44,468 nucleotides of DNA from Psammoneis japonica (taxonomy: Eukaryota), in assembly GCA_008632985.1 (NCBI GenBank), contig QPGO01000354.1, positions 1 through 44,468 of the forward strand, read 5' to 3'. Both the position numbers and the translations under genes were made by a program. A model generated the notes under the pieces. That model worked only from the letters and a program-made list of their open reading frames with translations. It did no database searches and was not told where the DNA came from. This document shows, piece by piece, positions 1 through 44,468 of this stretch. Numbering within the stretch: the first letter of the stretch is position 1; every line of letters begins with the position of its first letter.

Positions 1-719
1 ACAAAGCCTCTCTTGTAGTCCTTGACTAGCGTCTTGTGTGTTTTCTCCAGGTCGTGGTCAACCGATGGATGATTCCCGTATTTAAAATAGGCCTGGAAGT
101 TCTCTTCAGTGTTGTGACCATTGCAGTAGGCTGGAACCCCGTCTAGATGAATACGCCGTAGAGTTTGTATGGTCTTGGGGTCCACCTTCCCCTTCAAAAA
201 GGAAATGATGCAACGAACATGCCGATGTGCTCCGACGTGCGGGCCACCGACCCATCTGACCAATGATGCTAGGTCGCCATCAAAGTGCAATGTCCCTGCT
301 GTAGTCTGGTTAATACGGGTTTGGTTGAGCTCCGCTTCTTCTTCCCAGCCTTTAGGATGTCCCTTGAGAGAGTTAAAATCAACGTCTCCGTATTCCTGAA
401 GGAGACAATGAAGACGCCAAGCATCCGGGACCGTGAGACAAAGGTCCTCCCAGTCCATAACATATCCATCAGATACAGACGAGCTCTCTCCACCGGTGCT
501 AGAAGACAAAAATTCAGACTTCCAAATTGGAAGCAACACATGGCGAAAAGTAGCTTCGGAAGTAAAACATTGACGAACATTGTCCTTGCCGAATGGATTG
601 TCCAATTGAGACCGCACACGGTCAGAGAGATGGTTGCGAACGAACTCTTCTCGTTCAGCCTTCTTCATCGAATTATTAATAGTCGGAACTGGTGCCGGAC
701 TACGTCCTGATGTTGTCAT
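1..719 (-). CDS. N-terminal part of pol (RT-containing ORF) of the DIRS-like element; partial
   Basis: Manual translation from ATG 719 is stop-free to base 1: MTTSGRSPAP...EYGDVDFNSLKG...LHFDGDLASLVRWVGGPHVGAHR...YFKYGNHPSVDHDLEKTHKTLVKDYKRGF. Missing from the ORF track because it has no stop in the window. The true start may be upstream via the 716..967 frame. Confidence 0.65.
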   Translation of the reverse strand, partial: MTTSGRSPAPVPTINNSMKKAEREEFVRNHLSDRVRSQLDNPFGKDNVRQCFTSEATFRHVLLPIWKSEFLSSSTGGESSSVSDGYVMDWEDLCLTVPDAWRLHCLLQEYGDVDFNSLKGHPKGWEEEAELNQTRINQTTAGTLHFDGDLASLVRWVGGPHVGAHRHVRCIISFLKGKVDPKTIQTLRRIHLDGVPAYCNGHNTEENFQAYFKYGNHPSVDHDLEKTHKTLVKDYKRGF

Positions 720-1014
720 TGGAGATAGAACAGGGTAAAACTCGTCAATGTCATCAGACGAAACTGGAGCTGCATCAGGTGCCGCCTGAGCCGCGCCAAC
801 CCCAGGGATACAGAAGCATTCTTGAGGTCTCCAACCCCAAGAGGAGGAATAACATCATCCTCCGTGAACGTAACAGTGTCAGGAGAAGGAATGGCAGCTC
901 CAGAATCCATAATTTTTGCTGGTGGTGCAAGATTAAAGAACACTAGCAACAAAGTTATGTAAGTCAATGATGCATGTCAATGGAACAAATGCCTTAGTTT
1001 ATCACATGATAAGA

Positions 1015-3256
1015 CTAAGAAGACGCACCACTAGGACCCTTTCCTTCAGCAAACGAAAGAGCATTGGACCTCTCAACGAAGTTGATGAGCTCCTTACGTT
1101 TGGCTTCCGGGAGGCTGTGCAGATTTGCCACGTGAGGCTTCTTGCACTTAGAATGGTTGCAACTAAAACCACGAAAAAGGAGCACAAACATTCCTCAGTC
1201 CTGGAGTCAGGTCCCTTCTTTGCCAAAATAGGGATGACAGGGGGCTGGCAAGGGTTGCCGGAGACAACAAGCATGCCAAGCTTCTTGCGGACCTCAATTT
1301 CGTCCGCCGTCAAAGTTGGTGGCGACTTTGGCTTCTTAGCCAGAGACGTGGTAGGATTAGGAGAGTCCGGTGCACGCTTGGTAGTCGTAGAGGACGAGTT
1401 TGATTTCTCGTTAAGCTGGTAGAGGACACACTTGCTCCCAAAAGTTCCGGGAGGGCCATGACCGATGTTGGTCTCCAAATCTTGAATAGATTGGTTAGTG
1501 AGACGCTCGGAGATATCGAGAGCCCGCACGCTGATATCCTGAGATGTACGGATCGCTTCACGGCATTGAGGAATACTTCCAAGCTGGGCAAAGGTACGGA
1601 TGATAGTCTGGATATCATTCAACATGTTGGCAGCAATCTCACGAGTGTTTCCGTTGCTCGTGATCCACTGCTTTCCAATCTCTCCAAAAGCAACCAAGCA
1701 GCATCGAGTTAGCTGCTGCCAAATGAAAGTATCATCAAAGTTCTCAATGAGAGCACTGAACACAAGCCTGAAGTTACTCAGGGCTGCGACCACGTCCGAG
1801 GAATCCTGGGCACGACCGTAGGTGTATAGGATGGACTTCTTGGTCGACTCGGCAGTCGTGGTCTTGGAGTCAGCATTCATAGAGTGGTTACTGTACTCCT
1901 GACCTTCCTCGGCGATCTTCTTGGTATATTCCGAAGTATCCATGTAGGGAGTAAGGAAGTTGAGAAGGTTAATCCTTGATAAAAAGGTAGTAACGGACGC
2001 GTTCGGGGGTTGATCCACGAACTTGAAGCAGCAGATTCCGTCCACGAAAGCCTTGTTGATACAAGCAGGACAAAGGGTCACTACTTGGTCAGAGATGTTC
2101 ATCGATTTTTTCCCATTGAGAGCCGCAGTGACGATCTCGTGGATGAGACGAGCCCGTTCGGTATCACTAGACTCTTGAAGGGCTTCGATAAAAACTTGTT
2201 TGAGTTGCCCCAGTGCGATGGTGTCAGATCCAACCGCCTTGTGGCAGAACATGAGGGAGAAACGGGCAACAATGTCATTAGCCCTCTTCTTGAGGTCCCT
2301 GTCCTTCTTGGATTCGGGGCCTCCACTTGAACAGCAATGGGAGCGTGAGCAGCGGCTCCTTGAGCTGGGGCACCATTTGCGGGATTAGCCGGTTGGCCCA
2401 TCGGAATTGTGGCACCTAGCACCTGCCAGGTCGTATCCAAAAATGTCTTGATGGTGGTTTGGACACGACGGTAGCTATCCGAAAAAGGTGCGACTGCCTG
2501 AAAATTGTTGTCGCAGAAGTTGTAAATGTTGAGACCGATAAAGTCATCAACAACTTGGAGGCCGTCCGCAGCTTGGTCAAAAAGAGGTCCGCCTTCATTT
2601 AGAGAGCAGCTAGTGTTATGCTGTTGGACATAAGCGACGCTTTTTGCCACATGTCAAGTGCAGGGAAGTTGGCCGCCATCGTAGGATAGTTCCCACCGGG
2701 AATAAAGTCCAAGAAGGGCAGGAGCAGCCTGGAGGTGCGGGGAATGCCATCGGAAGAGCAGCAATAACCGGTTGATCATCTTGAGTAGCAGGGTCACCAA
2801 AATGGAGACGCTCGAGGGACGCCGCATCTTGATTACCATCCGCAAGAAGTGGACCTTCAACATCGTCCGGAGGAGTCTCGGCATGAGGTAGGTTGTACGT
2901 GACAACGTCCTCACGACGTACGAGGGTTACGAAGTGTCCTGGAAACGTTGGTGAGTACCTGACATGGGGACGTCGTCCCCGATAGTATCAGAAAAGTTCA
3001 ACAGGAACTTGACTTGGTTCCCATCGTTGACAAAGGGAATCAGCTTTGTAACGGGGATGATGCGGCCCTCATAGAACATGAGGAATTGGTCGAACTGACC
3101 GTAGACATGGTCGGTAAGAGTGCCGTTGGTGGCATCGCGATGGAGGACCAGCTTGGACTGGTTAAGAGTAAACTCAGACTGTGTTCCTGATTGGGAATGA
3201 TGCTTGACAGGAGAAGCTTTACCGCGCTCAATGGCGGCAAGGATGTTGGCGGCCAT
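1015..3256 (-). pseudogene. gag-like ORF1 of the DIRS-like element, broken by several frameshifts
   Basis: Consecutive minus ORF pieces 2927..3256, 2099..2650 and 1002..2252. A frame switch near 1175 gives LC..FRGFSCNHSKCKKPH (CCCH-type finger) and a TAG at 1015-1017. Confidence 0.55.
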
Positions 3257-3929
3257 GGTGGGTCAGAGGCTTGGAAGGAGATGAAGAAGCTGAATGCAAA
3301 AAGGCAAAACCGGGGTTTTGTGAGAGGAAATGAGTTTTTCGAGCGAGGATTTCGACGTAGAATCACGTTGAAAAATCCTGCCGAAGACTCGTGGGTAAGT
3401 CAGTGAGATCTGCTTTACATGACCAGGGTCGTGTGAGCGCAGGTCTACAAGACCAAGTAGTAGACGGAGTATCGTCAAATTTTGACGAACGGAAAGAAAA
3501 TGGAGGGATTTCTGAGCACCGGTCTAAGAGTTTGAAAATCGGGGGAGTTGTGGTCGCGATTTTTGGGCGGGAGGACGTAAGATACGTAGATAGTGTACCA
3601 ATTACGGATTGGGATAGAATGCTTATGGAATCTCCCGGATAAGGTGATTGATCATGAAGATATATATAAGATTGTATCAAACAATGTGCATTGATATTTG
3701 CGTCGAAATTGGAAAAAAGAGGATATCTCGCCTAAGTGCAAAGAATATAAATTCTTACATGTCATAATATGTAGTGAGAATGATTCATGTGAAACCGTTA
3801 CAACGGCCAGAATATTGTATATATGTGAGTATATATAAGATAGATATGAGATCGGTGAACGCAATGGCGGGTGACGAAAGGAAGAGAAAATGACGGTGTG
3901 AAGGCCGATTTTTTGGTAACCTGACAATA

Positions 3930-4410
3930 CAGGGTGGTAGACCTAAGTAACAATAGGCTACATTGATCATATACTCATGTTCTGATATTGAGATCAGATG
4001 AAACGAGGGAATTGTAGTAATGTTTTTGATCAACTGGCTTGTGGATATAATCCAGATCCAGCATAATCAAAGAGAGAAAATTGGCAGATACAGAGCATCC
4101 AATCAATAGAAGGTGTTTATGCCTAGACAGTGACAGGCTATGTAGACAATATACTCGAGTTCTGATATGAGATCAGATGAAACGAGGCAGATTATAATTC
4201 AATCCCGGTCAGTTGGCTTGCGGAGGTTATCCGGATCCAGAATGATCAAAGGGGTGTTTGCGGCGCAGGAGTAATCCCGTTTGCCAAAAACAAAACACCG
4301 GACTGTATTGTTCGCACTCTGATAAGATAAGTCAAGAGTAGCGAGAGCAGTACAGGCATCATGCACAATCGGTTTGGCTTGCGGAACATTTCCGGATCCA
4401 AATCGACGGC
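3930..4410 (+). repeat. three diverged tandem units (~160-180 bp), each able to form three hairpins; candidate structured RNA
   Basis: Anchors TCTGATA at 3981/4161/4318 and TGGCTTG at 4035/4214/4375; stems retained through compensatory changes. Confidence 0.75.
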
Positions 4411-4635
4411 TGATTCATCATGGTTTTACAGGCTCTGAAGATAGTCAAGCCAATCCATGGACATCAATTGGCACCAAAGTACAACTTATGGGCGATTGTG
4501 TAAGGCATGCCAATCGGCAGAAACGACATTTTCAGCATTGTCGGCCCATGTCGGGTCGACGCAACTGATCCCATCGTCACTGGTAGTCCGCCAAACACAA
4601 TGAGGGGAACTGGGGCGGCCTCTCATCGTCGTCCA

Positions 4636-4663
4636 TCTGTCTGTCTGTCTGTCTGTCTGTCTG
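4636..4663. repeat. (TCTG)7 microsatellite
   Basis: Read directly. Confidence 0.95.
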
Positions 4664-5194
4664 CCTTCTACTGCGCGCTACTATCGCGCGGTGACTCCTC
4701 CAAGAACTCAGCCGCCCACAAGGTATCCTCTCCTTGTGCTGGGCCTACTGTACCGTCTTGGCTCTGAGATTCTACCCCGGTTGGCAGACAGACCAATCCA
4801 TCCGCACGCGTTCACGCACACACAATATAATCGTCTGTCTCTGGCCCTGCTCCACGCAAGCCAAGTCTACTGCTACATATCTACACAGGATTGCTGGTCT
4901 TCTACAGTTCTACAAGCTCCACGAGGATGACTGTGAGAGGAAGTAATTTGTGATTACAGCCTACGTTGGGGCAAGGGTGCATTTCCCATGTTTGTTCATC
5001 CCTCCACAGCGCCTGATCGGGTCATCCAACCGACATAAAATAAGAAAGGTTCAGAGGTCTTGTCCACCTCTTGTTAGCTTGTCAGAAGGGGTTTTTAACC
5101 CGTTTTGCACGTAGAATTCTATGGGCCCAATGTGACAAGGAGTCTCACCTAGAACTGGAACCCTGTCTGGTTCCAACACCCACTCAGTTGCACC

Positions 5195-8100
5195 ATGGTC
5201 CTCACCAGGCAGCAACAAATTGATGGCTTTGAGCACATTTTAGGCACTGTTCTGAATCAAGCTGCAGATAGTCCATTGCGCTCCGCCCTCAGCATTGACG
5301 GCACTGACTCATGCCAGGATCTCTTCACTTTTACTCTGACGCAACTGGATGCCCTGGTTTACAACAAAGCACAGATAGCTGTGTTGATTAGCATGTACAT
5401 GGTAAAAGCACATGGCAGCACCAATGTTGGCAATGACCCCAACTTGTTCACACATGAGGAGTTTGCTGACTGTCGTCTTAGTCCTGAGTGCGTAGCATCC
5501 CTCTCCATTGGCACGGCGCCATCTGCTCCCACTCCAGGCTCATCACCCCCCAAACCCCGTGACCCCGTGTGACTGTAAACAAGAAATCAAATGTGACCCA
5601 CTTGCCTTCACAACTCTTAAGTCCAACAAACAGTGGCACATGTGGCACACCTCTGTCATTGTCCAGGCCCACTCGTGGGACGTTGACTGCATCCTCGATC
5701 TGACATACATGCCCTCTACAGTTGAGGACAAGGCCCTGTTTGATGAACAACAGAAGCACATGTTCACTGGATTCCAACACATCTTGTAGAACAACAAAGG
5801 CAATGCACTTGTGCGTGAACATGTCAGCTCCTCTGATGCTCAAGCAGTGTGTTGAAACCTGTCCAAGTGCACCCTTGCATCTGCTTGCACATCCCTGGAG
5901 TCCTCGACCCTTCTCACATACCTCACCACTGCTCGCCTCAGTGATGGCACCTGGAAAGGCTCCACCCATGCCTTCACACTTCACTGGCAGGACCAACTTT
6001 GCAAGTGTGAAGCTCTTGTCCTGAGTGCGGACCACTTCTCTGCTGGCCAGAAATGTGTCATGCTTGAGAACGCCGTCCAACATCAGCCCGCTCCTCCGCT
6101 TTCAATGGTGGGAACCCGTGCACTACCACCTGGATGATTCGGACTGGCCATCTGAATCTGGTGAATTTTGTGGTCACTTTGTTGGCATTGCCGAACACAT
6201 CAGTCATCAAATGACATTCAAGATTCTTTTTGATGACACTCAGAAGATTCTTTCTCCTGATAAGGAATCTGCTGAACCCATCATCAAATCCCAACACAAC
6301 TCCAAGGATTCACCAGATTAACCAGATGGGGAGGCAATCAGGATGCCCAAAATGCAGGTCTTTGACCCCAAGGACATCATCGGATGCACCTTCCTCATGA
6401 AGCCACAAGAGGATGGACAACGCCACAGAGCCGGCATCGTCAAAGCCGTTGAAGACTATGACTGGAAAGTCGGAGACAACCCGGAACTGGTCAAGTTCAT
6501 TTCCTCCATCAACAATGATGAATACGAGGAAGTCCTTTCCCACAATGACATCATGCACCACATCAAGCAAGAAGACGAGGATTCTACCCTCTGGAAGTTC
6601 CGATGCATTTTCTCACATGAAGGACCATTGAGACCTCATGATCCTTCCTGGAAAGGCTCAAGTTACAATGTCATTCTTGAATGGGAGAATGGGGAGATCA
6701 TGTCCAAACCCCTTGCCATCATTGCCAAGGATGACCCCGTCACCTGTGCCATCTATGCGCGTGAGCACGGCCTTCTAGAAACTGAAGGATGGAGACGTTT
6801 TTGCAAGATAGCCCTTCATCAGAAGAAGCTGTTCCGCATGGCCAACCAAGCCAAGTTACGCTCCTTTCGTACTGTGCCACGATACAAGTATGGGCATGAA
6901 GTGCCACGGGACTACAAGCATGCCATGGCCCTTGATGAGTGCAATGGTGACCGCAAGTGGGGAGACGCAACGGACCTCGAGATGACTCAGATTGATGAGT
7001 GCAAGGTCTTCCATGACTGTGGACATTGCAAGGACTCCAGCACTCCATCAGGACACAAGAAGATTGGGGTGCATCTCGTCTGCAACGTCAAACACGATGG
7101 ATGGCACAAAGCATGACTTGTTGCCAATGGACACCTCACCGATGTGCCCATCGACAGCGTCCATTCTGGAGCAGTGTCTCTCCATGGCATGCAAATGATG
7201 ATCTTCCTGGCCGAACTCAACGAACTAGAGACTTGGGCGACCGACATCGGGAATGCCTACCTTGAAGCTACGACCAAGGAGAAACTGTGCGTCATTGCTG
7301 TTCCCGAATTTGGCAAGCTAGAAGGACACATCCTTGTCATACAAAAGGCCTTGTACAGACTCCGCAGCTCTGGCATCAGGTGGCATGAACGCTTTGCCGA
7401 TTGCTTGCATGCCAAAGGTTTCTTCCCATGCAAAGCCGAACCCGACATCTGGCTGCATAGGAATGGTGACCACTGCGAGCACGTGGCAGTGTATGTGGAC
7501 GACCTGGCCTTCGCCATGAAGAATCCCCAGGCTTTTGTGGAAACTCTCATGGAGAAGTACAAGTTCAAGCTCAAGGGCACTGGACCACTGGAGTTCCATC
7601 TTGGTTGTGACTTCACCCGTGATCCAGATGGCACCCTGTGCCTTGCTCCTCGCAAGTACATTGAGTTCATGGTTGACAACTGTGCACGTCTCTTTGGGGA
7701 GAAGCCCTGCACTGATGTGCTTTCACCTCTTGACAAGGGAGACCACCCTGAGCTTGACACCTCCGAATTACTCAGACCGGATGGCATCCACCAATTCCAT
7801 TCCCTGATTGGCTCCCTGCAATGGGCTGTGTCCCTTGGTCGCATCTGCGGATTCCTCTCCAAGATGCGTCATGGTGCCCTCCGAGTGTGCACCGAGGAGA
7901 CCGACTGTTTGGACCTTCCCATGAATGTGTACGATGGAGCCCAATCTGTCTATGGGGAGTTGGAAGAGCTGCTCCCACAAGATGCACCCAAGCCACTTGG
8001 CAAGTTTGTCACCACGACACACTATGTTGATGCGAACTTGTTCCATTGCATGCTCACCGGACGCTCTGTCACCGGCATCCTTCATTTCCTCAAAAAGTTT

Positions 8101-8566
8101 CCAGCTGATTGGTTTTCCAATAAACAGGCAACAGTTGAGACTGCCACATATGGATCTGAGTTTGTTGCCGCAAGGACATGCGTTGAGCAGATCATTGATC
8201 TGCGCATGTCACTTTACGTTACCTTGGCGTCCCCATTCATGAGAAACATGTTACATGTTCGGGGATGACAAGTCGGTTGTGGATAGTGCTGCCATCCCGC
8301 ACTCCAAGTTACACAAGCAACACATCACCCTCTTGTTCCACCATGTATGTGAGGCGATTGCCTCCAGTTTCCTCAAGTTTCATTTCATCGAAGGTTCTCG
8401 CTACCCACCAGCTGACATCCTCAGCAAGCACTGGGGTTACTCCCAGGTCTGGAACCTCCTTCATCCTCTAATGTTTTGGAACTTCGATCCTGAGGCTTTC
8501 AACCAATCTGACCTCGAATCTATCGCTGTTGACCCCTCAAGCAAACTGGGGAGTGACAGGATTTGA
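5195..8566 (+). pseudogene. gag-pol remnant of Copia copy A
   Basis: ORF pieces 5195..5572, 6343..7116, 7144..8268 and 8255..8566 match copy B, with stops, frameshifts and deletions. Confidence 0.9.
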
Positions 8567-8797
8567 ACAAGATTTTAGTTTATCACACATAATTATGTGT
8601 GCTCTTAGTTCGTCCGCGCGCGCGATGCAGTTTGCTTTCGAGCCACTCGGCTCACAAGAATAATGACAGTAGTCCCGACATCAATGACACCAGTCTTTTG
8701 GCTCCTGTAACGGTCTCTGCATGGAGACTCATCTGCTATTTAGACAGCAGCAAGGAGTTGTTGTTTTCTTCCACCCAGTCATCTTCAATTTCTGTCA
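8554..8797 (+). repeat. 3' LTR (at least its 5' part) of Copia family 1
   Basis: Starts TGACAGGA right after the PPT; matches 16535-16779; clear similarity ends at TTCTGTCA, an imperfect inverted copy of the start. Confidence 0.8.
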
Positions 8798-8842
8798 GAC
8801 GCACAATCTTGTCCTGCTCAATTAATGATGGACTTGCCGTTG

Positions 8843-9026
8843 TGAATAAATGCTACCATGATAGCTAAGAATTGGGTGTAAGACAAGACAGAGTGTTGAA
8901 CAGCATCAACAGGTTCTAGAATTGTGAGATGTTATGCTGCTGGGACCACTAAACAAGCAATGGAGGACCAATCGCCAACAGTGCATAAACTGCTTATATT
9001 CGTGACAGTATATCAGCATTTATTCA
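8843..9026 (-). repeat. 3' LTR of Copia family 2 (184 bp)
   Basis: Direct repeat of 15364-15538; TG...CA with 9-bp inverted termini. Confidence 0.95.
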
Positions 9027-9177
9027 GTCCCCTTGAACTGACACTAGCTCCGCTCGGGCCAGATCGACAGACAAATGCAACCTGATGCTGCCCTATTCCA
9101 GGGTGGTATTTTCATTTTGGGGATGGGAAAAGCCACACCTGCGCAGCAAACCCGTTCAGTTTGTCCCCTTTTGGGAC

Positions 9178-12100
9178 TCACCATAGGACATGACTTATGA
9201 TTTCCCGGAGCTTCGGTCCATGCAACAACTTAGTTAGTATGTCTGCTAAATTCGTGCGTCCGTCTTCCCAAGCAATGCGCACTATTCCGGCGGCTTGTGC
9301 CTCACGAGTCCTGTGACAGGCAATTGCATTGTGCTTCTTCTTTAAAGTGGACTCTGGTTTAGTTGAGTTCTTGAAGACAGCTTCATTGTTGCAGAAAACG
9401 TTAGTGGCCCCATCCATGGGGATTCCGAGCATCCGAAGTTTGTAATGCAAGGCTTCAATTTGCTCCACTGCAGTCTTCATAGCCACGAACTCCGACCCAA
9501 AAGTAGAGGACTCTATGGTGTTCTGCCGCTTAGAGTGACACAAGATGGGCGCTCGTTGGATAAATATCAGGATCCCAGTATGGGGACCTGCGTGTCACAT
9601 GGCATCTGGCGTGATCAGCATCGACAAAGCAAGTAGTGGTTATGCTGTTCCCGTGTGCCTCCAGCACATTTGGCGGCATTGGTTCAGCCACGCCAGGGTA
9701 ATATTCTTCCCAATCGCATTTGGTAAAACGACTCTCGTCAAAGACAGGCTCAGTGTCGTCGAACACTAGCGCAGACTTAGAGTGAGCCTTCAAGCATGCG
9801 AAGATATGGAGCACCTCGTCCAGGTGTCCAACTCGTGGTGCCACTAAGTAGGAGGACGTGAGCGAGACAGCAACAAAAATGTCCACCCGCCCTAGTTCAA
9901 CTACCCATCATAGCACACCAATAAGGCCTTGGCAGCAGTTAGCCGTTTTGGCGTTCAACTCAGGTGAACCGTCCAGTTCAGGCCTATGTCCCGAGCTCAA
10001 GGGCGTCGATGCCTTCGTCGGAAGACGCCCATCAGTTTTTCTTAAGCTCTAATTCGACATCAGCTAATGCCCTTTTGACATAAAGGTCAGAGGACATAGC
10101 CCAACGTGTCTTACTGTCCGAGTCAGACAGCTGGCACTTTCTGATCTGGGCGCCTAAGTACTCTTCTGGCTCGCAGACACTTCCATCCTTGAGCGTGTAC
10201 CTAGAGCTCATATAATCCATGACCTTCTGAGGTTCATGGGAGACACACAACAAGTCGTCCATGTAGACAAGTACATGTTCCCAGCACTTGAAGCCATCCG
10301 GCTTAACCGCAGCTCGCATCCAGACATCCGGGTCAGCCTTACAAGACTCAAACCCAGCATCACGCAAAGTAGCTGCCACATGTTCCCTAAACCTTGCACC
10401 TGAAGACTTGAGACCGTGCAAGGTACGGACAATAATCACTGGCCTTCCCTCATTATGCTTCCCAAATTCCAGGCCAGCAGCAGTGTGACACTTTTCCTTA
10501 GTGTGTGCATTCAAGTAGGCATTCTGAACGTCAGCACTCAGGACCTCCAGGTCATTCAGAGCTGCCACAGTGAATGCCATCCTAACGCTGTCACGCGACA
10601 CCACGCTGGAATAGGTCAATTCCTTGGGTGGATCGGTTTGATGGCCTCTGGCCACAAACCTCGCTTTACGTTGGAGGGTGCTCTTGATGTCAAAGATCAT
10701 ATGACAATCAACATGTTTGTACCCGACCGGCACAGTATCGTCATCGCGGAATTCGAACGCAGGCATGACGTTACGCATTTCCTTCTCAATGGCCTTGAAC
10801 CAGAAGTCAGTCCCCATTCTGTTATCTATCTCCATAGCTTCCTTAACAGATTTCGGGAGTTCAATTCCGAACTTATGCGCACGTTTCCAGTAACGCGACT
10901 TGACTTTCTTCAGGATCCTTGACCTGCAACGCAAGACGTCTCGGACCCACCAGTTAAAAGCTGGTTCACCAGCTACTTTGTTCGCCACAGCGTACTCAGC
11001 AACCTCGACTGGGTTGGATTCCTTCAAATCCTTGAGAGGAACCCAGGATGTAGTCCCATCCTTCCATTCAACTTGCAGGTCCCAGCCTACGGTCATCCTC
11101 CAAGGAGCACGCCTACAGGTCTTAGTCGTTATGTACCCGTCATCAGCCGTTACGGCACGGGCATCACGTCGGTGATCGACTATCTCCTTCATAATCTGGT
11201 GGGCATTCCCTTCAGAGTCGATCTGAGCGAATAGGCTCTCTGCAATTACATTAGCAGCACAGGAATCAGTGGATCCGTCAGGAAATTCCACATCGTGTGT
11301 CCTCGAGTCTAGGACAGGGTTGTCGTTCCTAGCACCAATAGGAATGCCATCGCCATCTCGTTTGCGTGCAATGACCCTAGCATGAGTCAGCTTGCCTCCG
11401 CGTGGTAACATGACTTGAGCTGTGAGATACTCATCTAGCCCCTCCGGGGTGTGCTCATCAGCTTCCGGTTTGGAAGCGTCGGGTTCCACGGGTTCAACGG
11501 CATCGTCCCATTCGTCCATGAAGTTGTCAGGGAGTTCAGGGAAATCAGCACTGGCATCCTGTTCCAGGATGTTAAGCCGTTCGATCAAAGCTTGATCGAC
11601 CGATGCAAGATCCGTCTGGATTGCCAGAGTTTTAAGGTCATCCTCCGGTGTGGCCCATGCATCCTTCCGAATGATGGGTTTGCCTGATTCGGGCAAAACA
11701 ATAAATGCCATGTCATCAGTGCAATTGTCAGCCACTCCGAGCCAACGGCCAATGCACTTCTTCTCGTGTGGGAACTACGCCACAGGCATGCAGTAATAGA
11801 CAGGTTGACACCAATCAAAGAGAGAGGGACGAAATGTCAGGTGTTGAACCTGTCACCTCCTCTTCTGGGACTCGTCCTCCCACATCCGACATGCCATTTG
11901 CAATCATGCATCGGATGTCGCATATCCATTTGGCACCATAGGACCAAAGTCGCCTGTGAGCACCAGTCCGGTGTAGAGTCACGCGGACTCTCTTCTTCAA
12001 CTCATGAATGGATGCCTCGGCTGGGTTCTGCCAGGGGCTGTACGGGGTGGACACCTCCTGGTGTATCCTGTGTTCCTTGCAAATCTCTTTGGTCTGGCCT

Positions 12101-13352
12101 TCCGCCATTTTCAGTGCGCCATCCGACACAAGGACTTGCGGTACGCCAACGTCATGTGTGAATGACATGACGGCATTTGGGTGGTCCTGTTTCCTCTTCC
12201 AAGGATAGAACCTATCATACCCTCTTCCGTTGGTAAATACGCTTCCTCCCATCTTGCCATGTATCGATTTAACCTTTGAAAACATCTGGTCAGAGTAGAA
12301 GCGTCCCTTGACAGCAGGGAACTTCAGCCAAGGGGCTTTCTTCTGGACTTTCCGTTCGGATGGTGTGTAGACACTAAGGACCCCTGCCTGGGTCGTCACT
12401 CTAAGGGTGTTCTTAGCGGCCGTCAGGCCAATGTTCCACCTTTTAGAAAGCATCTCGGGTGTGATGGTTGATGCACGACTCGAGGTCGACAGTGCATGCA
12501 CCCGTTTCCGCTCGGCACAATCCGGGTGGACATCTAGGTCATACCGGTCGTGTAGCCCATCTCCCTCAATGTCATTGTGGGAGACATTTACCTGAGCAAC
12601 CAGGCGGTGATACAGAGAATCGTCGTCATTAGCATCCATAATGACATTCTCGTCGTGACAGGACGTTTGATGTGAATGAATGGAAGCGACACACCTGGTC
12701 GCATTCATCATCGTCGACTGTCCGTCAGACTTTACTGATCCTTGGCGTACACTAGCACATGCACACGCTTCCTCCTTTTGCACCAGGTATCAGTAGAAGG
12801 CTCCCATCTCAGGGGTGATGTGAGTTCCAGCCGGGGGAGGTTCTCCAGATCCTCCTTTGTCGGCTCATGTGAATCAAAGACTGAAGCAACACCTCGTATG
12901 CGTAATGGTATCCTGATCTTCGAGTCAGGGAAAGAAACAGAGTGTGTGCTAGTCGGATCAAACTGGCGAGGGGTGTCGTGGACAGTCAGTCCATTTGCTC
13001 GCAGTTGGTTGGGGCACAGGAGGGTGCCAGTCATCTTGTCCCCGAAAAACATAGCCTCATGGACTAGCAGCAGGCATGGTTGTCCATCAGTTGGATCAAC
13101 CCACACAGTAGCAGCCGTGCAAATAGGAATGTTTTTCATTGGTGCATGCTCTTCGGAGTAAGGGTGTACCACGACAGTTCTGTCGACATCAGAGTACATT
13201 ATAAAATTGGACCCAACAGCACACGTGTCAGCATGCGAGTCCAAATCAGTGGTTGCTTCATCATCTGAATTTCCAGCAGATGACAAAGAGATGTGCATGT
13301 CCTTTAAAGAATCGCTTAGACAAATGTATAGTGCCAGCAGGTTTAGTGACAT
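9178..13352 (-). pseudogene. pol: pol (protease-integrase-RT-RNase H) of Copia family 2, disrupted
   Basis: ORFs 12732..13352 (PR), 11815..12783 (IN: FYSDQMF, LVSDGA, PYSPWQNPAE), 10032..11735 (RT), 9530..9886 and 9178..9543 (RH: ESSTFGSEF, LADILTK). Confidence 0.92.
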
Positions 13353-13386
13353 TCGGTTCTATACCTTTTAGTGCTGGCGCAACTAT

Positions 13387-14817
13387 TCATTCCTCCTTCT
13401 GAGGTTTCTTTTGTACGCTACGTCCGAACTGCGTGCCTGCATTGGCAGCAGGTTTGTCAGACTCTTCGGAGTCCTTTTGTTCATCAGTGGGTTGAGGATC
13501 AGGCTCGGCAACAGCCACTTTCTTAACAGCGCGAGTTTCGGTATCGACCGACTCAGCCTCTGAGGACGCAGCTGCAGCTTTGCGTTTCTTTTCGGCTTTC
13601 TTGGCATCGCGGAGCTTCTTAACTTGTGCTCTTGCTCAGGATTGTCAAGAGCATTCCACTCTTCAATGGGATGATGGCCTGCCCGGATCCTGGGCTTGTC
13701 CTTTTTAGGTTGGTGCTTTCCTCCAGGGTTTCCGTGCCGGTTGTTACAGCGTTGGATGGACGCGATTCCACGAGTGTCAGCATTGCGGTTCTTAGCATTT
13801 TCTACCAGAGTCTTCACACACTGCTGGCATGCTTCGAAATCCGCGAGCTTCGTTGGGTCGCCATCCACTGCACTCTTACCAGTTTCCAACCTAGGGTCGG
13901 AGATACCCTTTAGAAAGTCAGAGACCTTCTTGGTCTCGGCTACCGGTTTATCAAGCTCGGACAAGTCGTTGTGAGCTTTTTGATGGCGCTGAATGTACTG
14001 GTCGAAAGTGAATCGACCCCGTCCGGTGTACTTTGCAGTGGCAATCTGTGCACAAGCATGGTTCTTTCAGGTGGTGGCGGCAGCCGATCCTTCCGCCTGC
14101 CTCTCAAGTGCAAAGAAAGCAGTGCGACCATCGCGATTGCGATTGGAAGGTTTGACAAAAGCCCATCCGGGCCCCCCCTGTCACCAACTTCTTCAAGAGA
14201 TCATACAGGCGTTGCCTGTCCTGCGTGTGCTGAGCTCCTGCAAGTTGAGTAGTAGCAACAAGGTCCTCGTCACTGGCAGTGTGGGTAGCAGCCAACATTT
14301 TGGCGGTGATGTCTTCATGCTCCCTGATTAGGTAGATAAGGGGGCATGCCGGTAACGGTGCTGCGGTGGTGGCGTAGTTCGGTCTCCAGTAACTCTTGGA
14401 AGGTAGGCCAGTCATATAGAGTAGATTCTTGAGCTCCACGGCCGTCTTGGTAGCCGATTCGTCATCTGAGTCTGCTGACTTGAATTGTTCCAGTTCTGTG
14501 AGACGTGCCGTCCATGTTCCAATGACGTTGCCAGCGAAGAGAGCAGCGGTCGGCTCTTGGTTTTGGGCTCTGCGGTGGTCAATCCATGCGCGTAGTGCCT
14601 TGAACTTGCGATTCGCCAGGTATGGGAAGTGGACTTGAGGGTTGGCAGCGGCATCTACGCTTTTCATAATGCCCTCAGTCATGTCAGCAATTTCTGTCAA
14701 AGGGACCTGTTCCAAGTCCTCGATGGCAGCAAAGCCTTGACGGGCTATGTAGGTGTGCGTCTGCGCATTGTATCCACAATGCGTAAGACAAGCGGTAAAG
14801 GCTGCGGCAGCGGCCAT
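13387..14817 (-). pseudogene. gag: gag of Copia family 2, frameshifted
   Basis: ATG 14817; pieces 14104..14817 and 13383..13964 (KKVSDFLKGISDPRL); alternate-frame end NAGTQFGRSVQKKPQKEE* with TGA at ~13387-13389. Confidence 0.85.
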
Positions 14818-15349
14818 GGTGCATCAATAGTTATTCGCGTTTCGACGCGTGAGCATCCACTTGTGTGAGTGGAGAAAAGTGAGAAAAATGTGTGGTTCTC
14901 GTGCCGATTTGGCGGTTTCTACTTAGCGAACCCGCGAGCAGGCGGTGTTACTCCTAAGTAATAATTAGCAACGGACATGTATCCACATGTACAGTGTCTA
15001 AACAGTTTTGACAACGTATTTTGATAATCAAATGTATATGATCAAATAACAGACCTCAATACATAAATCATTATGTTATCTTTATCACGAATGTTTACAT
15101 GTCTTAGCCAACATATTCCATCCACGTGATCAAACATTCCGTCCACTAACATCATGTCTAACGGATCACAGCTCTGGTCTCCAAGAGCATGTTGTTCATA
15201 TCCATGAATATTGATATATATAAAGGACTCAGCGATTACACGAGCAACCATGGGACCAACATGGCGCTTACCGCAAAAATCGATCGATCGCAACGATACC
15301 GTCGTACCGTTCGTGATGCCCGTTCCAGGCGATGAACATCATAGCGTAT

Positions 15350-15363
15350 TGGCTCTGATAAAG
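15350..15363 (-). promoter_or_regulatory. primer-binding site resembling the initiator tRNA-Met complement
   Basis: Minus strand reads CTT-TATCAGAGCCA directly after the 5' LTR; canonical is TGG-TATCAGAGC. Confidence 0.75.
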
Positions 15364-15538
15364 TGAATAAATACTACCATGATAGCTAAGAATTGGGTGT
15401 AAGACAAGACAGAGTGTTGAACAGCATCAACAGGTTCTAGAATTGTGAGATGTTATGCTGCTGGGACCACTAAATAAGCGATAGAGGACCAATCGCCAAC
15501 AGTACATAAACTGCATATATTCGTGACATATTTATTCA
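15364..15538 (-). repeat. 5' LTR of Copia family 2 (175 bp)
   Basis: Direct repeat of 8843-9026. Confidence 0.95.
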
Positions 15539-15542
15539 GTTG

Positions 15543-15971
15543 GTTACATGAGGTGAAAGCTTCATTTTCGTGTTTTTACCTTCTGTGGTGTGTGTGCACA
15601 ATGATGAACTATGCTCGAAGAATGAGTATAAAAGAAAGTAGAACAAATCACGAAAAGTGGAAATCATGAGATTAGATTTTACACTGCGATTTTGGGATTC
15701 TCCGAAGGAGCTCTCAATGGCCTAAAGCCATTGCACTGCTCCTACAGAGCAAAGGCCTTTCGGAGAATGCAATCGTGACAACAGATTGTCTGGTTACGAT
15801 CAACATTGACATCTCATGTGTCAACATCGTCCATCGATCGTATTTGCAATTTTAGACTTCCAATCAATTCTGTGTGATCGACCTGACCATCATACGCATC
15901 CATGATTGTCATACAAATGACATGCATAACAACATTTAATTGTGAACATGCATCATTTTGTCTGCTTAACA
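15543..15971 (+). repeat. dispersed non-coding repeat, copy 1 of 3 (solo-LTR-like)
   Basis: Core GAAAAGTGGAAAT.ATGAGATTAGATTTTAC...CAAAGGCCTT...ACAGATTGTCTGG shared with 40901-41333 and, inverted, 39391-39690. Confidence 0.8.
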
Positions 15972-16534
15972 ATGCATGCTGCACAGCTGCATCAAATGTG
16001 TGGTTCTGAAGATGCACGGTTGGGACACACCTTCTGCTAAGGAGAATGAGACACTGATTTCAAGGTGGTTGCACCAATGCCATGCATGCCTAAATTGTTT
16101 GCCACTGCTGGTCCTGCCAAAGGCACAGATGAGTGTGATGACTCTACAAAAAGCAGCACTCAGTTTCCCCTTGCCATTCTCTTCTTGGTAAAATGACATT
16201 TGCTTGTCGATGTTGCAGACTTGACATCAAATGCTCGGTCACCATGTCAGGATTTGTTGCTCATCATCATTGAAACATGTTGCAAAGCATGATGTGCATA
16301 TGACACCAAGGGTTCTTGGGATCTGACCCACAAGAAAGCAACTGGTAATCCCTGGGATTCTCAAAGCATTCTTTTGAACAGTTAGATGATCTGCCACCAC
16401 CTTGCTTCCTTTGGGCCACTGATCTTTCTCAACTTCTTGCATGCATTGATGCAGCACACACATGCCATCAGTGACCTTCACCACCATCAACCTGCTGTCA
16501 AAATCAAACGATCACTTTGGTGTCATGTGAGATG

Positions 16535-16779
16535 TGACAGGATTTGAACAAGATTTTAGTTTATCACACATAATTATGTGTGCTCTTAGTTCCGCGCGCG
16601 TCGCGTGATGTAGTTTGCTTTCGAGCCACACGGCTCACAAGAATAATAACATTAGCACTGACATCACGACACCAGTCTTTCAGCTCCTGTAACGGTCTCT
16701 GCATGGAGACTCATCTGCCATTTAGACAGCAGTAAAGAGTAATTGTTTTCTTCCACCCAGTCATCTTCATTTTCTGTCA
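16535..16779 (+). repeat. LTR sequence of Copia family 1, probably the 5' LTR of copy B
   Basis: Matches 8554-8797; removing the LINE puts it directly upstream of the copy B leader. Confidence 0.8.
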
Positions 16780-17042
16780 GATTAACAGTCTTGCTCTTTA
16801 TTGTCCATTGAGCGTTCATCATCGTCATCGAGAAATTTTCAACGACGTGCACCGTTGGTGGTGGAAGTATATATCTACCTCCTTCACTGCTGGATGCTGG
16901 ATTAAATCTACACGTTTGGATTTGTCCAATGCCTCCCATCGTTGGATATATTTATTCAACGGATGTGCAATTCTGCACGCATTCCAATTGAAAGTACCTA
17001 CGTGTTTTCAATACCAGGTTCCCCGTAGAACAGCCAACCACC

Positions 17043-18809
17043 ATGGCGTCTTCTTCCGTCGCTGATGGTAGCCACACCCCTTCCCGTCGTCATGACACGA
17101 CTATGGCCGATGACATTACTGTCGACCAATCATCCATCAAGCCTTCTTCCAAACCGACAGAGCATCAGTTTGAGGAAATTACCCTTCGTTTCGATGTCAG
17201 TGGCCCAGAAGCATCGTGCAAGCCGATGACTCTTGTTGCCGCTCATTTGCAGGTTCTTCAACAAATTCTCTTCACCCACTACAAGGACGTGAAGATCATG
17301 GACAATAATAACAACCAAATTACCCACGTCAACGTTGCCGAATGGGTTTCTTCTCTTCAACACGAAAGATGCTTTGTTATTTCAATGACTTGCAAAGGTG
17401 AAAAACGTCCTGTGACTCACCGCTCATGCCACCGGATCCTTGCGAAAATTCCTCTTAATGACATTTGCTCTCATCCTCACGTCCAGAGTATTTTGGATTC
17501 TAACAATGTGGGTATGAAACGTCATTATTGGAATGAATCAGATGTCGAAACGGCCTCCCCAGCACACTACATTGCCACCGCAACTAAACATGCTCCAGTC
17601 GACGAAGCTACAAAAATGTTCCTCCATGATCTTGGGAAATACCAGACAAAAATGCCAAAGTTCAGGTTGGTGCCCACCTCTGTTCGTGCCGATAACAAAG
17701 GTCTCGCTCCTCCCCTACGTGCTGCTGCCTTCGCTGTTGAGGTGTTAATGGAAGACTGTTGCTCAGCCGGGAAGGCCTTGCTTTATGTGTCCAAAAAGTT
17801 CCCGACACAAATTGTTATGGCCAAGACCCGGTGCATCTCCCCCCTCGCCTTTTACAACGCGGTCAAAATCCAAGCTCATCGGAATGAAGATACTTTCGTC
17901 GTTCCACTGCTGAACGCCACTCTGGACATTATGTTCTATTTTGAGAATCAGCTCAAGGCATTAAAAGACATGAAAGCAATCTTCCCATCAAGCACCATTG
18001 CCGGCCGCTACAACATCCTTGTCAACCGTCTCAAGTTCAAGTCTGCTAGGGATGCCATTTCTACGTGCGCAATGAACCTCATCCCAACAATTTCGAAAGA
18101 AGCCTGTCCCACCCCACTCTTTAGGGATCCTCCTCAAGTCTCCGGCATGATGGAAGAGATGTCGGACAGCAGCAAGTCTGTTGCATCAGCTAGCATCCAC
18201 AGTTTAGAGTCTCTTACCTTTTCTGACATTTCGCCTTTGACAGACAACAACGCTTCAGGAAATCATCAACAACCACCACCGTTAAAATTGGCGGGCCACA
18301 GTTATGATGGCAGAGGCCGAGGTTTCCCCGGCCGTGGTGCTCAACAAGGCTCAGCTGTTCCTCCCCACATCTGCACCCAGTGCTCCCAGACCTCGCCCTT
18401 GCTGCCCGGATGTTCCAGTCACCCCGGCATGATTTCTCCTCCGTGCTCACATGCACAGGCCACACAGTCCACCACCAGTTCCATTACCTCCATGCAGCTG
18501 GCAGACGTCCAACGCAACATGTCTCAGATGCAAGAGAAAACCAAGAGAGCTTTGGAGGATTTACGTTCTCAACACTCACGAGATGTGGAGGCGATTGACA
18601 ACACATTCCCGCAACAACACGCGCAGGACATCGCAGCATTACAGGCTCAGTACTCTCAACAACTTGCGGGTATGCAGGACCAGATGAATCAGATAGTCCA
18701 CCTGCTCCAAGCAAATCATCCAACCCAAACATCTGCAAGGAAACGTCCAAATCACATGGAAACACCAGATCGCTCGGCTGATTCACGTGACAAGGAGAAG
18801 GATTTTTAG
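17043..18809 (+). CDS. LINE ORF1 protein (588 aa, C-terminal Q-rich coiled coil)
   Basis: Open ORF 76 bp inside the 5' TSD and directly upstream of ORF2. Confidence 0.8.
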   Translation: MASSSVADGSHTPSRRHDTTMADDITVDQSSIKPSSKPTEHQFEEITLRFDVSGPEASCKPMTLVAAHLQVLQQILFTHYKDVKIMDNNNNQITHVNVAEWVSSLQHERCFVISMTCKGEKRPVTHRSCHRILAKIPLNDICSHPHVQSILDSNNVGMKRHYWNESDVETASPAHYIATATKHAPVDEATKMFLHDLGKYQTKMPKFRLVPTSVRADNKGLAPPLRAAAFAVEVLMEDCCSAGKALLYVSKKFPTQIVMAKTRCISPLAFYNAVKIQAHRNEDTFVVPLLNATLDIMFYFENQLKALKDMKAIFPSSTIAGRYNILVNRLKFKSARDAISTCAMNLIPTISKEACPTPLFRDPPQVSGMMEEMSDSSKSVASASIHSLESLTFSDISPLTDNNASGNHQQPPPLKLAGHSYDGRGRGFPGRGAQQGSAVPPHICTQCSQTSPLLPGCSSHPGMISPPCSHAQATQSTTSSITSMQLADVQRNMSQMQEKTKRALEDLRSQHSRDVEAIDNTFPQQHAQDIAALQAQYSQQLAGMQDQMNQIVHLLQANHPTQTSARKRPNHMETPDRSADSRDKEKDF

Positions 18810-18881
18810 ACAGGGGTTGGACTTCGCCGCCTCCACCCCCTCAAACAATCAGGCATCCACCTGACATCTCATCTCCTACAA

Positions 18882-21800
18882 ATGAGTCCCTCACCATCTC
18901 CCATTTATTCCGCCGCACCGCCAAGCACCGCAAATTCTCCTACAACACTGCATCACCTGATAGTCAGAGCTCTAAGCCCCAGTCTTCTCCTCGGAGGAGC
19001 ATGGCCCAACATGAGCAGTGACTCCATTAGTGCATCCTATATCAACAAATGGCAATCACTCTTGAATGGCACCAGTAATGGTGCGTCAAGCACCCGAAGC
19101 ATTGACTTTTCTTGGCTAACATCCAATGATCCTGTTGGTGATGATCTCCATCCTAAGTTACCCCATCATACTCGTCTGTACGCATTCAACGCTAACAGTT
19201 GTAAATTAGACAAAAGAGGCGGTGACATCCATGAGCATTGTCAAATAGCGAAAGAGATCCAAGCAGACGTCGTGGGCATTTCGGAAGTCTGTCTAGACAC
19301 TGCGCAGTATGACATTCTGTCAGTGTGTCGATCTGCCGTTTACAATGCAATTTCCAATGGACGTGGCACCTTCTCATGCAGCTCAACCCCCTTCACCACT
19401 CAGTACAAACCTGGTGGTACGGCCCTCTTGTCGGGGAACTCCATCTCGGCACGATGCCGCAGCCAAGAATCAGACCCATTGGGCCGTTGGTCTATTCAGA
19501 TATTTGACGGACGCAACGGTAAGCAAGTCATGTTCATTTCGTGCTACAGAGTTTGTGCGAAAAATCAAAGGACCCCTGGAAAGACTACGGCTTATGCACA
19601 ACAAGCAGCCCTTTTACGACAAAACGGCAGACAGTCTATTGACCCCAGGAAGGCCTTTTGTACGGAATTATCTTGTCACCTACAAGAGTTCTTGGTCGAC
19701 TCCAATCGTGAAGTCATCATTTGCGGAGATTTCAACACCGATTTCTCGATTGACACGGACACACTCGCCTCCCTCGCCCAGCGTTTTACCCTTTCAGATG
19801 TGTTATATAATTTGATGGGCAGCAATGAATTTTCCACATACACGCGAGGACGGAAACGCCTGGACTTCGTGCTTGCTACCCCCGGTGCTTTGTCTGCTGC
19901 TAGGTTCGGCGGATATGAAGCATTCGGTTGTCGTATTACGCCAGACCATCGTGCTTATTTCATGGACTTTGACATGTTGGCCTTGTTTGGGAATCCTACC
20001 GTTGACTTACCCAAGGCCAGCTGCAGGGACATCCAGTCTTCGTCTCAACCCCAAGTGACGACCTGCTTGGACGCCATCGGACCGATGTTAGCCAGCAGAC
20101 AAATGTTGGCTCGCTCACAGGCGCCACTTGATCAAGCCGTCCCCGATCATGAACTAGCAGAAAGGTTAGATCGAGACATGTTGCAGTTCTCTTTGGCTGC
20201 TGCAAAGAAGTGTCGGATCCACAGAGAACCAGAGTGGTCGGCAGAATTGTCACAACTGCGGCATCGGGTGCACATTCTTAGCCGAGTGGTCTCAATGATG
20301 CGCACTCGCCTGGATCAAGTTAGCCATATCCGTACTATCTGAGACAAGCTACAAGGTTCCTTTATCATCCCAGACACCCTGGAGGACTGTCTGCGTGAGC
20401 TCCGCGCCGCCCAAGCTGAATGTAGACTAGTTGCTGCTGATAGCGTCGTACACCGCGAAAATGAAATGGCCAAGAAGATTGCTTCACTCGAATTGGACGG
20501 CACCAAGGAGTCCAAACGCAAAGCGAAGATTATCAGGAATGTCCGCAAGGCCGAAGAAACCAAGAAACTTTTCCGTAAGATTGAACACTGCAAATTGGAT
20601 AGTGACAACGGCGTCAACAGCGTGCAGGTGCCCCGGAATCCTGCAGTGAATCCAAAAGAGTGTGAGGACTGGGTTACCATCGATGCCCCAGACGATGTGG
20701 CCTCAGCCATCTGCCACCGTAACCAACACAATTTCGGTCAAGCACACGGTACTCCACCTACCATTCCTCCACTGTCCGTCAACCTCGGTTACGAGGCAGA
20801 CACGATTTTCGCTGACCTCATCTTAGACGGTGAATATGACACCACCCAACTCAATGAGGCTACATCTCGTTTTATTCAGCACCTCGAATGTCGTTCCCCT
20901 GTTGCCGTCTCCTCTTACCTCACGGCAAATGATTTGGAGGGTAAGTTGAAGTCATGGAAGGAAACCACCTCTACGTCCATCAAGTCGGGATTGCTCCTCG
21001 GTCACTGGAAGGCCATGTATGCTTCCCACGCTCATTCACGTGCCAAGACAAAGGACGGAGATCCGACGGATGCCTGCATCTGCCTAGATAATGTGCAGCA
21101 GACCTTGACACAAATCCAGCCTAATTTGCTCAATTGTGCCTTGCGCTGGGGATATTCCCATGACCGATGGAGGGACATTGTGAACGTGATGATATTCAAG
21201 GAAGCAGGTAACAACAAGAATCACCGTTTGCACGTTATTCATGTCTACCAGGCAGATTTCCAACTGATCTTAAGTGTCCTGTGGCGTTCGTTGGCTCAGA
21301 ACATGGAGCATCACAAATTGTACAACCCAGGTATTTATGGTGCGCGTCCTTTCCTGCATGCTAACGTCCCAGTATATTTGGAAGAATTGATGTTGGAAAT
21401 CAGCAGGGTGTATCGGAAAATGGCCATCCACAGCAACAGCGACTGTACCTCCTGTCACGACAGGAACATTCCTGCTCTAGCAGCGCTCGAAAGTCGAAGC
21501 AACGGCATGCCCAAAACAGAGACAAAGTCAGCTGCATCTGCCCTCCTACAAGCTCGGTACTGGCTGAAAACAGCCATCGGGTTGTCTCCTACCTCTTACT
21601 CCCACTCTTTGGATTTTCCCATCTACGGCACAGGACAAGGCAGTGGAAACTCTCCACTGTGCTGGAACCAGGTGTGTAACAGTTTGTTTAATCTCTTTGA
21701 CCAAAAAGCTCACGGAGCTTTCTTTGAGTCTCCTGATCACTCCGTATCACTCAAGATCTACAACCGAGGATACGTGGATGACACGTCCAAGCAGGTGAAT

Positions 21801-24800
21801 GACTTCACGGCATCCCCCCAGCCTGATGGCCTGGAATTGGCATTCAAAATGCAGCAAGACGATCAACTTTGGTGCAACCTATGGAACGCAGCAGGACACG
21901 AGCTGGAACTCCCGAAGTGCTCCTTTCATGTCATTGAATGGAACTTTACGGAGGATGGCGAGCCTTACCTTCACGCATACAACGATGAAATCGTAATTGA
22001 CATTTCCTCCGCAGATCGGTCTGACAGCAGGCCCAGCACACAACTATCGCCTTACTCCTCCCACAAGACTTTGGGCCACTATAAAGCTCTGGCTGGAACG
22101 CAAAAGATGCACCACAAGGCCTTAAAGAAGAAGAGTGACGATGCAGCATTGTTTCTTCGATCATGCCTGTTAGATCGGCATGAAGCATGGACCCATTACT
22201 TCACGTGCTACCTGGCAGCAATGACATGCACCCTCCCGAACACCCATTTTCTCCCGAAGGAACTGTTGGAGATCCAGAGGAAAGCCATGCGTACGATCTT
22301 TGCGAAATGTGGATATAATCGCAACACGAAACGAGATGTCCTATTCGGCCCATATTCCCTTGGAGGTGGCGGTTTCCAGTCCTTGGATGTCGAACAAGGA
22401 GTCAGCCAAGTCATGCAGTTCTTGTCTCACTGGAGAGGTGTCGGCCAGCCACATGCCCTTTCACAGATCGCAGCATCTTGGATTCAGTTCCATCTGGGTA
22501 CAGGTGTCAGCTTTTTGAAGGATGTGCACTCCCGCCTACCACATTCTGAGTCGAAATGGTTCAGTTCACTTAGATCCTTCCTTTCTCGCATCAATGCTTG
22601 CTTCGACCTGGATGAACCTGGAGTCCTTCCGCTTCAACGAGATAATGATCAATGTCCCATGGACATAGCACTCGATTCGGGAATTTTCTCTGACGAAGAG
22701 GTCAGGTGGGTCAACTGTTGTTGCTTGTTCCTCAATGTCCTCACAGTTTCGGACATCACCTCACCCGACGGCAGAGCACTTGACAAGCACAAGTTCCAAG
22801 GACACACCTCAGTTCTCAGTAGCATTTCGACATTGAACCAAGTCGAACAGGCAGCCCCATCTGCTCGAGCATGGAAACAATGGCAACGTGCCTGCAGGTT
22901 GTTATGCAAGAATGATGATTTAGAACTTCGAGGTCCCCTTGGTTCTTGGGCAATTCCAGCAACGGAGATGCGCATGACCATTCCAGCGTGCCATGAACCC
23001 AAAGAAGACTATTTGTATGTACAGTCAGACTCGGGGTTCCAGGTTTTCCCCATGTCTCATGGCTCCGCCCAATCTATCGACCCTCTCAAGGTTGTACCCG
23101 ATTTGTCTCCAAGGGCTTCTCCAGCGATGGTAGATGCTACCAAGGATGGCAGGTGGTGCATTGGACACACTGGATCTTCATTTGACCTACCTCCCACCAC
23201 ACCAGTTCCTTCGGACTTTCAAGCTTGGTTGTCATCATTGCCGCAATGGGAATCATTCCTCTTCGCCAACGTTCATATGCACGCATCCGTCTTCGAGATT
23301 GCACACTGCTTGCAGATGTGCCGGTCAACAGCGGGCAGCGATGGGTCGGTCATCGGACAGGCAGCAATTTTCGGCTGGACTCTCACCATCGATGGTACGG
23401 CACTGGTAGACTGCACTGGTCCAGTGTTCGGTTTTCGCCCAACTTCTCACAGAGCAGAAGCATGCAGAGTACTGTCATATCTGAGATTCTTAATTCGGGT
23501 GATGGAATGTTGTTTTACAAGCTGTCCTCTGGGAAGCGACTTATGCTGCGATAACTCGGCTATCGTCCACCGTGTATCGAAGTTCGAGACACCGCTGTCA
23601 AGCTCCCCTGTTCAGGATTCAGACTCCGTGCTGCTCGACTTTCACCGCAGAAGTCACACAGCAAACACCATATCCGCTGATTGGGATGTTATTACCGAAA
23701 TCTACTCGTCAATGGAAACGATGTCTACATCATCTACTGAGAACACTCCATGCACTTCCGTCACTGTTCAGTGGATCAAAGTACACCAAGATTCTAATGC
23801 TCCATATGAGACACTTTCTCTACCTGCTAAAGTGAATGTCTGCGCAGACAGGATCGCCGGACAATGCCACGGAAAGTTCCAGAGCGATACCCCACTCGCG
23901 CCGTGAATGCCTCATTGTTCCGCAAACCCAGTCTTGAACAATTCCACAGTGGGATCTAAGTTTAAGCAGGTGATGCGATACGAAGCGTCTCGCCCGGCAC
24001 TTGTTCAGCACATGAAAGAGAAATACTCATGGACAGATGAAGTATTTCAGTCTATAGATTGGGCGTCTCACTCCAAACTCATGTCGAGGAACATCAGATG
24101 AAAGGTTAGTGCGGTCAAATTGGTTCAAGATTTACTTCCTACCAAGAAGATAGCGCATCGGTACAACCCAAATCGCCCAGATGCTTGTGTACATTGCTCA
24201 CACCCAATGGAGGATCGTGACCGCATTTTAAAATGTCCTCATAACGAATCATGGCGACGCACTTTCCTTCAGGGCTCACGTAAGAAATGCGACGACATCT
24301 ACACGCCCCCTCCGTTGCGAGATCTTCTCTTGGAAGCCCTCGAAGCTTGGTTTCACGATCAAACGGTATTTCCGGAGGACTTGCACCACAGTGTTATTTC
24401 GGTGTTCTATTCCCAAGATCTGACAGGATGGAGGCACCTGTTTAACGGCAGATTTGCCGTCCAATGGAATGCAGCACACGCTTTGCACCTCAGGAACACA
24501 GTACTTCCTTCTGATGTGGAGGAGAACATCCGGAGATTGGATTGGTCTGCTACCATGGGAAGCTTCATTTGGTCCCAATGGTGGGAACTATGGGATCAAC
24601 ACAATGATGCAGTACATGGTCACGATGCTGAGACAAGGAAGTCAGCCCAACGGAGAGATGCAGAGGCGGAAGTCAAGGTAATTTATTCCCGTTCAAGTGA
24701 ATGTCTTGTAAAGGACAGGTCCGCTTTGTTTGACTCGGTGGAAGAACACTTAACTCATTCAACTCGCAGATTGCGAAATTGATTGGAAATGGTGAGACCC

Positions 24801-24911
24801 ATGTTTAAATCCAGCACCAAGGAGGCGAAACGGCTCGCAGTGAGGGGCACTCATACTGTCGCTAGTTATTTCGGTGCGGCATCACCCGAGGGTGATGCCG
24901 GCACAGGCTGA
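18882..24911 (+). pseudogene. LINE ORF2 (AP endonuclease, RT, RNase H, CCHC-like finger) with four in-frame stops
   Basis: One frame throughout: GISEVCLD, IICGDFN, RLDFVL, PDHRAYF (APE); GTGQGSGNSP, GYVDDT, LELPKC, KTLG (RT); GSDGSV, SHRAEA, CDNS, WIKVHQD (RH); CVHC. Premature TGA at 20340, 23904, 24099 and 24780; natural end ~24911. Confidence 0.92.
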
Positions 24912-25041
24912 TCGCTATACGCCCCTGCCGCACACATGTGCACTGGGGGTGTGGGTTAGCTTGTTGCCGGAGTTGCTGGGCGGAAGCGCAACAGCACCTA
25001 AAAATAGAAGTCGGGTTTTGTTTTATTTATTCAACGGATGT

Positions 25042-28000
25042 TTGTTTGGCCAGGAATTCCCGAATTCTCAGACATCTGAGATTCCGGATTCCTTATAGCG
25101 GATCCTACCAATCCATCCGCTCGCATCCACGCACACACGATATAAACCCCTGACTCTGGCTCTGCTCCACACAAGCCAAGTCTACTGCCTTGTATCTACA
25201 CCGGATTGCTGGTCTTCTACAGTCCTACAAGGTCCACGAGGACAACTGTGAGAGGAAGCAATTCGTGATCACAGCCTACGTTGGGGTGAGGGTGCATTTC
25301 CCACGTTTGTTCGTCCCTCCACAGCGCCAAATTTGGCCGGCCTGATCGGGTTATCCAACCGATATAAAATAAGAACGGTTCGGAGGTCTTGTCTACCTCT
25401 AGTTAGCTTGTCAGCAGGGGTTTTTAACCCGTTACTCCACTCTCAGGCAACCCAAAGCGTCACCAGCTGCGGGTTCGGACGTGCCGGCACAACTCTAAGG
25501 ACCGGATAGGAAGCTTAGCACTTAACTACGAACGGGATATCATAGCCCGGCGGCTTCTGACTCTTGAGATAGTTCAAGACATCAAGTCAAGATTCAAGTC
25601 AAGTTTCAAGTTATTTCAAGCTCATCCTCCGACCCTGGCTAGTTCTGACATCCACCTAGTTGCAACATGGTTCTCACCAGGCAACAACAAATTGATGGCC
25701 TCGAGCACATTCTAGGCACTGTTCTGAATCAAGCGGCAGACAGTCCATTGCGCTCCGCTCTCAACATTGATGGAACCAATTCGTATCAGGACCTTTTTAC
25801 TTTTACTCCGACGCAACTGGATGCCCTTGTGTACAATGATGGCACCAATCCGATGCCCTTGCCACGTGGTTACAAAGCACAGATAGCTGCGCTGATTAGC
25901 CTGTACACGGTAAAAGCGCGTGGCGGCGCAGATGTTAGCATCAACCCTCAATTGTTCACTCACGAGGAGTTCACTGACTATCGTCTTAGTCCTGAGTATG
26001 TAGCATCCCTCTCCATGGGTACAGTGCCATCTGCTCCCACCCCTGGCTCTTTGCCACCCAAACCACGTGACCCTGTACGTGACTTTGAACGAGGCATCAA
26101 ACGTGACCCACTCACCTTCGCGACTCTCAAGTCAGACAAACAGTGGCACACGTGGCACACCTCCATCATCGCACAGGCCCGCTCCCAGGACGTCGAACTC
26201 GTTCTTGATCCAAAGTACAAGCCCTCTACAGCTGAGGACAACGCCCTGTTTGATGAACAACACAAGTGCATGTTCGCTGTCTTCGAACGGATCTTGCAGA
26301 ATGACAAAGGCAAGGTGCTTGTTCGTCAACATGTCGACTCCTCTGATGCTCAAGCGGTGTATCACGACCTTTCCAAGTACGTCCTCACTTCCACTCACAC
26401 ATCCCTGGAGTCCTCGACCCTTCTCACGTACCTCACCACTGCTCGCCTCGGTGATGGCACCTAGAAGGGATCCACCCATGCCTTCATGCTTCACTGGCAG
26501 GACCAGCTCCGCAAGTGTGAAGCTCTCATCCTGGGTATGGACCATTTCTCTGCTGACCAGAAACGTGTCATGCTTAAGAACACCATTCATCCTATCGAAG
26601 AACTCCATTCGGTAAAGAATCAAGCTGATCAGTTCCGCACGCAGAATGGAAAGGGTCTCTCTTACAAAGGGTGCTGTGGACTTCTGCTTTCTGCTGCAGC
26701 ACAGTGCGACGGCACGTTCACCCCCAAGACTGCTCCGCGCGCTCCACGCTGTGCCATCTACGAACATGACCTGGTTCCTGACGACCCTGACGATGATGTA
26801 TTCTTCGACATCGACAGTGATGTTAACGTCATCCAAGCTTGTGCCGCACAGACCCATGGCAACTCCCTCACCAGGGAACAATGGCGTTGCATTCCACTGG
26901 ACCATCAGCGCATTTGGGACACCTTGCCCCAGTCCACCAAGACCATCATCCTTGGCTCACGCAATGCCCACACCGGCAACTGCCATGACTCGATGATGGT
27001 CAACCTGCACGACCTCCGTCTTGGCAGCGATGGCAACGTCAACTTGTCTGCCGACACCCATGATCTTGCATCGGAACTCACACCATCCGATGCTACAGCT
27101 GATGCAGCCGATGCTAACCCCATTCTGGCTCATCTCACCAGGTGCAAGCCCCTGCCACCCGGCAACTTGCAACGTCTCCTGGCACCTGAACGGCCTCCTT
27201 CCGCCCGTTCCGGCGAGAAACCGCCCAGATCTGCACCTTCCGCCCACTCCAACGCAAAGCCCAATGACACTGACATTGAGATCAACGGCCATAAATGCCG
27301 TTGCGTCAACAACCACAATGTTGTCTACTCTGCCTCGACCCACAAGTCAACTCGCAAAGGTGCTCTCGTGGATTGTGGTGCAAACGGTGGCATTGCCGGT
27401 GATGATGTTCATGTCATTGCCCACACTGGTTGCCAGGTTGACGTCCAAGGCATCGACGATCATCAACTAGTCGACATCCCCATTGTCACTGCCAGTGGTG
27501 TCATCCACACGCAACGCGGCCCTGCCATTGCCATCCTTCACCAGTGCACCTACACTGGAAAAGGGAAGACGATACACTCTTGTGGCCAGCTTGAGTGGTA
27601 CAAACACGATGTCAACGATCGGTCCATCAAGGTCCCCAATGGTCTGCAGCGTGTCACCACTGTTGATGGACACGTCATTCCCATCGACATTAAAGCCGGC
27701 CTCCTGTACATCGCCATACACCCGTACACCGACGCCGAATGGGACACTCTGCTGCATGTCATTCTCACTGGTGATGACACATGGGATCCATCTGTCCTTG
27801 ACCACCAGTTCACGGATGATGAGACGTGGTATGATGCCGTGTCTGACCTCCAAGACGACCCGACTACCAACCTCTTCGATGAGTTTGGTAACTATTGTCA
27901 CCGCCATGTCGTCAACAACACCATGCTTACAGACTCCGTCCTTGATGATCAATCCCAAGGATCCCGATTTTGAGTCCCTCCGCCCCCACTTTGGCTTTCT

Positions 28001-31000
28001 CCCGAAGGACACTGTTCACCGCACTTTCGATTGCATGATGCAGTGTGCCTGCATGCCAGCCAGCACGCACCTGAAAAAGGCGTACAAATCACCCAACCTG
28101 GCTCTCAATGTCCACCGACGTAATGAACCTGTTGCTACCGACACGGTCTACTCCGACACCCCTGCCATTGACTCTGGCTGCACCAGCGCCCAGCTCTTTG
28201 TCGGCATGGAATCTCTCGTCACTGACGTGTATGGCACCAAAACTGACAAAGAATTTGTCAACACCCTCGAAGACAACATTCGTAATCGCGGTGCCCTGTC
28301 CAAGCTCATCAGCGACAGTGCCCAGGTTGAGATCAGCAACAAGGTTTTTGGCATCCTTCATGCCCTCTTCATCTCTAGTTGGCAAAGCGAGTCTCACCAC
28401 CAGCATCAGAATTTTGCTGAACGCCACCACCAAACTGTGAAGACCATGGCCAACACTGTCATGGATCACTTCAGGTCCCCGGCTTACACCTGGCTGATTG
28501 CCCTGATGTACGTGTGTTTTGTGCTCAACCACACGGCGTCCGCCAAGCTCCACTGGCATACCCCCACAAAGGTGCTGTCTGGCTCTACTCCCGACATCAG
28601 CCCGCTCCTCCGCCTTCAATGGTGGGAACCCGTGTACCACCACCTGGATGATTTCGACTGGCCGTCCGAATCTCGTGAATTACGTGGTCACTTCGTTGGC
28701 ATCGCCGAACACGTTGGTCAGCAAATGACGTTCAAGATTCTTTCTGATGACACTCAGAAGATTCTCTGCCATTCCAACATGCACTCTGCCCGTGATCCGT
28801 CTGCTCCAAACCTGCGTCTTGATCCTCCTGATAAGAAATCTGCTGACCCTGTCATTAAATCCCGCCACGACTCTGAGGATTTGCCAGATTCACCAGATGG
28901 GGAGGCGATCAGGATGCCCGAAATGCCGGTCTTTGACCCCGGGGATATCACAGGACGCACCTTCCTCATGAAGCCACAAGAGGATGGACAACGCCACAGA
29001 GCCCACATCATCAAAGCCGTTGAGGACCACGACTGGAAAATTGGAGGTAATCCTGAACTGGTCAAGTTCATTTGCTCCATCAACAATGACGAATACGAGG
29101 AAGTCATAGCCTACAATGACATCATGCACCACATTGAGCAAGAAGACGAGGACACCACTCTCTGGAAGTTCCGATGCATCGTATCGCACGAAGGACCATT
29201 GCGACCCCATGATCCCTCATGGAAAGGCTCAAGCTACAATGTCATGCTTGAATGGGAGAATGGGGAGATCACGTCCGAACCCCTTGCCATCATTGCCAAG
29301 GATGACCCCGTCACCTGTGCCATCTACGCTCGTGAGCACAGCCTTCTAGAAACCAAAGGATGGAGACGTTTTTGCAAGATAGCACTTCATCAGAAGAAGC
29401 CATTCCGCATGGCCAACCAAGCCAAGTTGCGCTCCTTTTGTACCGCGCCACGATACAAGTGCGGGTATGAAGTGCCACGGGACTACAAGCATGCCATGGC
29501 CCTTGATGAGCGCAACGGCAACCGCAAGTGGGGAGATGCAACGGACCTCGAGATGACTTAACTTGACGAGTTCGAGGTCTTCCACGACTGCGGACACCAC
29601 AAGGATTCCAGTGCTCCATCGGGACACAAGAAGATCCAGGTGCATCTCGTCTACGACGTCAAACAAGACGGACGGCACAAAGCAAGGCTTGTTGCCGATG
29701 GACACCTCACAGACGTGCCCGTCGACAGTGTCTATTCCGGAGTGGTGTCCCTCCGTGGCCTGCGAATGATGATCTTCCTGGCCAAACTCAATGAACTAGA
29801 GACCTGGGCCACTGACATTGGGAATGCCTACCTTGAAGCTACGACCAATGAGAAACTGTACATCGTAGTAGGCCCCGAGTTTGGCGACCTGGAAGGACAC
29901 ATCCTTGTCATCCACAAGGCCTTGTACGGACTCCGCAGCTCTGGCCTCAGATGGCATGAACGCTTTGCCGATTGCTTGCATGCCAAAGGCTTCTTTCCAT
30001 GCAAGGCCAAACCCGACATCTGGCTGCGCAGGAATGGTGACCACTGCGAATACGTGGCAGTGTATGTGGATGACCTAGCCTTTGCCATGAAGGACCCCCA
30101 GGCTTTTGCAGACACCCTCATGGAGAAGCACAAGTTCAAGCTCAAGGGCACTGGACCATTGGAGTTCCATCTTGGCTGCGACTTCACCCGTGACCCAGAT
30201 GGCACCCTGTGCCTTGCTCCCCGCAAGTACATTGAGCGCATGGTTGACAACTACGCGCGCCTCTTTGGGGAGAAGCCCCACACTGATGTGCTTTCACCCC
30301 TTGACAAGGGTGACCACCCTGAGCTCGACACTTCCGAATTACTCAAACCGGATGGCATCCACCAATTCCAATCCTTGATTGGATCCCTGCAATGGGCCGT
30401 ATCTCTAGGTCGCATTGACATTACTACGGCTGTCATGTCCCTGTCCAGCTTCCGTGCAGCGCCCCGTCAAGGCCACCTAGACCGTGCCAAACGCATCTGC
30501 GGATTCCTCTCCAAGATGCATCATGGTGCCCTTCGAGTGTGCACCGAGGAGCCCAACTATTTGGACCTCCCCAAGCCCGTGTGCGATTGGGCTCAATCTG
30601 TGTATGGGGAGGTAGAAGAGCTGTTCCCGCAAGATGCGCCCGAGCCGCTTGGCAAGTTCGTCACCACCACACACTACGTCGATGCAAACTTGTTCCATTG
30701 CATGCTCACTGGATGCTCTGTCACCGGCATCCTCCATTTCCTCAACAAGTTTCCGGCTGATTGGTTCTCTAAGAAACAAGCAACAGTCAAGACTGCTGCG
30801 TATGGATCCGAGTTTGTTGCCACAAGGACATGTGTCGAGCAGATCATTGATCTGCGCATCACTTTACGTTACCTTGGCGTTCCCATTCGTGAAACATGTT
30901 ACATGTTTGGGGACAACAAGTCAGTTGTGGACAGTGCTACTATCCCGCACTCCAAGTTACACAAGCGACACACCGCCCTCTCATTCCATCATGTACGTGA

Positions 31001-31072
31001 GGCAATTGCCTCCAGTTTCCTCGAGTTTCATTTTATCGAAGGCTCCCGCAACCCGGCTGACATCCTCAGCAA
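25042..31072 (+). mobile_element. Copia family 1 copy B (leader + gag-pol), 3'-truncated at the RNase H ADILS motif
   Basis: Collinear with copy A; homology stops after GCTGACATCCTCAGCAA at 31072; no 3' LTR. Confidence 0.92.
25667..31072 (+). pseudogene. gag-pol of Copia copy B
   Basis: gag 25667.., protease ALVDCGANGG, integrase VATDTVYSD/LISDSAQVE/QNFAERH, RT DIGNAYL/YGLRSSG/YVDD, RH YVDANL/GSEF. Stops at 26462 and 29559, frameshift near 27950. Confidence 0.92.
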
Positions 31073-31830
31073 TGCAAAACAGCAGGGAACCATTTGGGAG
31101 ATCAAACCATGGCCTGTGGGGAGATCATCATCTTGTGGCATACCACTGGCTAGGTGCGGCAGGTCAAGGGGAACCTGGATGGGACTCTGCTGTGCTGTGT
31201 GTCCAGGCAGTTGATCACATGGTGCAACTCCCTCGTGTGGTGCCATGCTGACACACCCTGGTCACAGCACATGACCAGTTGGCGATCCCTGCAGTGCAGT
31301 GCAGGCAGTTGCCAAGTGCATGGGGAGCATGCGGTTGGCATGGAATGCACTGCAGGGACATTTTTAGATTTGCTTTGAGCAGAGCACCACCTGGCTCAAA
31401 GAAGCTGAGATCATGAGCTCTCACTTTTGGGCTTTTGCTGCCAAGCTAATTTCTCATTTCTCCACAGCAGCAGCATGAATGAGCTTGCCAAAACATTGGT
31501 TTGCTTTGTCATTCAAGAAACAAAGCAAAAAAATCAACTTCAAAAATGCTGCATTGGACAATTTTCCATGTGCATCAGCAGGATCCCTGACAGCAGTTTT
31601 GGAGTTGGCTTGAGCTTGAGGAAGCAGCTTCAGGAACTCCACACTTGACTTGAGTCTGTTTTCCAGGTGCCCTGGTGAATTGTTTGACAAAAGCTCTAGT
31701 TTCTTGGAAATTGCTCAACAGGACTCACTCTCTTCATGAACTCACTGTCTGATTCATAATTGAGTGCACCATCCCAAGAGGTGAGAGAGTTTCCCTTGCC
31801 AAATGTCTCATGGAGAGGTCGTCTGTGAGA
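31073..31830. other. unidentified decayed sequence depleted of TpA and CpG
   Basis: Composition matches the decayed repeats; no recognisable motif. Confidence 0.4.
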
Positions 31831-32024
31831 GGTTGAAGCCGCTGTAACAGGAGCGAACTCAGACACTGTGAAAAACTACAAATCTGGAACACAAGGAATA
31901 TGCAAGAGCGCACTAGCTTGTGACACAGCTGCAAATTGGGAGTTATGGATACGAAAATTACGTGAAGACGTCCTTAATCGCATCAAAATCACTAACCAGA
32001 TGCCTAGTCTGTAGAAAGATGAAC

Positions 32025-34591
32025 TCAGGATTGACGTTCATTGTCCCTCTCATCCCCGGCACTAGACCCTTCGGATCCGTCTACGTGCACCGGACGCAAA
32101 CCGTCGTTCTGAGGAGAAGGTTTTTCACTCGCTTTGCTATCCCTGTCATGATACATGGTGTGGGGAGTTGTGTGCCCTCCGCTATTGCGCAGATTCTTGC
32201 GGTTGTGTCTCCGATTCCCGCGTCCGTTTCCTCCGGCTCCACTTTGATAGTCTGGTTCAACGAAATCTTCCACAGGGCCGTGTCCACTGTAGACACCAGA
32301 AGGGTAGTTAATGTTTCTGGTCATGAAGTATGGCGGATTTCCACTGCTTACATGCATTTGCGACACGTTTGGTACGCCACCACTGCGGTGAACATGTGAC
32401 GGAGAAGCGAATCCGCGATGGTGATAAGCATTTTTCCCCGAAACAACCTGGAAAAGAAAGAAATGCATTGTGATCAATCGTGGATCAGAAACAACATGAA
32501 TGGATGGCACAATGTCTGTTGACATACTGGTATCTGTTGGGGACCACCCATCAGCTGTTGCTGATAGCCTCCTTGATGTGGTCCTCCATGTCCATGATGC
32601 ATGGCAACACCACCTCCAAAGTATGCTGCACCAGCAGGTGGGGTATACGAAACCGGCAAGTGTTGCTGCAAAGATGCCTGCCCTTGCTGCAAATGTTGTT
32701 GCGTAGAGAGTTGGTCTTCCGTTTGTGAAACAGGAACACCCGTATCCTCAGGATGCGAAGACTGGACTTGCTGCACCCGCTGGTGCTGTTGAAGTGCCGA
32801 GGTATGCTGGTCTATTCCTTGGTACGGATGAACACCCTGGAAGCGCATCGCCGGCGCGAAACGCGGGGTCACCATGGGCATCATGCCTGGTTGGAAAATA
32901 ACGATACACCGAACACTTCTTGTTGGAAACGTACGATCAGATACGCGGAAACAACGACGAGAAGCAGAAACGGGCAACGTACCTGCGTGCGTCATTTGAG
33001 CTGGAAGCTGCAAATATTGGGCTTGATGCTGCGACTGAATATGTTGCTGCGATACAACGCCTGTCATCTCCCCTCCATCGTCATTAGGGGGAGACACGAA
33101 AACTTCCCCAGCGCCAGCGCCAGGAGTAAAAGTCTTGGCATCAGGATTGAACGTAAAAGATTTCGCGTTTGCGTTGAGCTTAGACTTCGATTTCTCCGGT
33201 GAACAAGATGCTGAACTTTCAGATTCCTTCAACGAGGCTGGTTTGATGTTTGATGCATCATCTGACATATCCATCGTGTCCACCCTTGCCCCAACACTGT
33301 CTAAGTTTGTTTCCTTCTCATCACCTAACCTCTCTCCTCTTTCGCTCATCGCCGACTGATTAGCTGGCAGACAACCACTCTGTTCGTGGAATGTTTTGTC
33401 AGCGGACGTTCTTGTTTTGTCGCCTTTCTCGGGTGGCAACAGCGGTCCAGACCCGTCAGTGTTTGATTCCGCAGAAAACCCCGGTGGCAAGGGTTTGGGT
33501 GCTGTCGAATCTGCCTTGGCCACAGCTGCGTAGTTCATCTTTCTTTGATCCTTGCGCATTACGCTAGGGGGCACAGCTTCAACGACGTTTTCACTACTAC
33601 CTCCACGACTGCGCGTCTCGTTATCCACCGCCAAAACTCCGGAATATTTATCTTCTTCATCGTAGTCTCCTTCAACGATATGGCCTCGTTCCTCTGATAC
33701 GTGAATATTGGAGCTGGTGGTGCTTTCGATCTCTTTCGCAAGTCTTTCTGCCTTTCGCAACTCCATCCGGTTGATCTGAGATTTATCTAGCGCCGTCGTG
33801 TAGAGATTTTCATCAAAAGTGGCTCGGACATCAAACAGGTCTTCGTTGGCTTTAAACTGATCCCAATCACCTATGGTACTTCTGTTTGTGCCTGCCAAGT
33901 CAGTTGAAAAATAATTCTTCCGTGACCCACCTTCTTCTATAGACCCGTTCACTTTATCGTGACGGTTATTCGACGCAGAAAGACCATCAGATGTCCACTC
34001 ACTCCCAGCCGCTACCAAGCGGTCATCTCTTGCATCCTTGGCAACGGCAATTTCGGAATCCGTCGCGAAATAAGACGTCTCTTGTTGATTTGTAGTCGTT
34101 CCAGAGTTCGGAATTCCGTTATTACTGACTTTGTCAAGACGCATGCTTTTAACATGCACACTAGAGACGCTTTCTGCACGGATAACGATTGTGCTGCCGT
34201 CAACAAAATTTTCCACCTTTCCCTCAGAAACTTTGCACGCTTTTACGACATATCTGTTTCTAACATCAGGGGGGTGAGCGACAAAAGGAGTGAAAGTGTG
34301 GAGCACTCCTTCGATTACAACGCCATCTGTGCGAGTGATAGTAAGACGCTGACCAACCATAGAAAGCGCTAGCTGCAAGAACCGCTCCCTAAGCGCACTT
34401 TGGTGCCCAATTCCATTTCTGGGCGCTGAATCACCCATAACCAACTCTGAAGCCAACTCGATCAACTGCGATCCCATTCCAGGAGGTGGCACTATCGAGT
34501 CTGAACGATCGGCATTGGCGGTGCGTTGAAGTGGGCGAGTCCAGGCGTTGCCAGCAGTTTCCCCCGAACCACCCATACCTGTGGTCGACAT
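32025..34591 (-). CDS. ATXN2: Ataxin-2 / Pbp1 family RNA-binding protein (Lsm, LsmAD, PAM2), ~796 aa, three coding exons
   Basis: Lsm (MVGQRLTITRTDGVVIEGVLHT), LsmAD (WDQFKANEDLFDVRATFDENLYTTALD...EERG...DEEDKYSGV), PAM2 (SKLNANAKSFTFNPDAKTFTP). Proposed exons 34591-32983, 32886-32528, 32447-32025 with GT-AG introns of 96 and 80 nt; frame is preserved. TTGTAG just before the ATG and GTAAGC near 34749 suggest a further upstream intron, so the start is tentative. Confidence 0.9.
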
Positions 34592-35123
34592 ACCTACAAC
34601 AGACAGATTACAAGATACACTTATGAGAGAGGGAATGCGCGCTACGCAGCACTCCACACACTTGCACCAGCAGTCACGACCAAGAACAGCAAACACGAGC
34701 TGCGGCGTTGGCAGCGCAACCCATTTTACGACGATGAGCAGGTGCTTACCACGAGCACACAAATAAATGTGCCGCACAAGCACTAGAGGCTGCTCACAGT
34801 GCTGTTCTTTTGCTCCTGTGAGCTGCTGGAGTACGTATCCTCCAAGCGCGGTCAGGAAAAGGATTGGGTCTGCCAATCACTGCACAACATTCTTTTTGTA
34901 CAGTACAGTACATACATTGTTACGATAGCGCGCGGTAGATAGAGTAGAGAGGCGAGGCTCGTCCGTTCGTCCGGTCTGACCTACTAGGGCCCTACCGGGG
35001 TCTGGACAGCTGGCTGTCTGAAGAAATTTGTGTATGTAGGATTTGTACTGAACAGTCTGTCGTCGGTAGGTGAACGCTGGCTGAATATGGTACCCTACTA
35101 CTAGAGCACACACCGCGGTAATA

Positions 35124-35626
35124 AGCCATGTGCACTGGTACAAAAATCACGTAGAAATTTTACGTAGAAAAAATTATAAAAATTAGGGTTTGGGCCGATT
35201 TTTTTCTCGTGCTTCTACCGTGCTTCTCTGCTCCACCGACGCCTCAAGGAATCGTTTTCCCCTGAAACCATTGACACTTTACATGATGACTTTTACATAA
35301 GTAACACGATTCTGTGCGTGAACACTTCAAAATTCCATTTTCAGAAATTCGATCAACACTTCCCTACGGTCCCACCACGGTAAACATTTTCCAATGAAGG
35401 AATTTTGCCGAACGGTGGACATCGTCGTGTTTGTCATCAAAAAGTAAGTACGCAAAGTGTCAACCGTTATGACTGAAATCGATTCCTTGAGGTCGTGGCC
35501 TATTTTTCGCAAAGCACGGGAAAAGCACGACGAACAAGATATTCTACGCGAATTTTCTACGTGAGTTTTGTACCAGAAATCGGCCCAAACCCTGTTTTTC
35601 GGGACTCATAACCCCTGCACATGGCT
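35124..35626. mobile_element. MITE / foldback non-autonomous DNA transposon (~503 bp)
   Basis: Termini AGCCATGTGCA / TGCACATGGCT with TA on both sides; several long subterminal inverted blocks; no coding capacity. Confidence 0.85.
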
Positions 35627-35698
35627 TATAGGCCTTGCCTTATTACTGGTACGTCTTTTTCATAGTCTACTATCCTACGGTACGGTACCGTACGTTGA

Positions 35699-36255
35699 AA
35701 TGACTCTACTTCCTCTACTGATGGATCCCTTGTTGTTTCTTCGCTTAACAACGATGGCATCTTCCTACTCCCCTTCACCGTCGATCACCTTGGTGGTCTT
35801 GGCTACTTTGCTCACCGCTTACTCTTTGGCCCTACGTCTTCTTCCATCTGCTCTCAGCCCAAGCCACCCTGGTCCTCTTCCTCTGACTTTCGTCACTCCG
35901 TTGCCTCCTGCTCCGCCTTCCTCTATGCTTTGTCGTCTCCGTCTGCAATCCTTCCGTCCGCTGACTTCGCATGGCGTCGCCTGTCCGCTGATCGCTTTGG
36001 GAGCACCTACCGTACAGCCTCCCCATCCCAGTGGGCCACCCAAACCCTTGGCTACAATGTCGTTCTTCGCCTTTCTACGCACATCCTCCGATTCACTTCC
36101 TCCCTCCCTGCTCCCTCCTCACCTATACCTTCCTCTAAACGCCCTTTGTCCTGTGTCCTTTGGCCCTTCTACTCTACCGTCACTACAGCTACCTCCGTGC
36201 CTCCCTCTGCTGTTCCCTTCTGCTCTACATAGGCTCTCTTAATTTTCTATTTTAA
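35699..36255 (+). mobile_element. 5'-truncated CRE-like non-LTR retrotransposon (C-terminal end of ORF)
   Basis: Frame 35699-36232 reads ...GIFLLPFTVDHLGGLGYFAHRLLFG...RFGSTYRTASPSQWATQTLGYN..., resembling the tail of the restriction-like endonuclease region of diatom CRE elements; T-rich 3' end. Confidence 0.6.
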
Positions 36256-36259
36256 AAGT

Positions 36260-38170
36260 GCACCACTGACAAAACCCCAAACGCACAGACGGATAGAACT
36301 TCTTTGTGCAGTGGCTGTCCAGACAGACCCCCCGACCCTGGTTGGGGAAGCAACGTTGGTGTCATCATCTGTCTGCAAGGTGTTGGTTTGCGTTGACTGT
36401 CACATTGTGGTGTCTTTGTTTGCGAAAGTGTGCTCAATGACTAGGAGACTCTCTTCAAACGACAAGCATGTTTTGCAACAAAATGGCAAATCGGGGCATG
36501 AAAGAACATGCACAAGTCAAATCTGCTGAGAAGAGTGTTTGAGAGTGTTGCCATCATGATTCATCATTGAAAGTTCTTCATAAACACAACAGATCCAGGC
36601 TGTATTCTTGCACATCTTGGAAGAACCCTTGGGCACATTTGTGTGGCGCACAAAGAACATGACCCTTCCACCCCTTGGGTGTGGACACCTTGGGGGACAT
36701 CTTTGAAAGTGAGACTGTTGAAGAAAGTTGTGTAGAATTTGCACTTAAACAGTCTGTCAATCAGTGCGATTGGGGCATTTGGGAATGCTGGACAGATCCT
36801 AACACGTGTTTTCTTGTGCGCACAAGTTGCACTGGGAAAAAACCCCAAATGCACTAGCAATCAGACCGCCTTCGACGATCTCACTTCCAAAGATGCCCCC
36901 AACCTTGTTGGATCTCCTTGGTGGTGCACCTGAGAACAACTGGAAACAACCTGCTGGTGATGATCTGGACAACAGCGGGAGCTGAGAAAGAAGAGCAGAA
37001 CATTGTCAGTTGTGATTGCCGAGGTTGTTCTGCATCTCATCTTGCTTGTACCTCAACACAAAAAGTCACTTGACAGTGTGTTTTTTGTTGAATGCTATTT
37101 GACGACACTTCCAAATTTCCTTCAAGCATCGCTGATGATTGATGACCCCCAGTCACAGCACAATTTATTTGATTGTTCTTGTTGATCAACCAGTTCTTGT
37201 CAGTTGGAAAGCACTGTCACAAGGCTTCACAGAAGGGGCAGGCTCACCACCAGAGCTTTTGGAAGATGAAGGCCCTGTCATGGCCTCAAGGACACAGTGA
37301 CAAATGACCTGTTTGTCCCACTGTGGCCCAGATTTTTCTGGGCTCCTGCAGGCTTTGGACATGTTGTTTTGTGTGTGGCATCCAGAGAATCAAGCTGTTC
37401 TGCTGCTGTCTGATCCCATCCAATGTCTGCATTTTTTGCATGATTTCCAATGGTTGTGAAGCACACCTCTGTCAAACATCACAATGACAAGCAAATTGGT
37501 TGGTGTGTTTGATGCAGGATGTGCCATGGATCATGTTTAAGCTGCTGGGACTGCAGAGATGTGAATCTTGCAAGTGCAGTGCTTGCCAATGTTGGGGTGA
37601 GTTGCAGGGCACAGGGCAATCTTTTGGCACATCTTTCAGTTAAATTGTTTGCAAGTAAAACTGCAGAAGAACAGGCCTGGGAATGAAAGGAGACCCCTTG
37701 ACACTCAGCACAGGTCCACTTGGAGTGGCCTTGGCGCTGGACATAAAGTGAACATGGATGGAATGCCAGCCAAGGGCCAACAATCAGGAGGCAATTGATG
37801 CATGAAAGCCTTTTGGGATTTCTGCCATGTTGCATGTTTTGTCATTCGAGCATGAGAGATTGGAAAGCATTCCTGCAGTGATGATCAGTTAGGTGCAAAC
37901 TGTGACAGAGTGTTGTGTCTCTTTGGCATGAGCAACAGTGCATGTAAATGTGCATGCATCGATTGGCCATCAATGTGTGCACAATGGACCATGATGACAG
38001 CATGTGCAGGGTCACATGATGGCATGCAAATGGGATCGGAGAAACTTTGATGTGATTAAAATTTAACCCAATGCAAAATGCAAATTAACAGGATGATTCA
38101 CAAGATTCCCCATGACATGATTTTTTCTAGACAACAAACTGGTGCCACAATCTCCACAACACACATGACT
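36260..38170. other. heavily decayed, unclassified repeat-derived DNA
   Basis: Very few TA or CG dinucleotides, abundant TGCA/CATG, no credible ORF. Confidence 0.45.
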
Positions 38171-38224
38171 TTTAACACCCCACCATCAGCAATTTTGGGT
38201 GATCTTCTGAATGCCATTTTGCAT

Positions 38225-38838
38225 GTGTGCATCATGCACACCCGGAGAGGGGCCAAAGGTGCTGGCCCACCCTGCATTGCCATGGACCCCTGCATTGATG
38301 ACAAGTGGGGCACTCTGCCTCATGTTGTCCTTGCCAGAGGAATGGCACAATGCTGTTTCTGACCTGCAGGATGACACCACCACACTAATCTCTTTGACCA
38401 GTGCAGCAACTTTCACCACCATCACATTGTGAAAAATGTCATGCTTTCAGACACCCTCCTTGATGATCATCTGCTTTGAACATCTGAGTTGTTTGTGAGC
38501 ATCACAAGGATGACATTGCACCCAAGGATCCCAACTTTGAGTCCCTCCACCCCTTGCTTCAGCTTCATCCTGATGGACACTGTGCACCACACCTTCTGTT
38601 GCACCATACAGCATGCTGGTGTGCCTGCTGGTGCACACTTGAAAGAAACACGCAAATCTTCTAACCTGGCCATGAACATGCATCACCACAATGAACCCAT
38701 TGCCACTGACACTGTCCACTTGGACACTCCCACTCTGTCGATTCTGGTTGCTTCAGTGCTCAACTCTTTGTTGGCATGGAATCTCCCATCATGGATGTGT
38801 TTGGCACCAAGACTGACAAGGAGTTTGTCAATGCACTG
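38225..38838 (+). mobile_element. Copia family 1 fragment (copy C; protease-to-integrase region)
   Basis: Aligns by eye to ~27500-28270, e.g. CCCAAGGATCCC..TTTGAGTCCCTCC and GGCACCAA.ACTGACAA.GA.TTTGTCAA. Confidence 0.85.
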
Positions 38839-38869
38839 GGGAAGCTTGGGCTCAGTGGATTGAGTGGGT

Positions 38870-39390
38870 GTGCCAGAAGATTAAGAACAATGGTCCAAGA
38901 AGATTGTGGCATTAAATGTGAGCCCATAACCACACCAAATCCACAAGCAAACCCCATAATTGAGCGTGTGCATCAAGTGCTGGGCAACACAATACGTACA
39001 TTTGATTTACAAAATGCACCCCTGGATGCTCAGAATCCATTTGAGGGAATGGTGTCAGCAGTGGCCATTACAGTACGTTTGACTTACCATGCTACTGTGC
39101 AAGCTACACCGGGACAATTAGTCTTCAACAGAGACATGATTTTAACATCCAACACTACGTCACTGACTGGAAGTTTATCCAGAAACGTAAAGACACAACA
39201 AACAAAAACAATGCCAGTGTAGAGAGAATGCATGGCGCACTCCATACACACACAGAGTGGGAGAGAAGATCCTGCTCTACATAGAGAAAAACTCTCAAAA
39301 ATGTGTCAAACGTGATGATGTCATTGACACTGTGAACATCCATTGAATAATTCCATTTAACAAATGACTCTAATGTGCACTTGGGGGTAA
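38870..39390 (+). pseudogene. Ty3/Gypsy integrase C-terminal fragment
   Basis: GIKCEPITTPNPQANPIIERVHQVLGNTIRT...TYHATVQATPGQLVFNRDM. Confidence 0.85.
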
Positions 39391-39690
39391 GACAATCGTG
39401 GATGCGTACAACGGTCAGGTCAATCACACAGAATTGATGGGAAGTCTAAAGATGCAAATATGATCAACAGATGATGGTGACACAACATAAGATGTCAACA
39501 TTGATCATATCTGGACAATCTGCTGTCACGATTAGATTCTCTGAAAGGAAGGCCTTTGCTCTGTAGGAGCAGCACCACAGCTTCAGGCCATTGAGAACTC
39601 CTTCAGAGAATCCCAAAATTGTAGTGTAAAATCTAATCTCATAATTTCCACTTTTCATGATTTGTTCTACTTTCATTTACCCTCGTTCTA
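39391..39690 (-). repeat. dispersed non-coding repeat, copy 2 of 3 (inverted, partial)
   Basis: Reverse complement of ~15620-15910. Confidence 0.8.
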
Positions 39691-39699
39691 TTTTGAATG

Positions 39700-42560
39700 A
39701 GCCTTGGACCCCATCTGATGGGCTGGCTGTGACCTCATTGGTGCATGACGGCACCTGATGTAAAATTTGGAGCACTACACCAAGCTTCTGAACAAGCATC
39801 ATTTGTCACTGTTAAAGAGCAGCACAGTGTTAGAAGCACAAAACAAAAGGCAAACCATTGCTTTTCACATCAAATTTGGGGATGTCTTTGACAAAATCAA
39901 ACTGTTCCACCACCACATCCGGCTTCACCCACATGGCACTCCGGTGATGCACTAAGAAGTGACTGACCTTGAGTCCACCACATGTGTCAACCGCAACTGT
40001 CATGTTGGCCTCGCCCTTTTTTCAGATCAGAAAATTGACATGAGGCATGACATGGCTGACACTTGGCTCAACATCGGTGACCCGCACAGATGGTCTTTTG
40101 AGTGCTTGATGCACTGATGGAGTTAGAAAGCACAAGAAGCAAATGGGAGGTTCACTGTTGTCCTTCTTCAGCACATCAGTGATTGAAGGCAGCTCAGCAG
40201 TTGTTTTCTGCCACTTTGAATTGCCAAGAAGAGCCTGAAAGCATGCCTTGTGCACAGTGGCAGCAGCCGATGGTGTGGACATCATAGATGCCAAATCAGC
40301 CATGTGGCTCAAATTGAAAGCCTTGAGCTTCCCATGGCTGATTTGCTTAACCCTGAGGCAGTGAAGCATGGGCTGGAACCATTGGGGGTGGTGGGACTGC
40401 AGGCAAAGCAGCTGCAGAAGCAGGGGGCAATGCATGAGGGACTGGAGCTTGATGTGGGTTAGACCACATCTTCTGTGGACCACCACCTGCCAGTGGCAAG
40501 AACCTCTAGCATGATTCCATGAAGGTCGTGCGGCCTTTCTTTGCCAAAGCCTGCACTTGAGGGTCCAAATGGTAAGAAGGACACTGACTCCAATTGTGCT
40601 TGAACTGGTGGTCATGATCACGGGGGTGTCCACTGCATCCCCAACACTCTGTGTGTGGGCAGAGCAAACCGGCAGCATTCTGTGGGGACTCTTCAGCCAT
40701 GTTTGCAAAGGCTCTGCTTGGCCCAATTCAGGCACAGACATGACAAAAGTGCTAACTTCTTGCTGCGCGACAGCTTCCCACACATCCTGCTGCCAACTGT
40801 CTTGTTGGACTTGAACCAGGCCTTCCCCGAATTCTGCCAGTGCCATGCCATCTGGCAGAAGGGCCTCAAACACATTGGTGGGGGCACGTGATGGAGCCTG
40901 AGTTACATGACAAGCTTGGTGCTGAATTTGCTTGAGTTGACATTTGAAAGAGGCAGCTGCACTATGCTTGAAGAACGAGTACAAACAAAAGTAGAATAAA
41001 GCATGAAAAGTGGAGATTATGAGATTAGATTTTACTCAATCATTTTGGGTTTCTCTGAACGAGTTCTCAATGGCCTGAAGCTTCTGTGTTGCTTCTACAG
41101 ACAAAAGGCCTTTTGGAGAATATAATCATGACAACAGATTGTCTGGATACGATTGCCATTGACACGCAAGGTGTCAACATCATCAATCGATCGTATTTGT
41201 AATTTTTGAACTAAGTACAGAGTTAAATTCCGATCAACTCTGTGTGGGCGTTCTGTCCTTTGTATGCATCCACGACTGTGGTACGGTACGATTGACACAC
41301 ACATAATATATAATTATGATTATGCATGTAACAGTCGCATGCTGCACAGCCGCTGTGCAAGCGGCATGCAGTCTTGTGTCAGCTTGAGTGTTTGTCTCGT
41401 TTGCAGGTGCCGGGGGCACATGATGTGGCAGTTCTTGCAAAACAGCTTGGTGGCAAATGTCAGGATGCCATTTGGTGAGATTGCACAAGCTTGCGAGGTC
41501 GGTGAAGCAACTTGACACAATGCCGTTCCACTGACAACTCCACATGTCCTCTGGTGGAAGGATTGAACTGAGCTTGTTTTAAATTTTGGATGGAGGTCAT
41601 AGTGTAAAACGAGTCACGAACAGAATTGCCAAGGAATTCTGAGTGCAACAAAAACCTTGTGAGACAAAAACAACACCAATGGAAGCAGCACACAAAATTG
41701 TGCTGAAAGATATCCAAACTGACAAGGAGGGTGCTGTTGGGGCATCTCAACTGACCAACAGTGGGGAATGTGTCTCTGATGTGTGCCTGCAACATTCACA
41801 GGAACAGCACTGGATCAAGCAAAACATTGGCAGCAAACACTGCAGGAAGAACTTTGTGACAGTTGTCAACGTGGGCTGGGTCATCAATCGCAACCTGCGG
41901 AATCGCAACTGCCATGTTGAGTTTTTGTTGGATTGGGAACATGACCTTGTTCAACACATCTGCATCCAGGTTGAGCACCGCTGTGCATGTGTTGACAGTC
42001 AACTTAAAGGTGCAGTGCCATGATGTGTGACAAATGTTTGCGACCATGTTCGCTGCACTGGCCGGAGGCATGGTGAGGTGTTCTCCAAGATCGTTGCAAA
42101 TTGCTGGATCAGAGTGCACGAATGTACCCACCAGCACTTCCGTGGTGATGACAGGCTTCTCAACACCAGCCACATTGTCACAAAGATGCTCTAATGCCCC
42201 ATTCACTTCTTGTGGAAGATGTGCACAATCCAACCAACTTACAACATCTCCAATTTTGTCTAAGAGGAAGCAACCACATTGCTCAAGATGCCAGAAAGCG
42301 TGTGCTGAAAATGCTGCTCACGGTCCTGAACACTTAAGGAGGGAAGCCCACCCAGCTTCACTGGAAGTTGAAAAGCACAGTTATTCCATGAAGCCTGCAT
42401 TAAGTTCAACACTTCATCAGGCGGACAATCCACATGTCCACCTCCGTGGACAGAATGACTGCAACCAGCACTCATTGCAACAGATGGGAGATTCAACAGC
42501 TGCCACTGGGAGGGATTCTATGCAACATGGGCATGCTGTCAATGTGGATGGTTGCTGAGA
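39700..42560 (-). pseudogene. decayed LTR-retrotransposon (probably Gypsy) gag-protease fragment, interrupted at 40901-41333
   Basis: Zn-knuckle-like CWGCSGH...HNWSQCP...DPQVQALA (40506..40700) followed by protease-like MPHVNFLI...VAVDTCGGL near 39980. Confidence 0.55.
40901..41333 (+). repeat. dispersed non-coding repeat, copy 3 of 3 (solo-LTR-like)
   Basis: Ends (A)GTTACATG...CATGTAACA are inverted copies; core shared with 15543-15971. Confidence 0.75.
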
Positions 42561-42699
42561 TGTGAGTGGATAGAGAGCTGCATGAGGTGACACTGTGTCA
42601 AGGTGTCAAGGAATGGTGTCAGCCTCATGGTCCCACTGTGTCACTTCCGTCTTGCTCTGGCCTGTCAACAGACAGACCATGGTGTGCTGTCATTACAAA

Positions 42700-44468
42700 G
42701 CTCTGTTCTGTTTCAATGAGTTGGAGGACATTCACTCCAAGTTGGGAATGATTTATAAGAAGTGTCACTCAGATGAACTTCAATTGAAAACCGACATCTG
42801 TGAGAAAGTGCTGGATGAAGGTAAATGGAGTTCATTCAAGTCCAAGCATTGCAAGGACGGCATGATGGGAAACACATGGTCCACCAGGAGGATCTACCAA
42901 GACTGCAAATTGATCTTCTGCAGCAGACAAGACCCTGACCATGAAGGTGCAGGGTGGCAAGTTCTTCCCTGGTGACTGTGGGAAGTGCAGCCAAAAAGGT
43001 CACAAAGCTGAGTTTTGTCCCATCAAGAAAAACACTGAGTCGAAGAAATTTGAAGGTGAGTGTCACAATTGCGGCAAGTGTGGACATGGGGCGAGTGACT
43101 GCTGGAAAAAGAAGAAGAAGAAGAAGAAGAAGGACAAGAAAGAGGAAGACAAGAAGGAGACAAACGAGGTCACACTTGCAGTGTTTGACTCAGTTGACTT
43201 GGTTGAGGAGGGCAAGGACCCTGTTCCTGATTCTTTCTTCAACACCTTCAGTGCTGAGCCTGCAGTTCATGATGATGAACTTGAGAAGGAACTTCAGAAG
43301 TGGAATGCAGAGGATGAATCCCCTCAAGGACTCAAAGGTCACATCACATGGATGCTGTTGTGGTGTGAGCAGAACGAGCTGGACAATGAAGATGATGATG
43401 ACAAAGATGCCGTGAGTGTGCCACCGGCCACCGCTAGAAGGTCCTTTTATTTTCAACAAGGATGAAGATGAAAGTGTCCCACCCTTGGAAGTTTGATGTG
43501 ATTCTGATGGCAACTCAGATGGCATTGAATCGATTGAATTCAAAAGGGCATTTGCTTGCACTGCAAGAAGCCTGGACATGAGTTCTGCAGTCCTTTCTAA
43601 GAGTTTGAGGATGACAACCTGGATGGAGAGGACAAGGAGGAAAGTGTCCTGCCCTTGGAACTTGGATGTGATTCAGACAGCCACTCGGATGGTGTTGAAT
43701 CAATCAAATTCAAGGACAAGTGTGTGCACTGCAAGTTGCTCAGACACACATTCTGCAATCCTTTTGAAGAGCATGACAGTGGAGCACTAGACACTGAGAA
43801 CAATGAGGACAGTCTCCTGCATCTGAACTCTGAACCACTGTCATGACTCAGATTCTTTGTCTGACTCTGAGTTTGAGTGTGATGCAGATGACAAAGATGA
43901 CATGACATTGACATCCAGTGCCCAACATGAGCCAGAATGTGGTGGTGTTCAGCTGCTGCTGGACTCTGGGTTGACAGCACACATCAAGAGGTCTCCTCAA
44001 GGGAAGAGGAACCTCAAAGAGGTCAACCAGGTCATGAAGGATGCTCACAATGACTGTTCAGTGGCAAAGCTCCAGGGAGATTTTTCATTCATGCATTGGG
44101 AAGGGGGCAGCACAGTGGTCATCACTGAGATGTGCATCCAGCCAAATTTCTCCCACAATGTTGTGAGTTTGACAAAGTTGTTTGAGAAGAATTTTCATCT
44201 TGAGCCCCAAAACTAACTCCAAATGAGCCATTGTTCTCCAGTGCCCTGATGGCACTGAATTCATTTTTGAAAAATCTTTAAAAGATGGGCTGCTTTTACA
44301 AGGAAGTGTAGTCACTGATGGATGCTTCCGAAATGACTGCAAATGTGTCTGATGGACAGAAAGTTGGGCAAAAAGGGTTGGACAAGGAAGTCCATGTCAA
44401 CCATGCACACAGTTTGTTGAATCACATGGGTGAATGCATGATGAAAATGGCAGTGGCTAATTTTGGAT
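42700..44468 (+). pseudogene. decayed Ty1/Copia gag-protease-pre-integrase (third family), running off the right edge
   Basis: Two CX2CX4HX4C knuckles (CGKCSQKGHKAEFC, CHNCGKCGHGASDC), protease LLDSGLTAHI, NVVSLTKL, pre-integrase HAHSLLNHMGE. Left boundary approximate. Confidence 0.8.
43109..43132 (+). repeat. (AAG)8 tract encoding poly-Lys in gag
   Basis: Read directly. Confidence 0.9.

What the first reader, a model, noticed from the sequence alone, without database searches (positions are those of the whole stretch)
3930..4410. Tandem array of three covarying multi-hairpin units beside a DIRS-like retroelement
Seen: three units with diverged sequence but retained stems. Hairpin 3: CTGG-cttg-TGGA(tataa)TCCA-gat-CCAG (4034), TTGG-cttg-CGGA(ggtta)TCCG-gat-CCAG (4213), TTTGG-cttg-CGGAA(cat)TTCCG-gat-CCAAA (4373). 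The CTTG/GAT internal loop is invariant while the pairs covary. Hairpin 2: CTC..TCTGAT(loop)ATCAGA-tgaaac-GAG in units 1-2, and CTGTATTG..ACTCT..AGAGT..CAGTACAG in unit 3. Hairpin 1: CCTA/TAGG, GCCT/AGGC, and GGA-GTAA-TCC (GNRA loop). Several G-U wobbles work only on the plus strand, antisense to gag/pol. Inference: selection on single-stranded structure, such as a repeated protein-binding or packaging motif, a processed ncRNA array, a ribozyme, or ssDNA replication/recombination signals. I cannot match it to a known RNA family, and membership of the element is not proven.
Basis: partly seen in the sequence, partly recalled or inferred. Interest (0 to 1): 0.78.

Follow-up and report, generated by a model that had tools for sequence, protein, structure and literature searches.

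The report
Hairpin array in diatom Ngaro retrotransposon
A diatom jumping gene carries, near its start, a variable row of folded-hairpin modules whose base pairs evolve together, probably a docking site used while the element is single-stranded during copying.

Summary
The array is real and lies inside, not beside, a Ngaro-type tyrosine-recombinase retrotransposon of a diatom. It sits in the 1.5-kb leader between the A1 repeat (ends at 4767) and gag; the element reads on the minus strand. I found 70 units in 27 of 43 sources, 1–5 per element. Other pairs covary: 10 of 11 same-branch double changes keep Watson-Crick pairing, against 0 of 25 and 1 of 3 in slid controls. Apical loops drift while the CTTG/GAT internal loop persists. 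No Rfam family matched. Strand is unresolved overall (G·U 20 vs A·C 16), but hairpin 3 leans to the antisense strand. Best reading: a multivalent docking array on the single-stranded first-strand cDNA (0.38). Close rival: a packaging signal on the sense RNA (0.30). A distant Ngaro lineage has an unrelated ~185-nt hairpin array in the same position. No expression or biochemical evidence.

The parts
4530..4767 (-). A1 terminal repeat; 5' end of the Ngaro element
   Evidence: Many homologous copies stop at or near 4767; the same sequence recurs as A2 near the 3' end of L022, L023, L026, L036, L037, L044
3257..4767 (-). 1511-nt leader with 25 upstream ATGs; contains the array
4255..4415 (.). Unit 3 (type B, outermost unit; its H3 lies 330-368 nt from the A1 start in 13 copies): linker hairpin H0 (4253-4299), extended H2 (4303-4355), H3 (4369-4406)
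4110..4255 (.). Unit 2 (type A): H1 4120-4140, H2 4154-4186, H3 4207-4247
3930..4076 (.). Unit 1 (type A): H1 3937-3961, H2 3974-4007, H3 4028-4068
4034..4061 (+). H3 core: outer stem, CTTG/GAT internal loop, CGGA/TCCG-type stem, variable 5-nt apical loop. On plus it reads as one helix with C·T, T-A, T·G and a bulged G; on minus as a C-loop-like GCAAG*CC
1002..3256 (-). gag-like ORF1, split over several frames in this copy; a relative's ORF1 ends in a CCCH-type zinc finger
   Evidence: L089 matches PF00642 at E=0.0008, just under the curated cut-off
1..854 (-). N-terminal part of the RT-RNase H ORF, cut by the contig end
4768..8811 (+). copia-type LTR retrotransposon sequence flanking the element (probable insertion target)

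Best explanation
The array is a cis-acting, multivalent docking platform that folds when the element is single-stranded, most likely on the antisense strand, i.e. the first-strand cDNA. SHOWN: units sit at a fixed distance behind A1, vary in number (1-5), keep their stems by compensatory change, keep the internal loop and let apical loops drift. INFERRED: reverse transcription leaves a single-stranded antisense cDNA (shown for DIRS-1, not for Ngaro), with the array 350-840 nt from the cDNA 3' end. Each H3 would fold into a long imperfect helix with a bulged G, a T·G wobble and a pyrimidine mismatch, read by an element-encoded protein (tyrosine recombinase, Gag or RT). Several copies would raise avidity and help protect the cDNA, start the second strand or assemble the circularisation/integration complex. 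An antisense RNA could carry the same fold. Unit number and mosaic arrays would arise by RT template switching or unequal exchange.
For: Tree-aware covariation, 53 units: at non-CpG pairs 11 same-branch double changes (null mean 2.5), 10 of them Watson-Crick to Watson-Crick; slid controls 0 of 25 and 1 of 3. H3 alignment of 30 units: 91.5% of cells paired; pair 3-33 takes four Watson-Crick types; pair 7-29 is GC 20, GU 5, AU 5, never AC. Transversions per column: stems 0.4-1.0 (outer O4-O5 2.25), internal loop 0.7, apical loops 3.5-4.2. In the plus-strand register the two loop T's face only purines (TA 26/TG 4; TG 27/TA 2); CTCG and ATTG variants make new Watson-Crick pairs on plus. H3 core pairs: G·T on plus 19, A·C on plus 5, counted as units. 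Background C>T and G>A are symmetric (0.071 vs 0.069), so the 5:0 at pair O1 is not strand bias. DNA folding z -3.8 plus vs -2.5 minus. DIRS-1 accumulates single-stranded antisense cDNA whose Exo I resistance was put down to possible secondary structure (PMC7192593, passages). L026 keeps both repeats and five units but has no ORF hits.
Against: Over all anchored non-CpG pairs one-sided changes are G·U 20 vs A·C 16; pairs S1 (2:3) and I4 (1:5) favour the sense strand. The 19:5 count uses a pair set chosen after seeing the data, counts units rather than events, and gives p=0.06 against a 0.6 background. A>G exceeds T>C on plus in the background (0.092 vs 0.054). RNAalifold on the decayed copies gave the lower energy to the sense strand for 4 of 7 unit types, and a strand-neutral mismatch census was uninformative. 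Relatives at about 45% RT identity lack an array, so it is not needed across the clade. L123 keeps only the core, without outer stem or H2. No binding, expression or cDNA data exist; most copies are dead and hypermutated.
Confidence: 0.38

Rival explanations
1. Psi-like packaging/dimerisation array on the sense genomic RNA, bound by the element's zinc-finger Gag. On this strand the H3 loop reads as a C-loop-like motif (GCAAG*CC with an AU bulge). A role in bypassing the 25 upstream AUGs or in nuclear import is a sub-variant.
For: Position just behind the 5' repeat and before gag matches retroviral packaging regions (PMC3592414, passages). A relative's ORF1 has a CCCH finger. The loop-closing pair 8-26 covaries: CG 26, UA 2, UG 1 of 30. 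C at position 2 with a G-C closing pair is the structure-keeping combination named in PMC9516175 (passages), and GCAAU*AC-type loops are accepted C-loops (PMC4551918). The unrelated array of L096-L098 has cUGCGg/cUACGg loops and GC/GU/AU variation on the sense strand. Pairs S1 and I4 favour sense.
Against: The L028/L031 variant puts U at C-loop position 6, which PMC9516175 says cannot form the key pair, and makes O1 an A·C on sense. Three other units lose the closing pair. O1 shows G·T on plus 5 times and A·C never. H3 apical loops are not UNCG/GNRA and not self-complementary.
Confidence: 0.3
2. Internal promoter/enhancer monomers acting as double-stranded DNA (like mouse L1 monomers, recalled): a dyad CGG-N7-CCG plus GGCTTG site repeated behind A1.
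For: An element that starts at A1 needs an internal promoter (inference). The apical spacer is 5 nt in 44 of 53 units. The core survives twice in L123 without outer stem or H2, at about the usual distance from an A-like repeat. Copy number varies.
Against: Compensatory transversions in outer stems and four pair types at one position are not expected of a duplex site. Spacers of 2-4 nt occur in type C units. Several hairpins per unit covary.
Confidence: 0.15
3. Neutral product: tandem duplication of palindrome-rich DNA, with apparent covariation from CpG/TpA decay and quasi-palindrome template switching.
For: CpG decay fully explains the inner H3 pairs. TpA is depleted to o/e 0.06-0.20 in 7 of 7 copies measured. 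CTGA/TCAG vs CCAA/TTGG can come from one hypermutable dinucleotide. Single units fold only modestly.
Against: Palindrome correction would erase the asymmetric internal loop, which is among the slowest-changing parts. Non-hypermutable pairs covary, with wobble intermediates. Position is fixed.
Confidence: 0.08
4. Array of self-cleaving ribozymes or processed small ncRNAs, possibly from an antisense transcript.
For: Tandem ~170-180-nt structured units; tandem ribozymes occur in other retroelements (recalled).
Against: No Rfam match near a gathering score in the window or 19 related loci. Recalled hammerhead, hairpin, twister, pistol and HDV core motifs are absent on both strands. The units are strings of separate hairpins without a conserved junction, and cleavage here would cut A1 off the genomic RNA.
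Confidence: 0.09

Closest known systems
Ngaro retrotransposons (order DIRS), e.g. those of Cafeteria burkhardae (PMC8547959, passages)
   Same: A1-[gag, RT/RH, YR]-B1A2B2 layout, no methyltransferase seen, stramenopile host
   Different: About 8.8 kb with a 1.5-kb leader holding a structured array. None of the passages read mention such an array. The RT and YR are too divergent for Pfam cut-offs.
DIRS-1 single-stranded antisense cDNA intermediate (PMC7192593, passages)
   Same: Tyrosine-recombinase retroelement with no known primer; gives a single-stranded antisense molecule on which the array could fold
   Different: DIRS-1 has inverted repeats and an ICR; no hairpin array was mentioned in the passages read; ss cDNA is not shown for Ngaro
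Integron attC sites (PMC3053210, passages)
   Same: Strand-specific imperfect hairpin with a bulged base and variable tip, repeated in an array, beside a tyrosine recombinase gene
   Different: No RYYYAAC/GTTRRRY cores (AAC and GTT together in 2 of 54 units), one bulged base instead of two, shorter than 57 nt, no cassettes; recombination junctions are at the A/B ends. Works-like analogy only.
Retroviral Psi / Ty1 5' cis-acting region (PMC3592414, passages)
   Same: Multi-hairpin region at the 5' end before gag
   Different: Built of 1-5 repeated modules; no palindromic kissing loop; H3 leans antisense
C-loop motif (PMC4551918, PMC9516175, passages)
   Same: Sense-strand H3 loop reads G-CAA-G opposite C-C inside a hairpin
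   Different: The bulge lies outside positions 6-7; the one shared variant breaks the key non-canonical pair; no 3D or probing test
TOC1 76-bp and kangaroo 89-bp internal repeats; mouse L1 5' monomers (all recalled; searches found no paper on the first two)
   Same: Variable tandem repeats in the 5' region of a retroelement
   Different: Not known to me as covarying multi-hairpin units; no sequence comparison made

Membership tests
Ngaro retrotransposon | Split direct repeats A1...B1A2B2, internal repeats downstream of YR | tested here: met
   L022, L023, L026, L044 show both repeat pairs; L036 shows A1/A2, L037 the 3' set. The window copy is cut by the contig end, so only A1 is seen there.
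Ngaro retrotransposon | RT and RNase H in ORF2 | tested here: met
   Conserved LADDD..FGDN..HVDD and GDAS..HIN..DN..ADD.SR blocks in the alignment (motif reading from own knowledge). Pfam gave no hit.
Ngaro retrotransposon | Tyrosine recombinase ORF3 with H-x-x-R and catalytic Y | tested here: met
   HSLRVG / HSIRVG and W.SDAF.AY in L041/L097; weak PF00589 hit, E=0.038, in L090; tblastn of this ORF hits L022, L023, L030, L036, L037, L044
Ngaro retrotransposon | No methyltransferase domain (separates it from PAT/DIRS) | tested here: met
   ORF2 ends about 60 aa after RNase H in 6 of 6 full-length proteins; no Dam hit. Not tested with a dedicated profile.
DIRS-1-like element | Inverted terminal repeats and ICR | tested here: not met
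   The repeats are direct
Any Rfam family, including self-cleaving ribozymes | Covariance-model match at gathering score | tested here: not met
   No hit overlaps the array in window 1-12000 (E<=5). One sub-threshold miRNA hit outside the array in 19 loci. None in L096-L098.
Self-cleaving ribozyme (new class) | Site-specific self-cleavage | not testable with these tools
   Needs an in vitro assay
attC site | RYYYAAC and GTTRRRY cores | tested here: not met
   AAC and GTT together in 2 of 54 units (definition)
attC site | Two extrahelical bases on one side; 57-141 bp | tested here: not met
   One bulged G; hairpin about 30-40 nt
C-loop | Long strand N-C-A-A-N flanked by two Watson-Crick pairs | tested here: met
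   Sense strand G-CAA-G opposite C-C in 45 of 54 units; closing pair CG 26, UA 2 of 30
C-loop | All natural variants keep the trans WC/Hoogsteen pair 2-6 | tested here: not met
   L028/L031 have C2 with U6; L033, L044, L061 lose the closing pair (rule)
Psi-type packaging signal | Gag binding and selective encapsidation | not testable with these tools
   Only position and a CCCH finger in a relative are available

The most novel reading that the evidence does not exclude
Ngaro elements replicate through a single-stranded cDNA that carries a lineage-specific array of bulged DNA hairpins read by the element's own tyrosine recombinase or RT. This would be a eukaryotic structure-specific ssDNA recognition system, working like attC sites or single-strand origins, and it would explain how primer-less, PPT-less YR retrotransposons start the second strand or load the recombinase. 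Such arrays would have arisen at least twice (this family and L096-L098).
Probability: 0.22. Interest if true: 0.86.

Novelty: new variant of a known kind. Interest (0 to 1): 0.6.

Why it matters
How tyrosine-recombinase retrotransposons prime, package and convert their cDNA is largely open: PMC7192593 states that no primer is known even for DIRS-1. No internal cis-element of Ngaro elements turned up in my searches (listings only for most papers). A short motif with natural compensatory variants gives ready-made mutants to test which intermediate is recognised and by which protein. The case is also a warning that CpG and TpA decay in diatom repeats can mimic covariation.

Tried and rejected
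Rfam at E-value threshold on the window, 19 related loci and L096-L098: nothing relevant. Recalled ribozyme cores: absent. No RNA holder was listed; this is no evidence on expression. The first metagenome scan found no relative; the second found 48 loci, none with a unit by nhmmer. The H3 covariance model over 47 distant loci (16 own-genome, 31 of the 48 metagenome loci) gave nothing better than E=0.39. H3 pattern in viral contigs: 0. Pfam and PDB sequence searches did not recognise RT or YR. RNAalifold on decayed copies, decay-corrected unit consensuses and a strand-neutral mismatch census did not settle the strand. The RT tree failed to print; only pairwise identities are used. A whole-genome search with the RNA model was not available, so genome-wide counts rest on DNA and pattern searches and are lower bounds. 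Rejected: GNRA loop as a conserved feature; GGATCC/TCCGGA palindromes as required dimerisation sites (both are broken in natural variants); attC membership. Paper searches on TOC1/kangaroo repeats and on TpA depletion in diatoms returned nothing. The original C-loop paper is not held. No supplements were read; they may hold repeat descriptions I did not see. Three look-ups of earlier findings returned nothing.

Full report
CONTEXT. The window is contig C356 of a 91-Mb eukaryote genome. The named relatives of its ataxin-2-like gene whose organism could be read are diatoms, so the host is a diatom by inference. Minus-strand ORFs at 1-3256 encode a gag-like protein in pieces and the start of an RT. 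Many homologous copies end at or near window 4767. Longer copies show the first ~230 nt again near the 3' end, between two copies of a second repeat: A1...B1A2B2, about 8.8 kb in L022. ORF2 has RT and RNase H blocks and no room for a methyltransferase. ORF3 has the HSLR..Y signature. By the definitions in PMC4157794, PMC3783388 and PMC8547959 (passages) this is a Ngaro element. The array lies in its 1511-nt leader, which has 25 upstream ATGs.

DISTRIBUTION. A profile grown from window units 1-2 found 70 units in 27 of 43 sources (42 own-genome loci plus the window), 1-5 per element. The 16 empty sources were fetched for their more distant RT. Of 26 unit-bearing loci, 22 have A1 upstream, 16 have ORF hits, 25 have an A repeat or ORFs, and L035 has neither. 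A genome-wide H3 pattern gave 33 matches (reversed control 0); 32 lie in these loci. The other, L123, has an A-like repeat and two H3 cores in unrelated flanks and no ORF hit within 8 kb. The outermost H3 lies 330-368 nt from the A1 start in 13 copies measured. L026 has both repeat pairs and five units of mixed types but no ORF hits; this fits a cis requirement but is one copy.

ANATOMY (window plus strand). Type A units carry H1, H2 (CTCG..CTGAT/ATCAG..CGAG), in most copies a small GGATTG/CAATCC hairpin, and H3. Type B, always outermost, has a linker hairpin, an extended H2 and H3. A divergent type C occurs in the L036 group. H3 is the most conserved part.

MUTATION CONTROL. Most copies are heavily decayed: TpA o/e 0.06-0.20 in 7 of 7 copies measured, against 0.64 for the window copy, with CpG loss in some. 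Both processes give TG or CA and can mimic compensation. For the inner H3 pair the two arms change independently (27 CG, 13 TG, 9 CA, 5 TA of 54; Fisher p=1.0), and CpG pairs show no same-branch excess (2 vs 5.1 expected). These tests used 54 (or 53) of 67 parsed units: I dropped four out-of-register units and near-duplicate loci (L023, L058, L065, L067).

REAL COVARIATION. On a unit tree, ten non-CpG pairs gave 11 same-branch double changes (null 2.5), 10 keeping Watson-Crick pairing. Sliding partners by one gave 0 of 25 and 1 of 3. The 25 shows that same-branch counts alone are inflated, so the Watson-Crick fraction is the statistic that matters. Some changes at O4/O5 may be paired insertions rather than substitutions. 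On 30 hand-picked units, 91.5% of cells pair, and O1 is GC 20, GU 5, AU 5 (relatedness is not corrected there). Stems and the internal loop change 0.4-1.0 transversions per column (O4-O5 2.25), apical loops 3.5-4.2, all columns 2.0 (anchors were chosen for conservation). Conserved stems, a conserved asymmetric loop and free tips point to a single-stranded fold read by a protein. Palindrome correction would have removed the loop.

STRAND. For plus (antisense): O1 wobbles 5:0 with symmetric C>T/G>A background; the loop T's face only purines; most loop variants keep or improve pairing in the plus register; H3 core G·T 19 vs A·C 5 (post hoc set, units not events, p=0.007 against 0.5 and 0.06 against 0.6); folding z -3.8 vs -3.2 as RNA and -3.8 vs -2.5 as DNA. 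For minus (sense): pairs S1 and I4, a C-loop-like reading with a covarying closing pair, RNAalifold energies for 4 of 7 types, and window unit 1 alone. Overall events are 20:16. Verdict: a lean to antisense for H3, open for the rest.

RELATIVES. A metagenome scan gave 48 loci of this clade. None has our unit (one search covered 31 of them). L096-L098 (one family, 33% RT identity) carry 2-5 tandem ~185-nt multi-hairpin units of unrelated sequence in the leader, placed behind the A repeat in L098, then a 163-nt duplication. Their hairpins have cUGCGg/cUACGg loops and one GC/GU/AU pair on the sense strand (UNCG reading from own knowledge), though an automated census there was neutral, 11:10. In nine other leaders examined, including relatives at about 45% identity, only short repeats were found. 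Arrays thus look lineage-specific and recurrent.

MECHANISM. Two single-stranded forms exist in the cycle: the sense RNA and the first-strand cDNA. DIRS-1 accumulates single-stranded antisense cDNA with no known primer (PMC7192593, passages). I put 0.38 on an antisense docking array for an element protein, 0.30 on a sense-RNA packaging array bound by the zinc-finger Gag, 0.15 on duplex promoter monomers (5-nt spacer in 44 of 53; core-only L123), 0.09 on ribozyme or ncRNA, and 0.08 on neutral origin. Structure, position and linkage are shown; the molecule, the partner and the step are inferred.

KNOWN FAMILIES AND NOVELTY. The element is a member of Ngaro. The array matches no Rfam family, fails attC membership and meets only part of the C-loop test. 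It works like a retroelement 5' cis-signal built from repeated modules. Tandem 5' repeats in TOC1, kangaroo and mouse L1 are recalled, not checked (empty). Searches listed no paper on structured leader arrays in Ngaro elements; the library lacks most subscription papers and I read no supplements. Papers were seen as search passages only: PMC4157794, PMC7192593, PMC8547959, PMC3783388, PMC3592414, PMC9516175, PMC4551918, PMC2441787, PMC2952876, PMC3053210.

VERDICT. A real, selected, apparently undescribed structured array inside a Ngaro leader; a new variant of a known kind; interest 0.6. The ssDNA-recognition reading (probability 0.22) would deserve 0.86.

Noticed in passing
L022, L023, L036, L038, L041, L044, L048; window 4768-8811 and 35000-44468: Transposon copies show extreme TpA loss (o/e 0.06-0.34), read as TA to TG/CA with Tyr to Cys/His in ORFs, partly uncoupled from CpG loss (L041: TpA 0.13, CpG 0.84). 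It looks like a repeat-targeted adenine mutation process; one paper search found nothing.
   Followed up: partly
L097:40-960, L096:385-1130, L098:640-1030: Unrelated ~185-nt multi-hairpin array in the leader of a distant Ngaro family, with two UNCG-type hairpins per unit that can also refold into one long hairpin; a 163-nt duplication follows.
   Followed up: partly
L123:1480-2060: 5' remnant with an A-like repeat and two H3 cores 210 nt apart in otherwise unrelated, purine-rich flanks; no ORFs nearby.
   Followed up: partly
L026:970-7936; L030:561-3649: Probable non-autonomous derivatives: L026 has both repeat pairs and five mosaic units without ORF hits; L030 joins the leader to the end of pol and YR.
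   Followed up: partly
L034 (about 1450 onward); window 4768: Nesting with copia elements: one copy is cut by copia sequence just inside the array, and the window copy abuts copia sequence.
   Followed up: no
L038-L043, L055: A second, younger-looking Ngaro family (A repeats 97-99% identical in those compared) with long open frames despite TpA depletion, and no array.
   Followed up: partly
window 35135-35576: Nested inverted repeats (35-nt and 68-nt arms), possibly a MITE-like element.
   Followed up: no
window 16992-24782; 32025-34876: A probable LINE-like element with an endonuclease domain (+), and an ataxin-2/Pbp1-like gene (-) with LsmAD, SM-ATX and PAM2 domains.
   Followed up: partly
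L090:6590-7020: Short ATGGCCATG-rich palindromic tandem repeat directly upstream of gag in another Ngaro relative.
   Followed up: no

Follow-up and report, generated by a model that had tools for sequence, protein, structure and literature searches.

Strand-symmetric loss of TpA in diatom retrotransposons suggests a host process that disables mobile DNA

The retrotransposons of the window, by which we mean the whole 44,468-nucleotide stretch of contig QPGO01000354.1 analysed here (Psammoneis japonica, assembly GCA_008632985.1), carry a mutational signature in which TpA has become TpG or CpA. The signature, its polarity, its specificity for the TpA context, its symmetry between the strands and its independence between copies are all observed. 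The explanation we favour, with somewhat better than even confidence, is a host process of this diatom lineage that converts transposon TpA into TpG/CpA on top of the decay of methylated CpG, the likely chemistry being the deamination of adenine. From the pattern we infer an enzyme, its action on integrated DNA, a choice of targets that may include repeats as such, and a role in defence.

Transposons make up most of the window. Two Copia copies of one family, 79-87% identical to each other, lie on the plus strand: copy A (4792..8427) is older, has an internal deletion and retains an RVT_2 domain, and copy B (25107..31214) is almost intact, its coding sequence being broken by 2 stops and a single frameshift. 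The copy B family is very abundant, its contig depth being 7000-41000 versus 32 for single-copy DNA. A Copia element of a second family lies on the minus strand and comprises a 3' LTR (LTR1, 8843..9026), an internal region (9027..15363) with an RVT_2 domain and a reverse transcriptase (RT) ORF at 10032-11774, and a 5' LTR (LTR2, 15364..15538). It is bordered by the target duplication GTTG (8839-8842 and 15539-15542); a tRNAiMet-type primer site, TATCAGAGC, adjoins LTR2 and a polypurine tract adjoins LTR1. A LINE with endonuclease and RT (16992..23906, plus strand; Exo_endo_phos domain) has a single reading frame with two internal stops. Old relics occupy 36243..44468, where a Copia integrase fragment (38261-39222), a gag zinc knuckle (42914-43465) and a protease DSG motif (near 43960) can be recognized. 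The control gene, an ataxin-2/Pbp1 homologue on the minus strand (32474..34876), has LsmAD, SM-ATX and PAM2 domains and doubles as a taxonomic marker, its named homologues being diatoms without exception.

The dinucleotide composition of the window follows this layout. The observed/expected (o/e) ratio of TA is 0.33 in copy A, 0.43 in copy B, 0.49 in the LINE, 0.61 in the internal region of the family-2 Copia and 0.23 in the relics, versus 0.64 in the non-transposon part; the stretch 34877-36242, which is repeated by depth, stands at 0.92 and is undepleted. The near absence of TA and CG that the earlier note had seen in the old relics is borne out: over 36243-44468 the o/e values are 0.23 for TA, 0.24 for CG, 1.81 for TG and 1.69 for CA, 133 TA are present versus 587 expected from shuffles (z=-25.9), and the stop triplets number 453 TGA, 101 TAA and 57 TAG. 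Another relic nearly free of both dinucleotides (31100..31900) sits beside the 3' end of the ataxin-2 gene, is single copy from 31490 onward (depth 32.4) and contains 2-3 TA and 0-4 CG per 300 bases between 31100 and 31699. The TA composition has sharp edges near 31950 and 36400. Over 44 one-kb bins, excess(TG+CA) = -0.003 + 1.05 × deficit(TA) + 0.88 × deficit(CG), with R2 0.80, and TA o/e correlates with (TG+CA) o/e at -0.80; what is missing as TA and CG thus reappears, about one for one, as a surplus of TG and CA, and TpA depletion is coupled to CpA and TpG enrichment. The host gene has a TA o/e of 0.55 and a CG o/e of 0.92, and keeps its conserved Tyr at 7/7 columns, these 7 being all that could be checked in a gene under selection. 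Within the window the signature appears to be restricted to transposon sequence, the sole polarised host control being those 7 Tyr of one gene.

The polarity of the changes was set against a consensus of homologues from metagenomes and protein databases, whose sources were predicted proteins and loci with some duplication among them. In the four elements pooled, 28 of 111 conserved Tyr have become His or Cys, versus 11 of 827 for these transitions (A>G or T>C) where the codon position matches but the context is not TpA (Fisher P=2e-19; P≤2e-4 for each element). The losses amount to 8/29 in copy A (4 to Cys, 4 to His), 6/34 in copy B (2 to Cys, 4 to His), 5/17 in the family-2 RT ORF (1 Cys, 4 His) and 9/31 in the LINE (7 to Cys, 2 to His, versus 14 and 97 of 2783 in its 104 homologues). 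A>G is therefore raised after T, and there is no strand bias tied to the sense of the element, since Tyr>Cys and Tyr>His occur 14 times each; these are two of the three points on which the earlier note had proposed that its idea be judged, and neither counts against it. First-position A>G in copies A and B likewise occurs at 3/12 sites when the preceding base is T, versus 6/194 when it is A, C or G, and the reverse changes are almost absent there (His>Tyr 1/47, Cys>Tyr 0/15). The catalytic Tyr of YVDD is among those turned into His or Cys, in copies without sign of selection, and the relic integrase fragment has Cys at its one conserved Tyr column.

The earlier note had pointed to seven motifs that seemed to have lost a conserved Tyr, of which five were assessed, a conserved column being one with at least 60% Tyr in the homologues. 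All five lie on such columns: TLHGLKSSG (100%), SCHDR (98%), RAEAC (60%), KCWEHVLVY (91% and 93%) and DHCEHVAVY (79% and 71%); IACHR is outside the analysed ORF and DLCCDN is not on a column of that kind. The ancestral KYGYE deduced there from KYGHE and KCGYE agrees with the consensus of the relatives, K-Y-G-Y-E, in which the two Tyr are found in 30/39 and 23/39 sequences; the first was lost in copy B and the second in copy A. Since the two copies split, 6 private Tyr losses have occurred in A and 3 in B, and 2 are common to both, which together with the 14:14 ratio upholds the proposal that the changes arose independently in each copy and on both strands. The polarised non-synonymous changes between A and B include 9 TpA losses and 3 TpA gains.

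The two LTRs of the family-2 Copia differ by 6 substitutions (G/A, C/T, A/G, G/A, G/A, T/A) and a 9-nt indel, an extra C/T beside the indel being alignment-dependent. As the note had described, four of the substitutions set TA against TG/CA and a fifth sets CG against CA, and the TG/CA state is always in the 8843 copy, LTR2 keeping TA at the four sites. TA positions take 4 of the 5 transitions (P=0.006) and the TA count is 14 in LTR1 and 17 in LTR2. These differences would represent TA losses in LTR1, a direction that two copies alone cannot give.

The decay of CpG is also found in the window. Arg has become His, Gln, Cys or Trp at 13/35 positions in copy A, whose CG o/e is 0.49, and at 15/53 in copy B, and 23 of 55 polarised changes are of the CpG type. 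The deamination of 5-methylcytosine at CpG gives the same products, TG and CA, but the target dinucleotide is different here, and in the family-2 RT ORF all 19 conserved Arg are kept although 5/17 conserved Tyr are lost. CpG methylation decay is thus a co-occurring process which leaves the TpA loss unexplained, and the two processes are decoupled. The polarised counts therefore sustain the central claim of the earlier note, that a second process besides CpG deamination makes TpG and CpA from TpA.

The comparison of 51 metagenome loci of the A/B Copia clade extends these observations. Their TA o/e ranges from 0.13 to 1.02, mostly 0.6-1.0. In the three most TpA-depleted loci, Tyr>Cys is seen at 26/71 conserved Tyr and Tyr>His at 21/71, versus 4/511 in control contexts; 47/71 are therefore gone, which is near saturation, and A>G at codon junctions occurs at 16/29 sites after T and 9/192 elsewhere. 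The 43 clade loci with normal TpA have Tyr>His/Cys at 25/1141. Sister copies among the depleted relatives have His in one and Cys in the other at the same columns. Two of them, L030 and L033, which are 94.5% identical, differ at 25 single TA<->TG/CA sites and 18 CA<->TG doubles, versus 8 differences of CpG type and 10 other transitions; the choice between TG and CA is random along each copy (runs test P 0.59 and 0.64), their CG o/e is 0.74-0.80 alongside a TA o/e of 0.13-0.27, and the L033 frame is open across 486 aligned codons.

The process is neither uniform nor continuous. At 474 sites private to copy B relative to the family majority, we counted 126 G>A, 138 C>T, 56 A>G, 63 T>C and 91 transversions; among the 40 private sites listed, 9 created a TpA, 1 destroyed one and 4 removed a CpG. 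The polarity of these changes is sound because copy A equals the majority at all 22 of the listed sites that can be aligned to it. What copy B has gained on its own is thus ordinary GC>AT change, and no TpA loss has been running there since the burst. The counter-examples admitted by the note, TGG>TAG (26463) and CAA>TAA (29559), are real private changes of this copy, and its picture of a process acting in silenced repeats has to be amended accordingly: the action is not continuous. In a three-copy repeat, 8 TpA losses and 8 gains are found among 87 singletons.

In the model we propose, an enzyme would deaminate the adenine of TpA within duplex DNA, and the resulting hypoxanthine would be read as G; this chemistry is suggested by analogy with Bigelowiella natans. 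Single TpA sites would be altered with the strand chosen at random. The episodes would strike some copies and spare others, and could approach saturation. The process would generate no new stop codon, TAA and TAG being either lost or converted to TGA, and the reading frames would for this reason stay open. The proteins would be disabled by the replacement of Tyr by Cys or His and by first-position A>G after T.

The main alternative is that TpA adenines are deaminated before integration, on the element RNA or its single-stranded cDNA, so that the copies arrive mutated and are left unchanged in the chromosome; we consider it unlikely. It would account for the lack of TpA loss among the changes that copy B has gained on its own since the burst (40 sites listed), for the two Tyr losses inherited by both A and B, and for the fact that all the affected elements, in the window and among the metagenome loci, are retroelements. 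The editing of sense RNA, however, should give Tyr>Cys only, and the strands are equal both in the window (14:14) and in the depleted loci (26:21); the same-strand runs of clustered single-strand editing are absent. The LTRs of one element also differ at TA sites, which late cDNA editing could produce as well, and the targets in Bigelowiella natans are integrated DNA viruses without a reverse transcription step (10.64898/2026.01.13.699255). A still less probable reading places the modification on the other base: the T of TpA would be modified enzymatically, for example to a base of the 5-hydroxymethyluracil type, and mispair with G, yielding T>C, that is, A>G on the opposite strand. Bases of this type are known in dinoflagellates, the sequence cannot separate the two changes, and strand symmetry and a palindromic target suit either chemistry. 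The literature searched, however, gave no evidence for a modified T of such type in diatoms, and the sole experimental precedent was read by its authors as adenine deamination (10.64898/2026.01.13.699255).

Two further explanations have very little probability in our view. The families could simply be poor in TA, by codon usage or by selection against UpA in RNA, and ordinary transitions would then fall on a background rich in TG and CA. The unpolarised A/B differences, taken by themselves, are explained no less well by uniform rates of G>A and C>T, TG/TA (3.9%) and CA/TA (4.1%) per G/C site are not above the other contexts, and the almost intact copy B is already TA-poor. Against this stand the mostly normal TA content of relatives of the same clade, the loss of conserved Tyr, YVDD included, without sign of selection, the sister copies with His and Cys at the same columns, the near absence of reverse changes, and the degraded relics, which hold the least TA. 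The earlier note had itself suggested an error-prone repair of the polymerase eta type. Acting in heterochromatin, such a polymerase would insert G opposite T at WA motifs, in keeping with its known WA>WG hotspot in somatic hypermutation, and would turn TA into TG on either strand. This idea is just as improbable. The WA motif covers AA as well, but AAN>AGN, seen as Asn>Ser or Lys>Arg, occurs at 1/107 positions in the depleted loci versus 26/71 for TAY>TGY, and at 6/203 in the window elements (A 3/48, B 2/60, family 2 1/28, LINE 0/39 and 0/28); the idea fails, since AA shows no rise alongside TA.

The pattern suggests a wider, unexplained way to disable invading DNA. Tentatively, and with less than even confidence, we envisage that diatoms, and perhaps SAR protists generally, possess an enzyme editing the palindromic TpA on either strand of the duplex DNA of silenced mobile elements, a RIP-like defence of opposite chemistry which would saturate single copies, leave the frames open and be common as footprints in environmental data. 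If this is directed editing, the phenomenon of one chlorarachniophyte extends to diatoms, a major group of phytoplankton; as diatoms are genetically tractable, the hunt for the responsible enzyme is practical. An editor of DNA specific to TpA would also be interesting in itself. Since dead hypermutated transposons keep long ORFs, gene callers will predict proteins in them, and the dating of insertions by LTR divergence is biased at TpA sites.

Among the known systems, fungal RIP also relies on context-specific transitions to knock out repeated mobile DNA, one copy after another. It proceeds by C>T, mainly at CpA, and thereby creates TpA and stop codons, whereas in the diatom elements TpA is destroyed and the frames are open; RIP itself was rejected here on the TA o/e of 0.23-0.49 in the affected repeats and on the reverse changes given above for A and B. 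The ADAR editing of double-stranded RNA (A-to-I) and the APOBEC editing of retroelement cDNA share with our observations a deaminase-type change aimed at retroelements, but they give same-strand clusters and a bias linked to the sense strand. Here the direction is random along the copy, the strands are symmetric and the AA context is unaffected; ADAR-type hyper-editing was rejected on the runs tests and on the AAN>AGN count of the depleted loci. ADAR prefers U before the edited A, as given in the B. natans preprint (10.64898/2026.01.13.699255).

The closest likeness is with B. natans itself, in which integrated giant-virus and virophage DNA undergoes TpA-specific hypermutation (Mettrop et al., bioRxiv 10.64898/2026.01.13.699255). 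The integrated viral DNA of mutation-accumulation lines gained 230 A>G/T>C changes, every one of them at TpA, RT and DDE domains are enriched in TpA-poor coding sequences, and adenine deamination was proposed (10.64898/2026.01.13.699255). This preprint reduces the novelty that the earlier note had claimed, because TpA-only hypermutation is already there. Both systems share TpA-only transitions giving TpG or CpA by strand, TpA depletion with CpA and TpG gain, and a patchy, episodic activity; in B. natans foreign or mobile sequence is affected while the rest of the genome is spared, and the diatom may resemble it in this. They differ in the host, a diatom (stramenopile) here and a chlorarachniophyte (rhizarian) there, in the targets, which here are LTR and LINE retrotransposons with some copies near saturation and CpG decay in parallel, and in the evidence, comparative here and de novo mutations in lines there. 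The pattern has been reported once before, in this unrelated alga, and the diatom case extends a very recently described kind.

Mobile elements make up most of the window, whose GC content is about 50%. Pfam places Copia-type reverse transcriptases (RVT_2) at 7117-8268 and 29562-31214 on the plus strand and at 10032-11774 on the minus strand, a LINE endonuclease at 18810-20342 (plus strand) and an intron-less ataxin-2/Pbp1 gene at 32474-34876 (minus strand); RVT_2 and Exo_endo_phos are the only transposon domains that it picks up in these diverged elements. Self-comparison reveals copies A (4792-8427) and B (25107-31072, as aligned to copy A) of one Copia family, 79-87% identical, together with several relic repeats and a second Copia on the minus strand, family 2, whose LTRs occupy 8843-9026 and 15364-15538. 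That family 2 is a genuine minus-strand insertion is clear from its GTTG target duplication, polypurine tract and tRNAiMet-type primer site. Family 2 is flanked by a 260-base direct repeat (8553-8811 and 16534-16793, 90% alike), with little else, about 1 kb, between the repeat arms and the insertion; the two arms may be LTRs of a small, older element into which family 2 inserted. An abundant repeat has inverted copies at 39387-39689 and 40972-41279, about 74% alike and joined on opposite strands in the run contigs, and a direct third copy at 15605-15914. The ataxin-2 protein search, with 8000 candidates scored, returned 170 proteins at E≤0.001, and all the homologues bearing an organism name are diatoms (Nitzschia, Seminavis, Cylindrotheca, Fistulifera, Pseudo-nitzschia, Skeletonema and Bacillariaceae; 30-48% identity). 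Fragilaria, Fistulifera and Cylindrotheca are represented among the homologues of the window transposons, and a search for the dinoflagellate-type spliced-leader motif gave 0 matches. The host is accordingly inferred to be a diatom, and a dinoflagellate origin was rejected.

The claim of the earlier note on composition is borne out, the TA observed/expected ratio falling from 0.64 at 1-4790, where no transposon domain was found, to 0.61 in the interior of family 2, 0.49 in the LINE, 0.43 in copy B, 0.33 in copy A and 0.23 in the old transposon remains at 36243-44468 (the relics); the corresponding CG ratios are 0.84, 0.78, 0.76, 0.72, 0.49 and 0.24. In the relics there are 133 TA, whereas mononucleotide shuffles predict 587 (z=-25.9). 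A regression over 44 one-kb bins gives the surplus of TG+CA as -0.003 + 1.05 x TA deficit + 0.88 x CG deficit (R2 0.80); its coefficients are approximate owing to collinearity between the deficits (r 0.82). The TA that is missing thus reappears as TG/CA. Depleted blocks have sharp edges, near 31950 and 36400, and the bases flanking the surviving TA sites show no clear pattern of an extended motif. The stretch 31100-31900, in which TA and CG are nearly absent, has its sharp end near 31950, adjoining the 3' end of ataxin-2, and from 31490 on its depth is that of single-copy DNA; an old relic without surviving similar copies is the probable explanation. Upstream of ataxin-2, the segment 34877-36242 is repeated (depth 1900-4800, where single-copy DNA has 32) yet has normal TA (0.92; CG 0.98), showing that the signature is absent from some repeats. 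Within the relics, the resemblance to the copy B clade is limited to 38261-38838 and the integrase fragment offers one conserved Tyr column; the most depleted parts are characterised from composition alone, and for the relic parts at 37331-38628 and 41874-44468 the contigs offer few similar copies, which makes contig-based polarising impossible there.

The direction of change is given by conserved tyrosines, whose replacement by Cys corresponds to sense-strand A>G and by His to A>G on the opposite strand. Against 120 homologues, the family 2 reverse transcriptase frame has lost 5 of 17 conserved Tyr (4 to His, 1 to Cys) and kept 19/19 Arg; its homologues, taken together, show 36/1920 Tyr changes and none has three or more. 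The LINE, compared with 104 homologues, has 7 Tyr>Cys and 2 Tyr>His at 31 positions, the homologues themselves having 14 and 97 of 2783. Pooling the four window elements, Tyr>His/Cys amounts to 28/111 versus 11/827 in other contexts (P=2e-19, or 9e-18 when the two events common to A and B are counted once). In ataxin-2, a small sample from a gene under selection, conserved Tyr is kept 7/7. Five of the seven motifs in which the earlier note had read lost tyrosines agree with the homologues, IACHR and DLCCDN lying outside the columns covered, and relatives also uphold its ancestral KYGYE.

A metagenome scan with the copy B reverse transcriptase yielded 51 related loci (protein identity 37-77%) whose TA ratio, independent of their CG ratio, is lowest in L033 (0.13), L030 (0.27) and L016 (0.31) and reaches about 1.0; the majority fall within 0.6-0.9, so the clade is not inherently TA-poor. 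We scored columns covered by 10 or more metagenome relatives with an agreement of 60% or higher, the tested sequence being excluded; L051 and the relic segment, with fewer than 100 scored columns each, were dropped from the scoring table. The three depleted loci show 26/71 Tyr>Cys and 21/71 Tyr>His, and the 43 loci with a TA ratio of at least 0.59, several of which are near-duplicates, show 11/1141 and 14/1141. Control contexts in the depleted loci are almost untouched, both for A>G (Asn>Ser/Lys>Arg 1/107, Asp/Glu>Gly 3/166, His/Gln>Arg 0/77) and for T>C (Phe>Leu 0/52, Ser>Pro 0/63, Cys/Trp>Arg 0/46). Copy A has 4 Tyr>Cys and 4 Tyr>His of 29 (controls 3/212) and copy B 2 and 4 of 34 (controls 4/272). 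First-position A>G across codon junctions has a frequency of 16/29 after T in the depleted loci and of 9/192 after the other bases; the corresponding values are 3/12 and 6/194 in copies A and B, and 57/948 and 77/2705 in the loci of normal TA. Four further loci (L008, L010, L037, L043) have TA ratios of 0.50-0.54, yet only 0-1 Tyr>His/Cys each; mild TA poverty is therefore possible without a hypermutation footprint.

The changes fall evenly on the two strands: the window has 14 Tyr>Cys and 14 Tyr>His, the depleted loci 26 and 21, respectively. Since copies A and B split, 6 Tyr have been lost by A alone and 3 by B alone, with 2 losses common to both; together with the 14:14 ratio, this confirms that copies changed independently and on both strands, as had been proposed. 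The polarised non-synonymous changes since that split comprise 23 of CpG type, 9 TpA losses, 3 TpA gains, 6 other transitions and 14 transversions, 25 multiple-change codons being left out. L030 and L033, which are 94.5% identical, are distinguished by 25 single TA<->TG/CA sites and 18 CA<->TG doubles, against 8 CpG-type differences, 10 further transitions and 6 transversions. Eight conserved Tyr columns have His in one of these loci and Cys in the other, which implies separate hits on each copy. The TG/CA direction is random along both (runs test P 0.59 and 0.64). L033 has converted 15 of 19 conserved Tyr to His/Cys, that of YVDD included, and kept 2, with 0 stops in the 486 aligned codons of 6-1463. 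Open frames persist in such heavily mutated copies (L033:6-1463, L030:2-1591, window 36243-44468) because TAA and TAG are removed and no new stop codon is made, the relics holding 453 TGA against 158 TAA plus TAG; gene callers will thus predict proteins from dead copies. At the sole conserved Tyr column of the integrase fragment 38710-39222, 13/97 database homologues carry Cys, and their Arg columns include Gln, His and Cys variants; such mutated copies may be common among the predicted proteins of public collections.

Copy pairs taken without an outgroup give no direction. Conservation between A and B is 0.60 for TA, 0.45 for CG and 0.74-0.85 for the other dinucleotides, but this unpolarised measure was rejected as evidence of direction: ordinary G>A and C>T changes explain the pair equally well, and the TG/TA and CA/TA differences are not raised when counted per G or C site (flat rates). 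The family 2 LTRs differ, as described before, by 6 substitutions and a 9-nt indel, four substitutions being TA versus TG/CA and one CG versus CA, with TG/CA always in the 8843 copy; 4/5 transitions on TA positions exceed chance (P=0.006) in a pair that gives no polarity. In a three-copy repeat, too small a sample, TpA was lost 8 times and gained 8 times among 87 singletons.

The process does not appear continuous. Contigs of run X1 were aligned to 25000-44468, counting sites where the window disagrees with 60% or more of the depth. The summed depth of 7000-41000 over the copy B family (25107-31214), against 32 for single copy, suggests hundreds of copies. The 474 differing sites, read as changes of the window copy, comprise 126 G>A, 138 C>T, 56 A>G, 63 T>C and 91 transversions, and copy A has the majority letter at 22/22 listed sites alignable to it, so the polarity is right. 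Among the 40 sites listed of the 474, TpA was created 9 times and destroyed once, and CpG lost 4 times, contrary to an ongoing loss of TpA. These private changes being ordinary, copy B decayed normally since its burst, and its Tyr losses are therefore older than the burst or stem from an episode.

The most likely mechanism, judging from the mutational pattern, is that the adenine of the TpA step would be enzymatically deaminated in the duplex DNA of silenced mobile elements. In family 2, the LINE and L030/L033, the loss of TpA and the decay of CpG are decoupled. The pol-eta-like WA>WG repair suggested in the earlier note fares poorly, since AA is spared and the target is the palindromic TpA step. 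Editing of the sense RNA, or clustered single-strand editing of the ADAR/APOBEC type, is opposed by the strand symmetry and by the lack of same-strand runs. A modified thymine pairing wrongly with G would leave a sequence that cannot be told apart from that left by adenine deamination. As to timing, the main rival to deamination in silenced elements is the editing of the cDNA before integration, which the differences between the family 2 LTRs and the precedent of Bigelowiella natans make less likely.

In mutation-accumulation lines of that organism, 231 mutations were found in an integrated giant virus and virophage, of which 230 are A>G or T>C, every one at TpA; the hypermutation is confined to some lines, RT and DDE domains are enriched in the TpA-poor coding sequences of the genome, and the authors propose an ADAT-like DNA deaminase, this 2026 preprint making no mention of diatoms (10.64898/2026.01.13.699255). 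Our full-text literature searching found no report of the TpA signature in diatoms, one apparent match (PMC9258296) proving irrelevant. The diatom finding therefore joins this very recently described type of hypermutation. It is clearly separated from fungal RIP, whose polarity is opposite, and it differs from the B. natans case by another host lineage, by retrotransposons as the targets and by the near-saturated copies present in environmental data.
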